Assembly (NCBI GenBank): GCA_001885315.1
Contig: MLPZ01000002.1
Coordinates: 75,365-139,364, forward strand
Length of the DNA: 64,000 nt
DNA from: Treponema sp. CETP13
Lineage (GTDB): Bacteria > Spirochaetota > Spirochaetia > Treponematales > Treponemataceae
Reading direction: 5' to 3'
In this document: piece by piece, positions 1 through 64,000 of the stretch
How positions within the stretch are numbered: position 1 is the stretch's first letter
Layout of the letters: each line of letters starts with the position of its first letter
Notes under the pieces: generated by a model
Databases searched by the model: none
What the model was told of the DNA's origin: nothing
What the model saw: only the letters and a program-made list of their open reading frames with translations
Made by a program: the position numbers and the translations under genes

Positions 1-282
1 GCACGTTATAGTAATTTATCTATTCTTACGTCAATTCCTTTTAATGTATTAAAATTAGATAAAACTCTTGTGCGGGATATTTTCTTTAATTCTCGTACAA
101 AAGTTGTTGTTCAAAGTTTTCTTGTGACTTGTAGGAACTTAGAAATTCGTTCAATTGCTGAGGGTGTGGAGAATCAAGAACAGTTTGATGTTTTAAAACA
201 AATGGGATGTGATTCTGTGCAAGGATACTTAATAAATAAACCTATTCCATTTGATGAGTTTGAAAAAAAATATATAAAATAA
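1..282 (+). CDS. EAL-domain (c-di-GMP phosphodiesterase-type) protein, C-terminal fragment; 5' end lies outside the window
   Basis: Frame 1 is open from base 1 (..FNVLKLDKTLV..). The ORF peptide contains ..SIAEGVENQEQFDVLKQMGCDSVQGYLINKP. Both are typical C-terminal EAL-domain motifs. Confidence 0.75.
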   Translation, partial: ARYSNLSILTSIPFNVLKLDKTLVRDIFFNSRTKVVVQSFLVTCRNLEIRSIAEGVENQEQFDVLKQMGCDSVQGYLINKPIPFDEFEKKYIK

Positions 283-355
283 CTTATTAAATATAAGTAC
301 TATGTATTTCTTCTTTATTTTTCTCTTTAAAATTTTCTGATATTTATTTCATTTA

Positions 356-411
356 ACGACAAAAAACTTATATGTGTCATTTTACATTGACATTTATAAG
401 TTTTTTGTCGT
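356..411. repeat. Perfect 17-bp inverted repeat (acgacaaaaaacttata / tataagttttttgtcgt) with a ~22-nt spacer that contains ttgaca
   Basis: Read directly at 356-372 and 395-411, in the intergenic region upstream of the acyl-CoA synthetase gene. Confidence 0.7.
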
Positions 412-550
412 AATATAAAAAATCTTATTTTTTTATGACGTTTTTTAAAAAAATGTAAAAATAAACTCCCAAATTTGCAACTCTTGATTTTTATTGGTGT
501 CTAAAATAGAGAAGATATAATTAATTTTTAGTTTTAATAATAAAGGATAA

Positions 551-2236
551 ATGCGTATAATGTTTTATGATGATTATGTAAATGTAGACAACAATGCAAA
601 AACATGGAATGAAAAAAGTGATTCTTTTTCTTTAAACGTTCCTAAAAAATTTAATTTTGCGTATGATGTAGTAGATCGTTTTGCAAAAGAAACACCTGAA
701 AAAGAGGCTTTAGTCTGGACAAGTGATGAGGAAGATGATCGTATTTATTCTTTTGGTTCATTAGCAAAAGAAGTTAATAAAACAGCCAATTATCTTACTT
801 CCCTTGGTTTGAAAAAAGGTGATCGTATCATGATTTTAGTTCGTACACGATATGAGTTTTGGTATCTTTTATTAGCTTCTCATAAAATTGGAGCTATAGT
901 AATCCCAGCTACGATTCAATTACTTCAGAATGATTTGGAATATCGATTTAAGACAGCTGAGGTGTCTGCAATTTTTGCGTTTGGTGTTGGCAGACTTCAA
1001 GAGTTTATTGATGCAGCTTGTCAAACTTGTAATATGAATCCAATAAAAGTGACTATTGGAAATTCTCGTGATAATTGGCATTGTTTTGATAAAGAATATG
1101 CACAGTTTTCTGATGTATTTGAAAAACCAAAAGGGGAAGCTTATGCGTGTGATGAAGATATTTCTGTTGTGTATTTTACTTCTGGGACTTCGGGCGAACC
1201 TAAAATGGTTGCGCATAATTTCTTGTATCCACTAGGTCATATTGTTACTGCAAAATATTGGCAATGTGTAACTGAAAATGGCCGTCATCTTACTCTTGCA
1301 GAAACGGGTTGGGCTAAAGCTCTTTGGGGAAAAATCTATGGACAATGGCTTTGTGGTTGTGCTGTTTTTGTTTATGATACAAAACGGTTTGTACCAAAAT
1401 TAATGCTTCAAAAAATAGCTGATTATCATGTAAATTCTTTTTGTGCACCATCTACTGTTTATAGATATCTAATACGAGAAGATTTTTCTCAGTTTGATCT
1501 TTCTGCTCTAACAGAATGTACAACTGCTGGAGAAGCTCTTCCTCATGATGTATTTGATACTTTTCTTGCTAAGACTGGTCTTAAAATTCGTGAGGGATAT
1601 GGGCAAACGGAGTTAACTTTGACAACAAGTAATTTCCCTGGTATGGAGGTTAAAACAGGTTCAATTGGTTTGCCAGCACCTGGATATGATATAGATCTTA
1701 TCGATAAAGAAGGTAATTCTTGTAAAACAGGAGAAGCTGGCGAAATAGTTTTGCGCCTAGATAAAGGGCGACCTTTTGGAATGTTTGGTGGATATTATAA
1801 AGATAAAGAAAAGACTGCCCAGACGTTTGCTGGGGGTATCTATCATACACATGATATTGCTATACGTGATGAAGATGGCTATTTTTGGTTTCAGGGTCGA
1901 ACAGATGATTTAATCAAAAGTTCTGGATATCGCATTAGTCCGTTTGAAGTAGAAAATATTTTATTAAAACATCCAGCGGTTTTTGAGTGTGCGGTAACAG
2001 GTGTTCCGGATGAAAAACGTGGACAAGCTATAAAAGCTACTATTGTTGTAAAAGAAGGTTACGAGGCAAACGAAGAATTGACAAAAGATATTTTGTTTCA
2101 TGCACGAAGCCAAGGGGCAAACTATAAAATTCCTCGTATTATCGAATTTGTAAAAGAATTACCAAAAACAATTAGTGGAAAAGTACGACGTGTAGAAATA
2201 CGCGAAAAACACGAAGCTAGTATGAAAAACAAATAA
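551..2236 (+). CDS. AMP-forming acyl-CoA synthetase / AMP-dependent ligase
   Basis: AMP-binding signature YFTSGTSGEPK, plus GYGQTE and C-terminal ISGKVRR motifs. 561 aa. The true start may be the downstream Met (MFYDD). Confidence 0.85.
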   Translation: MRIMFYDDYVNVDNNAKTWNEKSDSFSLNVPKKFNFAYDVVDRFAKETPEKEALVWTSDEEDDRIYSFGSLAKEVNKTANYLTSLGLKKGDRIMILVRTRYEFWYLLLASHKIGAIVIPATIQLLQNDLEYRFKTAEVSAIFAFGVGRLQEFIDAACQTCNMNPIKVTIGNSRDNWHCFDKEYAQFSDVFEKPKGEAYACDEDISVVYFTSGTSGEPKMVAHNFLYPLGHIVTAKYWQCVTENGRHLTLAETGWAKALWGKIYGQWLCGCAVFVYDTKRFVPKLMLQKIADYHVNSFCAPSTVYRYLIREDFSQFDLSALTECTTAGEALPHDVFDTFLAKTGLKIREGYGQTELTLTTSNFPGMEVKTGSIGLPAPGYDIDLIDKEGNSCKTGEAGEIVLRLDKGRPFGMFGGYYKDKEKTAQTFAGGIYHTHDIAIRDEDGYFWFQGRTDDLIKSSGYRISPFEVENILLKHPAVFECAVTGVPDEKRGQAIKATIVVKEGYEANEELTKDILFHARSQGANYKIPRIIEFVKELPKTISGKVRRVEIREKHEASMKNK

Positions 2237-2242
2237 CAAAAG

Positions 2243-2271
2243 AAAGGATTCGGCAATACCGAATCCTTTTT
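2243..2271. terminator. Bidirectional intrinsic terminator between convergent genes
   Basis: Hairpin aaaggattcgg-caata-ccgaatccttt, followed by a T-run and preceded by an A-run. Confidence 0.7.
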
Positions 2272-2299
2272 AGTTTTAACTTACTATAAGAAAAGCTAT

Positions 2300-3676
2300 C
2301 TATAGTTCGCCACTTTCGGCAGCTCCTGGAAGACCGATATCTTTTCGATAAAACATATCTTTAAATTGAACTGCTTTAATAGCTTTGTAAGCATTGTTCC
2401 ATGCTTCATCAAACGTAGAACCTAAGGCCGAGCATGCTAAAACGCGTCCGCCACTAGTTAGAAGTTTTTTTGAGCCTTGAGCCCCAGCAATAAAAACTTT
2501 TGCATCACATTCCTTAACGATTTTTTTATCAATTGTAATTTCATAGCCTTTGTTGTAGCTTGCCGGATACCCGCCACTAACAGCAACTGGCGCACAAATA
2601 AAACCTTTTTTCCATGCCAGTGTACCTGCTGGGTTTTCGTCTGTGATTTTAGCAAATTTTTTGAGAGCTCCATTGTTTTCTTTATCGATAATAGCAAGTC
2701 CAAGCTCTGCAAAATCGAAATCCATAAGAGGAAGAACTGCTTGTGTTTCAGGGTCTCCGAGTCGAACATTGTATTCTAAAAGTTTAGGGCCTTCTTTTGT
2801 AAGCATAACACCAAAAAAGATAAAACCTCTGTAATCCCATTTTTCTGCAATCATTCCGTCTAAGGTTGGTTGCATGCAATTTTTGTAAAACAATGTCATT
2901 GTTGCGTCATCTACGTCCTCGAGTGGACAAATAGCGCCCATTCCACCGGTGTTCGGTCCTTTTGCGCCGTCATTTAATCTTTTGTGATCTCGGCTTGGCA
3001 TAAAAGGAACAATAGTTGCTGTGTTTGCTTGAGCTGTTTGAGGCGTAACAGAAACCGCTGCTAATACAGATATTTCTGTTCCTTGTAAATATTCTTCGAG
3101 AACGATTGTTTGTCCTGCGTCGCCTAATTTATTATTGCTCATAAAATCGTCAATTGCAGCATTCGCTTGCTCTTCCGTTGCGGCAACGACAACGCCCTTT
3201 CCTGCTGCAAGTCCATCGGCTTTTACAACAATAGGAGCGCCTTTTTCGTGTATGTATTTTTTTGCTTCTTCTGCTGTGGTAACCGTAATAGAATCGGCAC
3301 ATGCGACTCCATATTTGTGCATAAATTTTTTAGAAAAGTCTTTACTTGCTTCTAGTTGTGCTCCATCTTTTTTAGGGCCTACAACAGGAATTCCACAGTT
3401 CCAAATTGCATCTGCTACTCCATCGCAAAGAGGGTTCTCAGGTCCTACAATAACAAAGTCTACTTGTTCAAAAGTCGCAATTTGTGAATATATTTGAACA
3501 CCTTTTATATCATCGAGATATTCACAATCTGCAGGGTTTATATTTCTACATTTATCTTCTTGAGCTGTTCCACCGTTCCCAGGGACACAGACAACTTCAT
3601 TTACTTTTGTACTTTGGGCCAGTCGCCAGCATATAGCGTGTTCTCGACCTCCCGATCCAATTACCATTATTTTCAT
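2300..3676 (-). CDS. purD: Phosphoribosylamine-glycine ligase
   Basis: N-terminus MKIMVIGSGGREHAICWRL, ATP-grasp core (..VVKADGLAAGKGV..) and C-terminal ..LTSGGRVL.. are typical of PurD. Confidence 0.9.
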   Translation of the reverse strand: MKIMVIGSGGREHAICWRLAQSTKVNEVVCVPGNGGTAQEDKCRNINPADCEYLDDIKGVQIYSQIATFEQVDFVIVGPENPLCDGVADAIWNCGIPVVGPKKDGAQLEASKDFSKKFMHKYGVACADSITVTTAEEAKKYIHEKGAPIVVKADGLAAGKGVVVAATEEQANAAIDDFMSNNKLGDAGQTIVLEEYLQGTEISVLAAVSVTPQTAQANTATIVPFMPSRDHKRLNDGAKGPNTGGMGAICPLEDVDDATMTLFYKNCMQPTLDGMIAEKWDYRGFIFFGVMLTKEGPKLLEYNVRLGDPETQAVLPLMDFDFAELGLAIIDKENNGALKKFAKITDENPAGTLAWKKGFICAPVAVSGGYPASYNKGYEITIDKKIVKECDAKVFIAGAQGSKKLLTSGGRVLACSALGSTFDEAWNNAYKAIKAVQFKDMFYRKDIGLPGAAESGEL

Positions 3677-3787
3677 GAATGTTAGTATATCATGTTTATA
3701 AATGGCTTTAAATACCTTTGTTCCCGTTTACTAAAGTGTGTAAAAAAGATAAAATTGGACAATTTATATAAAAGAAAGCGAGGCACT

Positions 3788-4711
3788 ATGCTAAAAGGTC
3801 GTTCAGTAATTGAACCGTCGGATTTAACCGTTGCAGAGATTGATGAGATATGCAATCTTGCCGAGAAAATGATTGTAGATCCGAGCGCGTATATTGATGT
3901 GTGTCATGGAAAATTATTGGCAACACTGTTTTTTGAACCGAGTACGAGGACTCGTCTTTCCTTTGAGTCAGCAATGCTTCGGCTCGGTGGAAAAGTTCTT
4001 GGCTTTGCAGATGCAAACGCTACTTCTACAACAAAAGGTGAGACACTTGCAGATACGATTAGAGTTGTTTCGTCCTTTGTAGATGTTATTGCAATGCGAA
4101 ATCCAAAAGAAGGATCTTCTTTATTAGCTTCTCACTATTCAACTGTTCCGATTATAAATGCTGGAGATGGAGGCCATCACCACCCAACCCAAACTCTTAC
4201 CGATATGTTAACTATTAGACAAATTACCGGTTGTTTTGAAAATCACACCATTTGTTTTTGTGGTGATTTAAAGTTTGGGCGTACAGTTCATTCTTTAGTA
4301 GAAGCGATGAGTCGTTATACAGGTACAAAATTTATTTTTGTAAGTCCTCAAGAACTAGCAGTTCCCGATTATATAATAAATCAAGTCATAAAACCTGCTC
4401 GGATTGAATATAAATGTGCCGAACGTCTTGAAGATGTGATAGGAGAGGCGGATATTTTATATATGACACGGGTTCAAAAAGAACGCTTTTTTAATGAAGA
4501 AGATTATATTCGCCTAAAGGATAGTTATATTCTTGATGCTAATAAGATGAAACTAGCAAAAGATAAAATGATTGTGTTACACCCTCTTCCTCGAGTGAAT
4601 GAGATTGCAGTAGAGGTAGATGATGATCCTCGAGCTGCATATTTTAAGCAGGTTAGATATGGTATGTTTGCACGTATGGCTCTTATCGCAAAAGTTACAG
4701 GAGTTCTTTAA
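3788..4711 (+). CDS. pyrB: Aspartate carbamoyltransferase catalytic subunit
   Basis: Motifs [13 protein letters not shown] and HPLPR. Start taken at the internal ATG 3788, which follows gaaagcgagg (SD-like). The ORF-track start at 3692 adds an implausible leader. Confidence 0.9.
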
Positions 4712-5151
4712 TGTTAAATGTAGATACAATAAAAAATGGATTGGTAATTGATCATATTAGACCAGGATCTGGCTATCAGATTTTTACATGGCTTGGGTTA
4801 GATAAAGCTTCTTTTACTTGTGCACTTATTAGTAATGTAGAATCAAAAAAATATGGACGAAAAGACATTATAAAAATAGAGAATATAATAAATATTGATT
4901 ATTCAGTTCTTGGATTTATTGATCCGAACATAACGGTTAATACGGTTTGTGAAGGCGGAGTTACTCAAAAAATGAAGTTGTCACTTCCTAGTCGTGTAGA
5001 AAATGTAATTCATTGTAAAAATCCTCGTTGTATTACAAGCACAGAAAAGTATGTCCCTCAGATTTTTAAATTAGTGAATGCTAAACGTCGCGAATATAGG
5101 TGTGAATATTGTGATGAATTATATACTGCTGGAGTTGGTGACGTTTTTTAG
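4711..5151 (+). CDS. pyrI: Aspartate carbamoyltransferase regulatory subunit
   Basis: 146 aa. Zn-site cysteines CKNPRCIT...CEYCD. Its start overlaps the pyrB stop (TAATG). Confidence 0.85.
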   Translation: MLNVDTIKNGLVIDHIRPGSGYQIFTWLGLDKASFTCALISNVESKKYGRKDIIKIENIINIDYSVLGFIDPNITVNTVCEGGVTQKMKLSLPSRVENVIHCKNPRCITSTEKYVPQIFKLVNAKRREYRCEYCDELYTAGVGDVF

Positions 5152-5174
5152 ATTGATTAGAGGGAGATGAATAA

Positions 5175-6497
5175 GTGAGTTCAAAAATAGTATTTAAGAA
5201 TGCAAGACTTGTTGATGAATCTATAGATAGCATGGGGTCACTTTTAGTTGACAGTAAAAGCGGTCTTATAAAAAAAGTATTTTTGAACGATGAGGCTATA
5301 GAAGATGTGAGTGAAGCAACATTAATAGATTGTAAGGGACATACTCTTATGCCTAGTTTTGTCGATATGCATACACATTTTCGTGATCCAGGTCAAACAC
5401 AAAAAGAAGATCTAAATTCTGGCCTACATGCAGCTGTCGCAGGTGGGTATACTACTGTTGTTGCTATGCCTAACACAAGTCCGGTAATTTCGTCTATTGC
5501 GGCGGCAGAATCTAATATAAAACGAGCAAAAAAAATTGGACTAGCAGATTTGTACCAGTCCATGAGTATTACAAAAAATTTTGAAGGCAAAGATACTAGT
5601 CATTTAGATAATCTTTCAGAATTAGAAAAAAACTTAATTAAAGTTATTTCTGAAGACGGGCATGATGTTTTAGATGCAGAAAAAATGCTTGAAGGTATGC
5701 AAAAGGCAGCTGTCAAAGGTTTGGTAGTAGCCTGTCATTGTGAAGATCCAAAATTAGTTCCCTTAGCAAGAAAAGCAAGAAATTCTTGTGATTATGTGAA
5801 AGCTGAAATTCTTTTACACAAAGCAGAAGATACATTTACTGAGCGTAATTTGCAACTTGCAAAAAAAGCTGGTTGTCATATACATATTTGTCATATAAGT
5901 ACGAAACAGTCTATTGAATCTGTTCGGTGTGCTAAAGAAAATGGGATTCATGTTACATCAGAAGCAACACCTCACCATTTAGGACTTAGCTATGAAATGC
6001 AAGGGATTGGGCATCAATTAGTGAATCCTCCCTTGCGTAATGAAAAAGATCGCTTGGCTGTTATTGCAGGGCTTAAGAATGGAACTATTGATTGCATAGG
6101 TACCGATCATGCTCCTCATACTTTACAAGATAAACAAAATGGGGCGTGTGGTTTTACTGGTATAGAATTATCCTTTGCTGTTTGTAATACAACTTTAGTA
6201 TATGGGGGGGCAGATTGGCAACCTAAGCTAAAAGACGTAATTTCTTTGTCTAATCTATCTAAACTTATGAGTGCAAATCCAGCACGAATTCTTGGAATAA
6301 AAAAAGGACAGCTAAAAGAAGGCTATTATGCAGATTTAGTCTTAGTAGATCCTGAAAAAGAATTTAAAGTCAATTCTGCAAATTTCAAATCTAAGGGAAC
6401 CTATACTCCTTTTAATAAGCGAAAATTGTATGGGAAAGTATTAGAAACTTGGAAGGCTGGTATAAGAGTATTTGCAGAAAAAAAATGCCTAGGTTAA
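5175..6497 (+). CDS. pyrC: Dihydroorotase (class I, amidohydrolase)
   Basis: Metal-binding DMHTHFRDPG and ..GTDHAPH.. motifs. Follows pyrBI. GTG start. Confidence 0.85.
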   Translation: MSSKIVFKNARLVDESIDSMGSLLVDSKSGLIKKVFLNDEAIEDVSEATLIDCKGHTLMPSFVDMHTHFRDPGQTQKEDLNSGLHAAVAGGYTTVVAMPNTSPVISSIAAAESNIKRAKKIGLADLYQSMSITKNFEGKDTSHLDNLSELEKNLIKVISEDGHDVLDAEKMLEGMQKAAVKGLVVACHCEDPKLVPLARKARNSCDYVKAEILLHKAEDTFTERNLQLAKKAGCHIHICHISTKQSIESVRCAKENGIHVTSEATPHHLGLSYEMQGIGHQLVNPPLRNEKDRLAVIAGLKNGTIDCIGTDHAPHTLQDKQNGACGFTGIELSFAVCNTTLVYGGADWQPKLKDVISLSNLSKLMSANPARILGIKKGQLKEGYYADLVLVDPEKEFKVNSANFKSKGTYTPFNKRKLYGKVLETWKAGIRVFAEKKCLG

Positions 6498-6582
6498 CTA
6501 CGGCACAAACATCATCTTGTTGCAGTTGCTTCCTTCCGGATCTGGCTGAGTTCGCAAGCGATGCTTTGCATAGCACCTAGGC
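6487..6582 (-). ncRNA. ffs: Small (4.5S-type) signal recognition particle RNA
   Basis: The minus strand reads GCCUAGGUGC...CAGCCAGAUCCGGAAGGAAGCAACUGCAAC...GUGCCGUAGUUAACCUAGGC. This includes the conserved SRP domain IV core CCGGAAGGAAGCA. The termini (GCCUAGG/CCUAGGC) pair. The 3' end overlaps the pyrC stop on the opposite strand. Confidence 0.75.
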
Positions 6583-6586
6583 AATA

Positions 6587-6671
6587 CGGAGAGAACGGGA
6601 TTCGAACCCGTGGTACGTTACCGCACACAGCCTTTCCAAGACTGCACCATCGACCACTCGGACATCTCTCC
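6587..6671 (-). tRNA. tRNA-Ser (anticodon GGA)
   Basis: Folded by hand: acceptor GGAGAGA/TCTCTCC, anticodon stem CAGTC/GGCTG, loop TTGGAAA, long variable arm, T-loop GGTTCGAATCC. No encoded CCA. Confidence 0.85.
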
Positions 6672-6745
6672 AAAACCTACGAGTTTAAAATTAAACTCTA
6701 TATAATAAAAAAAAGCTCCGTCTCTTATTCTAAAAAAAAGAGCTA

Positions 6746-6830
6746 CGGAGAGAGGGGGATTCGAACCCCCGGCACCTTGCGGCGCAACGGTTTTCGGGAC
6801 CGCCCGATTCGACCGCTCTCGCATCTCTCC
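6746..6830 (-). tRNA. tRNA-Ser (anticodon CGA); anticodon loop reads CCCGAAA (C at position 33)
   Basis: Acceptor GGAGAGA, anticodon stem GCGGT/ACCGT, long variable arm, T-loop GGTTCGAATCC. Near-paralogue of tRNA-Ser(UGA) at 7142-7226. Confidence 0.8.
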
Positions 6831-6855
6831 AGGGGTTTATGATTCGAATAAAAAT

Positions 6856-6929
6856 CGAGAATAAGAGGAGTCGAACCTCCGACCTTCAGGTCCGCAACCT
6901 GACGCTCTATCCAGCTGAGCTACATTCTC
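6856..6929 (-). tRNA. tRNA-Arg (anticodon GCG)
   Basis: D-arm GCTCAGCTGGATAGAGC, anticodon stem TCAGG/CCTGA, loop TTGCGGA, T-arm GGAGGTTCGACTCCTCT. Confidence 0.8.
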
Positions 6930-6972
6930 AAAACTTACTTGTTTTACCGTCATTATTATTAATGAGTCAATG

Positions 6973-7060
6973 CGGAGCAAGGGGGATTCGAACCCCCGAT
7001 ACCCGGATAGGGTATAACTCCTTAGCAGGGAGCCACCTTCGGCCACTCGGTCATCGCTCC
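6973..7060 (-). tRNA. tRNA-Ser (anticodon GCU)
   Basis: Acceptor GGAGCGA, anticodon stem GCTCC/GGAGT, loop CTGCTAA, long variable arm, T-loop GGTTCGAATCC. Confidence 0.85.
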
Positions 7061-7141
7061 AAAAACGGTTTTTATTTGCTTTTACAAATAATAACAAGAA
7101 TTAAAACCTATCGGTTATCTTTTTATAAAAATAAAAAAATA

Positions 7142-7226
7142 CGGAGCAAGGGGGATTCGAACCCCCGGAACCTCGCGGCTCAACGGTTTTCAAGACCGCC
7201 TCATTCGACCACTCTGACATCGCTCC
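7142..7226 (-). tRNA. tRNA-Ser (anticodon UGA)
   Basis: Acceptor GGAGCGA, anticodon stem GCGGT/ACCGT, loop CTTGAAA, long variable arm, T-loop GGTTCGAATCC. Confidence 0.85.
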
Positions 7227-7384
7227 AGATAAGGTGAGATTATCTTATACTTTTTAGGCGATCCTTGTCAATGGCAATAAATAAAAAAAATAGCAAAAAA
7301 AAAGAAAATGAAAAATTTATAAATAAACTAGTTCTGAGAGTTTTTATGGTGTATAATTTATGTATTATTTTTTAGGAGAAATTG

Positions 7385-10300
7385 ATGCAAGAGATCTCAC
7401 ATTTATATGAAAATCCAGAAATCCAAAGTTTACATAGGTTACCAGCTCGATCAAATATAGTTCCATTTAATAGTGCAGAAAAAGCTACTAAATATAGTGC
7501 AGAAGGTCCTCTGTGCCATATATCAGAAAAGTATAAATTTGCTACTGAATCAGAAAGTGAATATGTAAAAAATCTTGATGGAGAATGGGATTTTCTTTTG
7601 TTCAAAAATCCACAACAAGCAGAAGAGGCAGACCTTTCTACCAGTGAATGGAAGAAAATATCAGTTCCAGGGACCTGGTCTCGATTAGGCTATGACAAAC
7701 CTCATTATACAAATGTACAAATGCCTCATGATATGGTTCCTCCGTATGCTCCAGATGAAAATACAACCGGTGTGTATCGATTAAATGTCATCATTCCAGA
7801 ACTGTGGAATAATCGGCGAGTAGTTCTCCATATTGGTTCAGCAGAAAGTTGTACTTTTGTTAAAGTAAATGGGCAATTTGTTGGTATGTCAAAAGATAGC
7901 AGGTTACCTTTTGAGTTCGATATAACAGATGCGCTTGATAAAGATTCAAAGACAGCTCAAATTATAATAACAGTTGTGCGATATAGCGATGCTTCTTATG
8001 TTGAGGATCAGGATCAATGGTGGCTGGGGGGAATCCATAGGAGTGTGTATTTATATTCCACTGAAGATTGTTATATTAGTGATCTACAAGCATTAACCTA
8101 TATAGAAGATTCGAAAGGTATTGTTCCTCTTGTTGTAACATTAGGTAATAAATCTTTGCGAAAAACAACTGAATTGCAGGATTTAAAACCTCGTATTTTA
8201 TGGAAAATACATACGCTACAAGGCACCCCATACAAAGGCGAAGTTGGGGATCTTGTTGCAGAAGGTGAATTGCAAGGTGATTACAATTATGCAAAAACTT
8301 CACAGCAGGTACGCGAGAAAATTGTAATAAAAAATCCTCAATTATGGAGCCATGAAAGTCCTTCTTTATATGTTTTGACGGTAAGCATGTATGATTTTGA
8401 GCGCCATGTTGAAAGTTCTGCATGTACGTTTGGGTTTAAAGATGTTCGTCTAGAAAATCGAGAAATGAGATTAAATGGTAAGGCAATCCTTATAAAAGGT
8501 GTGAATCGTCATGAACATAATGAATATACAGGAAAGACGCTAACTACAAATGAAATGCTAAAGGATATAACTTTACTAAAGCAATATAATTTTAACGCAG
8601 TTAGGACTTGTCATTATCCAGATGATGAGCGCTGGTATGAGCTTTGCGATCGCTTTGGCATTTTGTTAATGGACGAGGCAAATATCGAAAACCATGCGTT
8701 TTATGATCAAATTTCACGAAGTGAAGCATGGACAAATGCATATATACAAAGATTACAAAGAATGGTTTGTCGAGATAAAAATCATGCTTCTATTTTTTGT
8801 TGGAGTCTTGGAAATGAAAGCGGTGATGGTCCAAACCATTGTGCGATGAATGGATGGCTTCGACGATATGATACGACTCGTTTAGTACAATATGAGGGAG
8901 CTGTTCGAGGAGAATGGACTCAAGGTGATTTTACATTAGAAACATTGTCCCGAGGAAAAGGTCTTACAGATTTTATTAGTCCCATGTATCCATCTATAGA
9001 TTTAATTACTAAATATGCATCTACTTGCTCAGATTATAGGCCTATAATTATGTGTGAATATTCACATGCAATGGGAAATTCAAATGGATCTTTGGCAGAC
9101 TATTGGCATGCTATTGAACAAACTCACGGATTGCAAGGTGGCTTTATTTGGGATTGGATAGATCAAGGCTTTGCTACAACTATAACAGAGAAAGAAGCAA
9201 TACCGACATATCCTACTGGGTCAAAATATTGGAAGTATGGCGGAGATTTTGGCGATACACCAACTGATTATGATTTTTGTCTTAATGGGCTCTTATTTCC
9301 AGATCAAACGCCAAAGCCTGCTATGGAAGAATGTAAGAGGCTTTTTGCCCCAGTAAAATTAACTATGCTTCATGTAAAGCAAGGTTTATTTGAAGTTGAA
9401 AATTGCCAATATTTTTCTAGGCTTAATGTATTTAAGTTACGATGGCAATTGCTCTCAAATGGCAAACGAATTGCATCTGGCTCGACAGCAATTCCAAAGA
9501 TAGAAGCAGGTAAAAAAGGTGTTGTAAAAATTCCTTATACAGAAAAACTTGCTAAGTGGTATTTTGATTGCAACGCAAAATTGCAAAATCCTGGCGAATT
9601 GGTTATTCATGTAGATGTAGTATATAAAAAAGATACTGTATGTTGCAAAAAGGACTCTGTATGTACTTGGAGTGAATTTGTATTAGAATCGGGTATGCAA
9701 GATTCTTTTGCAGCCGCTTTTGCAGATCAATATGGAAAAGTAAAACTAAAACCTACGGATATGCCTTGTGAAACTGTAAATTTAATAGTCGCTGGTTCTA
9801 AGCCTCAAGTATTTAGAGCTCCAACAGAAAATGAGTTTATAAAGGCATTAAAAGGGCAAGAGCATAATCCTCTCTTCGAATTTTATTTTAAAGAAAAACC
9901 TGCTCTTAAATGGATAGAATCAGATTTATCGCAAATTACCGAAGAGAACATGAAATTTAATGCTGATAAAGGACAACTTGTTTTGCAATCAGATTTATAT
10001 ACAGGTCCAGCTGCAAAAGAACATAAAAAAATAGGAAGTTTTGTCCGACGTGTTTCAAGCTTTGTTGCTCCGGGTAAAAAAGCGGGAACTGTTTGGAATA
10101 TCGAATTTAGTTTGAATGAAGAGGTTTCTGAATATCCACGAGTTGGTATTACATCTCAAATTAGTTCTATATATGATACTGTTCAGTGGTATGGGCGAGG
10201 GCCTCATGAATGTTATAATGACCGTTGCGAAGGAGCTGCGTTAGGATTGTATACTAGACATGTAAATGATTTGGATGTCCCGTATATTGTTCCTCAGCAT

Positions 10301-10633
10301 AATGGAAATAGGTGTGAAGTCCGCAAACTAATATTGTTTCCAAAAGAGGGGAGCCTTATGAGCGATGGTACTCCGGCTGTTCCAGTTCATATTGAAGGAG
10401 ATGTGCCGTTTAATTTTAGTTATAGTAAATATACTGATATAGATTTATGGGAACATGACCATATGAATGGACTTACAGATTTGTCACAGTGTTGTGATCG
10501 TTCTGGAGGTTTCTATATTTTGAATTTAGATATTGCACAACGTGGTGTCGGAACTGGAGCTTGTGGGTCAGATACTCTTGAATCATATCGCGTTAGACCA
10601 GGGGTTTATCATTTGCAACTTAGAATGTGGTGA
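7385..10633 (+). CDS. lacZ: Beta-galactosidase (glycoside hydrolase family 2)
   Basis: About 1080 aa with the GH2 hallmarks ..NAVRTCHYP.., ..WSLGNESG.. and ..ILCEYSHAMGNS..-type (here IMCEYSHAMGNSNG). ATG at 7385 lies 6 nt after aggaga. Confidence 0.9.
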   Translation: MQEISHLYENPEIQSLHRLPARSNIVPFNSAEKATKYSAEGPLCHISEKYKFATESESEYVKNLDGEWDFLLFKNPQQAEEADLSTSEWKKISVPGTWSRLGYDKPHYTNVQMPHDMVPPYAPDENTTGVYRLNVIIPELWNNRRVVLHIGSAESCTFVKVNGQFVGMSKDSRLPFEFDITDALDKDSKTAQIIITVVRYSDASYVEDQDQWWLGGIHRSVYLYSTEDCYISDLQALTYIEDSKGIVPLVVTLGNKSLRKTTELQDLKPRILWKIHTLQGTPYKGEVGDLVAEGELQGDYNYAKTSQQVREKIVIKNPQLWSHESPSLYVLTVSMYDFERHVESSACTFGFKDVRLENREMRLNGKAILIKGVNRHEHNEYTGKTLTTNEMLKDITLLKQYNFNAVRTCHYPDDERWYELCDRFGILLMDEANIENHAFYDQISRSEAWTNAYIQRLQRMVCRDKNHASIFCWSLGNESGDGPNHCAMNGWLRRYDTTRLVQYEGAVRGEWTQGDFTLETLSRGKGLTDFISPMYPSIDLITKYASTCSDYRPIIMCEYSHAMGNSNGSLADYWHAIEQTHGLQGGFIWDWIDQGFATTITEKEAIPTYPTGSKYWKYGGDFGDTPTDYDFCLNGLLFPDQTPKPAMEECKRLFAPVKLTMLHVKQGLFEVENCQYFSRLNVFKLRWQLLSNGKRIASGSTAIPKIEAGKKGVVKIPYTEKLAKWYFDCNAKLQNPGELVIHVDVVYKKDTVCCKKDSVCTWSEFVLESGMQDSFAAAFADQYGKVKLKPTDMPCETVNLIVAGSKPQVFRAPTENEFIKALKGQEHNPLFEFYFKEKPALKWIESDLSQITEENMKFNADKGQLVLQSDLYTGPAAKEHKKIGSFVRRVSSFVAPGKKAGTVWNIEFSLNEEVSEYPRVGITSQISSIYDTVQWYGRGPHECYNDRCEGAALGLYTRHVNDLDVPYIVPQHNGNRCEVRKLILFPKEGSLMSDGTPAVPVHIEGDVPFNFSYSKYTDIDLWEHDHMNGLTDLSQCCDRSGGFYILNLDIAQRGVGTGACGSDTLESYRVRPGVYHLQLRMW

Positions 10634-10729
10634 AAATTGTAAAACAATTTTCAAGAGAGAATTGCACACCGTGCAACTCTCACCATATTAGGTAGATAAT
10701 GTGTTGCGACTTTTCTTAGAAAAGTCGCC

Positions 10730-10802
10730 TGGAGCATATCGGACTTGAACCGACCACCTTCTGATTGCGAACCAGACGCTCTACCAGATGAGCTAATGCC
10801 CC
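10730..10802 (-). tRNA. tRNA-Ala (anticodon CGC)
   Basis: Acceptor GGGGCAT with a G3:U70 pair, anticodon stem TCTGG/TCAGA, loop TTCGCAA, T-arm GTCGGTTCAAGTCCGAT. Confidence 0.85.
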
Positions 10803-10835
10803 GATAACTTAAATCGTGAGAAAAAAATTATATCA

Positions 10836-11321
10836 TTAAAGTGTAATATATTCAATTTGCTTTTCAAGAATTTGTGCTATTTTTTTTGTTCGTTCGGTAA
10901 AAGGACTAGCACTTCTTGGCTTTACAGTTTCTAATTCAGGAAGTTGATTCCCATTGTTTGTTACTATTTGTGATTGCATTTGTTGAATATTGTCTTTTGT
11001 ATGTTTTATTGAAACAATGCAAATGGAATCAATATTCGAAAAAGGAATAGTTGTTTTTTTTACAAAAGGTACTATTCCAATTGAATAAGAGACTGTTTTT
11101 TCTATTGAATCAAAAACCCAACATTCACGATATAAAAGACCTACAATGCAGAAAAGTACTAAAATTGAGGTTAAAACAGGTTTGTGTCCTGAAAAAATAT
11201 CCATAAAAAATGTTGCTACAAAAACTAGAAACATAAAAACGAATAAAGTTCTATAAAGAAAGCTAATAGTTAGTATTCCGCGATTATGTTTATCAGTTTT
11301 AAATATAAGTGAAAATCCCAT
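10836..11321 (-). CDS. Hypothetical membrane protein (two predicted TM helices)
   Basis: 161-aa ORF with two hydrophobic segments (LFVFMFLVFVATFFMDIF, VLTSILVLFCIVGLLY). No recognisable family motif. Confidence 0.45.
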   Translation of the reverse strand: MGFSLIFKTDKHNRGILTISFLYRTLFVFMFLVFVATFFMDIFSGHKPVLTSILVLFCIVGLLYRECWVFDSIEKTVSYSIGIVPFVKKTTIPFSNIDSICIVSIKHTKDNIQQMQSQIVTNNGNQLPELETVKPRSASPFTERTKKIAQILEKQIEYITL

Positions 11322-11412
11322 GGGTTGTATCCTTTTAATTGTTAGCTTATAATACGAAAGTTAAAAATGCAAGTAAATAGTAAAGTCATTAAAGATTATT
11401 CGAAGGAGATTT

Positions 11413-12780
11413 ATGAACAATAAATTTGGTTCGTGGTCATTTTATAAGCGGGCGCTTTTGTTAGCGCTGCCGGTAATGGCGCAACTTCTCATTCAAAATT
11501 TAGTTTCCCTTATTGATAATTTTATGGTAGCTGGGCTTGGTGATATAAAAATGTCAGGAGTAAATGTTTCTGGCCAGATTAATATGGTGTATCTGGTTTT
11601 GTCAAATACGATGTGCGTTGCTGGTGGTATTTTTATGTCACAGTATAATGGTGCAAAATCAGACGATGATATGAAACATGTGTATCGCTATAAAATTGTT
11701 GTTTTAATGTTGCTTGGAATACTGTATTTTGCGTACTGTTTCTCTGGTGCACAATGGGCATTACAATTTATGGTACGTGGAAATGCGAATGCTGATGCAA
11801 TTATTGCACAAGGTTCTTTGTACATGAAGTTAATAGCATTTACATGGCTACCACTTCCTTTTTCAATGGCCATTTCGACTTCTTTACGAGAAACTGGGCG
11901 AGTTAAAGCTCCTCTGTATATTTCTGTTGGAGCCACACTGGTAAATACGTTTTTTAACTGGATTTTTATTTACGGAAATTTAGGAGCTCCGCGGCTCGAA
12001 GTTCGAGGTGCTGCAATTGCTACAATTATTGCACGCAGTCTAGAAGCCCTTGTTTTTTTAGGTTACTGCTATATTACCAACCCTCCGTTTTTTAGTAAAT
12101 TTCGTAATATTTTTAAGGTTAGACTGCGCTTAATCGGTAATATACTAAAAAAATCTGCAATGATTTTAGTATCCGAAATGAGTTGGATACTTGTAGAGAC
12201 TTTTACTTCTTCTATTTATAACGGCCGTGGAGGTGCTGAAGTTATTTCTGGTATGGGTGCAGGTTTTGCAATAGCTAATCTGTTTTTAATTTGCATAAGT
12301 GGTGTTCAAACAGCAATAGGAGTTATGCTTGGTGGCACTTTGGGGGCAGGAAAACTTGAAGAAGCTCGGGAGCAAAAAACATGGTTTACAAGTGGGGCTT
12401 TAGTTTTTGGTATGTTTTTTGGTGGTTGTTGCACTCTTGGAATATTTATGATTCCTGTTGTGTTTGGTAATTTGAGTGATGGCGCTCGGCACATTGCAAC
12501 TCAAATGTTATTGGTAAACGCATTTTATGTTGCAGTATGGGTGTATTTAAATGTTTTATTAGGTATTTCTCGAACAGGTGGAGATACTCTTATGGGAGCA
12601 ACTATGGATTTGTCAATAAACTTACTCATTGCATTACCTGGTATTCTTTTGATATCAAAATATACTTTGTGGGGGCCTGTCCTTATGTTTGCGGTTATTA
12701 AACTTGCAGATTTAGTAAAAATCCTTTACGCAACAATATGGATGCGCAATGAACACTGGATAAAAAATCTTACTAATTAG
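11413..12780 (+). CDS. MATE family efflux transporter
   Basis: 455 aa, about 12 TM. N-terminal ..LALPVMAQLLIQNLVSLIDNFMVAGLG.. is typical of MATE/NorM proteins. Confidence 0.8.
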   Translation: MNNKFGSWSFYKRALLLALPVMAQLLIQNLVSLIDNFMVAGLGDIKMSGVNVSGQINMVYLVLSNTMCVAGGIFMSQYNGAKSDDDMKHVYRYKIVVLMLLGILYFAYCFSGAQWALQFMVRGNANADAIIAQGSLYMKLIAFTWLPLPFSMAISTSLRETGRVKAPLYISVGATLVNTFFNWIFIYGNLGAPRLEVRGAAIATIIARSLEALVFLGYCYITNPPFFSKFRNIFKVRLRLIGNILKKSAMILVSEMSWILVETFTSSIYNGRGGAEVISGMGAGFAIANLFLICISGVQTAIGVMLGGTLGAGKLEEAREQKTWFTSGALVFGMFFGGCCTLGIFMIPVVFGNLSDGARHIATQMLLVNAFYVAVWVYLNVLLGISRTGGDTLMGATMDLSINLLIALPGILLISKYTLWGPVLMFAVIKLADLVKILYATIWMRNEHWIKNLTN

Positions 12781-12814
12781 ACAAAAAACTTTATGTAGGA
12801 TATAATCATTTTCT

Positions 12815-13930
12815 ATGAAAAACTCTCAAATTGATAAACTTGCACATACGTTAATTACATATTCGGTGGCGGCAAAAAAAGGCGAATTTGTACTTATTCA
12901 AAATACAAACCTTGCCGCTGATTTAGTTGAAGCTCTTATTAGAGAAACGTATAAAGTTGGGGCATATCCATTAGTTACGCTTAATGATAAAAGAGTTGAG
13001 CGGGAATTACTCATGGGGGCAACTCCAGAAATGCTCAAAAAATGGGCAGATATTGACTTGTATAAAATGAAACAAGCTGATTGTTACATCGGTTTTTCTG
13101 CTTTACGCAATCAAAGTGAATGGGTAGATGTTCCTCAAGAGAATATTGATAATTACTATAAATATTATTTTCAGCCAGTACATATGAAACAGCGATTGTC
13201 ACATACTCGTTGGTGTGTCTTACGATATCCAACTTCTGCAATGGCTCAGTTATCAAACATGAGTTCAGAAGCTTTCGAAGATTTTTATTTTCAGGTTTGT
13301 AATTTAGATTACAGCAAAATGTCAGAAGCTATGGACTCTCTTGTTGCTCTTATGCAAAAAACAGATAAAGTGCGACTCGTTGCAAAAGATACTGATTTGA
13401 GTTTTAGTATTAAAGGCTTACCGGCTATTAAATGTGATGGTACAATGAATATTCCAGATGGTGAAGTGTACACAGCTCCTGTAAAAGACTCTGTAAACGG
13501 TGTTATCACGTATAATACACCATCTCTAAAAGATAGTTTTACCTATGAGCAGATTCAATTTACTTTTAAAAACGGAAAAATTATAAAAGCAACATCTAAC
13601 GATACAGACCGAATTAATAAAGTCCTAGATACTGATGAAGGGGCTAGATATGTTGGAGAATTTGCAATTGGTGTAAACCCATTTATTCAAAAACCAATGA
13701 AAGAAACGTTATTTGACGAAAAAATAGATGGCTCAATACATTTTACTCCGGGAAATAGCTATGATGATTGTGATAATGGCAATAAATCAGCTATTCATTG
13801 GGATCTAGTTCTAATTCAGAGACCTGAATATGGTGGTGGAGAAATTTGGTTTGATGATGTTCTTATTAGAAAAGATGGGCATTTTGTGTTACCAGAACTT
13901 GCATGTCTAAATTCTGAAAATTTAAAGTAA
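12815..13930 (+). CDS. Aminopeptidase, M29 (AmpS/PepS-like) family
   Basis: 371 aa. Overall pattern (..LAHTLITYSV.., ..GEFAIGVNP.., ..GSIHFTPGNSY..) is typical of thermophilic-metalloprotease M29 aminopeptidases. Confidence 0.7.
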   Translation: MKNSQIDKLAHTLITYSVAAKKGEFVLIQNTNLAADLVEALIRETYKVGAYPLVTLNDKRVERELLMGATPEMLKKWADIDLYKMKQADCYIGFSALRNQSEWVDVPQENIDNYYKYYFQPVHMKQRLSHTRWCVLRYPTSAMAQLSNMSSEAFEDFYFQVCNLDYSKMSEAMDSLVALMQKTDKVRLVAKDTDLSFSIKGLPAIKCDGTMNIPDGEVYTAPVKDSVNGVITYNTPSLKDSFTYEQIQFTFKNGKIIKATSNDTDRINKVLDTDEGARYVGEFAIGVNPFIQKPMKETLFDEKIDGSIHFTPGNSYDDCDNGNKSAIHWDLVLIQRPEYGGGEIWFDDVLIRKDGHFVLPELACLNSENLK

Positions 13931-13964
13931 CATGTAAATACTTATAGTATTTATAGGAGGAATA

Positions 13965-14900
13965 ATGAACGGGATACCTTTAATAGAAAAATATGGTTAT
14001 TTTTTAAAAGATCTTCTTGCAGCCTCGGTTGCACCGGATGTAATTACAACTGAAAATGTGTACCAAGAAGCTAATCTTGAGTCACGAAAGTTTATGAAAC
14101 TTATGATGAAAGAAAATTTGCTTGAAGGTAGCAAAATTAATGGTTTAGAAAATTTTCGTAAATTTTATGATTTAGTAAAAAGCGGTAAACGAGGGTTAAT
14201 ACTTTCTGAACATTTTAGTAATATGGATTTACCTGCTTATTGCTACATGCTTGAAGAATATGGAGATGATTTTTGCAAGGATTTATCACTTAGTACTGTT
14301 GCAATAGCGGGAATGAAGCTTAACGAAGCAAATCCTGCTGTAAAAGCTTGGGCAGAAGCTTTTTCTCGTGTTGTAATTTATCCAAGTCGTTCACTTAAAG
14401 CTCATGAGAGCCAAGCTGATTTTGATGCTGAAATGGAAAAAAGTAAAAAAATAAATATGGCAGCTATGCGTGCTATGGACCATTGCAAGAAAAATGGACA
14501 TCCTATTTTAGTTTTCCCTAGTGGCACACGATATCGCCCAAATAAACCAGAAACACGTACTGGTTTGCGCGAAATAGATTCATATTTACGAACATTCGAT
14601 TATATGATACTTGTTTCTATTAATGGTAATTGCCTTCGTTTAAATCCAGAAAATCCAGAAGAGATGACGCAAGATCTTGTTACTAAAGATACAATAATCT
14701 TAAGCGCTAGCCCTGTAATGGAATGTAGAAAATTTAGAAAAGAAGCAATGGCATCTTTAAGTGATGATGTAGAAGACAAAAAAAGTGAAGTTGTTCAAAA
14801 AGTTATGGATGCGCTAACTGCGCAACATGATGCACATCAAGCTGAATACAAAGCGGCCTATAAAGCGGCAACTGGTCAAGAATCAGATTACTACGCATAA
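13965..14900 (+). CDS. Phospholipid/glycerol acyltransferase-family protein
   Basis: HX4D acyltransferase motif (SEHFSNMD) and block III-like FPSGTR. Confidence 0.55.
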   Translation: MNGIPLIEKYGYFLKDLLAASVAPDVITTENVYQEANLESRKFMKLMMKENLLEGSKINGLENFRKFYDLVKSGKRGLILSEHFSNMDLPAYCYMLEEYGDDFCKDLSLSTVAIAGMKLNEANPAVKAWAEAFSRVVIYPSRSLKAHESQADFDAEMEKSKKINMAAMRAMDHCKKNGHPILVFPSGTRYRPNKPETRTGLREIDSYLRTFDYMILVSINGNCLRLNPENPEEMTQDLVTKDTIILSASPVMECRKFRKEAMASLSDDVEDKKSEVVQKVMDALTAQHDAHQAEYKAAYKAATGQESDYYA

Positions 14901-14915
14901 AGCCAGTAAGATAAG

Positions 14916-14948
14916 AAAACGCATATCATAACGATATGCGTTTTTTTT
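14916..14948. terminator. Bidirectional intrinsic terminator (acyltransferase / hisD convergent ends)
   Basis: Hairpin aaaacgcatatc-ataac-gatatgcgtttt with a T8 run. Overlaps the hisD stop codon. Confidence 0.75.
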
Positions 14949-16314
14949 ATTGCCTTTTGTGTGCCGCTTCGGCATGTGCGGCAAGACCTTCGGCTTTGCC
15001 CATAAGTACAGAGGCTTGTGCGCTCATTTTTGGTCCTTCCTTTTTAGAGCCATCGGCGTTTGTTTCTGCTCGTAAAGTAGTGCAGGTTTTTAAAAAGCAA
15101 CGAATACTTAAGCCTCCGGTAAATCGGGCAGCACCAGAAGTTGGTAATGTGTGATTTAATCCGGCTGCATAGTCGCCAAAAACTTCGGCAACTTCATGGC
15201 CAATAAAAAGAGATCCGTAATTGTGAACCATATGCTGTATTTTATCGCGCGTCGCCCCTGCTTCCATAGCAAGTTCTAAATGCTCCGGGGCTTTTCGGTT
15301 TGCAAGTTCTGCTGCTTCTTCAATTGTCTTGGTAATTATAATCACGCCACAATTATCAATGCTTTGGCGAGCATTTTCGGCAGTAGAAAGCGTTTTAAGT
15401 TGTTTTTCAATTTGCTCAGAAACTTTTTCTGCTAATGCTCTGTCGGTTGTTGCCATAACAGGCTGTGCAACAATGTCATGCTCTGCTTGTGCAAGTAAAT
15501 CTGCAGCAACCCATTCAGGTTTTGCAGTTGAATCGGCAATGACAAATACTTCTGTAGGACCTGCGAGTAAATCGATACCAACTTTGCCATAAACTTGTTT
15601 TTTTGCATCGGCAACGTATTTGTTCCCTGGTCCTGCAATAACATCAACACTTGGAATAGTTTCAGTTCCATAAGCCATGGCTGCGATTGCTTGAGCCCCA
15701 CCAACAGCATAGGCCTTTCTAAGTCCACAAATATAGGCAGTTGCGAGAATATTACTATCAGCATATGGTTTTCCACCGACAAAAGCACGAGGTTTATCGC
15801 CAGCTGCTTGAGCGGCAGCAATATCGTCTGGATGAATGCGTGGCGGAGTACAAAATACAATATCTTTTACGCCTGCAGCGAGTGCGGGGCTTGTTGTCAT
15901 AATAACGGTCGAAATAAGTGGGAAACGTCCTGCAGGAACGTAAATGCCTGCTCTGCTAACGGGAATTGTTTTTTGGCCGGTAAAAAGACCTGGTTCAATT
16001 TCCATTTCAAAGTCTTCAAATGACTGGGCTTGTCGTTTTGCAAACTTTAGCGCTAGTTTTGCCGAGAACTCAAGGGCTTTATATAATTCCGGATTGTCTT
16101 TTTTTAGTGAATCGGCTGCGGCTTTCATATCGCCTTCTGAAATTTCAAGAGTTGAAGGAGCTGCTTGGTCAAACTTCTCAGAAAATTCTCTAAGAGCTGC
16201 ATCGCCATTTTTTCGTACACTGTCTATAACGTTTTTTGCGACTTCTTGAGCATCTCCCATTTCGCGTGGTTCAAAAAAGTCTTCAGTCAATGTATCTGAA
16301 TTAATAATTTTCAT
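14947..16314 (-). CDS. hisD: Histidinol dehydrogenase
   Basis: 455 aa with ..GPGNKYV.., ..AGPTEV.., ..AQAEHD.. and ..GDY..G.NHTLPT.. motifs characteristic of HisD. Confidence 0.9.
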   Translation of the reverse strand: MKIINSDTLTEDFFEPREMGDAQEVAKNVIDSVRKNGDAALREFSEKFDQAAPSTLEISEGDMKAAADSLKKDNPELYKALEFSAKLALKFAKRQAQSFEDFEMEIEPGLFTGQKTIPVSRAGIYVPAGRFPLISTVIMTTSPALAAGVKDIVFCTPPRIHPDDIAAAQAAGDKPRAFVGGKPYADSNILATAYICGLRKAYAVGGAQAIAAMAYGTETIPSVDVIAGPGNKYVADAKKQVYGKVGIDLLAGPTEVFVIADSTAKPEWVAADLLAQAEHDIVAQPVMATTDRALAEKVSEQIEKQLKTLSTAENARQSIDNCGVIIITKTIEEAAELANRKAPEHLELAMEAGATRDKIQHMVHNYGSLFIGHEVAEVFGDYAAGLNHTLPTSGAARFTGGLSIRCFLKTCTTLRAETNADGSKKEGPKMSAQASVLMGKAEGLAAHAEAAHKRQ

Positions 16315-16369
16315 AAAACGCTCCTGTTTTGCGCGATAAAAGCAAACTAATTATGTGCTAGTACAAACG

Positions 16370-17689
16370 TTATTTTTTGTGTCGACGATCTAATTCATCG
16401 TATACGTCTTGCCAGTTTACGCCTTCTTTATACATAAGAACACTTAAAAAGTAGAGAAGATCGGCACATTCCCAAATAACTTCGTCTTTTGTTTCGGCGT
16501 CATCAGTAACTTCTTCTGCTTCTTCCATAACTTTTTCGCGCACTCTCTCGTCTGTAAGAGTTGCTGTGTACGAACCGGGTTTAGGATTAGCAAAACGCTC
16601 GCTAATTATGCTATACAAACGCTCCATAGTAGATTTTTCGTCTGCAGATGTAGTAAAACACGTCCAGTTTCCTGTATGACAAGAAGGACCTACTGGGACT
16701 ACTGTTGCTAAAACAGTGTCACGGTCGCAATCAACTCTCAGTTTAACCACGTTTAATGAATTGCCCGAAGTATCACCTTTGGTCCAAAGTTCGTCACGAG
16801 AGCGGCTCCAAAAAGTGAGTCGATTACATTCAAATGTTTTTTCAAAGGCTTGTTTGTTTGCATAACCCATCATTAAGACTTCGCCATTTACACTTTGTGC
16901 AATTACCGGAATCATACCGCCTTGATTTGCAACTTTTTCCCAGTCCAAGCATTCAATAAAAGCATCTTTAAGAGAAACTTTTCCAGTATATAAAGCCATT
17001 CCGAGCTGAACATCAACGCCCATTCGCTCAAGGGCGATAATTTCTTCAAGAGTACTAACGCCGCCAGCTGCAACAAGCCGACAATGAACTGCTTCCCGTA
17101 ATTTTTTTACGGTATCTATATCGGTGCCTTGCATGCAACCTTCTTTTTCTACACAGGTAAACAACAGTTCATGTGCATATTTTTCGGCAGCTTTGGCACC
17201 CTCTACAACAGGAATCCCTGCCGTTTCAGTCCATCCTTTTATTGCTATATTGCCGTCTATTGCATCAATCGAAATAATAATATGGTCACGGCCAATAGCC
17301 TGTGTAAGTTCATCTAAAAATTCAGTGTTAAGGTACGAATTACTGTCTTTAGGATCTTTGTTCCATGCAGCAGAGCCAATAATAACTTTTTCGGCTCCCC
17401 AAGAAATAAGCTCTTTTGCTTTTTTTACGTCTCTAATTCCACCACCTACACGACAGTTTCCCTTGCGTAAAATGCTTTTGAGCATAGCAGTATTTTCAGT
17501 CTGCCCTTTACGTTTGCCCTCGGTAATCATGTTACCCAATGCAGCATCTAAATCTATAACAGCGACTTCACCGTAGCGATTAAAATCTGTAATTAATTCG
17601 TCGGCATTGTCTCTTTCGAGCATCTTTTCTTTGCCGTTTTTAAGCTGGACGACCTTGCCGTCCTTCATGTCTATTGAAGCTATAACCAT
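16370..17689 (-). CDS. Trifunctional fusion: HisA-like (beta/alpha)8 barrel + phosphoribosyl-AMP cyclohydrolase (HisI) + phosphoribosyl-ATP pyrophosphatase (HisE)
   Basis: N-terminus IASIDMKDGKVVQLKNG..GGGIRDV..AAGGVSTLEEI..GMALYTG is HisA/HisF-family. The middle region ..WSRSRDELWTKGDTSGN..VDCDRDT..GPSCHTG is HisI. The C-terminus ..ATLTDERVREKVMEEAEEV..ECADLLYF is HisE. Confidence 0.8.
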   Translation of the reverse strand: MVIASIDMKDGKVVQLKNGKEKMLERDNADELITDFNRYGEVAVIDLDAALGNMITEGKRKGQTENTAMLKSILRKGNCRVGGGIRDVKKAKELISWGAEKVIIGSAAWNKDPKDSNSYLNTEFLDELTQAIGRDHIIISIDAIDGNIAIKGWTETAGIPVVEGAKAAEKYAHELLFTCVEKEGCMQGTDIDTVKKLREAVHCRLVAAGGVSTLEEIIALERMGVDVQLGMALYTGKVSLKDAFIECLDWEKVANQGGMIPVIAQSVNGEVLMMGYANKQAFEKTFECNRLTFWSRSRDELWTKGDTSGNSLNVVKLRVDCDRDTVLATVVPVGPSCHTGNWTCFTTSADEKSTMERLYSIISERFANPKPGSYTATLTDERVREKVMEEAEEVTDDAETKDEVIWECADLLYFLSVLMYKEGVNWQDVYDELDRRHKK

Positions 17690-17835
17690 ACCGACACTTT
17701 AGCAGAATTAAAGTATCTTTTCAATTAGTAAAGAAAACGAGAAAAAAGGGAAAATAGGGGGGGAGGTGGGGGTGCAAGTTTGTCTTGCCGAGCTTTGCTA
17801 CTTTGTGAAACTTGTCGTGGAATGAGTTTCATTCT

Positions 17836-17978
17836 GGCAAATCCCCTCTTCGAGGGTCGCGCTATTACAACCTCCGCTCTCGCTCCGAAAGCCTTGTGGC
17901 TAAAAAGCCACTGCGGGTTTTTGCTACTGCAAGTTTCCATATCGCTATTTGTGCGGGCGGTAACGGGGGGGAGGGGAG
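17836..17978 (+). repeat. Unclassified ~140-nt intergenic repeat, copy A (G-run terminated)
   Basis: ggcaaatcccctcttcgagggtcgcgctattacaacctccg...tttttgcta.tgcaagtttccatatcgctatttgt.cg.gcggtaacggggggg recurs at 23093-23230 in the same orientation. About 90% identity by eye. Confidence 0.8.
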
Positions 17979-18191
17979 GATGTTTGCAGATAGAAAATCA
18001 TTATTTTATTTTACTAAAGGAGCTAGATGCGCAATTGAATGATAATCTGCTTAGGAATATAATTTTATAGTTAGTGAAAATGCAAATATTAAAAAGGCAT
18101 AAAAATGAGATTTGGCAATCAAAAACAGCAGGAAGTATCTTCAATTTGCACCGTATAAAGATAACTATGGTAAAAAATAAAGGGAGAATTT

Positions 18192-19946
18192 ATGAATATA
18201 AAACCAAAAGATAAAAACATTAAGGCATTACTTATTTCAGGTAGTCAATTTTCTATTCCAAGATTCCAAAGAGATTATTCTTGGGATAAAAAAAATTATC
18301 AAGAATTTATTGATGATATGCTTGATTGTTTACGTATATGTGATGGTAAATTGGAAACAAAAAGTTATTTTTTAGGAACAATGCTTTTTATTGGTGATTA
18401 TTCAGATTCAGTAAATAAAGACAAATCTATTTATGTTGTGGATGGACAACAACGAATTACGACCATTACTATTTTGTTTTCTGCTTTGTCAGATAGATTT
18501 AGAAGTATAGGTGAGGAAAAACTGAGTGAGCAAGTTTTTCGATACATTATGACACAAGATGATGATGGAGAAGATATAAGGGTATTAGAAAGTAAGACAC
18601 ACTATCCATACTTTTCGTTTTACATTCAAGATAGAGAAAAACTTGATGCACAAGACCCAACTACAGAAGAAGAAGAATGCATTAGAGATTCTTTTAAATA
18701 TTTATATGATAGGTTAGATGATAAAAAATTAAAACTTTATTTAAAGAAAAAACTGGGAAGTGATGAAGTTGATCAGTTAAAATATGTAGATATACTTAAA
18801 ACTTTAAGAGATCAGATATTGGGCACTACTTTTATTTCTATTTCAACGCCTGATAAAAAAAACGCTAACATGATCTTTGAAATACTCAATGCAAAAGGAA
18901 AACGATTGTCTCATGTTGATTTAATAAAAAATAAAATCTTTGAAGTATTAGAAAAGACAGAACCTGCTGATTATGCAGAAGAAAAATGGGCTGATATTAA
19001 GAAAATTTTAGTTTCTCGAGATGAAACGGTTGGGTTAGCAACTTATTACAGGCATTTTTGGATATCAACATATACAAAATCTTCAGCTACTAAACTTTAT
19101 GATAATTTTCAAAAGGCAATAAAACCTAAAACAAAGGAAAGATATAAGCAGTTCCTTTGTGAAATCGAAGAAAATGCAGAAAACTATATTAAAATACTTA
19201 ATCCGAGACGAGAAGACTATGAAAATAGAAAAGAATACTTTTGGTTAGTACAAAGTTTAAATGTTTTGATGAATTATTTTAATATTGTTCAGGTTAGAAT
19301 TGCTTTACTAGCATTATTTAATATCAAAAAAAAGGAGTATATTTCTACTAAAAAATTTAAAGAAACAATACTGTTTTTAGAAAATTTTCATTTTGCATAT
19401 AATGCAGTTGTTTCGGGGAGGACAAATAAATTTGAAGGCATATATGCAAAATTTGCTATTCAAGTAAGAAGATGTAAAGACAAATCTGAATCACAAAAAA
19501 CAATCGATCAATTGCTGATTCAACCATTAAATACATTATTTCCAGGTTTTGATCAATTTTCGAAAGGATTTGTTTCCTTGAATTACACTAGAAAAACTAA
19601 ACTCAATAATGTAAAAACTAAATATGCAATACAAAAATTAAACTCTTTTTATGATAATAAGGATGTTTTTTCTGATAATGGAAGCATTGAACATATTGTC
19701 CCAGAATCAACAGGTGAGAACTCATTCAATATAGGCAACTTAATAATATTAGAAGAAACGCTAAATGAAGAAGCTGGTGATCAAAGCTATCTTCAAAAGA
19801 AGAAAGTGTATTTAAAATCTTCTTATTCTTGGATTAATAAATTCGTGGAAGCCAATGAAGTATGGACCAAGGCTAATATCGAACAAAGAGCAATTGATCT
19901 TTCTAAGATTTACTATCGTGATATTTTAGGTAAAACAATAAGTTAA
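18192..19946 (+). CDS. GmrSD-like DUF262/DUF1524 protein (putative type IV modification-dependent restriction enzyme)
   Basis: N-terminal ParB/DUF262 motifs (..IPRFQRDYSW.., ..VVDGQQRITT..). C-terminal His-Me/HNH-like DUF1524 region (..GSIEHIVPES..NIGNLIILEETLNEEAGD..). SD aaagggag upstream. Confidence 0.7.
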   Translation: MNIKPKDKNIKALLISGSQFSIPRFQRDYSWDKKNYQEFIDDMLDCLRICDGKLETKSYFLGTMLFIGDYSDSVNKDKSIYVVDGQQRITTITILFSALSDRFRSIGEEKLSEQVFRYIMTQDDDGEDIRVLESKTHYPYFSFYIQDREKLDAQDPTTEEEECIRDSFKYLYDRLDDKKLKLYLKKKLGSDEVDQLKYVDILKTLRDQILGTTFISISTPDKKNANMIFEILNAKGKRLSHVDLIKNKIFEVLEKTEPADYAEEKWADIKKILVSRDETVGLATYYRHFWISTYTKSSATKLYDNFQKAIKPKTKERYKQFLCEIEENAENYIKILNPRREDYENRKEYFWLVQSLNVLMNYFNIVQVRIALLALFNIKKKEYISTKKFKETILFLENFHFAYNAVVSGRTNKFEGIYAKFAIQVRRCKDKSESQKTIDQLLIQPLNTLFPGFDQFSKGFVSLNYTRKTKLNNVKTKYAIQKLNSFYDNKDVFSDNGSIEHIVPESTGENSFNIGNLIILEETLNEEAGDQSYLQKKKVYLKSSYSWINKFVEANEVWTKANIEQRAIDLSKIYYRDILGKTIS

Positions 19947-20190
19947 ATAAATGTCAAAATTTACGTCAAGATCTGTTTATAAAAGATTTGTTATAGTAAT
20001 TTTATTTTATAATATAAAATGAAATTTTAGGGTAACATAGTAAATGGTACACACATTAGATTTTAAATATTAAAAATATGAACTTACAAAAGATTGAATT
20101 CTTTCCAAAATGGAAACAGTTCAATTCAAGATACCTATTTAGGCTGAATATTTTTTAAAAAACTTGTTTTTTATGTTTTAGCCATATTTA

Positions 20191-20206
20191 TTGACAAATA
20201 TGTCAA
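20191..20206. promoter_or_regulatory. Perfect palindrome TTGACAAATATGTCAA (-35-like hexamer within a 6-4-6 inverted repeat), upstream of the ATPase pair
   Basis: Read directly, 83 nt upstream of ATG 20289. Promoter or operator function is inferred only. Confidence 0.3.
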
Positions 20207-20288
20207 AAATTATTAATTAGCTATGGTAAAATACAGCTATTGGTAGTACATTGTATATATCTTGTATATATATTTGAGAGGTATAAAG

Positions 20289-21458
20289 ATGTTGTTGTCA
20301 TACAGTGCTAAAAACTTTTATTGTTTTAAAGAAGGCCTTGAAGTTTCGTTTAAGTTAGGTAAATCATGTCCTCAAGAAATATCAAATAATAAAGATTTTA
20401 CAAATGTTCTCTGCGTAAAAGGTGCAAATGGGGCAGGTAAATCTAATGCCTTAAAAGTTCTTGATTTTCTTAGATTGTTTTGTCGTGATTCTTTTTTGTT
20501 AAAGCCAGATGCACCAATAGGCTATAAAACTTTTTTTAATAATACTAATCCATCAGAGTTTTGTGTGGAATTTTCAGTCGATGGCATTGTATATCAATAT
20601 GATTTATCGATAACAAAAAATGAAATACTCAGTGAAAAGTTGTCAAAGACAGTTAAGCGCTCAAAAACGCTATTTACACGAACTAAAAATAAAGTAGAGA
20701 CAATTACAGAGTTTGATGAACTTAAAAAAATTAAATTGAGATCTAATGCTTCAATTATTAGTACGGCGCATCAGTATGAAATAAAAGAGCTTGCTGTTGT
20801 ATATTCTTTTTTTGAAAAAATAATACCGTTAAATACTACGCTTCCAAAATTGATATATAATACAAATGATATTATTAGAAATTCACAACCTTTTGCTGAG
20901 TTGCATTCAATTAATCAAAATTATTATGATTATCCCGAAGCGTTTGCTTTTACAAAAGATATCTTAAAAAAATTTGATTTAGGAATTAAAGATATAAAGA
21001 TTAAAAAAGTTCAAATAGATAAAGACAATATTGAATATAATCCATATTTTGTTCATGAAAATAATAAAAAAGAGTATGAGCTTCCTTTTGAATTAGAATC
21101 TTCTGGGACAAGAAGTTTATATAATCAACTATTTTTTTATTATGGGGTACTTGAAGTGGGGGGTGTTTTTGTTTTAGACGAGTTTGATGTTAATTTGCAT
21201 CCAGATATATTGCCGTTATTAATAGACTTATTTACAAATAAAGAAACAAATCCTCATAATGCACAATTATTATTTACAACACATAATTCTGAAATCCTTA
21301 ATACATTGGGTAAATACCGCACGGTATTAGTCAACAAAGAAGCAAATGAAAGTTATTTATATCGTCTAGATGAACTTCCCGGCGATATAATTAGAAATGA
21401 TCGTCCTCTAGAACCGGTCTATCGGAGTGGTAAAATTGGAGGTGTCCCTAAAGTATGA
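20289..21458 (+). CDS. AAA15/AAA21-type (ABC/SMC-like, COG1106-like) ATPase, defence-associated
   Basis: Walker A GANGAGKSN, signature-like ESSGTRSLY, Walker B VFVLDEFDVNLHPD, TTHNSE, and C-terminal ..YRSGKIGGVPKV. Start taken at ATG 20289 after gagagg. Confidence 0.7.
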   Translation: MLLSYSAKNFYCFKEGLEVSFKLGKSCPQEISNNKDFTNVLCVKGANGAGKSNALKVLDFLRLFCRDSFLLKPDAPIGYKTFFNNTNPSEFCVEFSVDGIVYQYDLSITKNEILSEKLSKTVKRSKTLFTRTKNKVETITEFDELKKIKLRSNASIISTAHQYEIKELAVVYSFFEKIIPLNTTLPKLIYNTNDIIRNSQPFAELHSINQNYYDYPEAFAFTKDILKKFDLGIKDIKIKKVQIDKDNIEYNPYFVHENNKKEYELPFELESSGTRSLYNQLFFYYGVLEVGGVFVLDEFDVNLHPDILPLLIDLFTNKETNPHNAQLLFTTHNSEILNTLGKYRTVLVNKEANESYLYRLDELPGDIIRNDRPLEPVYRSGKIGGVPKV

Positions 21459-21967
21459 ACAAGTTTTCTAATAAGAGAAAAGAAAGTTTTTTAGATTCAA
21501 TACCGACTGAAAGTCTCGATAACAAGACAAACGATATTGTTTGCAGGTGTAAATTTAATTTTTCATATTTTGATAATTCTCAAGGAGTTGGTCAAGATTT
21601 TAAAGATTGGACACAGGAAGAATTGGCAAAACTTTTAGATAAGCTGAAAAATTATTGCAAATTTTCATTAGAACACTGGAAAAATGAAAAAATAGGTTCT
21701 GGAAAACATAGAAATGGTATTTTAGTTGAATATGGCTCTTTTCCCGTAAAAACTGATTTTAAGTTTCCTTTACATATTCCGCATCAAGTTATTTGGGGGC
21801 GATTTAGACTAGAGCAAGCAACACGTTTAGTAGGATTTACAATTCCCAAACAATATGAAGATTTGTTTTGTAATAATAAAAAATTAAAGTATCGCTTTGA
21901 TTGCAATACCTTTTATGTTGTATTTCTTGATAAAAATCATAGGTTCTGGAAATCAAGTAACAAGTAA
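21455..21967 (+). CDS. Hypothetical 170-aa protein, translationally coupled to the ATPase (candidate effector)
   Basis: ATGA overlap with the upstream stop. No family recognised. The C-terminal pattern VIWGRFRLEQATRLVGF...NTFYVVFLDKNHRFW is reminiscent of RelE/ParE-superfamily strand motifs (inference). Confidence 0.5.
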   Translation: MNKFSNKRKESFLDSIPTESLDNKTNDIVCRCKFNFSYFDNSQGVGQDFKDWTQEELAKLLDKLKNYCKFSLEHWKNEKIGSGKHRNGILVEYGSFPVKTDFKFPLHIPHQVIWGRFRLEQATRLVGFTIPKQYEDLFCNNKKLKYRFDCNTFYVVFLDKNHRFWKSSNK

Positions 21968-22020
21968 AACTCTATGTAAGGCCTTTTAACCCCCTCGAGT
22001 TCGAAGGGGTTAAAAAACGT

Positions 22021-22341
22021 ATTCAATCTAAGCTACGTTAATCATAAATAGGAGCTTCAGTATCAATGCACTGTAACATTTGCTCAGCTACTTTTTTCCC
22101 TGACCGGATCATTCCGCCAAATACAGGTCCCATTCTGTAAGCTCCGGCTACGCCATTTGCAGCCATTCCACTAACAAAAAGACGAGGATAAATTTCGCAT
22201 GTATTTTCAGCCGTGGCAAGTTCGGCTTTTTTACATTTTAAAGATCTCTCGCCCATAACCTTACCAGTCTTTGTATTAAGTGTTATTTCGTTTTTTCGGG
22301 TTAACACATTTACAATTTCAGATGGATGGCCGGTAGCATCT
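22021..22341. repeat. 321-bp direct repeat, copy 1 (3' end of intact thi4 plus 17 nt downstream)
   Basis: Aligns without indels to 42894-43214, with about 19 mismatches by manual alignment. Confidence 0.9.
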
Positions 22342-22832
22342 AAGACACAACGACTTATAGCCATAAGAGGATCTACATGCATATGCTCTTTATGTACAGG
22401 AGCCCAATTTAAAACAACTCCACCAATACTTTCGTCTTTTGCAAAAATAATATCTTCGATACTTATCATATTAAGAAGTGTTACCCCAGCTTCTACAGCC
22501 TTAGAAATAAGAGTAGATGCAAGGTAAACCGAATCGATAGTATAAAAATTGTCTTTTACCTCAGGAAGTTCTACTCCTATTTCTGATAAAATAGTGGCCG
22601 CTTCTTCTTGAACCATAACGTCATTAAAAAACATACCACCACCCCAAATTCCACCACCAGGGGCAAGTTCGCGCTCAAACATTACCACTTTTTTTCCAGC
22701 TTTAGCTAAAAAATATCCAGCAACAAGCCCAGATGGTCCTGAACCTACAATAATTGCATCTGAGTCCAACGCACTCTTTAATTTTGTGTGATAAGAATCT
22801 AAAATTCCTTTTGAAACATTGTATTCTAACAT
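22038..22832 (-). CDS. thi4: Thiazole synthase, Thi4 family
   Basis: Dinucleotide-binding IVGSGPSGLVAGYFLA, then ..ERELAPGGGIWGGGMFFN.. and ..LDATGHPSEIV... Preceded by a TPP riboswitch. Confidence 0.85.
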   Translation of the reverse strand: MLEYNVSKGILDSYHTKLKSALDSDAIIVGSGPSGLVAGYFLAKAGKKVVMFERELAPGGGIWGGGMFFNDVMVQEEAATILSEIGVELPEVKDNFYTIDSVYLASTLISKAVEAGVTLLNMISIEDIIFAKDESIGGVVLNWAPVHKEHMHVDPLMAISRCVLDATGHPSEIVNVLTRKNEITLNTKTGKVMGERSLKCKKAELATAENTCEIYPRLFVSGMAANGVAGAYRMGPVFGGMIRSGKKVAEQMLQCIDTEAPIYD

Positions 22833-22939
22833 ATGTTCCTCCTAAGTTTTATGAACAGGAGAACCACCAATTTAGAGATTTGTCTTTTAGAATATAGAGT
22901 TTGAGGTATTGTTACGATTTTTTGTTTACATAAATACAT

Positions 22940-23020
22940 GAAAACCGCCTCCCTGCGCTGGCATTATCCAGATCAGGTTCAAAGGGTATATTCTCAGCTC
23001 GTTAGGAGCACCCCTGTTCA
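22940..23020 (-). promoter_or_regulatory. TPP (THI-box) riboswitch upstream of thi4
   Basis: The minus strand reads acaggggtgctcctaacgagctgagaatataccctttgaacctgatctggataatgccagcgcagggaggcgg. This contains the conserved CUGAGA, ACCUGAUCUGGAUAAUGCCAGCG core. Confidence 0.85.
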
Positions 23021-23092
23021 ATTATTTATAAATAGTAATGATATTAAAAAACATTTACAAGTGTTTTTAAGTTTTTTTTCGCTTGCATCTTT

Positions 23093-23230
23093 GGCAAATC
23101 CCCTCTTCGAGGGTCGCGCTATTACAACCTCCGCTTCCGCTTCGAAAGCCTCGTGCCTAAAGTCACTCGGGTTTTTGCTAACGCAAGTTTCCATATCGCT
23201 ATTTGTACGAGCGGTAACGGGGGGAGGGGG
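23093..23230 (+). repeat. Unclassified ~140-nt intergenic repeat, copy B
   Basis: Same orientation and about 90% identity to 17836-17978. Ends in G6AG5 followed by A8. Confidence 0.8.
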
Positions 23231-23286
23231 AAAAAAAATTTGATTATTTCAAAATTAAGTAGTAACTTAACAGGTGAGGAGTATTA

Positions 23287-24192
23287 ATGGAAAAAGAGTT
23301 TAACCAATTTATAGAGAAGATTACTTTAACAACGAAACAAAAAGATGAAGCTAAAACAAAGTATACAGGGGTATGTAAAAAAGTTCATGATTATTATTAT
23401 GATTGTAATTATGATGGATCAACTAAATTTTTATTTGGATCGTACAAATTAAAAACAAATATTAGACCGATTACAAAAGATCAAGATGTTGATGTTTTGA
23501 TTAAATTACCACAAGAAACTTTTGAAAAATTTAATAATTATCAAAGTAATGGACAATCAGCGTTATTAGAAGAAGTCAAAAGCATATTAAAAGAAAAATA
23601 TACGACAACTGATAAAATAAAAAGTTGGGGAAAAGTTATACTGCTTCAATTTGAAGATAGTACCCATAATATTGAATTATTACCAGCATTTGAACAGGAT
23701 GATAATAGTTTTAAAATCCCAAATACCGAAAATGGTGGAAGTTGGGAAGTATTTAACCCTAGAGCTCAAATTGATGCTTTTAATGAAAGTAATAAAAATA
23801 GTGATGGGTTGACCCGTAAGATATGTAAAATGGTTAAAAAATGGCGAAACTTTACTACTTCTGTTTCTATAAAGTCATGTTCTATTCAAGATTGGGCAAT
23901 CGATTTCCTTGCTAGTAATAAAGTAGATCAGTTAGAAATAGAAGAAATATTACAAAAATATTTCGAATTCATAAGATCAAAATGTTCTTCAGATAATAAA
24001 TCCTATGTTGAAACTGTATTAAAACGTATTGAAAAAGCAATTAATTATATTGATGATGGAGAGGAAAACGAAGCTTCTCAAGAATTTAGAAAAATTTTTG
24101 GTAATGAATTCCCTTTAGTAGAAGATAGTTCAAAAACAAATAGTTTTGATAATAATATATTTTCTACTCCTCGACCATGGCTAGAAAATTAA
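23287..24192 (+). CDS. SMODS / minimal CD-NTase-like nucleotidyltransferase
   Basis: Pol-beta NTase motif FGSYKLKTNIRPITKDQDVDVLIKL (GS...DxD) plus a downstream acidic strand NIELLPAF. 301 aa. First gene of a tightly packed three-gene cassette. Confidence 0.65.
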   Translation: MEKEFNQFIEKITLTTKQKDEAKTKYTGVCKKVHDYYYDCNYDGSTKFLFGSYKLKTNIRPITKDQDVDVLIKLPQETFEKFNNYQSNGQSALLEEVKSILKEKYTTTDKIKSWGKVILLQFEDSTHNIELLPAFEQDDNSFKIPNTENGGSWEVFNPRAQIDAFNESNKNSDGLTRKICKMVKKWRNFTTSVSIKSCSIQDWAIDFLASNKVDQLEIEEILQKYFEFIRSKCSSDNKSYVETVLKRIEKAINYIDDGEENEASQEFRKIFGNEFPLVEDSSKTNSFDNNIFSTPRPWLEN

Positions 24193-24767
24193 TGATTTTA
24201 AGACCTTCTAAGATAGACTTAGATTGGTTAAATAATAATCAACCTAAGTTATGTTTTAATAATAAAAATATAATTGAAGGAATATATAAATTAAATAGTA
24301 GTTATAAGGGTGTCGCTTTAAAAGGTAATTACAAAATCAAGATAGATCTTTTAGTTGATAATATAGATTTAATTCCTACTGTTTATTTATATCCCGAAAA
24401 TCTACATAGGATTCTTAATAAATCTGATCTAAAAATAAGTGATTTACATATAAATTCTGATTTTTCTCTCTGCTTGTGTATTCCTGAACTTGCGAAAGAC
24501 TATTTGCCTCATGGATATAATTTAAAAGAATTTATAATCAATTTAGTAAATCCGTTTTTCTATTGGATACGGTCTTATTGTTTAAATAAAAAAAAACCAT
24601 GGAATGATTATTCTCATGGTTTCCAAGGATACAAAGAAGCTTTTGGCGTTGATGTTTTTGAAACGAAGAAATCAGTTAATAATCAAGAGTTATATAATTG
24701 TATTAAAAAAAAATTTGGTAGTGAATATCTAAGTAAACAAGCTTTTCGAAAAATAATAAGAGGTTAA
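24177..24767 (+). CDS. Prokaryotic E2 (UBC-fold)-like protein
   Basis: ..IPTVYLYPENL...DLHINSDFSLCLCIPEL.. resembles the E2 HPN-x(n)-C-L catalytic motif. The start overlaps the NTase gene; alternative ATG at 24192 (TAATG). Confidence 0.5.
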   Translation: MARKLMILRPSKIDLDWLNNNQPKLCFNNKNIIEGIYKLNSSYKGVALKGNYKIKIDLLVDNIDLIPTVYLYPENLHRILNKSDLKISDLHINSDFSLCLCIPELAKDYLPHGYNLKEFIINLVNPFFYWIRSYCLNKKKPWNDYSHGFQGYKEAFGVDVFETKKSVNNQELYNCIKKKFGSEYLSKQAFRKIIRG

Positions 24768-24768
24768 T

Positions 24769-25350
24769 ATGATTGATTTTACGAATTTATCAGTTTTAAG
24801 ACAAAATTTTGCAAATGTAGTATATACCATGAAGATTCATGAAATATGTAAAGAAAAAGCTGCTATAGGTAAGGTTATATATGCTATTGTAAATATTATT
24901 TTAATTGGTTTAACATTTGTAATTATTACGTTTGGTAATATTTTTTTTAATATCGGGGTCTGTAATATTTTTTCTTCTTTGTTTTCATTAAGTGCGTTAA
25001 TTTTGTTTATATGTACTTTAGTATTCAATCCTAATAATAAGTATAAACAACATGAAACGACAGCTAATAAACTATTACTAATAAGAGAAAAATATATAAA
25101 TCTTATGGCGGATATTGTTACTGAAAATATATCTTCAGATTTAATCAAGCAAAAAAGTGATGGTTTAGTAAATGAAGTAGAAAAAATCTATGCAGAAGCT
25201 CCATATCGATCACGACGATGTTATAAAGAAGCACAAAGACGATTAAGAGGTAAAAATGTCGAAGGAGAGGATTTTACTACCTCAGATAAAGAAATAGATC
25301 GTTTTTTGCCGAGTGAATTAAAATATTCTACATTAAAAGATAATAAATAA
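24769..25350 (+). CDS. SLATT-like two-TM membrane effector
   Basis: N-terminal helix (..VVYTMKIHEICKEKAA..), then two TM helices (VIYAIVNIILIGLTFVIITF, IFSSLFSLSALILFICTLVF) and a helical C-terminal region. Starts 1 nt after the upstream stop. Confidence 0.55.
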   Translation: MIDFTNLSVLRQNFANVVYTMKIHEICKEKAAIGKVIYAIVNIILIGLTFVIITFGNIFFNIGVCNIFSSLFSLSALILFICTLVFNPNNKYKQHETTANKLLLIREKYINLMADIVTENISSDLIKQKSDGLVNEVEKIYAEAPYRSRRCYKEAQRRLRGKNVEGEDFTTSDKEIDRFLPSELKYSTLKDNK

Positions 25351-25456
25351 ATTTAAGTATTGGCTCTATCAAGAATGGCAAGAAACCTGAAAATGGTTTA
25401 ATATAGTAGGTATTCCACAGCTACTAAGAAATTACCAAATACTGTAAGGTAGAGCA

Positions 25457-28429
25457 ATGACAAAAGAACGACAAATTGAAGATAATTTTATTAAAAAGTT
25501 ACAAGAATTAAAATATGTGTATAGAGATGATATTTGTGATTTAGATTCTTTAAACCAAAACTTTCGTGAGAAATTTAATGCATTAAATAAAGTTAACTTT
25601 ACAGATTCTGAATTTGCACGGTTGTTAGATGATATTGTTAGTCCTGATGTCTTTAAATCTGCAAAAAAACTTCGAGAGCGCAACTCTTTTGAGCGAGAAG
25701 ATGGCACGCCTTTAAATTATACATTAGTAAACACAAAAGACTGGTGTAAAAATAGCTTTGAGTGTGTAAATCAGTTGCGAATAAATACTGAAAACAGTAA
25801 TCAAAGATATGATGTTATTCTTTTAATTAATGGTATACCGGTTGTTCAAGTAGAATTAAAAGCTTTAGCTATTAGCCCTCGTAGAGCAATGCAGCAAATA
25901 GTTGAATATAAAAATGAGCGGGGAAACGGTTATGGGCGAACACTTTTGTGCTTTATGCAAATATTTGTTGTAAGTAATCGCAGTAACACCTGGTATTTTG
26001 CAAATAATAACACTAAATATTTTAGTTTTGATGCGGATGAGCATTTTTTACCATTATATGAATTTGCAGATAAAGATAATAAAAAAATAACGCATCTTGA
26101 TGATTTTTCTGATAACTTTTTGCAAAAGTGCACATTAGGTGAAATGATAAGTCGTTATATGGTTCTTGTTGAGTGTGAGCAAAAGCTAATGATGATGCGT
26201 CCATATCAAATTTATGCTGTAAAAGCTATTGTTGATTGCATTCATCAAAATCGTGGCAACGGATATATTTGGCATACAACCGGAAGTGGTAAAACACTGA
26301 CTTCATTTAAAGCTTCAACATTGCTTAAAGATAATGACGATATTAAAAAATGTCTTTTTGTAGTTGATCGAAAAGATCTTGATAGACAAACACGACAAGA
26401 ATTTAACAAATTTCAAAAAGGCTGTGTAGAAGAAAATACAAATACCGAAACACTTGTAGAAAGACTTTTATCTACTAATTATGCAGATAAAGTTATTGTA
26501 ACAACAATTCAAAAATTAGGGATTGCTTTAGATGGCACAAATAAAAAAAATTATAAAGAACGCTTAGAACCACTACGAAAGAGCAGAGTTGTTTTTATTT
26601 TTGATGAATGTCATCGCTCTCAATTTGGAAAAAATAATCTTGCAATAAAAGAGTTTTTTCCCAATTCGCAGTTGTTTGGATTTACAGGAACGCCAATTTT
26701 TGAAGAAAATGCGAGTCAAGTACAAATAGAGGGACAGGAAAAGTCTTATAGAACTACAGAGGATATTTTCCAAAAATTGCTCCATTCATATACAATAACA
26801 AATGCTATAGAAGACAGAAATGTTCTTCGGTTTCATATTGAATATTATAAACCAGAAGGCAAATTGATACCAAAACCGGGAGAGTCATTAAGTCAAGAAG
26901 CCATTGTAAATGCTATTTTAGAAAAACATTATAAAGCTACCGCAAATCGAGAGTTTAATGCGTTGTTTGCAACTTCGTCTATAAATCAAGCAATCGAATA
27001 TTATAAATTATTTAAACTAATTCAAACTAAGAAATTAGAAGAGAATCCTAAATATGTGCTTTTAAACATTGCCTGCGTATTTTCTCCGCCTGCTGATGGC
27101 AACAAAGATATTTTGCAGATACAAGAAGATCTACTGCAAGAAAAGTTAGATAATCAAGAAAAACCAGAAGAAAAAAAACAGGCTCTAAAAGAAATTATCA
27201 GTGATTATAATTTTCAATATGGGACTAATCATGATATTGCTAATTTTGACCTTTATTATCAGGATATTCAAAAACGCATAAAAGATCAGCAATATTCTAA
27301 TTCTGATTATTCTGATAATAAAAAAATAGACATTACAATTGTTGTTGATATGCTTTTAACAGGGTTTGATTCAAAATATCTAAACACAGTCTATGTTGAT
27401 AAGACTCTTAAATACCATGGTTTAATTCAAGCTTTTTCACGGACAAATCGTGTATTAAATGATACAAAACCCTATGGAAATATACTTGATTTTCGCGGTC
27501 AACAAGACGCAGTTAATGAAGCTATAGCTCTGTTTTCTGGTGAAGAAAATAATAGAGAAAAAGAAATTTGGTTAGTTGATCCTGCTCCAGTCATAATTAC
27601 AAAATTAGATGAAGCTGTTTCAAGTTTAAATACATTTATGACATCTCAAGGTCTAAAATGTGCTCCAGAAGAAGTTGCAAATCTTAAAGGAGATGAATCT
27701 CGGGGGCAATTTGTCAATTTATTTAAAGAAGTTCAACGATTAAAAACACAGATAGATCAATATACAGATTTAACAGAAGATGAAAAAGAGCAAGTTGAAC
27801 AAGTTTTACCGCAAGATGATTTGTATAGTTTTAGGGGTGTGTATTTAGAGACTGCTGCACGACTTAAATTAAAACAAGATACCTCATGGAAAGAAGAAAC
27901 GACGGATATAATTCAGAATCTTGATTTTGAATTTGTTCTTTTTGCTTCAGCCATGATTGATTACGATTATATTATGCAATTAATATCTGAGTATACTCAA
28001 AATACACCAGAAAAACAAAATGTATCACGTGAAGAATTAATAGGTTTAATAGCTTCCGATTCAAAATTTATAGAAGAAAAAGAGAATATTTCAGAATATA
28101 TTGCAACTTTAAAAACAGGCAAGGGGTTGTCCGAAAACGAAATTCGCAATGGTTATGAGCTTTTTAAAGCCAAAAAATATGATGCTGAAATTGCAACCAT
28201 CGCACAAAAGCATAAACTGCAACAAACTGATTTAAAAGCGTTTATTACTGATGTGGTAACGAGATTAATATTTGATGGAGATGCCTTAACCGATTTATTT
28301 GAACCATTAGAATTAGGTTGGAAAGTCCGCTCAAAAGCTGAAGGTGCATTAGTAAAAGATTTATCGCCTTTATTGCACAAAATGGCACATGATAGAGAAA
28401 TCTCAGGATTAAAAGCTTATGAAGAATAG
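25457..28429 (+). CDS. hsdR: Type I restriction enzyme R subunit
   Basis: N-terminal PD-(D/E)xK nuclease (YDVILLINGIPVVQVELK), helicase motif I HTTGSGKT, motif II FDECHRSQ, and ..LLTGFDS.. and ..QAFSRTNR.. motifs. 990 aa. Confidence 0.9.
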   Translation: MTKERQIEDNFIKKLQELKYVYRDDICDLDSLNQNFREKFNALNKVNFTDSEFARLLDDIVSPDVFKSAKKLRERNSFEREDGTPLNYTLVNTKDWCKNSFECVNQLRINTENSNQRYDVILLINGIPVVQVELKALAISPRRAMQQIVEYKNERGNGYGRTLLCFMQIFVVSNRSNTWYFANNNTKYFSFDADEHFLPLYEFADKDNKKITHLDDFSDNFLQKCTLGEMISRYMVLVECEQKLMMMRPYQIYAVKAIVDCIHQNRGNGYIWHTTGSGKTLTSFKASTLLKDNDDIKKCLFVVDRKDLDRQTRQEFNKFQKGCVEENTNTETLVERLLSTNYADKVIVTTIQKLGIALDGTNKKNYKERLEPLRKSRVVFIFDECHRSQFGKNNLAIKEFFPNSQLFGFTGTPIFEENASQVQIEGQEKSYRTTEDIFQKLLHSYTITNAIEDRNVLRFHIEYYKPEGKLIPKPGESLSQEAIVNAILEKHYKATANREFNALFATSSINQAIEYYKLFKLIQTKKLEENPKYVLLNIACVFSPPADGNKDILQIQEDLLQEKLDNQEKPEEKKQALKEIISDYNFQYGTNHDIANFDLYYQDIQKRIKDQQYSNSDYSDNKKIDITIVVDMLLTGFDSKYLNTVYVDKTLKYHGLIQAFSRTNRVLNDTKPYGNILDFRGQQDAVNEAIALFSGEENNREKEIWLVDPAPVIITKLDEAVSSLNTFMTSQGLKCAPEEVANLKGDESRGQFVNLFKEVQRLKTQIDQYTDLTEDEKEQVEQVLPQDDLYSFRGVYLETAARLKLKQDTSWKEETTDIIQNLDFEFVLFASAMIDYDYIMQLISEYTQNTPEKQNVSREELIGLIASDSKFIEEKENISEYIATLKTGKGLSENEIRNGYELFKAKKYDAEIATIAQKHKLQQTDLKAFITDVVTRLIFDGDALTDLFEPLELGWKVRSKAEGALVKDLSPLLHKMAHDREISGLKAYEE

Positions 28430-29699
28430 TAAAACTAAAACAGCAGTCCCAAAATTACGATTCCCCGAGTTTCAAGATACAGAGGCTTGGAAATTTAAAG
28501 AATTATTAAAAATGAGTAATCATTTAGTTGATAAAGTCGGTGATGCAATATACCCCACTGTAAGTATTGCTGCTGGATTTGGCTTTGTAACTCAAAAAGA
28601 AAGATTTGGACGGGATATTTCAGGAAAACAATATAAAAATTATATTTTATTAAAAAAAGGTGATTTTGCTTATAATAAAGGTAATTCAAAGAAATACCCT
28701 CAAGGTTGTATTTATGAATTAAATAAATTTGATGTTGTAGCAGCCCCCAATGCTTTTATATGTTTTCGCTTAAAAAAATATTATATAGCAAGTTTTTATA
28801 AACAATATTTCCAAGCTAATTATCATGCTGAACAATTAAAAAAATATATTACTAGTGGAGCAAGAAGTGATGGTTTATTAAATATCAATCAAAATAATTT
28901 TTTTTCAATAATTTTACCTTCTCCAAAAAAAGAAGAGCAACAAAAAATAGCTGATTGCCTTTCTTCTATTGATGAACTTATTACTTTACATTCAAAAAAG
29001 CTTGATACGTTAAAAGACTATAAAAAAGGACTCTTACAACAACTTTTCCCTGTAGAGGGCGAAAGTATTCCGAAGTTAAGATTTCCTGAATTTGAGAATG
29101 ATGGAGAATGGAATCAATTTGCTCTTGGCGAGATTACATCGGTTTCTGCAGGAGGGACCCCTCTTAGTTTTAAAAGTGAATATTGGGATGGTAATATTCC
29201 ATGGATGAATTCAGGAGATTTAAATAAAAAGAAAATTTTTAGTGTTTTAAAAAAAATAACAGAGTTGGGATTAAAAAATTCTAGTACAAAATATATTCCT
29301 ACTAAATGTATATTAGTTGGTTTAGCGGGGCAGGGTAAAACAAGAGGCACTGTTGCTATCAATTATATAGAATTATGTACTAATCAATCAGTTGGAGCTA
29401 TTTATCCAAATACACAAATTTTTGTTAGTGAGTTTTTGTATTATAAAATGGATTCTATGTATAAGGTTTTAAGAAATATATCAAAAGTTGAAGGTGGCAG
29501 AGGGGGTTTAAATCTGCAAATGATTAAGGCTCTCCAAATATATTTACCTAAAATAAAAGAACAACAAAAGGTAGCTGATTGTTTAACTTCCTTGGATGAG
29601 CTGATAACTGCGCAATCGAAAAAAATTGAAACACTAAAGCAACACAAAAAAGGTTTATTGCAACAGTTGTTTCCGTCTCAACAGGAAGTAATTAGATGA
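28419..29699 (+). CDS. hsdS: Type I restriction enzyme specificity subunit (two TRDs)
   Basis: Duplicated conserved regions: PKLRFPEF at the start of each half, and QQK[IV]ADCL[ST]S[IL]DELIT..SKK..TLK..KKGLLQQLFP at the centre and C-terminus. Overlaps the hsdR end by 11 nt. Confidence 0.9.
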   Translation: MKNSKTKTAVPKLRFPEFQDTEAWKFKELLKMSNHLVDKVGDAIYPTVSIAAGFGFVTQKERFGRDISGKQYKNYILLKKGDFAYNKGNSKKYPQGCIYELNKFDVVAAPNAFICFRLKKYYIASFYKQYFQANYHAEQLKKYITSGARSDGLLNINQNNFFSIILPSPKKEEQQKIADCLSSIDELITLHSKKLDTLKDYKKGLLQQLFPVEGESIPKLRFPEFENDGEWNQFALGEITSVSAGGTPLSFKSEYWDGNIPWMNSGDLNKKKIFSVLKKITELGLKNSSTKYIPTKCILVGLAGQGKTRGTVAINYIELCTNQSVGAIYPNTQIFVSEFLYYKMDSMYKVLRNISKVEGGRGGLNLQMIKALQIYLPKIKEQQKVADCLTSLDELITAQSKKIETLKQHKKGLLQQLFPSQQEVIR

Positions 29700-30808
29700 G
29701 TAAAGCACTTTCTTATAAATCACTAGAAAAAGTTGTCACAAAATTACGAGGTGATCTTAATCCTGAGGATCCTAAATCTAAAAAATTTGTGTTACTTTAT
29801 GCTTATAATGGAACTGGTAAAACACGACTTTCTATGACTTTTAAAGATAGAGGCAGAGAGCATGACAATAGAGATACTTTATATTTTAATGCATATACAG
29901 AAGATCTTTTTTATTGGGATAATGACCTTGAAAATGATACAACACGAGTACTTAAAATAAATTCTAATTCAAAATTTTTTAATGGCTTTAAAGAACATGC
30001 ATTAGAAGAGAAAATTTATAAATATTTTAATCGCTATAGTGATTTACAATTTAAAATAGATTATAAATTGTGGTATATTACTTTTTCAAAAGGGGAAGCT
30101 ACGGATATAAAAATTTCACGTGGTGAAGAAAATATTTTTATTTGGTGTATCTTTCTTACTATCTGTGAACTTGTTATTGATGGGGATGAATTGTATGCAT
30201 GGGTAAAATATATTTATATAGATGATCCTATTTCTTCACTTGATGATAATAATGCAATATCGGTTGCTTCTGATTTATCAAATTTACTAAAAAATGAAAA
30301 TAATAAAGTAAAAACAGTTATTTCATCACATCATGCTCTCTTTTTTAACGTAATGTGTAATGAATTACGTAAGCAAAACTCTAAACAATATTTCCTTTAT
30401 CATGATAAAGATTTAGAAAAATATAAACTTTCTACGACCGGAGATACACCTTTTTTCTATCATTTGGCGATGTTGGCAGAATTAAAAAAAGCAACAGACG
30501 CAGGTCGTTTATATACATATCATTTTAATATACTAAGAAATATTTTTGATAAAACATCTTCTTTTTTTGGATATAAAAACTTTTCGGCATGTATTGAAGA
30601 TATGGATGATGAAGAATTATATGCGCGTGCTTTAAATGTGTTGAGCCATGGTAATTATTCAATCTATGAACCAAAAGAAATGGGAATGGATTCAAAAGAT
30701 TTGTTTAGAAATATATTATATGCATTTCTTAATAAATATGATTTTAATTTAACAGGTTTTATACATGAAGAAGATAAGGAAACAATAAAAAATGGCAATG
30801 ACAGATAA
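29696..30808 (+). CDS. PrrC-like anticodon nuclease candidate (AAA_13-type NTPase + C-terminal nuclease region) embedded in the R-M operon
   Basis: Walker A YNGTGKTRLS, ABC-signature-like ISRGEENIF, Walker B YIYIDDPISSLD. The C-terminus has LRNIFD...(about 32 aa)...LSHGN, i.e. an Arg/acidic(+4)/His arrangement like the PrrC ACNase triad. ATGA overlap with hsdS, and a 17-nt overlap with hsdM. Confidence 0.6.
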   Translation: MSKALSYKSLEKVVTKLRGDLNPEDPKSKKFVLLYAYNGTGKTRLSMTFKDRGREHDNRDTLYFNAYTEDLFYWDNDLENDTTRVLKINSNSKFFNGFKEHALEEKIYKYFNRYSDLQFKIDYKLWYITFSKGEATDIKISRGEENIFIWCIFLTICELVIDGDELYAWVKYIYIDDPISSLDDNNAISVASDLSNLLKNENNKVKTVISSHHALFFNVMCNELRKQNSKQYFLYHDKDLEKYKLSTTGDTPFFYHLAMLAELKKATDAGRLYTYHFNILRNIFDKTSSFFGYKNFSACIEDMDDEELYARALNVLSHGNYSIYEPKEMGMDSKDLFRNILYAFLNKYDFNLTGFIHEEDKETIKNGNDR

Positions 30809-32396
30809 GACACAACTTGGTAAAGGTTTATGGGCAATTGCAAATGATTTACGAGGTTCAATGAATCCTGATGATTTTCGTGATTATATGTTCTCTTTCC
30901 TATTTTTGAGATATCTCTCTGATAATTATAAAAACGCAGCAAAAAAAGAACTTGGGTCTGATTATCCTCAAACTGAAAAATCACCGTTGCTTGTTTGGTA
31001 TAATAATAATGAAGAAGATATACCTGCGTTTGAAAAGCAAATGCGACGTAAAACTCATTATATTATTAAACCTGCTTATATGTGGGATACTATTTGTGAG
31101 CTTGCAAGAAAACAAGATAAAGAATTACTTAATATACTCGAAAAAGGCTTTAAATATATAGAAAATGAGTCGTTTGATAGTACTTTTCAAGGTCTTTTTT
31201 CTGAAATTAATTTGTCTTCAGAAAAGCTCGGAAAAGATTATGCAGCACGAAACTCAAAATTATGTACTATAATTACTACAATTTCACAAAAGATTTCAGA
31301 ATTATCAACTTCAAGTGATATGTTAGGTGATGCTTACGAGTATCTAATTGGGCAATTTGCAGCAGGTTCAGGTAAAAAAGCAGGTGAGTTTTATACTCCG
31401 CAACAAATATCTACTGTTCTTTCGGAAATTGTAACCCTAGATAGTCAAGATCCAACAACTGGCAAAAAGAAAAGAATAGAAAATGTTTTAGATTTTGCTT
31501 GTGGTTCCGGTTCTCTTTTATTAAATGTACGCAAACAACTTGGTGAACATGGTATTGGAAAAATCTATGGGCAAGAAAAAAACATTACCACGTATAACTT
31601 AGCTAGAATGAATATGCTCTTGCATGGAATTAAAGATTCTGAATTTGAAATCCATCATGGTGATTCATTACTTAACGATTGGAATATTTTGAACGAAATG
31701 AATCCTTCCAAAAAAATGAATTTTGATGCTGTTGTTGCAAATCCACCGTTTAGTTATCGGTGGTCACCAAGTGAAGCTATGGGTGAAGATTTCCGGTTTA
31801 AAGATTATGGTTTAGCACCTAAGTCAGCCGCTGATTTTGCTTTTTTACTACATGGTTTTCATTTCCTGTCTCAATCAGGCACAATGGCTATAATTTTACC
31901 CCATGGGGCATTATTTAGAGGTGGATCGGAAGCAAAAATCCGCACAAAATTATTAGAAGATGGCAATATTGATACTATTATTGGCCTTCCTGCTAATTTG
32001 TTTTATTCAACAGGAATTCCTGTTTGCATTATAGTTCTAAAAAAATGTAAAAAGCCAGATGATATACTTTTTATTGATGCAAGTGGTAAAGGAAACTATG
32101 AAAAAGGTAAAAATCAAAACTTTTTAACTGATGAAAATGTTAAAAAAATTGTTTCTACCTATCAATATCGAAAAGTAGAAAAACGCTATTCTCGTGTAGT
32201 GACATTAGATGAAATTAAAGATAATGAATATAACTTAAATATTTCTCGCTATATCAGTACTGCTGTGCCAGAACCCGAAATAGATCTAGAAGTCGTTCAC
32301 AAAGATTTAGTTGATTTAGAAAAAGAAATTACAGAAGCCACTAAAAAACATAACATATTCTTAAAAGAACTGGGCTTACCTGAATTACCAAAATAG
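30792..32396 (+). CDS. hsdM: Type I R-M N6-adenine DNA methyltransferase subunit
   Basis: N-terminal HsdM_N (..LWAIANDLRG..), AdoMet motif LDFACGSGSLL, catalytic VVANPPFS. 534 aa. Confidence 0.9.
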   Translation: MAMTDKTQLGKGLWAIANDLRGSMNPDDFRDYMFSFLFLRYLSDNYKNAAKKELGSDYPQTEKSPLLVWYNNNEEDIPAFEKQMRRKTHYIIKPAYMWDTICELARKQDKELLNILEKGFKYIENESFDSTFQGLFSEINLSSEKLGKDYAARNSKLCTIITTISQKISELSTSSDMLGDAYEYLIGQFAAGSGKKAGEFYTPQQISTVLSEIVTLDSQDPTTGKKKRIENVLDFACGSGSLLLNVRKQLGEHGIGKIYGQEKNITTYNLARMNMLLHGIKDSEFEIHHGDSLLNDWNILNEMNPSKKMNFDAVVANPPFSYRWSPSEAMGEDFRFKDYGLAPKSAADFAFLLHGFHFLSQSGTMAIILPHGALFRGGSEAKIRTKLLEDGNIDTIIGLPANLFYSTGIPVCIIVLKKCKKPDDILFIDASGKGNYEKGKNQNFLTDENVKKIVSTYQYRKVEKRYSRVVTLDEIKDNEYNLNISRYISTAVPEPEIDLEVVHKDLVDLEKEITEATKKHNIFLKELGLPELPK

Positions 32397-32447
32397 TGTG
32401 CAATTATTATAAATGATTGGGTGTTTCAATAGGCTGGGGGAAAAAGT

Positions 32448-33488
32448 ATGAAAGATGATTTAATACAATCTGAAATTATTCTCTATAAAACTGAAGATGG
32501 CAATGTAAAAGTAGATACTGTTTTACAAAATGAAACCATTTGGCTGACTCAAGCTCAGATGGCCGATCTGTTTGGAGTGAATGTACCTGCTGTTTCTAAA
32601 CATTTAAAAAATATTTTTGACGAAGGGGAACTAAATCGCGAAGCAACTGTTTCCAAAATGGAAACAGTTCAAACTGAAGGTGAACGGATCGTAAATCGCG
32701 AAAAAGATTTTTACAATCTAGATGCAATAATTGCAGTGGGATACCGTGTCAATTCAAAGAGGGCTACTCAGTTTCGTATTTGGGCTACTAATATACTCAA
32801 AGAATACATCATAAAGGGTTTTGCCATGAATGATGAGCGCCTAAAACAGTCTGATCATTGGGATTATTTTGATGAGTGGTTGGAACGTATTCGGGATATT
32901 CGGGCTTCTGAAAAACGGTTTTATCAGAAAATATGTGATATTTATACAACGGCTATTGATTACGATAAACATTCGGATCAGGCGAGACTTTTTTTCAAAA
33001 AAGTTCAAAATAAAATGCTTTTGGCTATTACGGGAAAAACTGCTGCAGAGCTTATTGAAGCGCGGAGTAATGCAAATGTCCCAAATATGGGATTAACATC
33101 TTGGAAAGGTTCTCTTGTACGAAAACAGGATGTAGATGTAGCTAAAAATTATCTTAAAACAGATGAAATAAAAGAGCTTAATGAAATCGTAACCATGTAT
33201 CTTGATTATGCAGAACATCAAGCAAAACGACGAAAAACAATCACAATGGCTCAATGGTCGGATAAGCTGGATGCCTTTTTAGAATTTAATGAACATGAAT
33301 TACTTACAGATGCTGGGAAAATAAGAGCTGAAGTTGCAAAGAAGATTGCTGAAGAGCGTTATGAGGAATTTGATAAAAAACGAAAAACTGAAGAAGCCCA
33401 AAAAGCTGATGAAGATGATTTAAAGGAACTTGAAAAAATAGAAAAAAAACTATTAGAAAATAAGAAAGATGGTAATAAAAGTTTATAA
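32448..33488 (+). CDS. rhuM: RhuM-family protein
   Basis: N-terminus ..IILYKTEDGNVKVDTVLQNETIWLTQAQMADLFGVNVPAVSKHLKNIF.. and ..AVGYRVNSKRATQFRIWAT.. are the typical RhuM signature. Confidence 0.75.
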   Translation: MKDDLIQSEIILYKTEDGNVKVDTVLQNETIWLTQAQMADLFGVNVPAVSKHLKNIFDEGELNREATVSKMETVQTEGERIVNREKDFYNLDAIIAVGYRVNSKRATQFRIWATNILKEYIIKGFAMNDERLKQSDHWDYFDEWLERIRDIRASEKRFYQKICDIYTTAIDYDKHSDQARLFFKKVQNKMLLAITGKTAAELIEARSNANVPNMGLTSWKGSLVRKQDVDVAKNYLKTDEIKELNEIVTMYLDYAEHQAKRRKTITMAQWSDKLDAFLEFNEHELLTDAGKIRAEVAKKIAEERYEEFDKKRKTEEAQKADEDDLKELEKIEKKLLENKKDGNKSL

Positions 33489-33598
33489 TTGGAGTTTTCC
33501 ATGGGTAAAAAATTAACAGTATATTTAATAGATGGATACTATTGTTTACTAAAAGCAATAGCAATGAGGGGTAAGTGACTACAGCTATAATAATGTTG

Positions 33599-36202
33599 CT
33601 AAAATAAACTTCCTATGAGATCAGATTTATTTATATCTAGTTGTGCAGACGGAAATAAAGCTGCCCCTTTTATGGATTGCTTTTTGGATAATAAAATATT
33701 AAGCTTTTCATCAAAGGTTGTAAGGCCTGCTATTTTACCTATAAAAGTATAAACATGAACTGTTTTTTGTTGGCCTATTCTGTAAACTCGATCAGTAGCC
33801 TGATCTTCTTTTGCAGGATTCCAATGTCTACTAAAATGAATAACATTATTAGCTTCTGTAATAGTTAACCCCACTCCAGCAGCTATAGGAGACATAATAA
33901 TTACATTAAATCCTTTTGTATTTTTAAATCGTGCTAAAATTGAAGTACGAGCTACTATACTTGTGCTACCATTGAATATTTGAGGACTGATGCAAAATTC
34001 CTGATTAATAATATCTGCTAGTATATTTTGTGTATGAATGAATTCAGCAAATATTATTACTTTTTCGTTTTTATCTTTTATATTTTTTAATATTTTCTTT
34101 AGTATAATTGTTTTTGCCGTATCTTGCATAGAATATGTACCGGTATCAAATTTGTTAATAAAACTGTAATGATCTGAAACTTGTCGTAATTTTTGTAATA
34201 TTTGCAACTTATCAGACAACGAACGATGCTCTGTTGCCAATGCTAAAACTTGTTGATATACATTCCTTTGCTTTGAGGGCATATATTCAGTCACAGTAAT
34301 CAATTCTTTCTTTGGTAAATCTGGGAGATTATTAATTTTAAGTCGCCTTAAAAATATTTTATCTAATTTACATCTAATTTTTTTACCTTTATCACTTATT
34401 ACGCTATCGTCTTCGTCTCCGTCTAAACGGAATTCTTGCATAAATTGTTTATGTGATCCTAATAAGCCTGGTGATACAAAATCTGAAATAGCCCAAATAT
34501 CAGAAAATGAATTTTCTACAGGTGTTCCAGTTGCGGCTATTTTAAATTGAGCTTTTAGAGCTCGAACTGTTCTGTTTGTTAATGTTTTTGGATTTTTAAT
34601 TCGTTGTGCTTCATCCAATATTACTACATCCCATTGTATTTTTATATAAAGATCACAATTACGGATGTTTTCATAACTTGCAATATACAAAGTTGGATAG
34701 ATGTTTTTTATATGTCCTATTTGATTTTGTAATAAATTTTTTAGTGGTTGCCTATTATTAGAAGCTAAAATTATTTTGTATTTTTGTTGCTTAAAAAATT
34801 TACTATATTCATTTTTCCAGTTCTGTTTTAACGATGCTGGTACAATAAGTAATATATTTAAGTTTTTATCAGCAATTGATTGAATAAACGAAAGCAGTTG
34901 AAAAGTTTTCCCCAATCCCATATCATCGGCAAGTATACAGCCTGAAAATTTATCGCAATATAACGAATATAGCCAAGCAATTCCTTCTCTTTGGTATTTT
35001 TTTGGTATTATTCCTTCTTTATACTCTTTAATAATATTAGGAAAGAGATACTTGTCTAATAAATTAATATTGCTTTCAGAATAATCTACTATTTCTTCAT
35101 TATCTTTTATATTAAGGGTTTTAAGTAGTTTTTTTTCATGTTCACTTTGATTTAATGAGATTGTTTTTTCATCTAAAAATTTATCACTGTCTTCAAACCA
35201 TCTGTTATTACTAGTGTTGTTAATATTTAATTCTGGTTCATATAGTTTCCACCCAATAACACGATCTCCATAAAGATTTGAAACATCAACTAAATCATCG
35301 TTCCAATTTTCGGGTGGATTTAAAAGAAATTCTCTTAAGTCTTTAGGGGAAGCTTTTTCCATGTGTTTTATATCAGATAAAACTTTTGTTTGATCCTCCG
35401 ACAGCAATACTTTTATTGTTAAATCATTGGTTGATTTTACGTTATAAATAGTATCAGCAGATATTCTGTTTTCTACATGAGAGTTAAAGTCTTCTTGATT
35501 TATTTCGGGGATATCAATACCTGAAGTCATTTTAAAACCGTTTGATGTTTGTATTATATCAGGTACTATTTTTGTTGGTGAAACTATTTTTGTAGTTGCA
35601 TAATTTCTAACCATTGTTGCGTCAGCTTTTTTTACTGCTTGTTGTATTTTTTCGAGAGCCTGATATTTTTTTGTCTGATTAAAATGTTTCCAATCTTTAT
35701 TTATAATTTCTATTGTTTTATGGAGTAGATATTCATATATATTTATAGATCCATATACTTCTTTGGTTTTAGGAGTATACAAAATAATACCGTCTCGTAG
35801 TAATAATAAACTATCGATATTACCAAATCTTGAAATTGTTTTAGGATATTCTATTTTCCAAAAAGAATTTGAACTTGAAAAACTACCTTGTAAAGAGACA
35901 AAAGGCTGTCTTGATGTATTTTCAGGCGGGAAACCATAATCAAAAATCAGTTGTGTAAAGTCTTTTTTTGGTTCTTCATGGAGCAGAACATTTTCAACAA
36001 TATCTTCTAGTGATAACTGAAGTATACCGGTAGATAATAATTCTGAATTATCTTGAACAATCATACGAAATAAATTGAAATATTTTGAGTCTATTTTAGT
36101 AGCTTCTTCTGTTAGTTCTAAGTCAAAGCCGTAAGAATCTTTATATATAGTAAATCCATAAAATGTATAGATATCCTCTGAAACGAATTCAATGTTTTTC
36201 AT
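33599..36202 (-). CDS. zorD: Zorya type I ZorD-like SNF2-family helicase
   Basis: SNF2 motifs I LADDMGLGKT, II LDEAQRIKN, III ATGTPVEN, and C-terminal ..HWNPAKEDQATDRVYRIGQ... Last gene of the zorABCD-ordered operon, with a 4-nt overlap with the upstream gene. Confidence 0.75.
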   Translation of the reverse strand: MKNIEFVSEDIYTFYGFTIYKDSYGFDLELTEEATKIDSKYFNLFRMIVQDNSELLSTGILQLSLEDIVENVLLHEEPKKDFTQLIFDYGFPPENTSRQPFVSLQGSFSSSNSFWKIEYPKTISRFGNIDSLLLLRDGIILYTPKTKEVYGSINIYEYLLHKTIEIINKDWKHFNQTKKYQALEKIQQAVKKADATMVRNYATTKIVSPTKIVPDIIQTSNGFKMTSGIDIPEINQEDFNSHVENRISADTIYNVKSTNDLTIKVLLSEDQTKVLSDIKHMEKASPKDLREFLLNPPENWNDDLVDVSNLYGDRVIGWKLYEPELNINNTSNNRWFEDSDKFLDEKTISLNQSEHEKKLLKTLNIKDNEEIVDYSESNINLLDKYLFPNIIKEYKEGIIPKKYQREGIAWLYSLYCDKFSGCILADDMGLGKTFQLLSFIQSIADKNLNILLIVPASLKQNWKNEYSKFFKQQKYKIILASNNRQPLKNLLQNQIGHIKNIYPTLYIASYENIRNCDLYIKIQWDVVILDEAQRIKNPKTLTNRTVRALKAQFKIAATGTPVENSFSDIWAISDFVSPGLLGSHKQFMQEFRLDGDEDDSVISDKGKKIRCKLDKIFLRRLKINNLPDLPKKELITVTEYMPSKQRNVYQQVLALATEHRSLSDKLQILQKLRQVSDHYSFINKFDTGTYSMQDTAKTIILKKILKNIKDKNEKVIIFAEFIHTQNILADIINQEFCISPQIFNGSTSIVARTSILARFKNTKGFNVIIMSPIAAGVGLTITEANNVIHFSRHWNPAKEDQATDRVYRIGQQKTVHVYTFIGKIAGLTTFDEKLNILLSKKQSIKGAALFPSAQLDINKSDLIGSLF

Positions 36203-37647
36203 TTTTTGCTTCCTGGGAATATATTATTGTAACTTAATAAGCGAATTGTATTCCTTCTCCATCTACCTATATGAGTTATTCTACCTTCTCCAGATAAATT
36301 GTTAAAAACAGAACCTTCTCTGTATATATTTAATGTTTTAGTATTTTCTATGCTTTTTTTAACAAGAAGACTTTTAATCTTTTTGTTATCAGAATTAAAA
36401 ACTTGTCCCGAATGACCAGTTTGAAAATAATCAACTAAAATCTTAGTGTAAAAAATAATAATAAAAATAGGAGCTTCGTATTTGCTAGTACTTTTATTAT
36501 TGATGCAATGTTTTAAAAATATGGTTTTATATTCTTCTGTTAAATCTTCAAAAATAATATTTTTTTGAATGCTATTAACAACAAATTTAATATCACTCAT
36601 TTGCTTAGAGTTTCCATATTTTCTCCAAAATTCAGCACGTTCTTTTCCTCTTTTATCACCAGCCACTTGAGTTAAGGAATCGTAAAATTGCGTAATAATA
36701 AATCTATTAAAAATACTTTGATAGTATTTATGGGCAGAATTCATCATTTCGTTATATTTGATTGTTTTATATTTAGAATCAGCTAAGTTCCAAAAGGTTT
36801 TTTCTGTTTTATCTTTGTTTGGAGTTGGGAAAATTTCTTTATCAATCGTGCGTATAAAATCATCATTTTTTAAACTGAAATTATTTGCATAAGATTTAAT
36901 AATAACATGTGCAAAAAATATAATTTTTTCATCATTTGTACTATTATCTATTAATTTCTTATTTGCTTTTAAAAATTCAAGGGTAAAATTATTTAAGCTT
37001 AAAAACCATGATAAAAAAAATGAGTTAAAATAGCGAGTATAAATATATGTTGATGAAATTCCAATTTTTTGTAAAACTGCATATAAGGTTTCAGCTTTTA
37101 CCGAATTAATTTTACCTTCTGTGTATTTTCGGTTTGTATAAAGTTGCAGATCTGAAATATAAAAAGGATCTTTCTTTTTTAATGTACTAAAAACTTTAAA
37201 AACTAGCTGTTGTATAAATTTTTTCGGATCTTCATAGCTTAAATAGTATCGCATAATTGGAACAGCAATAGTGCTGTAGTCGTGTTTATTAATTGAATCA
37301 AAAAATACGAGTAGTTTTTTTTCGTTCTTTTCTGAATCAAAAGGGGAATTATTAATTTTGATTCGGTGAATATTTGCTATTATTTTTATTAAATTTTGTT
37401 TAGTGAATATGTTTATATTTGATTTAGGGTTTTCGAAGAAAGTTTTAAGTAATTTTTGTAAGTCAAATATTTTTTTTTCTGAAATATTTTCAATAATGTC
37501 ATATTTATTATTAAAAGAATCTAAATATTTTATAAACTCTTTCCAGCTTTTTTCGAGTGGTTCATCTGGCCATATATCATTTAAGGTATTAGTTGTTGTA
37601 CGATTTAATGACATTAAAGCAGAATAAGATTGTATATCAGTATTCAT
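36199..37647 (-). CDS. zorC: Zorya type I ZorC-like protein (EH-signature-like C-terminus)
   Basis: Lies between the MotB-like and SNF2 genes. The C-terminal ..RAEFWRKYG..., ..VDYFQTGHSGQVF.. and ..RITHIGRWRRNTIRLL.. are compatible with the EH-signature domain. Assigned mainly by context. Confidence 0.55.
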   Translation of the reverse strand: MNTDIQSYSALMSLNRTTTNTLNDIWPDEPLEKSWKEFIKYLDSFNNKYDIIENISEKKIFDLQKLLKTFFENPKSNINIFTKQNLIKIIANIHRIKINNSPFDSEKNEKKLLVFFDSINKHDYSTIAVPIMRYYLSYEDPKKFIQQLVFKVFSTLKKKDPFYISDLQLYTNRKYTEGKINSVKAETLYAVLQKIGISSTYIYTRYFNSFFLSWFLSLNNFTLEFLKANKKLIDNSTNDEKIIFFAHVIIKSYANNFSLKNDDFIRTIDKEIFPTPNKDKTEKTFWNLADSKYKTIKYNEMMNSAHKYYQSIFNRFIITQFYDSLTQVAGDKRGKERAEFWRKYGNSKQMSDIKFVVNSIQKNIIFEDLTEEYKTIFLKHCINNKSTSKYEAPIFIIIFYTKILVDYFQTGHSGQVFNSDNKKIKSLLVKKSIENTKTLNIYREGSVFNNLSGEGRITHIGRWRRNTIRLLSYNNIFPGSKK

Positions 37648-37653
37648 AAAATC

Positions 37654-38355
37654 CTAAAAATCCTTTGTAGCGAGGTCTTCAACAACTTTTTCGGCCTTTG
37701 TTTTGATTTTAAACTCTACACGCCTAGAAGCTTTTGAGTTAATTTTATTATCAATAATTACAGGCCTTGAATTTGAATACCCAATTGCAGCAATATTTTT
37801 TTGGACCCATTCACGATTTTCAGAAAGTGCATTTAGGGAATATAACATTACATTTGTTGTTCGTTCTTGTGAAAGTACCATACCGGTTGTATAATCTTGG
37901 TTTTTACTCATCCGTTCGTTTGTTGCTGTATGTCCTTCAATCCTAATTTCTTCTATCTCATTTTTGTAATCGTCTTGTTTTAAAACTGTAATAAGTCTTG
38001 GGAAAAAATTAGATAATATTGTTTTAAATGAGTTTTTTAGTATAGCTTTGTCTGGTTCAAAAAGTACCTCTGAATCAGTAAATCGAATGGTTAAATCTGG
38101 GGTGATTTCAGCATTCCATTTTTCTAAATCGTCTTTAAATTCTTCTGTCAATTCCTTATATAGATTATTTTGCATAGAATAATATTCTTCGGCTTTTTTA
38201 TTTTTAGATACATATTCTGACTTTGATAAATTTAACTGAACAATAACAACAATCATGATTAATGCAAAAATACCACATAGGGCTGCCATTAGATCACTTA
38301 TAGATAAATCAAAACTAGAATTCTCTTTTTCCGAAAAAGTTTTTCTAGTACGCAT
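37654..38355 (-). CDS. zorB: Zorya ZorB (MotB/OmpA-like stator subunit)
   Basis: Single TM with a conserved Asp (LSISDLMAALCGIFALIMIVV). C-terminal OmpA-like region (RIEGHT...LSQERT...GYSNSRP...SRRVEFKI). Confidence 0.8.
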   Translation of the reverse strand: MRTRKTFSEKENSSFDLSISDLMAALCGIFALIMIVVIVQLNLSKSEYVSKNKKAEEYYSMQNNLYKELTEEFKDDLEKWNAEITPDLTIRFTDSEVLFEPDKAILKNSFKTILSNFFPRLITVLKQDDYKNEIEEIRIEGHTATNERMSKNQDYTTGMVLSQERTTNVMLYSLNALSENREWVQKNIAAIGYSNSRPVIIDNKINSKASRRVEFKIKTKAEKVVEDLATKDF

Positions 38356-40922
38356 TATTTACTTTCCTTATTATTAATTATCTCATTAAGGGTTTTAACA
38401 GAATTATCAAATTTGCCAGAAATTTTTTCAATGTTGGAAAGGGTTGTAGATAAGGTTTCTATAGTATCACCAAAGTCTTGGGTTGAACTAGTAATGGTTG
38501 AGCTAAAAGCCTTTGATCCATCTTGAAAAGAAGCTAAATATTGAGAAAGGGTTGAATTTACCGTAGAATTATATGTTGCAATTTCCTTCCCGATTGATTC
38601 AAAAATATCTTTTAAATTAACATCTACATTTTTAAAGCCTTCAAGCATTGTGTTTGTTTCATTTATTACATTTGTTAAGTTTTTCCCGCTAGTATCTTCA
38701 TGTAATTTAGCACTTACAAGTAATTCTTTTACATTATTTTCAGCAATTGATAAATCATGCAATAAATCAGAAATACCACTTTCCATTTTATCAAGATAAT
38801 TTGTTATGCTATTTGAAATATCTGTCATTTTTTGTGCAGCCTGTTCAAATTTTTCTCCAACATTTTTTTCAGAAGTAGTGTAGGTTTCTAAAAGGTCTTT
38901 AAGTCTATCAGGTAAGCTGTTTAGCACTTCTGAAGCTTTAACACTATTTTCTAATGCAGAATTTAATGAATTATTAAAATTCATAAATTGTTTAGCAAGC
39001 TTTTCATCTATTGTAGTAACGATTTCATCTAAAGCTTTGCTGTTTGTTTTTAGATTAAGATCTAGCATTTCAGAAAAACCTGTCCTTGTTTCTTCTAAAT
39101 ATTGTGTAAGTTCACTATTTGCCATTTCTAATATATTGGGAGTGTCTGCTATTTTTTGTGCAACATCGCTTAATCTTTTGGTGGTTTCAATAAGAGCTTC
39201 TTTTAAGCCCCCTAGTTCTGTATGAACATTTTCTACAACTGCAGATTTTAGTTCTCCTCCGACGTCAGAAGCCATTTTCCCCATAGCATGATTTACAGTT
39301 TCATTCATATTAGCAATTTTATCAGCAAGATTATCGTTAAAGTTGTTTAAGGCATCTGTTTGATTATTCATATTTTCAATTATAAAACGCAAACTGTTAC
39401 TGAAAGTTACCGTTTCTTGGTTTTCATCTGTAAGCATTGTATATTCCATTAAGGCTTCGGTTTCAGAAACATAATAAGATTTATCTAGCGAATCTGTAAT
39501 TTCTACAAGCTCGGTATTAATATTATGCATTACTGGAATATAAATTAGAAAATTATAAATAAGAGAACAAAACACACCTACTATTGAAGTATTAAAAGCT
39601 GTTGTCAGTCCATTTTGGATTAATGCTTTAATACTTTCTGTCATCAGTGTTACATCAGTCGTTGTTAAATTTATATTATCAAATCCAATAGAAAACCCTA
39701 TAAATGTGCCTAAGATCCCAAATCCAATAAAAGAAGCAGAAAATAAGCGAAAATAATTAGCTACAGGTAATTTACACTGAGCATCTATTACTGAATTAAA
39801 ATCAAAATACAAGTCGGCAATGGCTCTGGTTTTATTATTTATTCCAAAACTTTTACTAAAAAAAGTTGCTTTATATGTTTTCCAAATAGAATGCGTTGCT
39901 AAATTTTCAGTTTCTGGCTCATTATCTGAGTCAAGATATTCTTTTTCTTTTGATATAGTGTTTTCAAATTTTTTATATTTGGTCTTAATTATAAATGGAG
40001 TCACACATGTACCTATAGTATATAAAAAAAATAGTACATAATATATATCGCTAATCAGGGATTTTGCATTACTGAAACAGGGTTTGTATAAAAAAAGCAA
40101 AAAAATGAGAAATACACTCGTTGCACCAATTACAGTTAAAAAATATTCTTTGAGTAGTTTTTTGTCTATAGTTTTTTTTGTTTCAGTAAATTCTGGCACG
40201 CCATTTTTCTGAAATTCTTTATTTGAAAGATCATGTGACAGAGTTTCATCATTTTCAAAACTTATTTCATTTAAAGTAAGTGGAGTGTCATATGTCTGTG
40301 CACTTTCAACAACCGTAGAATTTGTTTCGTCAGTACTATTTTCAGTAATTGCAGGAGAACCATTTTCCTCTTCAAAATTTATAGCATCTGTAACTTCAGA
40401 TTCATTTTGTTTGTTTTCTTGAGGGGTGTTATTAAACTCATATATTATTTCCACTTTGCCATATTTATCATCAAAAGCTTGAATAATAACTTTTATCTCT
40501 TTTACATCGCTTTTATATTCATCTTTTATATCTTTGTTCCATACATAATAAAGGTTGTCAGGTGTGGATTTGAGTTTTTCTACTAATTTTATATCATCAT
40601 AATTTAATATAATATCATCTACAGATTCTTCGGGTGTTATATTTCCATATTGTTTTATTAGTTTATTTTTAAAATACACAAACTTTTTAAGCAACTCTGA
40701 ATAAGGGAAATTTTCAGAAATTAAAATAATTTGAAATAATCCATATTGTGGGTCTATTTTTGTTTTACAAATACCGATGTTGTCTAGTGATGTTGTTCGC
40801 GGATGTGCTTGATATGTATTTTCAGTGGTACTTGATATTTTTTTAATCTCAGCTGAAGACATTGTATTTACTTCTTCTACTGACATTCCTTTTTTATATC
40901 CATATATTGAAACATTGCTCAT
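38355..40922 (-). CDS. zorA: Zorya ZorA (MotA/ExbB-like) with a long coiled-coil tail and a ~250-aa N-terminal extension
   Basis: Four hydrophobic helices, with the MotA/ExbB-like pair FSASFIGFGILGTFIGF / AFNTSIVGVFCSLIYNFLIY. About 390 aa of helical, low-complexity tail follow. A 1-nt overlap with zorB. Confidence 0.75.
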   Translation of the reverse strand: MSNVSIYGYKKGMSVEEVNTMSSAEIKKISSTTENTYQAHPRTTSLDNIGICKTKIDPQYGLFQIILISENFPYSELLKKFVYFKNKLIKQYGNITPEESVDDIILNYDDIKLVEKLKSTPDNLYYVWNKDIKDEYKSDVKEIKVIIQAFDDKYGKVEIIYEFNNTPQENKQNESEVTDAINFEEENGSPAITENSTDETNSTVVESAQTYDTPLTLNEISFENDETLSHDLSNKEFQKNGVPEFTETKKTIDKKLLKEYFLTVIGATSVFLIFLLFLYKPCFSNAKSLISDIYYVLFFLYTIGTCVTPFIIKTKYKKFENTISKEKEYLDSDNEPETENLATHSIWKTYKATFFSKSFGINNKTRAIADLYFDFNSVIDAQCKLPVANYFRLFSASFIGFGILGTFIGFSIGFDNINLTTTDVTLMTESIKALIQNGLTTAFNTSIVGVFCSLIYNFLIYIPVMHNINTELVEITDSLDKSYYVSETEALMEYTMLTDENQETVTFSNSLRFIIENMNNQTDALNNFNDNLADKIANMNETVNHAMGKMASDVGGELKSAVVENVHTELGGLKEALIETTKRLSDVAQKIADTPNILEMANSELTQYLEETRTGFSEMLDLNLKTNSKALDEIVTTIDEKLAKQFMNFNNSLNSALENSVKASEVLNSLPDRLKDLLETYTTSEKNVGEKFEQAAQKMTDISNSITNYLDKMESGISDLLHDLSIAENNVKELLVSAKLHEDTSGKNLTNVINETNTMLEGFKNVDVNLKDIFESIGKEIATYNSTVNSTLSQYLASFQDGSKAFSSTITSSTQDFGDTIETLSTTLSNIEKISGKFDNSVKTLNEIINNKESK

Positions 40923-41370
40923 TTTCGATTCCCTTTTTCTTATTTTATAATTTTATCATCGATGGTTATCTCTTTTCAAGTACAAAAAATTCGATTAACA
41001 TTATTAGATATTTATAAATACTATTTTTAGTATTCTTTATTTTAATTGCTAATACATTTTGTAAATACAACAGATAGTCTTTCTCGCAAAAATATCCAAT
41101 ATTAGGTAAGTACTTGGGAAGACTTTACAAGTAATGTTCAAATAAATAGCATATGAAAACTATTTAAAAAAGTATATGGAATTTCCAAATTATATGATGA
41201 ATTTATAAAGTTGGTTAACAATGAAAAAACCTTTTATGTGCTTTTGATGTATTACTAGATAGTTCAAACGTCCTTAATCATATTGATAAAGGTATGAGAA
41301 CTTGTGCCCAATTGTTTTTATTAGAATTTTAATTAACACAACTAATTTGATTTTTATCGATAGTCATGAT

Positions 41371-41416
41371 AGTATTAAATGCATACAGTTTTTTAAATTT
41401 GTATGCATTTAATACT
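41371..41416. promoter_or_regulatory. Perfect 17-bp inverted repeat abutting the abiEi start codon (candidate AbiEi operator)
   Basis: agtattaaatgcataca (41371-41387) and tgtatgcatttaatact (41400-41416), with a 12-nt spacer. ATG at 41417. Confidence 0.55.
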
Positions 41417-42022
41417 ATGAATAAACAAGAAATTGCGACAAAGATACTAACTCAAAAAAATGGAATAGCAAAAACAGCTGATTTTGCTGTTGCTCATCTA
41501 AGCAATAATGATATTTCTAGTCTTTGCAAATTAGGCGTTATAAAGCGGATTAAACGAGGCATCTATACCTTCCCAAATGAGAGTAATCTTTCGGAAGAAC
41601 AGCTGCTTGTGTCTGTTTTACCACAGGCAATAATTTGTGTTGAATCTGCTCTTTTTTATTACGGGTATAGTGATTTTACGCCACGAAGGTGGTCTATAGC
41701 CGTACCCAGAACTGCAATAAAACAAGTTAAAAATACTGAACTGTTTTTTCTAAAAGCATATTATATCCAAAAAGAGTTTATTAATCTTGGCAAGACTACA
41801 GGTGTTTTTAATGGAGTAGAACTTGCATTGTACAATCGGGAACGTACTATTTGTGATTGTTTTAAGTATAGAACAAAGCTTGATAATGAACTTTTTAATA
41901 AAGCCATGATTGCATATATTGCCGATGATAAAAAAGATCTTGCACAACTAGCTAAATATTCCAAAGAAATGAAGATTTATAATAAAGTGATGTCACTTAT
42001 GGAGGTTTTACTTAATGGCTGA
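41417..42022 (+). CDS. abiEi: AbiEi-family type IV toxin-antitoxin antitoxin / transcriptional regulator
   Basis: N-terminal wHTH-like ..GIAKTADFAVAHLSNNDISSLCKLGVIKRIKRGIYTF.. and ..ICVESALFYYGYSD.. are typical of AbiEi. It overlaps the downstream NTase toxin gene. Start moved to Met18 (41417). Confidence 0.7.
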   Translation: MNKQEIATKILTQKNGIAKTADFAVAHLSNNDISSLCKLGVIKRIKRGIYTFPNESNLSEEQLLVSVLPQAIICVESALFYYGYSDFTPRRWSIAVPRTAIKQVKNTELFFLKAYYIQKEFINLGKTTGVFNGVELALYNRERTICDCFKYRTKLDNELFNKAMIAYIADDKKDLAQLAKYSKEMKIYNKVMSLMEVLLNG

Positions 42023-42866
42023 TAAAGCTTCGTCAGTGCTTGCGCGTTTAAAAAATAAAGCGAAAGAAACAGGGAAAAACTATCAATTTTGTTTGCAACT
42101 ATTTTGTCAGGAAGAATTTCTTCGACGCTTAGAAAAATCAAAATATAACGAAAACTTTGTGCTAAAAGGTGGACTCTTTATTTATTCTATTACGAATTTT
42201 AATAGTAGGGTAACCGTAGATATCGATTTTATGCTTCGAAATATACAGAATACACCAGAGCGAATTAAAGATATTATTGAAGAAATAATTGAATGTGATG
42301 CTGGTAATGGATTTATTACTTTTGAAGTAAAAGGTACCGCTCCTATTGCTATAAATAAAAAATATACAGGTATAACGGCAAGTATTGTTGCTTATATAAA
42401 AAACACTCGTATGCCATTCAGTATTGATTTTGGTGTTGGTGATGTTATTGTTCCTACTTGGACTAAAAGAGAAATTCCAACGCAATTAAATGATTTTACA
42501 TCACCGCTAGTTAATACATATTCACTCGAAACAACAATAGCAGAAAAGCTTGATGCAATATTAAATCTTATGGAATTTTCAAGTCGTATGAAGGATTACT
42601 ATGATATTTATTATCTGTCTAACAGATTTGAATTTGATGAAAGTATACTTACTAAAGCCTTAAAAAAAACATTTGAAAATCGGAAACATGATTTTACTCT
42701 TGAGCAATTTGAACAACTTATGACTTTTGATACTGATGACGCCATGCAAAAAAAATGGAAAGCATTTGCTCGTAAAATTGACATTGAAACAGACAATTAC
42801 ACTACTGTGCTAAAAACAATAAATGATTTTTTAAGAATACCTTTTAAAAGTGCTATTAAAGATTAA
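42015..42866 (+). CDS. abiEii: AbiEii/AbiGii-family nucleotidyltransferase toxin
   Basis: ..FVLKGGLFIY....VTVDIDF.. NTase motif and ..TIAEKLDAIL... 283 aa. 8-nt overlap with abiEi. Confidence 0.75.
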   Translation: MADKASSVLARLKNKAKETGKNYQFCLQLFCQEEFLRRLEKSKYNENFVLKGGLFIYSITNFNSRVTVDIDFMLRNIQNTPERIKDIIEEIIECDAGNGFITFEVKGTAPIAINKKYTGITASIVAYIKNTRMPFSIDFGVGDVIVPTWTKREIPTQLNDFTSPLVNTYSLETTIAEKLDAILNLMEFSSRMKDYYDIYYLSNRFEFDESILTKALKKTFENRKHDFTLEQFEQLMTFDTDDAMQKKWKAFARKIDIETDNYTTVLKTINDFLRIPFKSAIKD

Positions 42867-42893
42867 TAATGACAACACATGGTTTCGATTACG

Positions 42894-43214
42894 ATTCAAT
42901 CTAAGCTACGTTAATCATAAATAGGAGCTTCAGTATCAATGCACTGTAACATTTGCTCAGCTACTTTCTTTCCTGACCGGATCATTCCGCCAAATACAGG
43001 ACCCATTCTATAAGCGCCAGCTACTCCATTGGCAGCCATTCCACTCACAAAAAGACGAGGATAAATTTCGCATGTATTTTCAACAGTGGCAAGTTCGGCC
43101 TTTCGACATTTTAAAGATTTCTCGCCCATAACCTTACCAGTCTCGGTATTAAGTGTTATTTCGTTTTTTCGGGTTAACACATTAACAATTTCAGATGGAT
43201 GACCGGTAGCATCT
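42894..43214 (-). pseudogene. Truncated second copy of the thi4 3' end (direct repeat copy 2)
   Basis: Encodes only ..DATGHPSEIVNVLTRKNEITLNTETGKVMGEKSL...APIYD. Homology to the intact thi4 stops abruptly at 43214. About 94% nucleotide identity to 22021-22341. Confidence 0.9.
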
Positions 43215-43217
43215 TTG

Positions 43218-43260
43218 GTGAAACCATCTTTTGAGTGAAACCATCTTTTGTGTAAAACAT
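43218..43260. repeat. 17-bp tandem repeat (gtgaaaccatcttttg[at]), about 2.5 copies, at the thi4-fragment junction
   Basis: Read directly at 43218-43234 and 43235-43251, followed by a degenerate partial copy. Confidence 0.8.
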
Positions 43261-43268
43261 AAACTTTT

Positions 43269-43460
43269 TCATACTACTTTATATTCTCCTCGCCCTAAAA
43301 ATTGAATAAACTCTTTGTCTCGTAAAAATTGTAATTGCTGTCGTATTTTTGCTTGTACGTTACTGTTGTCCGGATGTTTTTTACTAAGTTTTTCTTCAAA
43401 AAGCGTATAAAAATTTGCAACTGGTTTATTGCTTTTCCAAATATAAATATATTTTGTATT
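43269..43460 (-). pseudogene. Start-less remnant ORF ending ..NVQAKIRQQLQFLRDKEFIQFLGRGEYKVV* (winged-helix tail of the kind seen at restriction-enzyme C-termini)
   Basis: Translated by hand on the minus strand. There is no Met or alternative start in the 63 codons after the cdd stop. The family assignment comes from memory of similar ..IRQ.LQ.LRD.G.I.F.G.G.Y.. tails, so it is weak. Confidence 0.35.
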
Positions 43461-43461
43461 C

Positions 43462-43887
43462 CTACTTTTTATACCGTTCCATTCCCCACCATCCTGGAAA
43501 TATTTCTCCTAATGTAATTGTTTTTCTCTTCTTATAATCTGACATAATTTGCATATCTTTATTTTTTAAAGATAATTGCATTAAAAACTCACGGCATGCA
43601 CCACAAGGCATTCCGCTACCTTCTTCTCCGTTAGGTGGTTGGTCTCTAAAAGCTATCATTCTTTTTATTACCGTTTGGCCACTATTAACATACATGTTTA
43701 ATGCGGCAACTCTCTCGGCACATAAATTTAATACTCCGCTACAGCTTTCAAGGCAAAAACCTATAAAGATTTCGCCGTTTTCACTTTCTAAAGCGCATAC
43801 AACATGATGTGCTTCTACAAAAGGTGATACCTCTTCTGGATGATACTGTTCTTTTGCTTTGTTATATAATGTTTCCCATATATCCAT
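43462..43887 (-). CDS. cdd: Cytidine deaminase-family protein
   Basis: Zn-binding motifs CAERVA and PCGACREFL. 141 aa. Confidence 0.8.
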   Translation of the reverse strand: MDIWETLYNKAKEQYHPEEVSPFVEAHHVVCALESENGEIFIGFCLESCSGVLNLCAERVAALNMYVNSGQTVIKRMIAFRDQPPNGEEGSGMPCGACREFLMQLSLKNKDMQIMSDYKKRKTITLGEIFPGWWGMERYKK

Positions 43888-43900
43888 TTTTCACTCCTTA

Positions 43901-44677
43901 TTAATTTTTTTTTGAAGTAATTTTATCGAATCTACTATCCATACAAACACTTATATCTGTGGTTACAAATTTACCGTTGTAAAAAAGTGAAAAAATTGTT
44001 GCTGGGGTTGGTGAGGATTGAGCTTGTTCCATTGTCTTTAATTTAATAACCTTAATGTTTAGATTTCTGTTTTTTGCTGTTTCTGTAAGCGATTCCTTTA
44101 CGTGATATTCAGTATACGGACATCGGTTTGAATAATATACAACCCAGTCTTCTTTATCTTCACACTCTCCAACCTTTGCTTCATTGTTAAAAAATGGAAC
44201 TCTGACATTTTCATTAAAAGGTAAGTAGAGCAATGAAAATCCTGCAGGAGTGGTATCACATTCTTTAAATCCTTGTCTTAAGAGCCATTTTGTATCACTC
44301 ATAAAATGGAATTTTTTATTTCCTACAACAGTTACCAATCCATCTTTGCCTTGCGCTTTAGCATCTTGGATAGCTTCTTGTAGCAATGCTTTTCCGTGTC
44401 CTTTGCCCTTGTATTTACCAGAAACCCAAAAACAACCTAACATTAGATACTTTGGTGCCGTTACTGGCACCCATGCTTTTTCTGCAGGCCCATATTCAAT
44501 AAAAACTTTTGCTCGTTCATTAATTCGTCGAAAAATCCAACCATTTTCAAATTCTTTTTTTAGCCAGTCCTTTTTTAGTTGATAGCTAATAGCACATTTC
44601 TTATCTGATATAGCGCAACAGATATGTTCTTTATCGATGTTTGTCTTATTAATTGTAATGTATCCCATATTTGACAT
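43901..44677 (-). CDS. GNAT-family N-acetyltransferase with a YoaP-like C-terminal domain
   Basis: Acetyl-CoA-binding-like ..GKYKGKGHGKALLQEAI... The C-terminal ..YYSNRCPYTEYHV..ATIFSLFYNGKFVT.. resembles the YoaP domain. Confidence 0.5.
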   Translation of the reverse strand: MSNMGYITINKTNIDKEHICCAISDKKCAISYQLKKDWLKKEFENGWIFRRINERAKVFIEYGPAEKAWVPVTAPKYLMLGCFWVSGKYKGKGHGKALLQEAIQDAKAQGKDGLVTVVGNKKFHFMSDTKWLLRQGFKECDTTPAGFSLLYLPFNENVRVPFFNNEAKVGECEDKEDWVVYYSNRCPYTEYHVKESLTETAKNRNLNIKVIKLKTMEQAQSSPTPATIFSLFYNGKFVTTDISVCMDSRFDKITSKKN

Positions 44678-44681
44678 TCCT

Positions 44682-46029
44682 TTACTTGTTTAATTCCTTA
44701 AGTTTTTTGAGTATGTGAATTGCCCATAAGAGGGTGATAATAGCAGCTGACCAGTTAATAAAAATAAGGCCGACCCAAATTCCCCGTTCTGCCATTTCAA
44801 AGGTAAAGCATAATAAGTAAAAAATGAGTGCGGGGGCTAAAATTTGTCGGTAGAGTCCCATCCACATAATTATTTTTGGTTTTTTTTAATCCTTGTAAAA
44901 GGGCGTTGCTCAAAAATAATAGCATATAACTATAGAAGGTAAATCCTTGAAGAAGAAGGTAGTCATATCCTATTTTTATGACGGCACTATTGTTGGTGAA
45001 TAAAGAAATTATTTCCCTTCCAAAAAATAATTCTGGAGGCAAGATAATTAGCATTACCAAGAGTCCTCCTAAAAGAGCCTTTTTATATGATGAGATAACA
45101 CGGTTTATTTTTTTAGCACCATTGTTTTGTCCAACAATTGCTGCAAGCACCATGTTAAGACCAGATGCCGGAATTAGACCTATTTGTTCGACTCGTATTG
45201 CAGCCCCGTATGCGGCAACTGCGTTCCTTCCAAAGGAGGAAGCAAACCAGGTAATAACAAAAGTTCCTAAACTCATTGTTAAAAAATTAGCCGAAGCAGG
45301 AGTTGCTTGTTCAACAATTTCTTTTATGTATTTTTTATTTGGCACATAATCTATAAAAGTAAGTTCTTTTAGTCCATGAGCTTTGTTTACTTTATATAAT
45401 AAATACAAAAGGCATAAGAATTGAATAAATACTGTTGCTAATGCTGTTCCTGCTTCATTTAGATGCAAGGTAATCATAAACAAAGGGTCTAATCCAATAT
45501 TTATAAGGCATCCAATTATGAGTATATTACGGTAACTGTGAGTATCCCCACGAGAAGCGAGCGCAGAAGACAAAATGGGAACTAAGCTTAAAATAGGCAT
45601 CCCAATTACAATAATTCGGCCGTAAGATATTGCACTAGTAAGAACATCTCCACTAGCATTAAGGAGTTTAAAAATTGGAGCAATAAAAAATAGAAGTAAT
45701 AATGAACCTCCGATTGATGATAGCAGAGATAATGTTATTGATTGACTTAAATATTTTCTAGATTCTCTGACCCTTTTTGCCCCAAGGGCATTTGCAATAA
45801 GAGCACCAGAAGCTGCAGAAAATCCAATCCCCATCGACATAACAAGCATGTATACCGGAAAGTTTAGTGATAAAGCTGCAAGCGCATCTGTAGAAAGTTT
45901 TCCAACCCAAAAAGTATCTACCAAGTTATAAAAGGTATTAAAAAAAAGCCCAATAGTAGTAGGAACCCCTAACCGGACTAGGTGTGTTGCAAGAGATCCT
46001 TGAGTCATATCTAAAGATTCATTCTGCAT
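44682..46029 (-). pseudogene. MATE family efflux transporter interrupted by a frameshift in an A8 (coding-strand) homopolymer at 44880-44887
   Basis: ORF 44797-46029 has a MATE N-terminus (..GVPTTIGLFFNTFYNLVDTFWVGKL..). ORF 44682-44867 encodes the missing C-terminal TMs. Removing one A gives ..GLKKPKIIMWMGLYRQIL.. in frame. Confidence 0.75.
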
Positions 46030-46093
46030 AGATTTTAATATACTACAAAATCCACTAAGTGATGTAAAAATTAATGAATCTTTTAATAATTAG

Positions 46094-46591
46094 CTAGTTC
46101 ATGATAGTGATTTCTACTCTTCTGTTTTTAGCTCTTCCTTCAGCTGTATCATTTGTCGCTATTGGTTTCAAAGCTCCGTAACCTACAACTGTTGTTTTAT
46201 CTTTTTTAATATCATGTAAAGAAATTAAATAATCTGCAATGTTTTGAGCTCGTTGTTCAGATAAAACTTGAACAAATTCCATATCCCCAAAAGTTGCGGT
46301 GTGGCCTTCGATTAAAATTTGGTGATCATCATAGTTTTTTAAAATAGCCCCTAGTTCATCAAGTTGGTTTGTAATATCAGGAGTCAATTCTGCGGATTCT
46401 GGACTAAACAAGAAGGCATTTGTTACAATTTTAACACCCTGTTCATCAATAGAGACATCAATCTCTGTTAAGTCACTTGTTTCAATTTCTTCTTGTAGTT
46501 CTTCGGCTATTACATCTGCACTTTTAGTAGCACAACTTGTAATCCCAATGACGAATAAAAATAGTAATGCAATTTTCAAAAATCTTTTCAT
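46094..46591 (-). CDS. OmpA-family lipoprotein
   Basis: Start taken at MKRFLKIALLFLFVIGITSC (lipobox) after aaaggag. C-terminal OmpA-like IEGHT...LSEQRAQ...GYGALKP...NRRVEITI. Confidence 0.8.
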   Translation of the reverse strand: MKRFLKIALLFLFVIGITSCATKSADVIAEELQEEIETSDLTEIDVSIDEQGVKIVTNAFLFSPESAELTPDITNQLDELGAILKNYDDHQILIEGHTATFGDMEFVQVLSEQRAQNIADYLISLHDIKKDKTTVVGYGALKPIATNDTAEGRAKNRRVEITIMN

Positions 46592-46760
46592 CTTCTTATC
46601 TCCTTTTAACGTTACTTTAAGTATTAGTGTCTTTTTGTATAAAAGCAAGCTATTATTCATAAATAAATGATATAAAATAAAAATTATATTGTGTTATACT
46701 ATTTCTTGTGATTAGTTGTAGATAAAGTACAAAAATTTTTTAAGAAGGAAGTACAGTAAC

Positions 46761-46976
46761 GTGCCAAATTTATGGACATTTGAAAATGCTGAAAAACTCA
46801 AACCTTTTATGGATATTCTTATAGGGAATGATATACCTTATGAAATACTTACAAAAAAAGGAGAGGTCAATAAAGAAAGTGGTTTAATTGTTTTTGTTGA
46901 AGATCATTATTATAAAAGAGCAAAAAAGGAACTTCTTCGGTATAGAAAACGAATAAGCAATCGGCATAATAGATAA
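46761..46976 (+). CDS. Small hypothetical protein (71 aa)
   Basis: GTG start after aaggaag. No confident family. Confidence 0.35.
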   Translation: MPNLWTFENAEKLKPFMDILIGNDIPYEILTKKGEVNKESGLIVFVEDHYYKRAKKELLRYRKRISNRHNR

Positions 46977-47003
46977 ACTAAAGAACATTTGCATATTATT
47001 TTA

Positions 47004-47045
47004 TTGACATAGTTTGTGTTGGAGTGTACTATGAAATTAGTACAC
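47004..47045 (+). promoter_or_regulatory. Candidate promoter (ttgaca-17 nt-tactat) with an overlapping palindromic operator GTGTACTA-N6-TAGTACAC
   Basis: Read directly. It lies just upstream of the GntR/YtrA-type regulator gene, as expected for autoregulation. Confidence 0.5.
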
Positions 47046-47071
47046 AGGCTTTGCATAGACAAGGAGTTTTT

Positions 47072-47467
47072 ATGATACATTTTAGTGATTCAGGCCCCAT
47101 ATATCTACAAATAGTGGAAGATTTTAAATTGCAACTTGCTAACGGAACTCTAAAATCTGGTGAAAAGCTTCCTTCTGGACGTGATTTGGCTATACAGATA
47201 AAAGTAAACCCAAATACTGTTGCTCGAGCGTATCAAGAGCTTGAGCGTCAAGGGATAACAGAAACTCGACGAGGTTTAGGAACCTTTATTGTCGAAAATA
47301 AAGATTTAGTACCTAAACTTCGAGAAGCTATGTCAATGAAAATAATAGACGATTTTTTAATGTATATGAAAGCAGCAGGTTTTTCTGCAGATGAGATACC
47401 TGCTCTAATAACAGAAGCATTGCGAAATAAATCTGATGAGTCACAAAAAAAAGTGGAGGAAAATTAA
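47072..47467 (+). CDS. GntR-family (YtrA-like) transcriptional regulator
   Basis: wHTH ..GEKLPSGRDLAIQIKVNPNTVARAYQELERQGITETRRGLGTFI... Start at ATG 47072 after aaggag. Confidence 0.85.
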   Translation: MIHFSDSGPIYLQIVEDFKLQLANGTLKSGEKLPSGRDLAIQIKVNPNTVARAYQELERQGITETRRGLGTFIVENKDLVPKLREAMSMKIIDDFLMYMKAAGFSADEIPALITEALRNKSDESQKKVEEN

Positions 47468-47468
47468 G

Positions 47469-48182
47469 GTGAAAGATACAAGTGTAATTCTTGAGGTTCG
47501 AAATGTGTCAAAATATTATGGTGCCAAAAAAGCACTAGCTGATGTTTCACTTAATTTACCAAAGGGGAAAATTTTAGGGCTAATGGGACCTAATGGGAGT
47601 GGAAAAACAACTTTAATAAAGACAATTGCAAATCTTTTATCTCCGAATGATGGCGAAATAGTAGTTTGTGGTAAAAAAGTTGGCTTTGCTACCAAATCGC
47701 TTGTTTCGTTTTTGCCAGATCGAAATATTTTACCTGCATGGATGAAGGCCAAAGATGCTATAGATTTTTATGCCGATTATTTTGCAGATTTTGATCGAAA
47801 TAAGGCTTCTCATATGCTTAATTTAATGAAGCTTAAACCGGAACAAAAGGTTACGGCGATGTCAAAAGGAATGGTAGAAAAATTAAATCTGACTCTTTGT
47901 TTTTCTCGTAATGCAAAATTGTTTTTACTTGATGAACCTCTTGGTGGTGTTGATCCTGTTGCACGAGAACGTATTGTTTCAACAATAGTGCAATCTTATA
48001 GTGAGGATTCTTCTATTATTGTTAGTACTCATCTTGTTCATGATATCGAAAATATGTTTGATAGTGTGTGCTTTATTGATGAAGGCAGCATTATTCTTAC
48101 AGGAGAAGCGGAACAATTGCGGATTGAGCGTGGTATGTCCATAGATCAATTATACATTAAAATCTTTGGTGAAAAATACTAG
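47469..48182 (+). CDS. ABC transporter ATP-binding protein
   Basis: Walker A GPNGSGKTT, signature-like MSKGMVEKL, Walker B LFLLDEP. GTG at 47469 after ggagga. Confidence 0.85.
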   Translation: MKDTSVILEVRNVSKYYGAKKALADVSLNLPKGKILGLMGPNGSGKTTLIKTIANLLSPNDGEIVVCGKKVGFATKSLVSFLPDRNILPAWMKAKDAIDFYADYFADFDRNKASHMLNLMKLKPEQKVTAMSKGMVEKLNLTLCFSRNAKLFLLDEPLGGVDPVARERIVSTIVQSYSEDSSIIVSTHLVHDIENMFDSVCFIDEGSIILTGEAEQLRIERGMSIDQLYIKIFGEKY

Positions 48183-48192
48183 GAGTGTAGTA

Positions 48193-49014
48193 ATGAAAAC
48201 AGTTTTACGACAAGAATGGCGAGCAAGTAAAAAACGCATTGGTATGACTTCAATAGTTATTGCTGGTATTATGTTATTTACAATCTTAGTGAATCTATTT
48301 AGTTATTATGCACAAGATATACATGTTTTTGGCTTTGGAAAACTTCTGTATATTATGTGTCTGATTATTGCTCCGTGGGGAATTTCCCTTTTTACCCTTA
48401 TAAAAGGAAGTGGAAATCTTCATTCGATTTTATTTAAAGATACGAATTATCTTGTTTTGACACTTCCTGTTCATAGTTGGGTTCTTATGGGTGGTAAAAT
48501 GCTCATGAATCTTTTTGAATATTTTATTTATGCCGTTCCTGCTGCAATATATCTTTCATTTCTTGGCCCCACAGGTGAATTTTTATTTTTTAGGAATACG
48601 ATTAATGGTTTTAATTTTAGTTTTAATTCTGGGGCAGAGGTAACGAATACCGGAACGTCTTATTGGTATAATGTTAAAATGATATACAAAACCGTATTAG
48701 AAAATTGGCAAAATATCTTACAAATTGGGCTTATATTAATCATCCTATTTATTGTTGTACAAATTTTTTTTAATATGGCATTTGCTGTTTATGGGACTTT
48801 TATTAAAACAAGAAAAAGACATATTTTTCTTATGGCTTTAATTGTGTTTTTAATATTTTTTATTCCTATACGGTGTTCTAGTGCCATGGTAATGTATTTA
48901 TCTTTAAATAATATTTTGCCAGAAACTTCTGCCTTTGTGGGCGTTATGCTTGCCTTCGCCTTTTTATATTTTGTTCTTACAAGTTGGCTTATCGAAAAAA
49001 AGATTGAAGTGTAA
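48193..49014 (+). CDS. ABC-2-type membrane protein (putative permease partner)
   Basis: Multi-TM ORF immediately downstream of the ATPase. Start at ATG 48193 after aggag. Confidence 0.5.
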   Translation: MKTVLRQEWRASKKRIGMTSIVIAGIMLFTILVNLFSYYAQDIHVFGFGKLLYIMCLIIAPWGISLFTLIKGSGNLHSILFKDTNYLVLTLPVHSWVLMGGKMLMNLFEYFIYAVPAAIYLSFLGPTGEFLFFRNTINGFNFSFNSGAEVTNTGTSYWYNVKMIYKTVLENWQNILQIGLILIILFIVVQIFFNMAFAVYGTFIKTRKRHIFLMALIVFLIFFIPIRCSSAMVMYLSLNNILPETSAFVGVMLAFAFLYFVLTSWLIEKKIEV

Positions 49015-49065
49015 GGGCGTTGACAAAAGTAAGCTGAGATGAAATACTAATAGGACATAAAAAAT

Positions 49066-49150
49066 ACAGGGGAGCTTGTGAACAAGCTGAGAGTAAGTTA
49101 GTAACTTAGACCCTTTTACCTGATTTGGATAATGCCAACGTAGGAAGTCA
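49066..49150 (+). promoter_or_regulatory. TPP (THI-box) riboswitch
   Basis: acaggggagcttgtgaacaagctgagagtaagtt...gacccttttacctgatttggataatgccaacgtaggaag contains the CUGAGA and ACCUGAU.UGGAUAAUGCCA.CG cores. Confidence 0.85.
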
Positions 49151-49168
49151 TTTAACTTGCTTATTTAT

Positions 49169-49200
49169 GGGAAATTCCTTTTGGGATTTCCTTTTTTTTT
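49169..49200 (+). terminator. Intrinsic terminator (riboswitch expression platform)
   Basis: Hairpin ggaaattcc-tttt-gggatttcc followed by T9. Confidence 0.75.
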
Positions 49201-49261
49201 GCGAAATTTCAAAAAACTTTTCTAGTACATTGTCCTTATCATTAAATTAACAGGAGGATGT

Positions 49262-50431
49262 ATGGAAAAAACAAAAACAGGTATTTTTTCAAATGGATTA
49301 ATCTGGTTTGGAGCCTCAATTTCTATTGCAGAAATTCTTACCGGGACTCTACTAGCGCCGCTGGGATTTACAAAGGGAATTCTTGCAATACTTCTTGGCC
49401 ATTTAATAGGTTGTTCGCTGATGTATTTTGCAGGCCTAATTGGTGCAAATACTGAGAAAAGTGCAATGGAAACGGTAAAAATTTCATTTGGTCAAAAAGG
49501 GGCGTTGGTTTTTGTTTTATTAAACATATTGCAACTTGTTGGCTGGACAGCTGTTATGATTTTTAGTGGAGCAGATGTTGCTAGTTCATTATTTAAAAAT
49601 GGTGGTACCTGGCTTTGGGCATTAATTATTGGTGCATTAATCGTTTTATGGATAATTGTTGGTATTAAAAATATAACAAAAATAAATATTGTTGCTGTTG
49701 GTGCTTTATTTGTACTAACACTTGTGATGAGCGTTGTAATTTTTCGGGGCAATGTACATTCAGTTGCAACAGAGGGGCTAAGTTTTGGTTGTGCAGTCGA
49801 ACTTTCAGTTGCAATGCCACTTTCTTGGTTACCACTTATTTCTGACTATACACGTTTTGCCAAAAAGAAAAACGCAGTAACTTTTGTTAGCTCTGCTGTC
49901 TATTTTATTGCTAGCAGTTGGATGTACTTAATTGGTATGGGGATTGCACTACTTACACACAAAAGTGATTTTGCACAAATTATGCTTTCAGCAGGACTTG
50001 GTGTTGCAGGGTTGTTGGTAATCATCTTATCGACTGTTACTACAACTTTTTTAGATGTTTATTCTGCTGGAGTAAGTTGTGTAAGTGTTTGTCGCAAAGT
50101 TCCAGAAAAAATAGCAGCTATTGTTGTCTGTCTTATAGGTCTTGTGCTAGCAATCTTTACGCCTGTAGGTGAATTTGAAAATTTTTTATATTTAATAGGC
50201 TCTGTTTTTGCTCCTATGACGGCAATTCTTATTACAGATTATTTTATTCTCAAAAAAGATACCTCTAATCTAAAATTTAATTGGGTAAATCTTATTATTT
50301 GGCTTGGTGGTTTTATTGTATATCGTTTGTTTATGAACATAGATACTCCAGTAGGGTATACTCTTCCTGTAATGATTATAACAGCAATAATATGCATTCT
50401 AATACATAAAATAGTAGTAAAAAATAACTAA
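49262..50431 (+). CDS. cytX: NCS1/cytosine-permease-like transporter, probable hydroxymethylpyrimidine transporter CytX
   Basis: About 12 TM, 389 aa. First gene after the TPP riboswitch, followed by thiM-thiE-thiD. Confidence 0.6.
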   Translation: MEKTKTGIFSNGLIWFGASISIAEILTGTLLAPLGFTKGILAILLGHLIGCSLMYFAGLIGANTEKSAMETVKISFGQKGALVFVLLNILQLVGWTAVMIFSGADVASSLFKNGGTWLWALIIGALIVLWIIVGIKNITKINIVAVGALFVLTLVMSVVIFRGNVHSVATEGLSFGCAVELSVAMPLSWLPLISDYTRFAKKKNAVTFVSSAVYFIASSWMYLIGMGIALLTHKSDFAQIMLSAGLGVAGLLVIILSTVTTTFLDVYSAGVSCVSVCRKVPEKIAAIVVCLIGLVLAIFTPVGEFENFLYLIGSVFAPMTAILITDYFILKKDTSNLKFNWVNLIIWLGGFIVYRLFMNIDTPVGYTLPVMIITAIICILIHKIVVKNN

Positions 50432-50443
50432 AGGACTGAAAAA

Positions 50444-51265
50444 ATGCTAAAAGAACAACTTTTAAATGTACAAAAAAAATCACCTCTTATTCACAATATA
50501 ACAAATTATGTAACGGTAAACGATTGCGCAAATGTTCTATTAGCTTGTGGCGGATCTCCTATTATGGCTGATGATATAGAAGAAGTCGAAGAGATTACGA
50601 GTATTTGTGGTGGTCTAAACATAAATATTGGTACTCTTAATCAAAATACAATAAAATCTATGCTTGTAGCGGGCAAAAAAGCAAATCAACTTTCTCATCC
50701 TATTATTTTAGACCCTGTCGGAGCTGGCGCATCTGCTTTACGGACAGAAACGGCTCTTTCTCTTTTAGAAAAGGTACAATTTACGGTTATTCGTGGAAAC
50801 ATTTCTGAAATAAAAACTCTTGCTCTTGGTTTCGGAATGACTAAGGGGGTTGATGCAGATGCTGCCGATGCGATTACTAGCGATAACCTTGATGATGTTA
50901 TTATAATGGCTAAAAAATTTGCTCAAAAAACAGGTGCAGTTATTGCGATTACTGGAACAATCGATATCGTAACAGATGGTAAAAAAACATTTATAATTAA
51001 AAATGGTCATCCTATGATGAGTAAAATTACTGGGACGGGGTGTATGCTTACAGCAATGATAAGTGCCTATGTGGTTGCAAATCCCTCATCTCTTGTAGAG
51101 GCAGTAGCAGCTTCTATTTGCGCTATGGGGTTGAGTGGTGAAATAGCCTTTTCTCGCTTGTCAGAAAAAGATGGGACTGCTTCTTTTCGTATGTATCTTA
51201 TTGATGCAATTTCAAATTTAACTCCGAGTGTTCTTGAAAAAGGAGCTAAGTATGAAATACGATAG
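50444..51265 (+). CDS. thiM: Hydroxyethylthiazole kinase
   Basis: ..PLIHNITNYVTVNDCANVLLACGGSPIMA.. and ..ITGTGCML.. are typical of ThiM. Confidence 0.9.
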   Translation: MLKEQLLNVQKKSPLIHNITNYVTVNDCANVLLACGGSPIMADDIEEVEEITSICGGLNINIGTLNQNTIKSMLVAGKKANQLSHPIILDPVGAGASALRTETALSLLEKVQFTVIRGNISEIKTLALGFGMTKGVDADAADAITSDNLDDVIIMAKKFAQKTGAVIAITGTIDIVTDGKKTFIIKNGHPMMSKITGTGCMLTAMISAYVVANPSSLVEAVAASICAMGLSGEIAFSRLSEKDGTASFRMYLIDAISNLTPSVLEKGAKYEIR

Positions 51266-51893
51266 CAACTATTTGCGTTTATATGCGGTAACGGATAGGA
51301 CATGGCTTGGAGAAAAAACTCTTGCAATGCAAGTAGAAGAGGCTCTTAAAGGGGGAGCAACTTGTATTCAGCTTCGTGAAAAAAAATTAAAGGAAGATGT
51401 GTTTTTACAAGAAGCCTTTACTATAAAAGCGTTGTGTAAAAGATATTCTGTGCCATTTATCATAAATGATAATGTGGATATTGCTATAAAATGCAATGCG
51501 GATGGAATTCATGTTGGGCAATCGGATTTAGAGGCTTCGCTGGTTCGTGAAAAGATAGGCCCCAAAATGTTACTTGGGGTGTCAGCACATACAGTACAAC
51601 AAGCGAAGAGAGCTGAAGAATGCGGAGCTGATTATCTCGGAGTGGGGGCTGTTTTTTCAACGTCTACAAAACTGGATGCTAATGCCGTGAGTCATGAGGA
51701 TTTAAAATCAATATGTGATGCTGTATCAATACCTGTTGTCGCAATTGGTGGAATTAATAAAAACAATATCATGGAGCTTGCAGGTAGTGGCATAGCGGGA
51801 GTTTCTGTTGTTTCAGCAATTTTTGCATCGGCTGAAATAGAAAAGGATTGTAAAAAACTTCTCTTGTTAACAGACAAGATGCTAAAAGTATAA
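51252..51893 (+). CDS. thiE: Thiamine-phosphate synthase
   Basis: ..LYAVTDR.., ..IQLREK.., ..INDNVDIA...DGIHVGQSD.., ..GVGAVFST.TK.. and ..VAIGGI... Start at ATG 51252, overlapping the thiM end. Confidence 0.9.
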   Translation: MKYDSNYLRLYAVTDRTWLGEKTLAMQVEEALKGGATCIQLREKKLKEDVFLQEAFTIKALCKRYSVPFIINDNVDIAIKCNADGIHVGQSDLEASLVREKIGPKMLLGVSAHTVQQAKRAEECGADYLGVGAVFSTSTKLDANAVSHEDLKSICDAVSIPVVAIGGINKNNIMELAGSGIAGVSVVSAIFASAEIEKDCKKLLLLTDKMLKV

Positions 51894-51906
51894 AAATGGA
51901 AGTAAT

Positions 51907-52581
51907 ATGCAGATAAAAGGTATAATTTTTGATTTAGATGGAACTCTTTTAGATTCTATGCCAATTTGGGAAACTCTTGGTGGAGACTATTTGGTGCAAA
52001 AAGGAATAGTACCCGAAATAGGGATAAATGAGAAATTCAAAACGCTTACTACTTACGATGCGGCAAAATATTATAAAACTCATTATGGTCTAAAAGAATC
52101 TGTAAAAACAATTTTAGAAGAAATAAACAAACATGTTGAATATCAATATTTGCATGTTTTTTTATTAAAAAAGTCTGTGCATGAATTTTTAAAAAAGATG
52201 GTTTCTAATAAAATAAAACTTTGTGTAGCAACTGCGTCCGAGCGATATATTGTAGAGGCTGCCTTAAAACGAAATGGTGTTTTTAAGTATTTTGATAGTA
52301 TTTTAACCTGTACTGAAGTAGGATATGCAAAAACTGAGCCTGCTATTTTTAATGAAGCTTTAAAACAGTTGGGAACTAAAAAAACTGAAACGCTTATATT
52401 TGAAGATGCTTTACATGCAATACAGACTGCAAAACTAGCAGGTTTTACTGTTGTCGGGATTGAGGATAAATCGGCTGAGAGCGAAAAAAATAAAATTCAA
52501 AAATTGACAGATTATTACATTAAGTCAAATGAATCTTGGAGTGAATGGTATGATAAAAATTTTAACAATTGCGGGTTCTGA
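51907..52581 (+). CDS. HAD-superfamily (IA) hydrolase within the thiamine operon
   Basis: Motif I IIFDLDGTLLDS and a later ..FEDALHAIQTAKLAGF... Confidence 0.7.
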   Translation: MQIKGIIFDLDGTLLDSMPIWETLGGDYLVQKGIVPEIGINEKFKTLTTYDAAKYYKTHYGLKESVKTILEEINKHVEYQYLHVFLLKKSVHEFLKKMVSNKIKLCVATASERYIVEAALKRNGVFKYFDSILTCTEVGYAKTEPAIFNEALKQLGTKKTETLIFEDALHAIQTAKLAGFTVVGIEDKSAESEKNKIQKLTDYYIKSNESWSEWYDKNFNNCGF

Positions 52582-53329
52582 TTGTAGTGGTGGAGCTGGT
52601 ATTCAAGCTGATATAAAAACCATAACTGCACATAAAATGTATGCCATGAGTGTAATAACTGCACTGACTGCACAAAATACAACAGGTGTTTTTGATGTTG
52701 TAGAAATGAAACCTGAATTTGTTGCAAAACAGATTGATTGTATTTTTAAAGACATTCGACCTGATGCGGTAAAAATAGGTATGGTTTCAAACGCGGAAAT
52801 TATTTCTGTAATAGCACAAAAACTCAAAGAGTATGATGTAAAAAACATTGTTGTAGATCCTGTTATGGTTGCAACAAGTGGTAGTAAACTAATTTGTGAC
52901 GAAGCAATTCAGTCTCTTATTAGTAAGCTTTTGCCCATTGCAGATGTTATAACTCCTAATATACCAGAAGCAGAAGAATTGTGTGGTTTTTCAATAAAAA
53001 ACGAAAAAGACATGATAAAAGCTGGAAAAGTTATTTCTCAAAAAATAAATAGTGCGGTTTTGGTAAAAGGAGGGCATTTAGTAAATGATGCAATTGATTT
53101 GCTATATGAAAATGATAAACATTATTGGTATAAGTCAGAGAGAATAAACAATACCAATACACATGGAACAGGTTGTACGCTTTCTTCTGCAATAGCTTGC
53201 AATTTAGGTTCTGGGAAAGTACTTACTGAAAGTATAAAAAATGCAAAAAAGTATTTAACAGGCGCTTTACAAGCTCAACTAAACTTAGGAAAGGGGAGTG
53301 GTCCTTTAAACCATATGTATTTGTTATAA
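52550..53329 (+). CDS. thiD: Hydroxymethylpyrimidine / phosphomethylpyrimidine kinase
   Basis: ..ILTIAGSDCSGGAGIQADIKT.., ..DPVMVATSG.. and ..NTHGTGCTLSSAIA... Start at ATG 52550. Confidence 0.9.
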   Translation: MIKILTIAGSDCSGGAGIQADIKTITAHKMYAMSVITALTAQNTTGVFDVVEMKPEFVAKQIDCIFKDIRPDAVKIGMVSNAEIISVIAQKLKEYDVKNIVVDPVMVATSGSKLICDEAIQSLISKLLPIADVITPNIPEAEELCGFSIKNEKDMIKAGKVISQKINSAVLVKGGHLVNDAIDLLYENDKHYWYKSERINNTNTHGTGCTLSSAIACNLGSGKVLTESIKNAKKYLTGALQAQLNLGKGSGPLNHMYLL

Positions 53330-53349
53330 GCCCTTAAAACCTATATAAT

Positions 53350-54297
53350 TTATAGTAAATCGTAATTTGCTTCGAGCATTCGCAATTGCTGGTAAAAAAC
53401 TTTGTTTACTGGTGTTTGTATGGAGTGCTTTTCACCAAGTTCAACAACAGTTTGGGCAAATAGTTCTACTTCTGTTTTGCGACCGGCACATACATCTTGG
53501 CACATTGATGTTTTCCCAGCTGGCGAAATGCTATCAAGTGTTTTTAACCAGTTTGTTATGTCATCTTCGTTTAAATTTACCCCTTCTGGTGCTGAGACTG
53601 CCATTGCTTCACGCATTGCAGAGAGCATAAGGTTACGTGCGGGGCTATTTTTTTGTTGGAATGGTTTATAAGGCATTTTGAGTATTGCTGAACTTTGATT
53701 AATGCCAACATTACACATAAATTTGTACCAAAGGGTTCGTTTCATGTTTTGTGGAATAGTATAACTAATTCCTGTTCGATCAAAAAAGTCCGCAATAAGT
53801 TGAACTCGTTTGCTATATGTATCATTGGTTGCATCACCAAAAAAAATACTTCCAGAATTTTGATAAGTTGTTTCGGTGCCGTGGTGGCCAGCATCTGTCC
53901 CAATAATCATTGCAAGTGGCGTTCTTTCTTGTCCATAACGTTCCCTAATTGTTTGTTCACTTGTAATTCCGTTTAACAATGAAAGTATAAGAGTGTTCTT
54001 ACCTACAAAGTTTGCCATGTCATCTAAAATTGTTATAAGATGATGATTTTTACACGCAACAATAATAAGGTCTGGAATCCAGGTTAAAGAATCTTCTTTT
54101 TTTTTGGAGTCGGCATCTGCAAACTTTACTTGTAGCTTTTTTCCATTTACATAAAGGCCTTTTTCTCTGTAACGCTCAAGACGTTCTCCTCGAGCAAGTA
54201 TGCGTAAGTCAGCTTTCTGGCTTTCTAAAATTGTATTTGCAACAGTAAGGCCAATAGATCCGGCCCCTGCAATTAAAACTCGTTCAATCTTTTCCAT
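53350..54297 (-). CDS. panE: 2-dehydropantoate 2-reductase (ApbA/PanE family)
   Basis: N-terminal Rossmann LIAGAGSIGL, ..VACKNHHL.., and C-terminal ..SMCQDVCAGRKTEVE.. (the SM.QD...GR.TE motif). Confidence 0.7.
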   Translation of the reverse strand: MEKIERVLIAGAGSIGLTVANTILESQKADLRILARGERLERYREKGLYVNGKKLQVKFADADSKKKEDSLTWIPDLIIVACKNHHLITILDDMANFVGKNTLILSLLNGITSEQTIRERYGQERTPLAMIIGTDAGHHGTETTYQNSGSIFFGDATNDTYSKRVQLIADFFDRTGISYTIPQNMKRTLWYKFMCNVGINQSSAILKMPYKPFQQKNSPARNLMLSAMREAMAVSAPEGVNLNEDDITNWLKTLDSISPAGKTSMCQDVCAGRKTEVELFAQTVVELGEKHSIQTPVNKVFYQQLRMLEANYDLL

Positions 54298-54373
54298 TTC
54301 TCTATATTAATATAAATTTAATTTGCATTCAACTCTCCTTGCACCTGTTTTCGCTTTCTTATATTATTATAGT

Positions 54374-54889
54374 ATGAATATAACTTTTATTATCCGGGTA
54401 ATTAGCTATGCTATTGGAGTTCTTCTTCTTGCAAGTTTTCCTGTTCGAACTAAACGCTTAAAGCTAGAAGCCGGTGAATGTCTATTACCCTTAAAACGTA
54501 GTACTAGCAAAATGTATATTGTTGCTATTTTATTATGCTTTGCGGTTATCTTTATTTTACGGTTTCGTGATTTTCAATTATATATCACTGTTATCATGGA
54601 TTTAGCCTGTGTTCTTGGTATTAACTTAGCCGTACGAGAAACAGTTAATAGAAGTGCTAGTGGTGTATACGAAAATGCACTTGTTACTGAAGGAGATCTT
54701 TTTTATCGAAAAAATATTATTGCTATTCCTGAGATTACAAACGAAAAAGATGACGACGATTCTACTTCAGAAAGTTCGTATGAGAATACGTTAAAAATAG
54801 TTACTCAAAAAGCTGGTGAAACTTGGATAGCATTCGATACAGCAGAAGAAAAACGAGCAGCATTACTGATTCTTAAGGATTGGGTATAG
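54374..54889 (+). CDS. Hypothetical membrane protein
   Basis: ORF with about 3 TM helices followed by an acidic C-terminal region. Start chosen at the first ATG (54374). Confidence 0.4.
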   Translation: MNITFIIRVISYAIGVLLLASFPVRTKRLKLEAGECLLPLKRSTSKMYIVAILLCFAVIFILRFRDFQLYITVIMDLACVLGINLAVRETVNRSASGVYENALVTEGDLFYRKNIIAIPEITNEKDDDDSTSESSYENTLKIVTQKAGETWIAFDTAEEKRAALLILKDWV

Positions 54890-54984
54890 CAAAAAAAAGG
54901 TTATCTTGCATGCAAGATAACCCATCTATAATAATCAGGGTACCGCTTTGCGAAGGATAAAAATCCACATACCCTAGTAAAAAA

Positions 54985-55012
54985 GAGATTATCAAAGCGA
55001 TAATCTCCTTTT
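54985..55012. terminator. Hairpin terminator immediately 3' of tRNA-Cys (bidirectional; flanked by an A-run and a T-run)
   Basis: gagattatc-aaagc-gataatctc. A second hairpin, ggttatcttgca/tgcaagataacc at 54899-54922, gives a T8 run on the minus strand. Confidence 0.6.
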
Positions 55013-55013
55013 G

Positions 55014-55085
55014 AGGTGCCAAGCGGATTCGAACCGCTGCATAACGGTTTTGCAGACCGCTTCCTTACCACTTGGATATGGCACC
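55014..55085 (-). tRNA. tRNA-Cys (anticodon GCA)
   Basis: Acceptor GGTGCCA, anticodon stem GCGGT/ACCGT, loop CTGCAAA, T-arm GCGGTTCGAATCCGC, U73 discriminator. Confidence 0.85.
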
Positions 55086-55162
55086 AAAGTGATTATTATA
55101 TTATCAAAATAAGGGATTCTTGTCTAGCCTTCTACATGTAATATTGTTATAATATTAGTACT

Positions 55163-56101
55163 ATGGAAAATGATTTTTATGATTTTATAATAATTGGCGC
55201 AGGAGTGGCTGGATTGACGGCTGCACAGTATGCATCTCGTGCTAATTTATCTGCTTTAGTTATTGATCCCATTTCTCAGGGTGGTCAGGTAGAGCAAATA
55301 ATAGAACTCGAGAATTACCCAGGAATATATCCTGCAATAAGTGGTTTTGACTTTATAAAAGCAATGACTGAACAGACTTTAAGTTTTGGTGCAAAAATCA
55401 TAAAAGATTCTGTAATAAGCATTGATAAGCCAAATGATAAATATTTAGTTAAAACAAAAGAAAAAGAATTTGAAAGCCATACTTTGCTCATTGCAACAGG
55501 AGCCTTTAGACGTCAGCTTAATGTTCCTGGTGAAAACGAGTTTGTAGGACATGGGGTATCATACTGTGCAACGTGTGATGGACCCTTTTTTAAAAACCGT
55601 AGAATTGCTGTTATTGGGGGAGGAGATGCTGCCTGTGATGAAGCAACGTATCTTGCTACGTTATCAGATAAAGTAACTCTTATTCATCGAAAAGGACAGT
55701 TACGGGCACAGAAAGGTATTGCGGAACGAGTTTTAAGAAATCCTAACATAACGGTAATGTTTAATTCAATTGTAAAAGAGATAAAAGGGGATACAGTAGT
55801 TAAATCTTTATTGCTTGAAAACTCAAAGACACATGAAGAATCAAATTTTGAAACAGATGGTGTGTTTGTCTTTATTGGTATGATTCCACGAAGTGAATTG
55901 GTAGAAAACCTTCCAAAAGATGAAGCTGGATATATTATAACAAATGAAAAGATGGAAACAAAATTTCCTGGAATGTACGTTGCTGGTGATATTAGATCCA
56001 AATCTTTTAGACAAATTGTAACAGCATGTGCAGATGGTGCAATTGCTGCTAATTCAGCGCGTTCTTATATATCTGAGCTAAATGAAGAGGTTTACAAATA
56101 G
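55163..56101 (+). CDS. trxB: Thioredoxin-disulfide reductase
   Basis: FAD motif IIIGAGVAGLTAA, redox-active CATCDG, NADPH motif VIGGGDAA. Confidence 0.9.
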   Translation: MENDFYDFIIIGAGVAGLTAAQYASRANLSALVIDPISQGGQVEQIIELENYPGIYPAISGFDFIKAMTEQTLSFGAKIIKDSVISIDKPNDKYLVKTKEKEFESHTLLIATGAFRRQLNVPGENEFVGHGVSYCATCDGPFFKNRRIAVIGGGDAACDEATYLATLSDKVTLIHRKGQLRAQKGIAERVLRNPNITVMFNSIVKEIKGDTVVKSLLLENSKTHEESNFETDGVFVFIGMIPRSELVENLPKDEAGYIITNEKMETKFPGMYVAGDIRSKSFRQIVTACADGAIAANSARSYISELNEEVYK

Positions 56102-56103
56102 AG

Positions 56104-57855
56104 TTGAATTTTAAAACATCCTTTTGGTTTCTTACGTTCTTAATTAGTTTTTCAACATATATTTTCCCACTAACCGAAATAAAACAAAATACTTCTTTAA
56201 TAGAAGAAACGAACAATTTTGTTGATTTTTGGTCTGATATTCCTGATGAACAGTTGGCTCAAACTATTGTAGATAAAATGACTGATGAAGAATTGTTTTC
56301 ACAGATTCTTATGTTTGGCTGGGCAGGGAAAGAACCTGGTGATTTGTTAACGTCGTGGGTCGAAGAGCGTGAAATAGGGAGTGTAAAAGTATATGGGTGG
56401 GATACAATTGATGTAAAAAATGTTGCAAGTGCTGTTAGTTTTTTACAAAAAAAAGCACATGCTAATCGATTTAAAATTCCTCTGTTTGTGGCGACTGATC
56501 AAGAAGGTGGTATTATCCGCCATGTAAAAGGAACTACAAGTTTTACTCCTGGAAATTTAGCTATTGGGGCTTCTGCATACCCGTATGATGCGTATTGGTC
56601 TGGATTTTATATAAATGAAGAGTTAGCTGCTCTAGGAATCAATATGAATTTTGCTCCTTCGGTAGATTTATATACAAATAACGATTCAACGGTAATTACA
56701 ACTCGCTCTTATGGTTGGAATCCTCAATATGCAGGAGAATTAGGAGCCGCTTGGTCAAAAGGTTGTATGGATGCAGGCGTTATTCCCACTGCAAAACATT
56801 TCCCAGGTCATGGAGATACAGCACTTGATTCTCATGGTAAATTACCAGAAATAAATATAGACATGGAAACGCTTGAGAATAGAGAGCTTGTGCCATTTAA
56901 ATATCTTATAAAAGCTGGGATTCCAGCCATTATGTCTGGTCATTTAGGATTTCCACAATTGGTGCCAGATGGCTGTCCCGCTTCTCTTTCTAAATTAATG
57001 CTTACAGATTTATTACGAGAGGAATTAGGTTATAAAGGGTTAATCATTACCGATGACATAATGATGAACGGAGCAACTCTTTATGCTGGAGCCTTATCGA
57101 CAGCTGTTCAATTGGCTATAGAGGCAGGAAATGATATAGTTATATCATCGACGACTCCAAGTCTTAATGAAGCCTTGTGGACTAAAAATATTGCAGAAAT
57201 GAAAACGAACGAAGCATTCAAGCAACAAGTAAAATCTTCTGCAAAGCGTGTTTTGTTAGCAAAATTAGATTATTTTAAGGGCGATAATCCTGTTGCTCTC
57301 TATCCTACAATAGATGATCTTGATAAAAAAATACCTGCTCCAGGCTCAAAAGAGTTTTTTACTGCTCAGGCTTGCAGATCTATTACGATTTATAAAGATA
57401 GATTTAAAGTGTATTCGTCAGAATCCGCTAAGAATGATTCGATTCTTCTCGTTTCGCAGTTTCAAGAATTTTTTGATGAAGGTCATAAAAGATATTCAAA
57501 TACCGATTATATGTTTTTCCCTTATCATATGGGAAAAAATGAAATTATGAAAACTGGTGATAGCCTAGCCGAAAAGATTAAAGATTATGAGACCATAATA
57601 ATTTGTGTTGCAAATGAAGAATCTGCTAGTGTTGCAGATTATCTTAAAAACTCTGGGAAAAGAGTTATTATTGTTTCTGTAAATGCTCCGACACTTGTTT
57701 TTGATAAAACGTGGGCTGATACAGTTCTAATTTCTTATATGTATTCAAATTATTCGTTTGCTGCGGCGTTTGCTGCACTAGTAGGAGATTATAAACCTCA
57801 AGGCTATTTACAAATGAAAGATACTGATTCAACAGAAAAATCTGTGTCGTATTAA
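56104..57855 (+). CDS. Glycoside hydrolase family 3 protein (beta-N-acetylhexosaminidase/NagZ-like), secreted
   Basis: Signal-like N-terminus. GH3 motifs ..ATDQEGG.., ..KHFPGHGDT..DSH.. and ..IITDD... TTG start. Confidence 0.8.
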   Translation: MNFKTSFWFLTFLISFSTYIFPLTEIKQNTSLIEETNNFVDFWSDIPDEQLAQTIVDKMTDEELFSQILMFGWAGKEPGDLLTSWVEEREIGSVKVYGWDTIDVKNVASAVSFLQKKAHANRFKIPLFVATDQEGGIIRHVKGTTSFTPGNLAIGASAYPYDAYWSGFYINEELAALGINMNFAPSVDLYTNNDSTVITTRSYGWNPQYAGELGAAWSKGCMDAGVIPTAKHFPGHGDTALDSHGKLPEINIDMETLENRELVPFKYLIKAGIPAIMSGHLGFPQLVPDGCPASLSKLMLTDLLREELGYKGLIITDDIMMNGATLYAGALSTAVQLAIEAGNDIVISSTTPSLNEALWTKNIAEMKTNEAFKQQVKSSAKRVLLAKLDYFKGDNPVALYPTIDDLDKKIPAPGSKEFFTAQACRSITIYKDRFKVYSSESAKNDSILLVSQFQEFFDEGHKRYSNTDYMFFPYHMGKNEIMKTGDSLAEKIKDYETIIICVANEESASVADYLKNSGKRVIIVSVNAPTLVFDKTWADTVLISYMYSNYSFAAAFAALVGDYKPQGYLQMKDTDSTEKSVSY

Positions 57856-57874
57856 TTAGTAGAGTAGTATTAGT

Positions 57875-58816
57875 ATGAATTATGTTTGTCTTAGACCAAA
57901 ATTTATAAATCGTGCTGTTGAATTTATAAAAAAAAATGAGCATTTGTGTACAGGTCTTTCAGAATGTCTTCGGTGGTATAAAAAAAAATCTGAGATTTCT
58001 CTTACTGTTGAACAAAATAGTGCATCATTGCAATCTGAATATTTTTTTTTACTTTACAATAATAATGCTATTGTTGGTCTTGTTTGTTTGATGACAAACG
58101 GTAGAATTTTACATCATTTTGAATTTTCAGAAACAGCTAAAAAGGAAGATGCAGTAGCGTGTACGACACAGCTTTTACAAGAATTTTACGGAGAAAAGTC
58201 TACATATTCTTTATTTTGTATTGCGGGGCTTGCAAGTAACACAGCTTTTCTCACAAATTGTGTTTTAAAGGCTAAAATTGCAAAGATTCGCCAAGAAGAA
58301 AACTATAATCTTATGATTTATAAGCCAACTTATTCTGAGTGTAAAAAATTTGCACAAATTCCAACCGGAGTCATTTTACATAAATGTAGTATTGCCGATT
58401 TGTATATTTTATCTGATTTGCAAAAGTTATATTACTTAGAAGAAGTGGTACCTGTTGGGATTTCTTTTAATGAAATCAATGGTCGAAAACTTTTACGAAG
58501 AGACTTGCAAAGGCAAATTATATTTGCACTGTATGACAAAGAGAAAGCTAAAAAGAACTGTAAATATCCTGTAGCAAAGGCAGAGACGAATGCAATTGGC
58601 TTTAACTGGTGTCAATTAGGTGGAATTTATACAGTAAAAGAGTTTAGAAATCGTGGATGTGCTACATTTCTTTCATTATATATTGCACGAACTGTTTACA
58701 AAAAAGGATATAATACTGTTTTATTTGTAAAAAAAAATAATGTACCAGCTATTCATGCTTACAAAAAAGCTCAATTTGTAAATAATGCAGAATTCCAAAT
58801 AATATATTTTATATAA
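57875..58816 (+). CDS. Hypothetical protein with a GNAT-like C-terminal region
   Basis: ..GGIYTVKEFRNRGCATFLSLYIA.. resembles the acetyl-CoA-binding motif A of GNAT enzymes. Confidence 0.4.
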   Translation: MNYVCLRPKFINRAVEFIKKNEHLCTGLSECLRWYKKKSEISLTVEQNSASLQSEYFFLLYNNNAIVGLVCLMTNGRILHHFEFSETAKKEDAVACTTQLLQEFYGEKSTYSLFCIAGLASNTAFLTNCVLKAKIAKIRQEENYNLMIYKPTYSECKKFAQIPTGVILHKCSIADLYILSDLQKLYYLEEVVPVGISFNEINGRKLLRRDLQRQIIFALYDKEKAKKNCKYPVAKAETNAIGFNWCQLGGIYTVKEFRNRGCATFLSLYIARTVYKKGYNTVLFVKKNNVPAIHAYKKAQFVNNAEFQIIYFI

Positions 58817-58943
58817 AAGATGTATTTTTATGCAAAATATTGCAAATTATTAAATATAATTGCAGTTCCAACTTGACCTGAATTATTCTGCCTGATATTC
58901 TTTACTATCAATATTAGAAATATAAAGTAAGGAGATAAAAAAT

Positions 58944-60425
58944 ATGGATACAGTGTCGATACTTATTGCATTTGGCCTATATTTAGGATTTATGGTATAT
59001 CTTGGATGGCGATATAGTAAAAAAACAACTACTTCGAGTGATTTCTTTTTAGGAGGCCGTCAAGTAGGTCCTTGGATGACTGCTCTTAGTGCGGAAGCCT
59101 CAGATATGTCAGGTTGGTTATTAATGGGACTTCCTGGGGTTGCTTATCTTGGAGGTATGACAGATGCTTTTTGGACTGCAATTGGTTTAATTTTAGGAAC
59201 CTATTTCAATTGGTTATTAGTTGCAAAACGATTAAGAAAATTTTCTATACATTGTAATGATTCAATAACAATTCCTGAATATTTTACAAACAGATTTAAA
59301 GATGAATCTCATATTCTTTCAGCTGTAGCAGTAATTATTATTTTAGTATTTTTTACTGTTTATACAGCTTCTGGATTTGTTGCTGTCGCAAAATTGTTTA
59401 ATTCTGTATTTCATTTACCATATATGATTGCACTTGTTCTTGGGATTGTCGCTATACTTGCATATACCTTATTAGGAGGGTATCTTGCAGTTTGTGCTAC
59501 TGACTTTGTTCAAGGAACTCTTATGTTTTTTGCTCTTGTAATTACAGGAATTGTTATGATTATATCCCTTGGCGGACCAGTACAGGCTATAGAAGCTGTG
59601 AACAAACTAGGGAATGGATATCTCAATCCTTTTGCTTCTGGTAATGGATATGGAGCAAAAGCTATTATTTCTGCTTTGGCATGGGGACTAGGCTATTTTG
59701 GAATGCCACATATTCTTGTGCGTTTTATGGGAATTAGATCTAATCAAGATGTAAAAATTTCTCGTCGAATTGCTATGGTTTGGGTTGTAATTGCTTTTAT
59801 AGCAGCACTTCTTGTTGGTGCTTTTGGTAGAATTTATTTGTTACCAATGATTCTTGAAGGTTCGGCTTCGGAAACAGTTCTTATTCATTCGTTAGTAAAA
59901 ATCTTTCCTGCTTTTATTGCTGGTATTTTCTTGTGCGGAATTATGGCTGCTGCTATGAGTACAGCTGATTCTCAACTCCTTGTTGCTTCTTCTGCTTTTT
60001 CTCGAGATATTTTTAAAGCATTTATTAAAAAAGATGCATCCGAAAAACTTTTATTACTTGTAAGCCGTTTTTGTGTTGCCGGGGTTGCAGTTATAGCATT
60101 CTTTTTTGCACTTGATCCTAATAGTTCTGTTTTTAGTTTAGTAAGTTATGCTTGGGCTGGTTTTGGTGCAACATTTGGACCTATAATACTTCTTTCACTG
60201 TTCTGGAGACGAATAACACGTAATGGAGCTCTTAGTGGTTTGATTGCTGGATTTATTACCGTTGTGGTATGGAAGGTTCTATCTGGTGGAATATTTGATA
60301 TTTATGAAATTTTACCAGGGTTTATTGTTTGTCTAGTCATAACAGTAATAGTAAGTTTACTCGGGAAAAATAAAAATCCTGAAGTAGAGGCTATTTATGA
60401 TGAATTTATCACAATTAAAGATTAG
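58944..60425 (+). CDS. putP: Sodium/proline symporter (SSS family)
   Basis: 493 aa, about 13 TM. ..DFFLGGRQVGPWMTALSAEASDMSGWLLMGLPG.. is the typical PutP N-terminus. Confidence 0.75.
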   Translation: MDTVSILIAFGLYLGFMVYLGWRYSKKTTTSSDFFLGGRQVGPWMTALSAEASDMSGWLLMGLPGVAYLGGMTDAFWTAIGLILGTYFNWLLVAKRLRKFSIHCNDSITIPEYFTNRFKDESHILSAVAVIIILVFFTVYTASGFVAVAKLFNSVFHLPYMIALVLGIVAILAYTLLGGYLAVCATDFVQGTLMFFALVITGIVMIISLGGPVQAIEAVNKLGNGYLNPFASGNGYGAKAIISALAWGLGYFGMPHILVRFMGIRSNQDVKISRRIAMVWVVIAFIAALLVGAFGRIYLLPMILEGSASETVLIHSLVKIFPAFIAGIFLCGIMAAAMSTADSQLLVASSAFSRDIFKAFIKKDASEKLLLLVSRFCVAGVAVIAFFFALDPNSSVFSLVSYAWAGFGATFGPIILLSLFWRRITRNGALSGLIAGFITVVVWKVLSGGIFDIYEILPGFIVCLVITVIVSLLGKNKNPEVEAIYDEFITIKD

Positions 60426-61486
60426 CTTATAATTAAATTTTCTTTAAACTTATCTTGTACGGCATCTAAAGCTTCATAAAGCCAAGGTGCAAAATGGCCG
60501 CATTCTCCATTTTTAATCATTTCTATTGCTTTTTCATGTGAGAATGCGTCTTTGTATACTCTTCTGTGGGTTAGGGCGTCGTAAACGTCTGCTAGAGCAA
60601 CAATATGTGCATGGGTAGGTATCTGATCTGTTTTTAGACCGTCTGGATACCCCTTCCCATCCCATTTTTCGTGATGATAGCGACAAATATCGTAACTGTA
60701 TCTATAAAATGTGTCAGCTGCTATGTTTTTTAATCCTTTTAATCCTTTTAATACTTTGCAACCGTATACTGTATGTTTTTTCATTTTTTCAAATTCATCG
60801 TGCTCAAGACGAGCTGGTTTTAACAAAATACTTTCTGGAATTAATATTTTACCAATATCGTGTAATGAAGAAGCGAGCATAATTTCTTGAATTTGAGTTT
60901 TGTTCCATGAAAAACTAGGAGCTGTTCCATTTAAATATTCAAGAAGAATATGTGTGTAGGTTTTAATATTGTAAATATGTTTACCAGTATCATCGTCTCC
61001 GGCGCGAGTTTCTACCATAGAAGCTATAGTTTCTATAATTATTTCATTTGTTCTATTTATACGTTGCTCTTGGAGGCGGTTTGTTTCGGAAAGAATATAT
61101 TTTTCATTATATAGATTTATAATGTTACGGACTCTGCGTTCTGTAGAGTATTTCTCAATTGGTTTAGAGATAATTTCTGCTACACCCATATCATATGCTT
61201 TATGAATCATTCTGGCGTCATCGCTGTCTCCTGTAATAAAAATAACAGGAATATTTTTTGTTTCACCACTTGTTTTAAGTTGTCGTAAGACTTCTAGTCC
61301 GCTCATTTTTGGCATTATTACATCAAGTAAGATTACTGCAATTTTGTCATGATTTTCCTCGAGTTGTTGTAAAACTTCTTGTCCATTTTTTGCCTGCAAA
61401 ATATTAAAATCAGAAGAGAAAATCTGAGCTAATATTAGACGATCCATCTGTATATCATCAGCTATTAATATAGTATCTCTTCCCAT
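60422..61486 (-). CDS. Response regulator with an HD-GYP (c-di-GMP phosphodiesterase) output domain
   Basis: Receiver domain (..ILIADD.., ..ILLDVIMP..). HD-GYP domain (..SSLHDIGK.., ..HHEKWDGKGYPDGL..). Confidence 0.85.
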   Translation of the reverse strand: MGRDTILIADDIQMDRLILAQIFSSDFNILQAKNGQEVLQQLEENHDKIAVILLDVIMPKMSGLEVLRQLKTSGETKNIPVIFITGDSDDARMIHKAYDMGVAEIISKPIEKYSTERRVRNIINLYNEKYILSETNRLQEQRINRTNEIIIETIASMVETRAGDDDTGKHIYNIKTYTHILLEYLNGTAPSFSWNKTQIQEIMLASSLHDIGKILIPESILLKPARLEHDEFEKMKKHTVYGCKVLKGLKGLKNIAADTFYRYSYDICRYHHEKWDGKGYPDGLKTDQIPTHAHIVALADVYDALTHRRVYKDAFSHEKAIEMIKNGECGHFAPWLYEALDAVQDKFKENLIIS

Positions 61487-61501
61487 TAAGTGACTCCGTT
61501 A

Positions 61502-61861
61502 TTAGAATTTGGCAATATGTTTACACATATCTTCGTACTCTCTTTTTGTTTTTGCATATATTTTTTTCATTTCTTCAAAATTATTTTTTCTGTATGCTAT
61601 ACAAATTTTAGAAAATTTATCATAAAGGGTTAGTATTCCTAAATTTCCTGTTATTCCTTTTAACGTGTGTGCTTTTTCAAAAGCTTTTTGCCATTCTTTG
61701 TGTGTGAAATATTTCTCTAGATCATATATAGAATTGTCTGAGCCAAATTCTTTTATGTATTTTATATACATATCTGTATTATTAAGGAATCTAATTAAGG
61801 AAGTGTCAACATCAATATCTAGTAATTTTAATTCTTGTAAAATTTTTTCATTAGTCATCAC
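61502..61861 (-). CDS. Hpt (histidine phosphotransfer) domain protein
   Basis: 119 aa with ..KAHTLKGITGNLG.. (H-x-x-KG motif). Confidence 0.7.
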   Translation of the reverse strand: MMTNEKILQELKLLDIDVDTSLIRFLNNTDMYIKYIKEFGSDNSIYDLEKYFTHKEWQKAFEKAHTLKGITGNLGILTLYDKFSKICIAYRKNNFEEMKKIYAKTKREYEDMCKHIAKF

Positions 61862-61977
61862 AACTCCCTTTTTTTTAACGTTTTGGTAACTAAAAATAAA
61901 TAAATATATATATATTAATAAAAGTATAACATAAAAGAAAAAAAAAGAAAGTCAAAAGGACTATTTCTTTGCAATAA

Positions 61978-62832
61978 TTAAGAGTTATTTGACATTTTAA
62001 AGGATTTTTCAAAGGCAGCTTGTGCTCCTTTCTGAATTGCTCTTCTCATTCCAAAATCTTCAAGAGCTTCTACAGCAGCAATTGTTGTCCCTCCCGGGGA
62101 ACATACTGCATCTTTAAGTAATCCTGGATGTTTTTCTGTTTTTATAACCATGGCTGCGGAACCTTTTACCGTTTGTGCTGCAAAAGTGTAAGCATTTTTT
62201 CGAGACATACCAAATGCAACAGCTGCATCTGCAAGAGCTTCTATAAAAAGATATACGTAGGCAGGGCCAGAACCACTAATAGCTGTAACAGCATCCATTA
62301 GTTTTTCAGAAACTTGTTCTGTTTTTCCTGCTTTTTCTAAAAGAGCTTTTATATCTGTAACTATTTGGTGTGTTTTATCAGACTCGTTGATTGAAAGAGC
62401 TATCATGCCTTCTCCGATTTGTGCAGGAGTGTTTGGCATTAAGCGTACAAAAGAGGTGTTTGTTTGTAGGTTGTTTTCAGATAGGTATTTTTTTTCTGTA
62501 TCGTGTAGTTGTTTTAAAGTAATACCTGCAGCTATAGAAATAATTACTTCTGGTATTTTGTTTGTCTTTGTTTTGTAAATATCAGATAAAATTTCGCAAA
62601 TATATTGAGGTTTAGATGCTAAAAACAAAAAATCAACATTCTTTGAAAGCAATTCAGTATAATTAGCTACAGGGATAACTCCTATTTCTGTAGCTAATTT
62701 ATCTAATTTATCTATATTATGATCACAAACAAAGATGTTAGAAGGGGAGATAACTTTTGCAACCGCTTTAACAAGTGCTCCGCCCATAACTCCACAACCA
62801 ATAAAAGCCACTTTTTTTTTCTGAATATTCAT
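61978..62832 (-). CDS. proC: Pyrroline-5-carboxylate reductase
   Basis: N-terminal FIGCGVMGGAL. C-terminal ..VCSPGGTTIAAV..LE..G.R.. motif. Confidence 0.85.
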   Translation of the reverse strand: MNIQKKKVAFIGCGVMGGALVKAVAKVISPSNIFVCDHNIDKLDKLATEIGVIPVANYTELLSKNVDFLFLASKPQYICEILSDIYKTKTNKIPEVIISIAAGITLKQLHDTEKKYLSENNLQTNTSFVRLMPNTPAQIGEGMIALSINESDKTHQIVTDIKALLEKAGKTEQVSEKLMDAVTAISGSGPAYVYLFIEALADAAVAFGMSRKNAYTFAAQTVKGSAAMVIKTEKHPGLLKDAVCSPGGTTIAAVEALEDFGMRRAIQKGAQAAFEKSFKMSNNS

Positions 62833-62869
62833 TCGTTATACTCCTAAAAACATTAAATTTATTTTCTAG

Positions 62870-63709
62870 TTATTGAGCTGGTGAAAAGAGAGTCGCTTTT
62901 ATTGTCCCATTAGCAAGATTTTGAAGAAGATTTGGTTTTGCACCGTTAGTAAGAATCATAGATACATCATATTCTAGAACTTTTTCAGCAGCTTCCAGTT
63001 TAGTTGTAATTCCACCCGTACCAAAATTATTAGCTTTTCCTATGGAAATACTTTTTTTAGTTTTTTCTACATCTGTAATATTTTCAATAAGTTTAGCGTC
63101 TTTGTATTCTTTTGGGTTTTTCGAATAAACACCGTCAATATCACTACAGAGTATAAGTAAATCGGCACTCCATAATATAGAAGTTAGTGCACTTAAATTA
63201 TCATTATCTCCGATACTAAACTCATCGCAAGCAACACTGTCATTTTCATTAATAATAGGTATTACTCCCTCGTCAACAAGTGTAAAAAGTGTGTTTCTAA
63301 TGTTTAAGGTTCGGTGTTGATCACCAAAATCGTCTTTTGAAAGTAATAATTGTCCAACATGTAAATTAAATTTTCTAAAGCAACTTCTCCAACAATCCAT
63401 AAGTTCAACTTGCCCGATGGCACAAAGAGCTTGCCTATAATGTAAGTCTTTTTTTCTAGCCCAACGATCAATTGTTGAAATCCCAGCTACTTGGGCTCCT
63501 GAAGAAACTATAACTACTTGTTTTCTATTATCAATAAAAGTGGAACATTGTTTTGCAAAATTTTCCATAAATTCTATGTTTATTGTTCCGTCTTCTTTTG
63601 CAAGTGTGTTTGAGCCAATTTTAATAACTATTTTTCTTGCTTTTGCTATTGTTTCGGAAATTGTCAGCAGATTTTTTTGAGCTTTATCGGAATTATTAAT
63701 TATATTCAA
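62870..63709 (-). CDS. proB: Glutamate 5-kinase
   Basis: ..[10 protein letters not shown].., ..VSSGAQVAG.. and ..DNDNLSA.. motifs. Start assigned to TTG 63709, overlapping the proA stop (tTGA). The ORF-track start at 63871 would overlap proA by about 160 nt. Confidence 0.8.
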
Positions 63710-64000
63710 CGTATTTGACCTTTTCCTCGAATAAAATATTTTGTAGTTGTTAGTGCTTGCAATCCCATTGGACCACGTACATGTAATTTTTGAGTACTTA
63801 TACCTAACTCTGTTCCAAAGCCAAATTCTTCTCCATCTGTAAAACGGGTAGAAGCGTTTACATATACACACGATGCATCAACTTCTTCTTGAAATTTTGT
63901 TGCGTTATTCATGTTTTGGGTTATGATAGATTCTGAATGTTTTGTGTTAAATTTATTTATATGTTCAATAGCTTCATTTACAGAATTGACAGTTTTAATT
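63706..64000 (-). CDS. proA: Gamma-glutamyl phosphate reductase, C-terminal part (5' end lies outside the window)
   Basis: ..[47 protein letters not shown].. is the conserved ProA C-terminus. The frame stays open to the window edge. Confidence 0.85.

Follow-up and report, generated by a model that had tools for sequence, protein, structure and literature searches.

In Pseudomonas aeruginosa, cDHS1 and cDHS2 are fixed chromosomal loci whose stacks of defence systems vary; they have a median length of ~26 kb and a deviant G+C content, and homologous recombination within the flanking sequences has been proposed as their means of transfer (Johnson et al. 2023, NAR, PMC10250203). How defence hotspots devoid of mobility genes come to be built has been left open (PMC10250203). 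The island described here, from Treponema sp. CETP13, belongs to this known kind of locus, and its defence systems are of known types: they are clustered, their content varies among close relatives and no genes of mobile genetic elements accompany them. The window, that is the whole stretch of DNA analysed, comprises 64,000 nucleotides of contig MLPZ01000002.1, and the positions in Table 1 refer to it.

The island (17690-43461) has a G+C content of 29.7%, against 36.7% and 33.6% in its two flanks and a mean of 33.4% (sd 1.2) in same-sized windows of the 2.54-Mb genome, among which it lies at the 0.4 percentile. An earlier reading of this DNA from sequence only had described the interval as more A+T-rich than its surroundings, and the sliding-window comparison that it proposed confirms this. 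It had also counted at least seven immunity modules in ~25.7 kb, and Pfam together with PADLOC, the latter at its suggestion, recognises seven: a GmrSD-like enzyme, an AbiLi-like ATPase with a 170-aa partner, CBASS, a type I restriction-modification (R-M) system with PrrC, RhuM, Zorya and AbiE. The thi4 gene and riboswitch that it placed within the island were likewise recovered by family models. All ORFs of at least 170 aa in the island are accounted for; gaps between its genes measure 600 bp at most.

Table 1. Features of the island and its flanks (window positions; strand; basis or remark)
Feature	Position	Strand	Basis or remark
hisD, farther left than hisA-hisIE	14947-16314		
hisA-hisIE fusion gene, conserved left flank	16370-17689	-	NCBIfam HisIE + HisA
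Native upstream spacer of hisA-IE (n)	17690-17749		Common to empty-site contig L040; alignments compared by eye
85-bp segment	17750-17834		G-run (17757-17772) and REP-like short repeat
A1, copy of 145-nt G+C-rich boundary element, directly left of block X	17835-17980	+	Covariance model, 177 bits
GmrSD-like type IV restriction enzyme (X)	18192-19946	+	PF03235 + PF07510 (GmrSD_N, GmrSD_C); PADLOC HEC-06/Orf5 1e-68
AbiLi-like AAA_21 ATPase (X)	20262-21458	+	PF13304 4e-41; PADLOC AbiLi 4e-70
170-aa partner of the ATPase (X)	21455-21967	+	4-nt overlap with ATPase gene
T1, right border of X	22021-22341	-	Last 304 bp of intact thi4 + 17 bp downstream
thi4 (sulfide-dependent thiazole synthase), sole intact copy	22038-22832	-	PF01946 2e-72
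TPP riboswitch of thi4	22933-23025	-	Rfam RF00059, 71.1 bits
A2, second copy of boundary element, directly left of block Y	23092-23231	+	95.8% identical to L040 A copy
CBASS cassette (Y)	23287-25350	+	Pfam PF18144, PF18186
CD-NTase of CBASS	23287-24192	+	PADLOC Cyclase 1e-63
E2-like protein of CBASS	24177-24767	+	PADLOC E2 1e-17
SLATT_4 two-TM effector of CBASS	24769-25350	+	PADLOC 2TM effector 1e-40
Type I R-M system with embedded PrrC (Y)	25457-32396	+	Pfam + PADLOC
hsdR	25457-28429	+	PADLOC REase_I E=0
hsdS	28419-29699	+	PADLOC Specificity_I 4e-104
prrC	29696-30808	+	PADLOC PrrC 2e-138, full-length match
hsdM	30792-32396	+	PADLOC MTase_I 4e-153
RhuM-family protein, PADLOC candidate PDC-S05 (Y)	32448-33488	+	PF13310 6e-112; PDC-S05 6e-145
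Divergent type I Zorya operon (Y)	33599-40922	-	PADLOC
ZorD	33599-36202	-	PADLOC 3e-174, residues 347-867
ZorC-like 482-aa protein	36199-37647	-	AlphaFold2 fold match
ZorB	37654-38355	-	PADLOC 9e-66
ZorA	38355-40922	-	PADLOC 1e-19; below NCBIfam cut-offs; PDB ZorA chains ~1e-4 to 4e-3
AbiE toxin-antitoxin pair (Y)	41366-42866	+	Pfam + PADLOC
AbiEi	41366-42022	+	PADLOC 5e-58
AbiEii	42015-42866	+	PADLOC 1e-88
T2, right border of Y	42894-43214	-	17 bp + 3' 304 bp of second, truncated thi4
AF_1447 gene stub	43215-43277	-	17-bp tandem duplication; joined to thi4 at microhomology AGATGCTAnCGG
DpnI-like restriction gene relic, three pieces	~43270-43432	-	Joints at microhomologies CAATAA and ATTTTTAT
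cdd-like deaminase gene, right flank	43462-43887	-	96% DNA identity to L040

The island is without machinery for its own movement. ORFs, Pfam and PADLOC reveal no integrase, transposase, relaxase, phage or conjugation gene within it, there is no tRNA gene within 6.8 kb, and the comparison with phages gave no match, that with plasmids only short R-M matches. This agrees with what had been read from the letters, and the search for PF00589 extends it, with no tyrosine recombinase matched on the whole 173-kb contig; a recombinase just outside the modules, which that reading had said would count against it, is absent, and neither end carries a site-specific recombinase.

The two flanks differ in standing. 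The hisA-IE gene on the left is present in 33 of 41 related genomes, while the cdd-like gene on the right is kept within the species (in L040, see below) and accessory across the family; as a core flank cdd was ruled out, this copy being a rare paralogue and the family-wide cdd lying on another contig (C17). Between the native spacer of hisA-IE and A1 lies an 85-bp segment, copies of which occur elsewhere in the genome, at C1:104-154 (blastn) and as three in tandem around C6:22993-23230 (blastn and sequence reading).

Two cargo blocks make up the island, X (GmrSD and the AbiL-like pair, 4 kb) and Y (CBASS through AbiE, 19.7 kb), in the layout A1|X|T1 and A2|Y|T2. A1 and A2 are 89.5% identical over 143 bp and T1 and T2 94% identical over 321 bp. 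The bracketing of two cargo blocks by these two pairs of direct repeats is new here. Neither of the long repeat pairs figured in the earlier reading. Element A was considered as a known or widespread RNA and rejected, as Rfam returned no match even at E<=1; a covariance model built from the four copies detected no further one, whether in 120 genomes of the family or at another species' thi4 loci, and a 22-mer scan found none in the genome contigs and a single chance match, on a high-G+C contig, in metagenomes.

The locus was compared across three conspecific haplotypes (the window and two metagenome contigs, L040 and L046) and one same-genus genome, a check that the sequence-only reading had called for, and gene order, whose conservation would have told against its account, differs in all of them. 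L040, 96-99% identical at the DNA level in the stretches compared, carries none of the seven modules and reads cdd-DpnI-AF_1447-A-riboswitch-thi4-hisA-IE, with thi4 85 bp from hisA-IE and the DpnI-like gene intact. L046 carries block X only, bordered on one side by a thi4 3' fragment followed by the same 17 bp and on the other by A, the same 85-bp segment and hisA-IE; the 170-aa ATPase partner is kept there. The same-genus genome has one unrelated GH13-like gene between hisA-IE and a GntR-ABC operon, which is syntenic within the genus only and is not near hisA-IE in other genera. Measured against that genome, the variable interval reaches ~47000, whereas against the conspecifics cdd is conserved. 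Identity to L040 is 98.6% for T2 and only 91.8% for T1, while identity between the window and L046 is 99-100% in GmrSD, 89-94% in AbiLi and 87% in A; such mosaic values, as sequence comparisons, fit repeated recombination. The difference from L040 could reflect either an insertion in the genome studied here or a deletion in L040, which may itself be a deletion derivative, since the 17 bp after thi4 resemble the thi4 3' flank in another species (L041).

Scars at the junctions consist of duplicated 143- and 321-bp stretches and three deletion joints, at 6-, 8- and 12-bp microhomologies, with no att sites. The gene remnants reported earlier (the thi4 fragment, the DpnI relic and the AF_1447 stub) are real, but instead of sitting at the module junctions they all lie together at the right edge. 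The stretch Y|T2|stub|DpnI'|cdd is 100% identical in a separately deposited contig, JTFO01007920.

We consider it reasonably probable, at around 60%, that this is a chromosomal defence hotspot, located upstream of hisA-IE, and that unequal homologous recombination stacked two alternative cargo alleles there, which deletions afterwards trimmed. X and Y would be alternative alleles of one slot, with thi4 at one end and, at the other, the A copy on the upstream side of hisA-IE. The thi4 riboswitch has an A copy upstream of it as well, so that once two haplotypes had met, perhaps by transformation or transduction, the paralogous A copies could have undergone an unequal homologous crossover that set the alleles in tandem and would also have duplicated thi4. 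Microhomology-mediated deletions would then have cost the redundant thi4 its 5' part, riboswitch and A copy, AF_1447 most of its length and the resident DpnI gene its interior, so that T2, the AF_1447 stub and the DpnI relic would be what was left over. The parental Y allele is hypothetical, since none of the haplotypes compared has Y alone in the slot. The serial recombination proposed in the earlier reading thus gains support from the repeats, the microhomology joints and the variation among strains, but in the form of two blocks and not of seven separate insertions.

The same brackets could, though we think it unlikely, have been left by two successive Campbell-type ('ends-in') integrations into A-riboswitch-thi4 of circles or gapped fragments composed of the thi4 3' end with its 17 bp, cargo and A, yielding three units of which two were later truncated. 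Cargo would then be left between A and the thi4 3' end, as both blocks are, and divergence is greatest in T1 and A1, which is what imported homology arms should show. Two integrations and two separate truncations are nevertheless required, one of the latter having to remove riboswitch and thi4 cleanly from between A1 and hisA-IE, where no joint scar is seen, and L046 already reads X|A|85bp|hisA-IE, which is simpler if the A copy beside hisA-IE is resident. Somewhat less credible again is an assembly chimera, in which a strain with X and an intact thi4 and a strain with Y and a truncated thi4 were threaded through a shared A, so that the island would not be one molecule. The assembly is probably a MAG, because it contains no 16S or 23S signature motifs; the A2|CBASS junction (23232-23287) was seen in this assembly only; no exact match was returned for the cyclase or thi4, nor for hisA-IE or GmrSD; and L046 shows that a haplotype of cargo plus truncated thi4 exists. 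The probable MAG origin and this single-assembly junction are also the chief reservation about the stacked-island account. Yet divergence of 10% between A1 and A2 and of 6% between T1 and T2 means that the copies are not collapsed repeats, and a chimera would require inconsistent choices at two graph branches; hisA-IE, cdd, A and T occur on this contig only, with no leftover alternative branches. T2 also shares with T1 two variants missing from L040 and L046, a weak sign that both copies reside together.

Low G+C suggests a foreign origin, and when an element integrates into the 3' end of its target gene, a second copy of the 3' fragment results, which could be what T1 and T2, the directly repeated thi4 ends, represent. 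On these grounds one might imagine one or more decayed integrative elements (a genomic island, satellite or ICE remnant) that have lost their integrase and att sites, the thi4 3' copies being former attachment-site duplications. The absence of mobility and phage genes and of phage similarity, with plasmid matches confined to R-M, makes this very improbable, as do the flanks themselves: each block lies between two different sequences, A and T, and not within a single att repeat, the repeats span 143-321 bp with 6-10% divergence, and the truncated thi4 is found on the upstream side of the promoter of the intact copy and not downstream of that copy.

The thi4 gene was not found in any of 40 sampled relatives, which rules out a core gene split by insertions, and a search for related loci with thi4, in quest of a donor, found nothing. 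A more speculative proposal, which we regard as doubtful, is that the A-riboswitch-thi4 cassette acts as a portable pair of homology arms for swapping or stacking defence blocks, with A being a structured element peculiar to the lineage whose transcription runs towards the cargo. Since the one intact thi4 is enclosed by the repeats, any recombination between A1 and A2 or between T1 and T2 by which a block is shed would also destroy thiazole synthesis; if the proposal were true, thi4, a metabolic gene, would have a stabilising effect on the stack.

Judged by family membership, the modules would provide layered immunity. The GmrSD-like enzyme is predicted to restrict modified DNA and the type I R-M system unmodified DNA, with PrrC as an anticodon-nuclease backup that should fire when R-M is inhibited; CBASS would signal through cyclic oligonucleotides to a membrane effector, the ZorAB motor would act with ZorC and ZorD, and the AbiL-like pair, AbiE and RhuM are predicted abortive-infection or toxin modules. 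AbiE has both the AbiEi antitoxin and the AbiEii nucleotidyltransferase of a type IV toxin-antitoxin system. AbiL is defined by AbiLi plus AbiLii; the ATPase matches AbiLi at 4e-70, while its partner has no AbiLii match, nor any family match in Pfam, PADLOC, NCBIfam or PDB. The CBASS cassette combines a CD-NTase, a two-TM SLATT effector and an E2-only Cap2-like protein, as in described type II (short) systems, and nothing unusual was detected in it. HsdR, HsdS and HsdM are intact, with a predicted PrrC in the operon. The prr locus of E. coli CT196 (EcoprrI) likewise holds a PrrC-family ATPase/anticodon-nuclease gene within a type I R-M operon, but the gene order differs, being R-S-PrrC-M here and M-S-PrrC-R in the classical arrangement.

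The Zorya operon follows the four-gene plan of type I systems (E. coli structures 8qyd and 8r68), with a MotAB-like ZorA/ZorB pair, a protein of predicted ZorC fold and a ZorD of the SNF2 helicase type, but it is very divergent. The 855-aa ZorA has its MotA core beginning ~250 residues later than in the profiles, and the N-terminal 346 aa of ZorD have no match. The 482-aa protein bears no recognisable sequence resemblance to ZorC, with neither an HMM match nor a PDB sequence match; for its AlphaFold2 model (pLDDT 67), ZorC 8r68 is the sole significant PDB match (E=3.5e-5, TM 0.43/0.51), and on this modelled fold it may be taken as a divergent ZorC-like protein. Just four homologues, at 39-42% identity, were found among 5.8 billion proteins.

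Like cDHS1 and cDHS2, the island is a variable defence stack of similar size and deviant G+C at a fixed site with a conserved flank, and it extends such hotspots to spirochaetes. It lies in another phylum and between other flanking genes, only the left of which (hisA-IE) is a family-wide core flank, and is known from three haplotypes, against a sample of >1600 for cDHS1 and cDHS2. What sets it apart from these loci is that duplicated boundary pieces inside it and joints at microhomologies form direct scars of block stacking; taken with the empty and single-block haplotypes, these suggest that ordinary recombination, both homologous and illegitimate, is enough for the stacking of immunity modules.

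The defence modules named in the sequence-only reading were all recovered with Pfam and PADLOC (see table), and the island's defence systems all belong to known families, as members or divergent members; the 170-aa partner of the AbiLi-like ATPase matches no family in any library searched. A near-perfect 24-nt inverted repeat (92%; 41369-41418) overlaps the annotated AbiEi start; translation may instead begin at the ATG at 41417, leaving the repeat as a putative operator. The third Zorya gene encodes a 482-aa protein (36199-37647) for which a sequence match to ZorC was not found. An AlphaFold2 model of medium quality (pLDDT 67) has ZorC (8r68, E=3.5e-5) as its sole significant PDB match, suggesting a ZorC homologue detected at the fold level only. 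Homologues of this protein number four among 5.8 billion proteins, all in ZorA-ZorB-X operons and one of them also with an SNF2 helicase; together with the fold match, they point to a divergent type I Zorya. In ZorA (38355-40922), the MotA core is set back by ~250 residues relative to the profiles, implying an N-terminal extension.

Features of the defence island (window positions)
Feature	Position	Source or remark
A1	17835-17980	copy of element A, 145-nt, G+C-rich
GmrSD-like enzyme	18192-19946	Pfam, PADLOC
AbiLi-like AAA_21 ATPase	20262-21458	Pfam, PADLOC
T1	22021-22341	3′ end of intact thi4 and 17 bp downstream
thi4	22038-22832	inside island
TPP riboswitch	22933-23025	inside island
A2	23092-23231	second copy of element A
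CD-NTase, E2, SLATT_4 (CBASS)	23287-25350	Pfam, PADLOC
hsdR, hsdS, prrC, hsdM	25457-32396	Pfam, PADLOC
RhuM (PDC-S05)	32448-33488	Pfam, PADLOC
ZorD, 482-aa protein (by fold), ZorB, ZorA	33599-40922	Pfam, PADLOC
AbiEi, AbiEii	41366-42866	Pfam, PADLOC
T2	42894-43214	thi4 fragment

The island is organized by two pairs of long direct repeats, A1/A2 (89.5% identical, with no further copies in the genome) and T1/T2 (94% identical), the latter comprising the last 304 bp of thi4 and 17 bp downstream. On the + strand, the order is hisA-IE, spacer, an 85-bp REP-like segment, A1, block X (GmrSD and the ATPase pair), T1-thi4-riboswitch, A2, block Y (CBASS through AbiE), T2, an AF_1447 stub, a DpnI relic and cdd, so that each of the two blocks has A at its left and T at its right. 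The left flank continues from the hisA-hisIE fusion into hisD, and the right flank is the cdd-like gene. The nearest named homologues of the fusion protein come from Treponema and other spirochaete metagenome-assembled genomes (MAGs), and the HisA-HisI-HisE triple fusion (16370-17689) occurs in 33 of 41 genomes, across most genera of the family, at 66-86% identity. A short REP-like repeat (17773-17829) adjoins A1, with other copies on contigs C1 (104-154) and C6 (22993-23230, three in tandem); its inner inverted repeats are CAAGTTTG...CAAACTTG and GAATGAG...CTCATTC. The window holds a second TPP riboswitch (49058-49163), which controls a permease-thiM-thiE-HAD-thiD cluster 26 kb away from thi4.

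Gene order is not conserved among relatives, and three haplotypes of the locus occur within the species. The metagenome contig L040 (JGI Ga0502372_000308; 96-99% DNA identity to the window over the stretches compared) carries none of the seven defence modules and reads cdd, intact DpnI, AF_1447, A, riboswitch, thi4, an 85-bp gap and hisA-IE. A second contig, L046 (ENA k141_2953091; 95-97% identity), has block X alone: the end of a PHP gene runs into the final 72 codons of thi4 and the same 17 bp as in T, followed by X, A, 85 bp and hisA-IE. Only the window haplotype combines X and Y. The GmrSD of L046 (2710-4171) is probably inactivated, because it lacks the 396 bp present at 18149-18544 in the window, and gene calling splits it into two ORFs. 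The single other genome of the genus has a lone GH13-like gene between hisA-IE and the GntR-ABC operon, which starts at 47024 in the window, so that the variable interval spans ~29 kb at the genus level. None of 40 sampled relatives (genus, family, order) has thi4, and the cdd-like gene and its neighbour GNAT-YoaP are likewise uncommon. To the right of cdd, the sequence varies again (window 43462-46660 versus L040:1-8576), with GNAT-YoaP, MATE and OmpA lipoprotein genes in the window and, between cdd and MATE in L040, PHP, flavodoxin, FGE-sulfatase and two arylsulfotransferase genes.

Comparison of the haplotypes exposes the joints. Relative to L040, identity is 98.6% for T2 (first 220 bp) and 91.8% for T1; against the L040 copy of A, it is 95.8% for A2 and 88.8% for A1. 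Within the DpnI relic, three segments of the gene that is intact in L040 abut at CAATAA and ATTTTTAT; the stub of AF_1447 bears a 17-bp tandem duplication and meets thi4 at AGATGCTAnCGG, and the deletion joints coincide with microhomologies. Window 40800-43531 recurs at 100% identity in a separate deposit, JTFO01007920, confirming the AbiE, T2, stub, relic and cdd joints. Against L046, T is 92% and A 87% identical, and block X is a mosaic: GmrSD matches at 99-100%, the 170-aa gene at 98-99% and AbiLi at 89-94% (L046:1199-2368; 91% in protein). A divergent AbiLi between near-identical neighbours indicates local diversification or allele exchange.

Blocks X and Y would be alternative alleles of one slot, extending from thi4 to an A copy upstream of hisA-IE. 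Unequal crossover between the slot's A copy and its counterpart upstream of the riboswitch would have stacked X and Y and duplicated thi4. The 5′ portion of the surplus thi4, its riboswitch, one A copy, most of AF_1447 and the inside of the DpnI gene would have been lost in later deletions. The same A/T bracket is predicted by a Campbell-type variant, which needs more steps than unequal crossover. The direction of events may run either way, and L040 may be a deletion derivative, because in another species (L041) thi4 is flanked by sequence resembling the 17 bp that follow it here.

Construction by a site-specific mobile element is unlikely, because two different sequences flank each block and the thi4 fragment lies upstream, not downstream, of the intact gene. 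The locus had been described as A+T-rich and free of mobility genes, and both points hold. PF00589 (tyrosine recombinases) has seven matches elsewhere in the genome but none on C10, the 173-kb contig that holds the window at 75365-139364, and so none beside the modules; the 24.9 kb of cargo matched nothing in a phage collection and gave only short matches, to the type I R-M genes, in a plasmid collection. The closest tRNA is 6.8 kb off, and no gap within the island is big enough to conceal a gene. G+C over 17690-43461 is 29.7%, against a mean of 33.4% (sd 1.2) for same-sized genome windows (percentile 0.4); lower values occur in a single region, on contig C13. That stretch (~106000-142000; its lowest 25.8-kb windows, at 29.3-30.5%, begin at 106-116 kb) may be another island. 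It is also improbable that the contig joins different strains: the repeat copies have diverged and the assembly retains no alternative branches, although the A2|CBASS junction is known from this assembly alone, and the assembly (2.54 Mb, 21 contigs) is probably a MAG, since 16S (515F, 1492R) and 23S signature motifs are missing from all its contigs.

Element A is restricted to this species' locus and matches no Rfam family. Its four copies (A1, A2, L040:9593-9748 and L046:4261-4423) share a multi-stem fold, in which three double changes in L046 leave the pairing of one hairpin intact. The G.U pairs fit the + strand better, consistent with putative transcription towards the cargo.

The annotation as a composite defence island is correct, and loci of this kind are already known; what is new is that the recombination scars are still legible. 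Its nearest known counterparts are the core defence hotspots of Pseudomonas aeruginosa, for which transfer by flank recombination has been proposed (PMC10250203) and which resemble the island in size and in the absence of mobile-element marks.

Follow-up and report, generated by a model that had tools for sequence, protein, structure and literature searches.

Does the two-gene cassette of an ATPase and a small partner in this Treponema DNA represent a new defence system, a variant of a named one, or a module already described under another name? A preliminary description had favoured the first answer, calling the pair unplaceable and a candidate new defence system. Our analysis of the whole stretch of DNA (64,000 nucleotides, hereafter the window) does not uphold this, as the same architecture and properties have already been named, as AarT(D3):AAA(D29) (PMC10440598). 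The cassette is probably a member of the AarT–AAA ATPase family of two-gene toxin–antitoxin, or candidate abortive-infection, modules, with a probability of about 0.72; the link is made through terminal peptides and shared properties. The current genome annotation lists the two genes as "AAA family ATPase" and "hypothetical protein".

Gene layout and surroundings

The two open reading frames lie on the same strand and have 4 nt in common (Table 1), an arrangement implying, as far as can be read from the letters, the translational coupling proposed earlier. The ORF list offers an alternative, longer ATPase start at TTG 20262; in tblastn, however, the alignments to 70 homologues all open with the first residue of the product begun at 20289. 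The palindrome upstream of the ATPase gene is the only one of its kind in the window (chance expectation, 0 matches) and could serve as a -35 element, an operator, or both. A consensus promoter scan, uninformative in this AT-rich region, called no promoter at the palindrome. The hairpin that follows the second gene is possibly a terminator, though it has no U-tract, and the terminator scan of the window did not call it.

Table 1. Features of the gene pair and its surroundings (positions in the window)
Feature	Position	Strand	Remarks
GmrSD	18192-19946		Upstream of the pair
Perfect palindrome TTGACA-AATA-TGTCAA	20191..20206	+	Sequence inspection; in the AT-rich 343-nt intergenic region 5' of the ATPase gene
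Shine-Dalgarno-like GAGAGG	20276..20281	+	Read from sequence; 7 nt before the ATPase ATG
ATPase gene, 389 aa	20289..21458	+	AAA_21/ABC-type; ATG start; antitoxin / presumed sensor slot
ATGA start/stop overlap, 4 nt	21455..21458	+	Read from sequence
AarT-family toxin gene (assigned), 170 aa	21455..21967	+	ATG start
Stable hairpin	21984..22015	.	Between the toxin gene and convergent thi4; MFE -17 kcal/mol, z = -3.1
thi4 (Thi4, housekeeping)	22038-22832	-	Separates the pair from the CBASS cassette; with TPP riboswitch
SMODS/E2/SLATT CBASS cassette	23287-25350		Downstream of the pair

In the window, the pair is set among four defence systems: GmrSD, CBASS, type I R-M, and PrrC. The dense defence island described earlier, with GmrSD on one side and SMODS on the other, is correct as to these neighbours. 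It is not an uninterrupted run, because thi4 and its TPP riboswitch sit within it, and an unbroken island at this locus is therefore ruled out.

The ATPase and its partner

Profile searches show that the ATPase contains a Pfam AAA_21 domain (3.6e-41) and does not reach the AAA_15 threshold, which some homologues reach weakly; the AAA15/21 label given earlier thus holds for AAA_21 only. The ATPase also matches the PADLOC AbiLi model (PDLC02335; 2.8e-69, 231.7 bits), PHROG 5836 (3.8e-79), and the PADLOC AriA model (1.6e-38, model span 3-304/304). The PtuA models match it only at 1e-5 to 1e-6, and in its C-terminal part alone. A PDB sequence search returned zero relatives.

All four motifs quoted earlier (GANGAGKSN, ESSGTRSLY, VFVLDEFDVNLHPD, and TTHNSE) are found in the ATPase. 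Walker A (G45, N47, G50, and K51), the signature (S271 and G273), Walker B (D297 and E298), the D-loop (D300), and the H-loop (H332) are at least 95% conserved across 72 full-length homologues, which argues that the ATPase is under selection and, together with the AbiLi score, bears out its description as an ABC ATPase of the AbiLi/AriA/PtuA kind. A family-specific C-terminal block comprises YRLDE 358-362, R369, R372, Y378, GG 384-385, and P387.

The 170-aa protein contains both strings quoted from it earlier, HIPHQVIWGRFRLEQATRLVGF and NTFYVVFLDKNHRFW, and is family-less as described, with zero matches in Pfam, PADLOC, and NCBIfam and a weak match in PHROGs to a family of unknown function. 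No HNH, TOPRIM, or RloB domain appeared in the profile scans: the AriB model of PADLOC did not match the partner, nor did PtuB or HNH in Pfam or PADLOC, and a Pfam scan of 100 family members at E values up to 5 found no RloB, TOPRIM, DUF4435, or HNH and no RelE/ParE signal. PDB profile searches with two alignments of the small-protein family connected it to neither RelE/ParE nor any other family. In PADLOC v2.0.0, the models match the ATPase alone and no single named system covers both genes.

Within the small-protein family, W114 and G127 never vary, R124, D159, and H162 vary hardly at all, and the C-terminal motif reads FYVVFLDxxHxF[YW]. An N-terminal KFNFSYF strand and long loops are also conserved. 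The AlphaFold model of the 170-aa protein (pLDDT 86.5) predicts an antiparallel sheet with helices packed on it, and the element order in two models of the family is one beta strand, two helices, and four beta strands. In Foldseek searches with both models, YoeB, ParE, YafQ, RelE, and HigB lead the small-protein PDB matches, none of them significant: the best E value is that of 6af4_C (HigB; E 0.2, probability 0.63, TM 0.44), and the best TM score that of 6n90_B (YoeB/ParE; TM 0.51 at E 3.5). A Foldseek search against BFVD gave no meaningful match. The RelE/ParE (BECR) strand pattern suggested earlier is thus supported by element order and by the top-ranked PDB neighbours, and not by statistical significance or by a profile signal. 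The conserved Arg, Asp, and His near the C-terminus are presumably reminiscent of YafQ, HigB, and YoeB, a likeness that would count against a new fold or chemistry.

Distribution and alternative partners

A word-indexed search retrieved 560 small-protein homologues; an exhaustive search, clustered at 50% identity, gave 356 representatives. Of 80 loci (one per species, from at least eight phyla), 79 have the ATPase gene immediately 5' of the small gene, the sole exception being a locus cut by a contig end. The junction is an ATGA overlap in 57 of the 79 loci, and the genes overlap in some way in 71. The pairing, for which co-occurrence across genomes had been proposed as a check, is far beyond chance.

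The module is widespread: its hosts include Spirochaetota, Campylobacterota, Pseudomonadota, Bacteroidota, Cyanobacteria, and candidate phyla, and phages and small plasmids carry it as well. ColE1-type plasmids of 4.7 kb from E. coli, Salmonella, and Klebsiella contain nothing but replication genes and this module; it is also present on 5.6-kb Acinetobacter plasmids, and an E. coli chromosomal copy lies within a P4-like integrase/primase island. Enrichment beside known defence genes had been proposed as a further check. Most immediate neighbours of the module in other genomes look housekeeping, and about one in ten of 148 flanking genes (37 loci) match defence models, which rules out defence-island association as a general family trait.

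Small-protein homologues were also located in 59 viral contigs, where they are never solitary: the upstream gene encodes a Panacea (DUF4065) protein in 37 and the ATPase in 18, while the remaining four are cut by contig ends. In Bacteroides phage BI-TP1, gp23 is a SocA_Panacea protein (3.5e-20), and gp24 aligns with the small-protein family at an hhalign probability of 99.5%. Because the Panacea antitoxin domain is its alternative partner, the 170-aa protein is best read as a toxin.

The ATPase, too, has relatives with other partners. The nearest ones outside the clade are partnered with RloB/TOPRIM or HEPN proteins. RloB-linked ATPases from viral contigs form separate, more distant clades (24-33% identity); Pfam RloB is matched by the proteins paired with them (up to 3e-42), and none of these ATPases occurs with AarT. 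The partners of these closest outside ATPases thus indicate that the pair is an effector-swapped relative of AbiL that falls outside AbiL itself and outside PARIS and Septu.

Identity with AarT:AAA and comparison with known systems

AarT (AAA-associated RNase-like toxin) is node D3 of NetFlax, and its ATPase partner is D29 (Ernits et al., PNAS 2023, PMC10440598). AarT from Acinetobacter guerrae is toxic, its toxicity is neutralized by the AAA ATPase, and it lowers 35S-Met incorporation, that is, translation is blocked (PMC10440598). It has no HHpred matches and a predicted mRNA-interferase-like fold, and it was grouped with mRNA interferases in the structure clustering by these authors, whose AlphaFold model of the AarT–ATPase interface is unconvincing (pDockQ 0.24-0.35) (PMC10440598).

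The published primers for A. guerrae AarT encode MAAKRQS...PKKHT, and those for its ATPase encode MLVNFS...IKGTD (PMC10440598). The published accessions WP_152878172.1 (AarT) and WP_152878174.1 (ATPase) were compared by these primer-encoded termini only, which fit the family. A ...KKHT tail is present in several family branches and, in a six-frame examination of 226 loci, is confined to the ends of family members. The ATPase of an A. baumannii plasmid, which has a verified family member as its partner, shares the N-terminus MLVNFS with the A. guerrae ATPase. Eight clusters were retrieved with the homologue from the Acinetobacter plasmid as query, none of them from A. guerrae. One locus with a ...PKKHT tail (P0215), the search for which retrieved itself alone, is ruled out as the A. 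guerrae locus because its neighbouring ATPase has other termini. Through these primer-encoded termini and the shared properties, the window pair probably belongs with the AarT–AAA pair validated experimentally in 2023 and would then not be new. The result will not surprise specialists, since the family and its basic toxin–antitoxin behaviour were published in that year.

The A. guerrae data on toxicity, neutralization, and translation block bear on the window family indirectly, by analogy. If they carry over, the ABC-type ATPase would be translated first and the small protein would follow by coupled translation. The latter would be a toxin that blocks translation, most probably as an RNase of the RelE/HigB type, and its active site likely comprises R124, D159, and H162 beside W114. 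The ATPase would bind and neutralize it, probably in a large oligomer comparable to that of AriA with AriB in PARIS, until the ATPase responds to a trigger, perhaps a phage protein or the loss of the element, whereupon the freed toxin would arrest translation. Of the earlier reading of the pair as ATPase sensor and RNase effector, the coupled module and the toxin status are well supported; the RNase chemistry is a prediction from models whose structural matches are non-significant and which no profile links to RNases. We infer sequestration and release of the toxin by the ATPase, along with the kind of trigger, from the same comparison, and an anti-phage role is conceivable. The trigger, the RNA target, and phage defence are directly testable questions now, because native E. 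coli copies exist on the 4.7-kb plasmids and in chromosomal islands. Examples from E. coli are the pair of plasmid p602A1-4K (CP100022.1) and the chromosomal pair of GTEN_24 (WP_059326659.1 / WP_059326658.1).

A possible, if tentative, alternative is that the module serves mainly addiction (post-segregational killing) and stabilizes plasmids, prophages, or islands, with the ATPase as a plain antitoxin and loss of the element freeing the toxin. Its occurrence as lone cargo of ColE1-type plasmids, on Acinetobacter plasmids, and in an integrase/primase island, as well as its mostly non-defence neighbours elsewhere, would fit this, as would the one phage screen published, in which AarT:AAA gave no protection against the BASEL coliphages in E. 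coli, a heterologous host (PMC10440598). However, if binding suffices, an ATPase of 389 aa whose catalytic motifs are all fully conserved is a costly antitoxin, the clades sister to it belong to AbiL/RloAB-type and HEPN-linked systems (AbiL and PARIS being proven abortive-infection systems), and the window pair lies amid four defence systems. The addiction and defence roles are not mutually exclusive. Far less credence goes to a true AbiL (or PARIS or Septu) member with a strongly diverged TOPRIM/RloB or HNH partner, which we consider highly improbable. The AbiLi and AriA scores of the ATPase are what this would explain; yet the AriA model is not specific, because its length and span equal those of Pfam AAA_21, the predicted helix-packed antiparallel sheet of the partner is not a TOPRIM fold, and the genuine RloB-linked ATPases belong to more distant clades. 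Membership is rejected because the partner, like the 100 family members scanned, lacks the required domains.

It is also unlikely that the toxin has a new fold or chemistry and resembles RelE only superficially, acting as a tRNA/rRNA-modifying enzyme or a ribosome-binding inhibitor instead of an endoribonuclease. Such a reading draws on the lack of significant matches to known families in the Foldseek, Pfam, and PDB searches, on a size about twice that of RelE, on the conserved N-terminal strand and long loops, and on metabolic labelling of A. guerrae AarT that shows translation as the target and no more (PMC10440598). Two independent models nevertheless give a RelE-like order of elements, RelE-superfamily toxins come first among small proteins, and AarT clusters with mRNA interferases (PMC10440598). 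More doubtful still is a bolder form of this reading, that AarT, instead of being a RelE-type RNase, founds a class of enzymes so far undescribed that act on translation through a W114/R124/D159/H162 active site, and that the ABC ATPase is an infection sensor that releases it. If true, the widespread pair would constitute an abortive-infection system in its own right, one that has no name yet and whose effector chemistry is new.

Assignment to the AarT–AAA family agrees with what the window pair shares with AarT:AAA(D29): an AAA_21-type ATPase comes first and a small toxin second, both toxins lack a detectable domain and have a predicted mRNA-interferase-like fold, and the toxin family is common to Panacea and AAA ATPase partners (for D3, the Panacea link is inferred from the NetFlax hopping scheme). 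The window pair differs in coming from a Treponema MAG and in belonging to a chromosomal clade, in which the ATPase has 389 aa and the toxin about 165-170 aa and which is only about 25-30% identical to the Acinetobacter/enterobacterial plasmid clade. Like RelE, ParE, HigB, YoeB, and YafQ (BECR), which are its top-ranked structural neighbours, the toxin has their element order in its models and a conserved basic/His cluster near the C-terminus; it differs in giving no significant sequence or structure score, in being about twice as long, and in having an ATPase as antitoxin in place of a small DNA-binding protein.

With AbiL (AbiLi/AbiLii, Lactococcus) and RloAB-type systems, the pair shares an ATPase of the same radiation, a two-gene, often overlapping operon on mobile elements, and a presumed abortive-infection logic, whereas its effector is not an RloB/TOPRIM-OLD nuclease. 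PARIS, in which one ABC ATPase (AriA) takes the roles of antitoxin and sensor towards a nuclease toxin that targets translation (the TOPRIM tRNase AriB), is the best-understood mechanistic model for this ATPase/toxin architecture; the window pair has no AriB/DUF4435 domain, and its AriA similarity is at the generic AAA_21 level. PanA–PanT is related through the toxin, as the same domain serves as a PanT-type toxin in phage BI-TP1 and the 37 viral contigs, but in the window pair the antitoxin slot is held by an ATPase, not by Panacea, and the toxins paired with Panacea, at about 145 aa, are shorter and have no counterpart of the loop at residues 130-150. Across these systems, an AbiL/PARIS-type ATPase scaffold can govern a non-TOPRIM, predicted RelE-like toxin and Panacea can hold the same toxin, making the module a clean natural case of swapped effectors and swapped antitoxins.

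Architecture and conservation of the gene pair

The ATPase gene is preceded by a GAGAGG ribosome-binding site 7 nt ahead of its ATG and shares an ATGA overlap with the small gene. Its product matches Pfam AAA_21 (3.6e-41), the PADLOC AbiLi model (2.8e-69, 231.7 bits) and PHROG 5836 (3.8e-79), and the 170-aa protein, 100% identical to OJF77338.1 from a Treponema sp. CETP13 MAG, gave zero matches in Pfam, PADLOC and NCBIfam. All motif strings quoted in the preliminary description were found in the window proteins. A perfect palindrome, TTGACA-AATA-TGTCAA, occurs once in the window, in the intergenic stretch ahead of the ATPase gene, and could serve as a -35 box or, as an operator, bind a host factor; a DNA-binding domain is recognisable in neither protein of the pair.

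A word-indexed search returned 560 homologues of the 170-aa protein, and an exhaustive profile search (E up to 1e-3) gave 356 representatives of 50%-identity clusters. Scanning one genome per species yielded 80 loci with the small gene, spanning Spirochaetota, Campylobacterota, Pseudomonadota, Desulfobacterota, Bacteroidota, Cyanobacteria, Gracilibacteria and others. Ahead of the small gene in 79 of these 80 loci lies a full-length homologue of the window ATPase, whose end meets the small-gene start or comes to within a few bases of it, confirming that the linkage of the two genes is conserved; the one other locus is cut by a contig end. The junctions are tight, with a 4-nt ATGA-type overlap at 57/79, an overlap of any kind at 71/79, and a widest gap of 31 nt.

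Across 72 full-length ATPases, conservation of at least 95% was seen for Walker A (G45, N47, G50, K51), the signature (S271, G273), Walker B (D297, E298), the D-loop (D300) and the H-loop (H332), a pattern that, at the level of sequence, indicates that the ATPase has kept its catalytic site intact and is maintained by selection. A family-specific C-terminal block (YRLDE, R369, R372, Y378, GG, P387) is conserved to the same degree. W114 and G127 never vary across a set of 100 divergent small proteins, in which R124, D159, H162 and a hydrophobic/proline core are near-invariant and the hallmark motif is FYVVFLDxxHxF[YW].

Relationship to the AarT toxins

The AlphaFold model of the small protein (pLDDT 86.5, pTM 0.79) comprises predicted strand 33-35, helices 54-67 and 72-77, and strands 90-94, 113-118, 124-129 and 152-159. 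Modelled at lower confidence (pLDDT 67.6), an Acinetobacter family member of 146 aa shows the same element order. Foldseek gave no significant match for either model, and the best small-protein matches of both, none significant, were RelE-superfamily toxins: 8yxv_E, YoeB 7v5y_E, YoeB/ParE 6n90 (target-normalised TM 0.51), YafQ 4mmj, RelK 3oei and HigB 5ixl for the window toxin, and HigB 6af4_C (E 0.2, probability 0.63), HigB2 5jaa_D and 6af3_A for the Acinetobacter member. In profile searches of Pfam and of PDB sequences the family was linked to neither RelE nor any other family. The RelE/ParE-like fold suggested initially is thus backed by element order and top-ranked matches, not by significant structural or profile similarity, and remains plausible as a model-based reading; structure clustering by the authors who described AarT, the AAA-associated RNase-like toxin, agrees with it (PMC10440598).

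NetFlax, built by hopping from Panacea via conserved two-gene neighbourhoods (Ernits et al., PNAS 2023, PMC10440598), has among its antitoxin nodes an AAA ATPase hub, D29, which is linked to RloB (D44), TOPRIM, HNH and HEPN, among other partners (PMC10440598). The pairing of D29 with AarT, node D3, was validated experimentally with an Acinetobacter guerrae pair: the toxin is toxic in E. coli, lowers 35S-methionine incorporation and raises 3H-uridine incorporation, and its ATPase neutralises toxicity (PMC10440598). These properties agree with independent findings on the family of the window toxin. Primers joining the two genes (Dataset S2) encode the ATPase termini MLVNFS and IKGTD* and the AarT termini MAAKRQS and PKKHT* (PMC10440598). 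The ATPase of 5.6-kb A. baumannii plasmids likewise begins exactly MLVNFS, and its partner belongs to the toxin family (hhalign probability 98.6%); one homologue, P0261, begins MSVAKRQN. The AarT C-terminus also resembles the KKHT tail recurring in several branches of the family, a sequence that, in six-frame translations of 226 loci, was confined to the ends of family members. Judged from primer-encoded termini and reported properties, AarT and the window toxin very probably form one family (probability about 0.9). The pair had been put forward as a new, unplaced system; this claim fails because the pair very probably belongs, as a new representative from Treponema, to the AarT-AAA ATPase family described in 2023.

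A basic [SP]xKKHT tail directly follows LDxxHxF[YW] in several toxin branches, Panacea-partnered and ATPase-partnered alike (loci L084, L119, L125, L137 and L144; proteins P0148, P0201, P0215, P0239, P0251, P0261 and P0265), and may help the toxin to bind RNA or the ribosome. The window toxin ends in HRFWKSSNK, not KKHT.

Alternative partners and ATPase lineage

In Bacteroides phage BI-TP1, the small-protein homologue gp24 (hhalign probability 99.5% against the family alignment) overlaps an upstream SocA/Panacea antitoxin domain protein, gp23 (PF13274, 3.5e-20). Viral contigs held the toxin domain at 59 loci, directly downstream of Panacea in 37 and of an AAA_21 ATPase in 18; the other four are cut by contig ends, and in none did it stand alone. 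The small protein is best read as a toxin domain that can be guarded by either of two partners, Panacea or the ATPase.

Relatives of the window ATPase occur at 80 viral loci. All nine closest (39-47% full-length identity, E 1e-110 to 6e-81) have the toxin downstream (hmmsearch E 1e-53 to 1e-61), and it is absent after every more distant one (at most 33%). Representative partners of these distant ATPases are RloB-like (Pfam RloB, up to 3e-42) or HEPN proteins of the RiboL-PSP type; one partner type of ~177 aa (e.g. at locus L165) has no Pfam match. The window ATPase therefore sits in a distinct clade inside the AbiLi/RloA radiation, hence its PADLOC AbiLi match, and its effector slot holds this toxin, not a TOPRIM nuclease. 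Phage and prophage contigs (L156-L226) carry many two-gene pairs of ATPase with RloB or RiboL-PSP-HEPN, their ATPases 24-33% identical to that of the window.

Genomic setting and proposed mode of action

Features of the window and of module-bearing plasmids
Feature	Replicon	Position	Strand	Remark
GC-rich direct repeat, copy	window	17835-17977
GmrSD	window	18192-19946		upstream of pair
Palindrome	window	20191-20206
ATPase gene	window	20289-21458	+	ORF from ATG, 389 aa
Small (toxin) gene	window	21455-21967	+	ORF from ATG, 170 aa
Thi4 thiazole synthase gene	window	22038-22832	-	housekeeping; Pfam Thi4, 2.3e-72
TPP riboswitch of Thi4 gene	window	22933-23025	-
GC-rich direct repeat, copy	window	23092-23231
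CBASS operon	window	23287-25350		compact, overlapping genes
SMODS CD-NTase (CBASS)	window	23287-24192
E2-like protein (CBASS)	window	24177-24767
SLATT_4 two-transmembrane effector (CBASS)	window	24769-25350
Type I R-M hsdR	window	25457-28429		beyond CBASS
Type I R-M hsdS	window	28419-29699		beyond CBASS
PrrC anticodon-nuclease homologue	window	29696-30808		embedded in type I R-M, after hsdS; PADLOC PrrC, 1.8e-138
Divergent plasmid-clade module (L086)	E. coli p602A1-4K, CP100022.1	1017-2757
Divergent plasmid-clade module (L081)	A. baumannii p1_005133	1962-3771
Pair on conjugative mcr-4 plasmid (L083)	Shewanella baltica pSBP2_mcr4	3758-7971

GmrSD and CBASS do neighbour the pair, as first described, but the island is not continuous: the Thi4 gene, convergent with the toxin gene, and its riboswitch separate the pair from CBASS. 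The dense defence island is real, yet atypical for the family. Of 148 neighbours of the pair, taken from 37 genomes, about one in ten matched defence models (MADS components, DpdF, PD-Lambda-2, PsyrT, DRT, other AAA_21 ATPases); some others are integrases or MqsA antitoxins, and the remainder are mostly housekeeping-like. The PrrC homologue is a second ATPase-linked tRNA nuclease of the window island. The GC-rich repeat (~145 nt, ~92% identity, two copies only within the window; predicted RNA fold z = -2.8) lies just upstream of GmrSD and of the CBASS CD-NTase, flanking a 5.26-kb segment with GmrSD, the pair and thi4. It may act as a regulatory element common to both cassettes, encode a small RNA or mark a past recombination event.

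In E. coli, Salmonella, Klebsiella and Enterobacter, 4.7-kb ColE1-type plasmids carry the module as their only cargo; among 5,426 complete genomes of E. coli, 14 have this version, plasmid-borne every time. Small Acinetobacter plasmids carry the module too. A chromosomal clade occurs in 15 of the 5,426, and in strain GTEN_24 its island holds a P4-type primase, an integrase, transposases and SymE. From such plasmid, island and integrase settings it follows that the module is a self-contained mobile unit. A divergent plasmid clade (ATPase 432-459 aa, toxin 145 aa) is near-only cargo of small ColE1-type/Rep-type plasmids in Enterobacteriaceae and Acinetobacter. On pSBP2_mcr4 the pair is flanked by integrase genes and adjoins a retron Ec67-type RT/endonuclease.

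The best-supported reading is a toxin-antitoxin, and candidate abortive-infection, module. The ATPase would be translated first, the toxin following by translational coupling, and would keep the toxin inactive until a trigger acted on the ATPase; the freed toxin would then block translation, most likely through RNA cleavage by R124, D159 and H162. Published data on toxicity, its neutralisation and the block of translation come from a single member, the A. guerrae pair (PMC10440598), and sequestration and release by the ATPase are proposed by analogy with PARIS AriA/AriB. The original idea of an ATPase sensor and an RNase effector largely stands; the RNA cleavage, a trigger that frees the toxin and a part in defence against phages are what we infer. 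The main rival, plain addiction on plasmids or islands, could work through the same molecular mechanism. The A. guerrae pair gave zero protection in a BASEL coliphage screen, and its abortive-infection role is the authors' speculation (PMC10440598). The small-plasmid clade offers a natural system to test addiction against defence.

Membership of the toxin-antitoxin pair in AbiL, PARIS or Septu was rejected because the defining partner domain is absent; what it has in common with these systems is the ATPase lineage and, probably, the logic.

Follow-up and report, generated by a model that had tools for sequence, protein, structure and literature searches.

E2-only CBASS has been proposed to be a minimal precursor of ubiquitin signalling that works without an E1. 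Its mechanism is known from one system with a clade G cyclase, which needs a C-terminal glycine and a ubiquitin-like docking motif. This system, the E2-CBASS of Serratia marcescens, has been characterised by biochemistry, cryo-EM and phage challenge (bioRxiv 10.1101/2022.05.25.493364; PMC12948482). The ubiquitin-like C-terminal alpha/beta motif of the cyclase SmCdnG recruits the E2 protein SmE2 (PMC12948482). Residues C101 and H87 of SmE2 then cleave the cyclase C-terminus to give a thioester and subsequently an isopeptide, and protease activity of SmE2 has been demonstrated. At the SmCdnG tip Y405-G406-E407, the exchange G406A is tolerated, whereas Val or Leu at this position abolishes linkage. 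The preferred lysine of SmE2 is dispensable for immunity, and H87 and H152 are conserved only in the E2s of E2-only CBASS (bioRxiv 10.1101/2022.05.25.493364). Clade G cyclases account for 73.65% of E2-CBASS, which makes them typical of, not strictly defining for, these systems.

On the effector side, SLATT4 is a common CBASS effector class, and the membrane-protein effector types, SLATT4 named among them, jointly form the largest CBASS effector class (PMC12480259). SLATT proteins are thought to oligomerise into membrane-breaching assemblies (bioRxiv 10.64898/2025.12.03.692087). The literature searched contained no SLATT effector that had been studied structurally or biochemically.

Gene content, layout and relatives of the operon

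The window, by which we mean the whole 64,000-nucleotide stretch of Treponema DNA that was analysed, contains three tightly coupled genes on the plus strand at 23287-25350, encoding a CD-NTase, an E2-like protein and a SLATT_4 protein. The gene of the CD-NTase (CBASS cyclase) extends over 23287-24192 and encodes 301 aa. Direct reading of the sequence suggests a Shine-Dalgarno-like element, AGGTGAGGAG, at 23272-23281 of the same strand, with 5 nt between it and the ATG of the cyclase. The stand-alone E2-like regulator with its predicted UBC fold is encoded at 24177-24767 (plus strand; 196 aa from ATG 24177) and the SLATT_4 two-transmembrane effector at 24769-25350 (plus strand; 193 aa). If the E2 starts at ATG 24177, the cyclase and E2 genes overlap by 16 nt. 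A start at Met6 (ATG 24192) yields a protein of 191 aa and a 1-nt TAATG stop/start overlap. This second start is the more probable one, since the N-termini of the homologues and the NCBI model of 191 aa agree on it. The E2 and SLATT genes are separated by a 1-nt gap, and the SLATT ATG is closely preceded by the Shine-Dalgarno-like sequence AAGAGG. Coordinates, strand and both junctions agree with the three reading frames of the initial annotation. Within 22800-25600, terminator prediction gave no result, and no sigma-70-like promoter candidate exceeded the shuffled controls. The GC-rich intergenic region 23075-23235 was rejected as an RNA element: it has 0 Rfam matches even at E<=10 and on either strand folds no better than shuffled sequence (z -1.2 and -1.4).

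By gene content, with a cyclase, a stand-alone E2, an effector and neither E1 nor JAB, the operon is an E2-only ('type II short') CBASS. The PADLOC models for Cyclase, E2 and 2TM Effector all match, so that the architecture already falls within the PADLOC CBASS models. Profile searches of the three proteins and of the flanking genes found no E1, JAB or SAVED domain. The operon is set apart from canonical type II (Cap2/Cap3) in that no E1 is fused to the E2 and no JAB is present in the operon or its neighbours. The initial annotation, which had described a CBASS-like NTase/E2/SLATT cassette devoid of E1, JAB and SAVED, was right in kind. It had also taken the pairing of an E2-only regulator with a SLATT pore-like effector to be predicted by computation and uncharacterised by experiment; as regards the E2-only regulator, the Serratia data contradict this. 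For the lineage to which the operon belongs, with its short, CdnD/B-like cyclase ending in a P-x-P-W tail, its E2 and its SLATT_4 protein, no experimental characterisation was found in the literature searched.

The three genes are conserved as a unit elsewhere, as the initial annotation had proposed to check. Among 54 related loci from metagenomes, the E2 gene follows the cyclase gene in every one, and SLATT comes next in 50. The junction between E2 and SLATT is -4 nt in 42 loci, and the junctions are translationally coupled. A natural fusion of cyclase and E2 occurs within the same family. Source names and metagenome loci point to a wide distribution of the cyclase-E2-SLATT family among Bacteroidota and Spirochaetota from gut and marine metagenomes; a scan of genome contigs with a single protein yielded one distant locus. 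Six sister loci encode SMODS-AGS_C and SLATT and have no E2 gene. Here, a C-terminal AGS_C domain replaces the cyclase tail and the E2 together, which argues that the E2 is a regulatory module of the cyclase. In the Treponema MAG, the operon is part of a defence island, with GmrSD, an AbiL-like pair, a type I R-M system with PrrC, RhuM and a ZorD-like gene as its neighbours.

Cyclase, E2-like protein and SLATT_4 effector

The cyclase matches Pfam SMODS at 8.2e-31 and the PADLOC Cyclase model PDLC00786 at 9.5e-64; its match to NCBIfam CBASS_cyclase_b (9e-31) lies under that model's own cut-off. The catalytic residues G51-S52, D67-x-D69 and E130 are invariant in an alignment of 40 cyclase homologues, in line with the earlier reading of a pol-beta NTase of SMODS/CD-NTase-like type with GS, DxD and E motifs. 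The AF2 model of the cyclase (pLDDT 85.7) has PaCdnD as best Foldseek match, with TM 0.72-0.74, and its structural neighbours are all CD-NTases. By sequence and structure, the closest matches are PaCdnD, EcCdnD02 and CdnB. BdCdnG ranks only 41st among the structure matches (TM 0.60/0.54), and the profile search of solved structures returned no clade G structure. The cyclase is closest to CdnD/CdnB and not to clade G, an assignment taken from best matches and not from a clade phylogeny.

The cyclase ends in ...TPRPWLEN, and its last glycine is G272. Near the end, the conserved motif P295-R-P297-W298 is followed by a variable tail, L-E-N. Where SmCdnG has its conserved glycine, the cyclase carries W298-L299, and the C-terminal Gly or Ala used in canonical conjugation is absent. 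In the AF2 model, the last secondary structure element is helix 260-271 and there are no strands past residue 156, so that the ubiquitin-like C-terminal helix and three-stranded sheet are absent from the model. The tail past about residue 272 is predicted to be disordered, with pLDDT <50 for residues 284-301. W-type tails, which carry P-x-P-W and a non-glycine residue next, account for 85 of the 117 unique tails of the family. Y-type tails are a minority (n=27), 26 of them with G or A as the next residue; Gly or Ala at the tail tip is found only in the Y/H-type minority (28/117). The variable tail after the P-x-P-W/Y motif comprises 2-12 aa, with at least 2 in all 116 motif-bearing tails. The missing Gly/Ala, pointed out earlier for this single protein, is a property of the family at large.

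The middle protein is, according to its predicted structure, an E2/UBC-fold protein, as had been proposed. It matches the PADLOC E2 model PDLC00865 at 1.1e-17 and six more E2 or E1-E2 models, the PADLOC E1-E2 model matching at 1.6e-9. No Pfam or NCBIfam model matches; the profile check suggested in the initial annotation is borne out by the PADLOC E2 models, while the Pfam E2 models stay silent. In the 196-aa protein there is no ThiF/E1 match, and a few of its relatives give weak Pfam matches to UEV or RWD. An exhaustive HMMER scan identified 240 relatives, whereas a word-indexed protein search returned the query protein alone. Neither single-sequence nor profile searches of PDB sequences found an E2. 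The matches obtained there, SecA-type SEC-C peptides and chance matches, are not E2s; the SEC-C matches are caused by a C-terminal Zn motif present in relatives and absent from the Treponema E2.

In the AF2 model of the E2-like protein (pLDDT 89.1, pTM 0.85), a helix at 12-21 is followed by four strands, all within residues 25-71, and by further helices. The loop before helix 103-109 contains H91-x-N93 and C99. The top approximately 40 PDB matches in Foldseek all belong to the UBC superfold, led by UFC1, TSG101-UEV and UBC E2s, with probabilities up to 1.00, modest TM scores of 0.41-0.50 and E-values of 0.016 or worse. Residues H91, C99 and H147 (196-aa numbering) are invariant in an alignment of 116 relatives with a mean column identity of 18%, and all 55 E2s that are paired with a cyclase in an operon keep them, irrespective of tail type. 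The H-x-N...C-L motif named previously is real and conserved; its putative catalytic cysteine has to be reassigned, as of the two Cys in 'SLCLC' the first, C99, is invariant and the second, C101, varies. The same alignment contains no conserved acceptor lysine near H147.

The third protein matches Pfam SLATT_4 (PF18186) at 1.4e-31 over positions 4-165 of 165, NCBIfam SLATT_4 at 5.8e-27 with 94.4 bits (cut-off 55), and the PADLOC 2TM Effector model PDLC00696 at 1.1e-40. Hydropathy places two transmembrane segments at residues ~35-56 and ~64-86, as expected for the two-TM SLATT-like protein first described. They are followed by a cytoplasmic, helical and highly charged C-terminal region of ~107 aa with 21 K/R and 18 D/E. 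The phmmer matches in the PDB to TPRs of kinesin light chain, at E about 1e-3, were discarded as compositional or helical noise.

Possible roles of the E2-like protein

The operon probably represents an E2-only CBASS acting by abortive infection, in which the UBC-fold E2 would act on the cyclase tail by SmE2-like chemistry and the SLATT protein would be the pore effector. By homology, phage infection would cause the CD-NTase to make a cyclic oligonucleotide. SLATT_4 would bind this nucleotide via its charged cytoplasmic region and oligomerise into a membrane-breaching assembly, and the cell would be killed or arrested before phage release. The anatomy of the operon suggests that the UBC-fold protein regulates the cyclase via its disordered C-terminal tail. 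C99 would attack a peptide bond near the tail tip with the variable tail as leaving group. A thioester between cyclase and E2 would form, for which W298 or L299 are the candidate acyl residues, and its transfer to a lysine of either the E2 or a second cyclase would set cyclase activity. Chemistry of the SmE2 type appears likeliest because there is no E1, because the constellation of one Cys and two His is kept, and because at least two residues follow P-x-P-W or P-Y-G/A.

Several observations run against an SmE2-like model: the absent recruitment motif, the lack of a sequence match of the E2 to Pfam E2 models and to solved E2s, the modest scores of its structural matches, the pairing of H91/C99/H147 with the SmE2 residues by order and spacing, and the lack of a conserved acceptor lysine. 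In addition, since Val or Leu in place of the acyl glycine kills linkage in SmCdnG, the presence of Trp or Leu here implies that the same chemistry may not be possible. It is conceivable, if on the whole doubtful, that the acyl-enzyme forms at the bulky Trp298 or at the next variable residue. This would amount to an E1-independent transpeptidation or conjugation of ubiquitin-like type, with a donor other than glycine that needs no ubiquitin-like fold for its recognition. If so, the Y-G/A and W-x tails would reflect an evolutionary switch of the handle within one family.

The same catalytic residues would also suit an enzyme that only cuts. We consider it unlikely that the E2-like protein acts solely as a cysteine protease that trims the tail, or as an inhibitor bound covalently and reversibly; in this case, loss of the variable tail after P-x-P-W would prime or restrain the cyclase with no isopeptide or chains formed. 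An invariant Cys with two His resembles a protease active site, SmE2 is itself a demonstrated protease (bioRxiv 10.1101/2022.05.25.493364), and the bulky presumed acyl residues argue against a ubiquitin-like transfer pocket. CD-NTase activation by proteolysis is a known principle (PMC12991175). The family also has no conserved lysine acceptor; given that the preferred lysine of SmE2 is dispensable, this does not discriminate between conjugation and a role as protease only. However, a UBC fold with the H-x-N...C motif is a transfer scaffold, and the Y-G/A minority retains the exact conjugation handle of Serratia. The natural cyclase-E2 fusion, moreover, suggests a stable association and not a one-off trimming event.

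A purely adaptor-like role of the UEV kind, in which the E2-like protein would have no catalytic activity, bind the P-x-P-W tail non-covalently and serve the cyclase as sensor or clamp, is quite improbable. In its favour, the best fold matches of the E2 include structures of TSG101-UEV, a domain that binds PTAP peptides; several of these structures were solved in complex with PTAP or PSAP peptides. The proline-rich, glycine-free tail motif and the weak UEV/RWD matches of a few family members fit with such binding. UEV domains, however, have no catalytic Cys, and the invariance of C99, H91 and H147 in 116 divergent relatives and 55/55 operon partners would be unexpected for a pseudo-enzyme.

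The sign of signalling could also be inverted, with a constitutively made nucleotide keeping the SLATT pore closed and its depletion by phage sponges or nucleases leading to killing. The mCpol-2TMbeta system has been shown to signal by inhibition of its 2TM effector (PMC12657230), and the sequence is compatible with either sign of the SLATT response. This Panoptes-like logic is nevertheless very improbable here: Panoptes uses an mCpol synthase and a Cap15-like 2TMbeta protein, not SLATT (PMC12657230), and a canonical CD-NTase with a dedicated regulator fits an enzyme that is kept off until infection. The reading as no signalling system at all, with an antitoxin-type MNT or KNTase-like NTase next to two genes by chance, can rely on a weak Pfam NTP_transf_2 match of the cyclase (E 0.035) and has practically no probability left, as this identity is refuted by SMODS and PADLOC Cyclase scores that are better by many orders of magnitude, by the PaCdnD-like fold with structural neighbours that are all CD-NTases, and by a three-gene order kept across phyla in 50/54 loci.

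Should the E2, in line with the favoured SmE2-like model, simply behave like SmE2, the operon would be one more catalogued CBASS operon. Since the family keeps the catalytic residues of the E2 and drops both the glycine and the docking motif, it offers a direct test of what minimal E1-free substrate recognition and activation requires, and of the need for glycine. Beyond that, the operon would be a compact model for nucleotide sensing by SLATT_4 proteins.

Comparison with known CBASS and SLATT systems

Among SLATT-containing systems, type VII Thoeris ThsH and the DRT-associated SLATT proteins are likewise two-TM proteins thought to oligomerise on a nucleotide signal (bioRxiv 10.64898/2025.12.03.692087). 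They differ from the Treponema effector in SLATT subfamily and in the signal synthase, which is a TIR making cADPR or a reverse transcriptase, respectively. Closer to the Treponema operon, the type I CBASS on Microcystis aeruginosa plasmid p1 has a cyclase of the same superfamily (~30% identity), and the SMODS-AGS_C sister loci have a cyclase of ~50% identity, in both cases with SLATT immediately downstream. In contrast to the Treponema operon, neither contains an E2, and the AGS_C domain of the sister loci sits where tail and E2 would be.

Similar to canonical type II CBASS, as in V. cholerae DncV and E. cloacae CdnD02-Cap2 (PDB 7TO3), the Treponema operon combines a disordered cyclase tail with a UBC-like domain that would act on it, and EcCdnD02 is among the nearer relatives of the Treponema cyclase. 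Unlike canonical type II, it has no E1 adenylation domain, no JAB isopeptidase and no Gly/Ala at the cyclase C-terminus. The H-x-N motif, which is missing in the E2 domain of Cap2, is kept in the Treponema E2.

With the Serratia SmCdnG-SmE2-2TM-SAVED system, the Treponema operon shares the three-gene organisation of CD-NTase, stand-alone UBC-fold E2 of ~18-22 kDa and membrane effector, and neither system has E1 or JAB. The catalytic Cys of SmE2 and its putative counterpart in the Treponema E2 each have a conserved His on either side, with H91/C99/H147 corresponding to H87/C101/H152 of SmE2 by order and spacing (intervals of 8 and 48 residues in Treponema against 14 and 51 in SmE2) and not by alignment; the two E2 families are too far apart to be linked by HMM. 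As in SmCdnG, the cyclases of the Treponema family have a conserved tip followed by one or more removable residues, and the Y-G/A tails of the minority resemble Y405-G406-E407. The Treponema cyclase has 301 aa and not 407 aa, which makes it ~100 residues shorter, is CdnD/CdnB-like and not of clade G, and has no recruitment motif of C-terminal helix and three-stranded sheet. Its tip is P-R-P-W followed by L-E-N, with neither Gly nor Ala, and its SLATT_4 effector has no SAVED sensor domain. The operon type is already catalogued, and it is the glycine-less tail without ubiquitin-like handle that sets this lineage apart from the Serratia model.

Operon layout and gene products

Three plus-strand ORFs occupy 23287-25350 exactly as the initial annotation had described them, encoding a cyclase (23287-24192, +, 301 aa), an E2-like protein (24177-24767, +, 196 aa) and a SLATT_4 protein (24769-25350, +, 193 aa). 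Read this way, the first two overlap by 16 nt. The NCBI gene model for Treponema sp. CETP13 (P0001, 191 aa), like the N-termini of its nearest homologues, points to a start of the E2 at Met6 (ATG 24192), which would make this junction a TAATG stop/start overlap. E2 and SLATT_4 are separated by a 1-nt gap with an AAGAGG ribosome-binding site before it, and a strong Shine-Dalgarno sequence, AGGTGAGGAG, lies upstream of the cyclase gene. Consensus scans of the operon region revealed neither an internal terminator nor a distinctive promoter. In the non-coding interval that separates the thi4 riboswitch from the cyclase gene, a locally GC-rich stretch (23075-23235) ends in GGGGGGAGGGGGAAAAAAAA; Rfam gives no match to it even at E<=10, and neither strand folds better than shuffled controls (z -1.2 and -1.4).

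Gene 1 is a CD-NTase. It matches Pfam SMODS (8.2e-31) and the PADLOC 'Cyclase' model PDLC00786 (9.5e-64), and its match to NCBIfam CBASS_cyclase_b (9e-31) lies under the cut-off of that equivalog. G51-S52, D67-x-D69 and E130 are invariant in an alignment of 40 homologues, and the AF2 model shows the CD-NTase fold (pLDDT 85.7). Among solved structures the closest is P. aeruginosa CdnD (TM 0.72-0.74), followed by CdnB enzymes, EcCdnD02 and CdnC; clade-G BdCdnG comes only at rank 41. The cyclase-family profile finds PaCdnD (1.4e-16) and EcCdnD02 (about 1e-12) among solved structures, and no clade-G structure is among its matches. In the AF2 model the final helix ends at residue 271, no strands occur beyond residue 156 and residues 284-301 are predicted to be disordered, from which we infer that a ubiquitin-like recruitment motif is absent.

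Gene 2 has no Pfam or NCBIfam match; it is recognized by seven PADLOC CBASS E2 or E1-E2 models (best 1.1e-17), and an exhaustive HMMER scan yields 240 relatives. The E2 catalytic motif first noticed by eye is real, with a refinement: H91, C99 and H147 (numbering of the 196-aa form) are invariant across a 116-sequence alignment of only 18% mean column identity, and the invariant cysteine is C99, the first of 'SLCLC', while C101 varies. The AF2 model is of high confidence (pLDDT 89.1, pTM 0.85) and has an alpha-beta4-alpha topology. Its best PDB matches are almost all of the UBC superfold (UFC1, TSG101-UEV, canonical E2s), with probabilities up to 1.00, modest TM (0.41-0.50) and E-values of 0.016 or worse; solved E2s are out of reach of E2-family sequence profiles alone. 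About 24 of the 63 relatives in two E2-family alignments (A1, A2; e.g. library proteins P0125, P0130, P0132) have an additional SEC-C zinc-binding motif (CxCGS...CH, Pfam PF02810) at the C-terminus, which is missing from the protein in the window. Gene 3 is a SLATT_4 protein (Pfam 1.4e-31; NCBIfam over cut-off; PADLOC '2TM Effector' 1.1e-40) in which two hydrophobic helices precede a cytoplasmic C-terminal region of 107 aa that is highly charged.

Genomic surroundings and natural variants

The operon lies inside a dense, AT-rich defence island (18192-37647), with a GC content of 0.25-0.31 compared with 0.39-0.44 for the neighbouring his genes. Homologues of the cyclase are at most 56% identical, and the closest come chiefly from Bacteroidota and from metagenomes of gut or marine origin, which suggests that the operon was acquired horizontally. 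The island begins with a GmrSD type IV restriction enzyme (18192-19946), followed by an AbiLi-like AAA_21 ATPase (20262-21458) and an overlapping 170-aa small partner of no known family (21455-21967). In mid-island, this AbiL-like pair is separated from the CBASS operon by a housekeeping gene, thi4 (thiazole synthase), which has a TPP riboswitch of its own (22933-23025, -, 71 bits; gene and riboswitch together 22038-23025, -); another TPP riboswitch is found at 49058-49163 (+). Downstream of the operon are a type I R-M system (hsdR; hsdS, 28419-29699; hsdM, 30792-32396) with a PrrC-type anticodon nuclease (29696-30808; PADLOC PrrC 1.8e-138), RhuM (32448-33488), a ZorD-like SNF2 helicase (33599-36202, -; PADLOC ZorD 2.6e-174) and an unassigned 481-aa gene (36199-37647, -). 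PrrC sits between hsdS and hsdM, as is classic for prr loci, where the anticodon nuclease is restrained by the R-M complex. The low-GC stretch reaches beyond the ZorD-like gene to about 42 kb. Elsewhere in the window, four tRNA-Ser genes and one tRNA-Arg gene cluster directly beside the small SRP RNA gene (6484-6582, -; together 6484-7227, -).

The three genes also travel as a unit outside Treponema, in keeping with the cassette originally proposed. Muricauda sp. SCSIO 64092 (Bacteroidota) has them in matching order and spacing, beside Cap4-nuclease, AAA/RloB and HicB genes, and so do metagenomic contigs on which they adjoin BREX-like genes and relaxase/MobC genes. The cyclase alignment brought up 80 metagenome loci for analysis, and we counted operon order in the 54 with a cyclase of ~300 aa followed by no less than 1250 nt of sequence. 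The E2-like gene directly follows the cyclase in all 54, SLATT comes next in 50, and in 42 loci E2 and SLATT overlap by 4 nt. One of the four exceptions is an example of effector inactivation: on a human-gut contig (L038, 4998-6779), insertion of a tyrosine-integrase gene has cut SLATT to 105 aa.

In the library protein P0184 (499 aa), a cyclase of the same family and an E2 domain are naturally fused in a single chain, which might be used directly as a model for the cyclase-E2 complex. Its linker has only a degenerate form of the tail motif, ...SPRPI..., with the Trp gone. Six sister loci (L043, L063, L080, L081, L084, L085) encode a cyclase of 416-441 aa with AGS_C (PF18134) fused after the core, SLATT immediately downstream and no E2. 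Such AGS_C-bearing cyclases, also represented by P0099, P0109 and P0112, are ~50% identical to that of the window. These loci indicate that E2 behaves as an exchangeable regulatory module of the cyclase-SLATT pair; AGS_C on the one hand and the tail with E2 on the other seem able to replace each other as regulators. On plasmids, more distant cyclases (~30% identical) are found with SLATT in operons of two genes.

The cyclase tail and the role of E2

The conserved tip of the tail in this cyclase family is P-x-P-aromatic, here P295-R-P297-W298 followed by L-E-N. Among 117 unique tails, 85 are W-type, with S (38), L (15), F (11), C (10) or another residue after W; 27 are Y-type, 26 of them with G or A next, and four are H-type. 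Every type has at least two residues past the aromatic, and this terminal stretch of 2-12 aa varies in sequence and length. The partner E2 retains H91, C99 and H147 in 55/55 pairs, across both tail types.

Both homology and context give good support to the generic CBASS logic, in which the cyclase would make a nucleotide signal that gates membrane disruption by SLATT and leads to abortive infection, and we consider this logic highly probable. For the E2 step, the Serratia marcescens system offers a template. SmE2 cuts off the residue following G406 of its cyclase, joins G406 to its own C101 in a thioester, proceeds to an isopeptide bond and drives the cyclase to form poly-cyclase chains; immunity depends on C101, H87 and H152, and the two His are reported to be conserved only among E2s of E2-only systems (bioRxiv 10.1101/2022.05.25.493364). 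We favour, with some reserve, a fuller statement that adds to the CBASS logic a Serratia-like, E1-independent transpeptidation by E2 on the cyclase tail. Without E1, the sole energy source for the acyl-enzyme intermediate would be a pre-existing peptide bond, so that a leaving group must be present, and the residues past the aromatic always supply one. The invariant catalytic Cys and two His argue for the same chemistry, as do the natural fusions that join E2 to the cyclase C-terminus, the substitution of tail and E2 together by AGS_C, and the known handle kept in the Y-G/A subgroup.

The main difficulty for transpeptidation is chemical. Either W298 or L299 would have to serve as the acyl residue, yet G406V and G406L abolish linkage in Serratia (bioRxiv 10.1101/2022.05.25.493364). 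Three options follow. The E2 pocket in this lineage possibly differs from that of SmE2; acyl transfer from a non-glycine residue, with recognition via the P-x-P-W tail, is in our estimate a tentative proposal. E2 may instead only trim the tail, which we regard as unlikely. Mere binding of the tail is the least likely of the three and improbable, as the catalytic residues are invariant. Apart from these options for E2, a Panoptes-like inversion of the CBASS logic is very improbable, and a non-signalling NTase can practically be dismissed for a gene 1 with CD-NTase profile matches and fold.

Comparison with known E2-only CBASS

The architecture is that of E2-only or 'type II short' CBASS and is not new, since PADLOC CBASS cyclase, E2 and 2TM effector models match all three genes. 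The initial CBASS-like interpretation was correct in kind; its view of what had been characterized experimentally is outdated, as the E2-only system of Serratia has been studied (bioRxiv 10.1101/2022.05.25.493364). Beyond that paper and PMC12948482, we found no mechanistic studies of E2-only CBASS in the literature searched. Among E2-CBASS cyclases, 73.65% belong to clade G, a C-terminal helix and three-stranded sheet recruit E2, and the C-terminal Gly is highly conserved (PMC12948482). In contrast to Serratia, the cyclase in the window is a CdnD/CdnB-like enzyme of 301 aa that lacks the ubiquitin-like recruitment motif and ends in P-R-P-W plus L-E-N, with no conserved C-terminal Gly, and the effector is SLATT_4 instead of 2TM-SAVED. 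Within its family, the Y-type tails followed by G or A resemble Y405-G406 of Serratia. The operon thus departs from the sole characterized E2-CBASS in two features that are central there, the C-terminal Gly and the ubiquitin-like recruitment motif.
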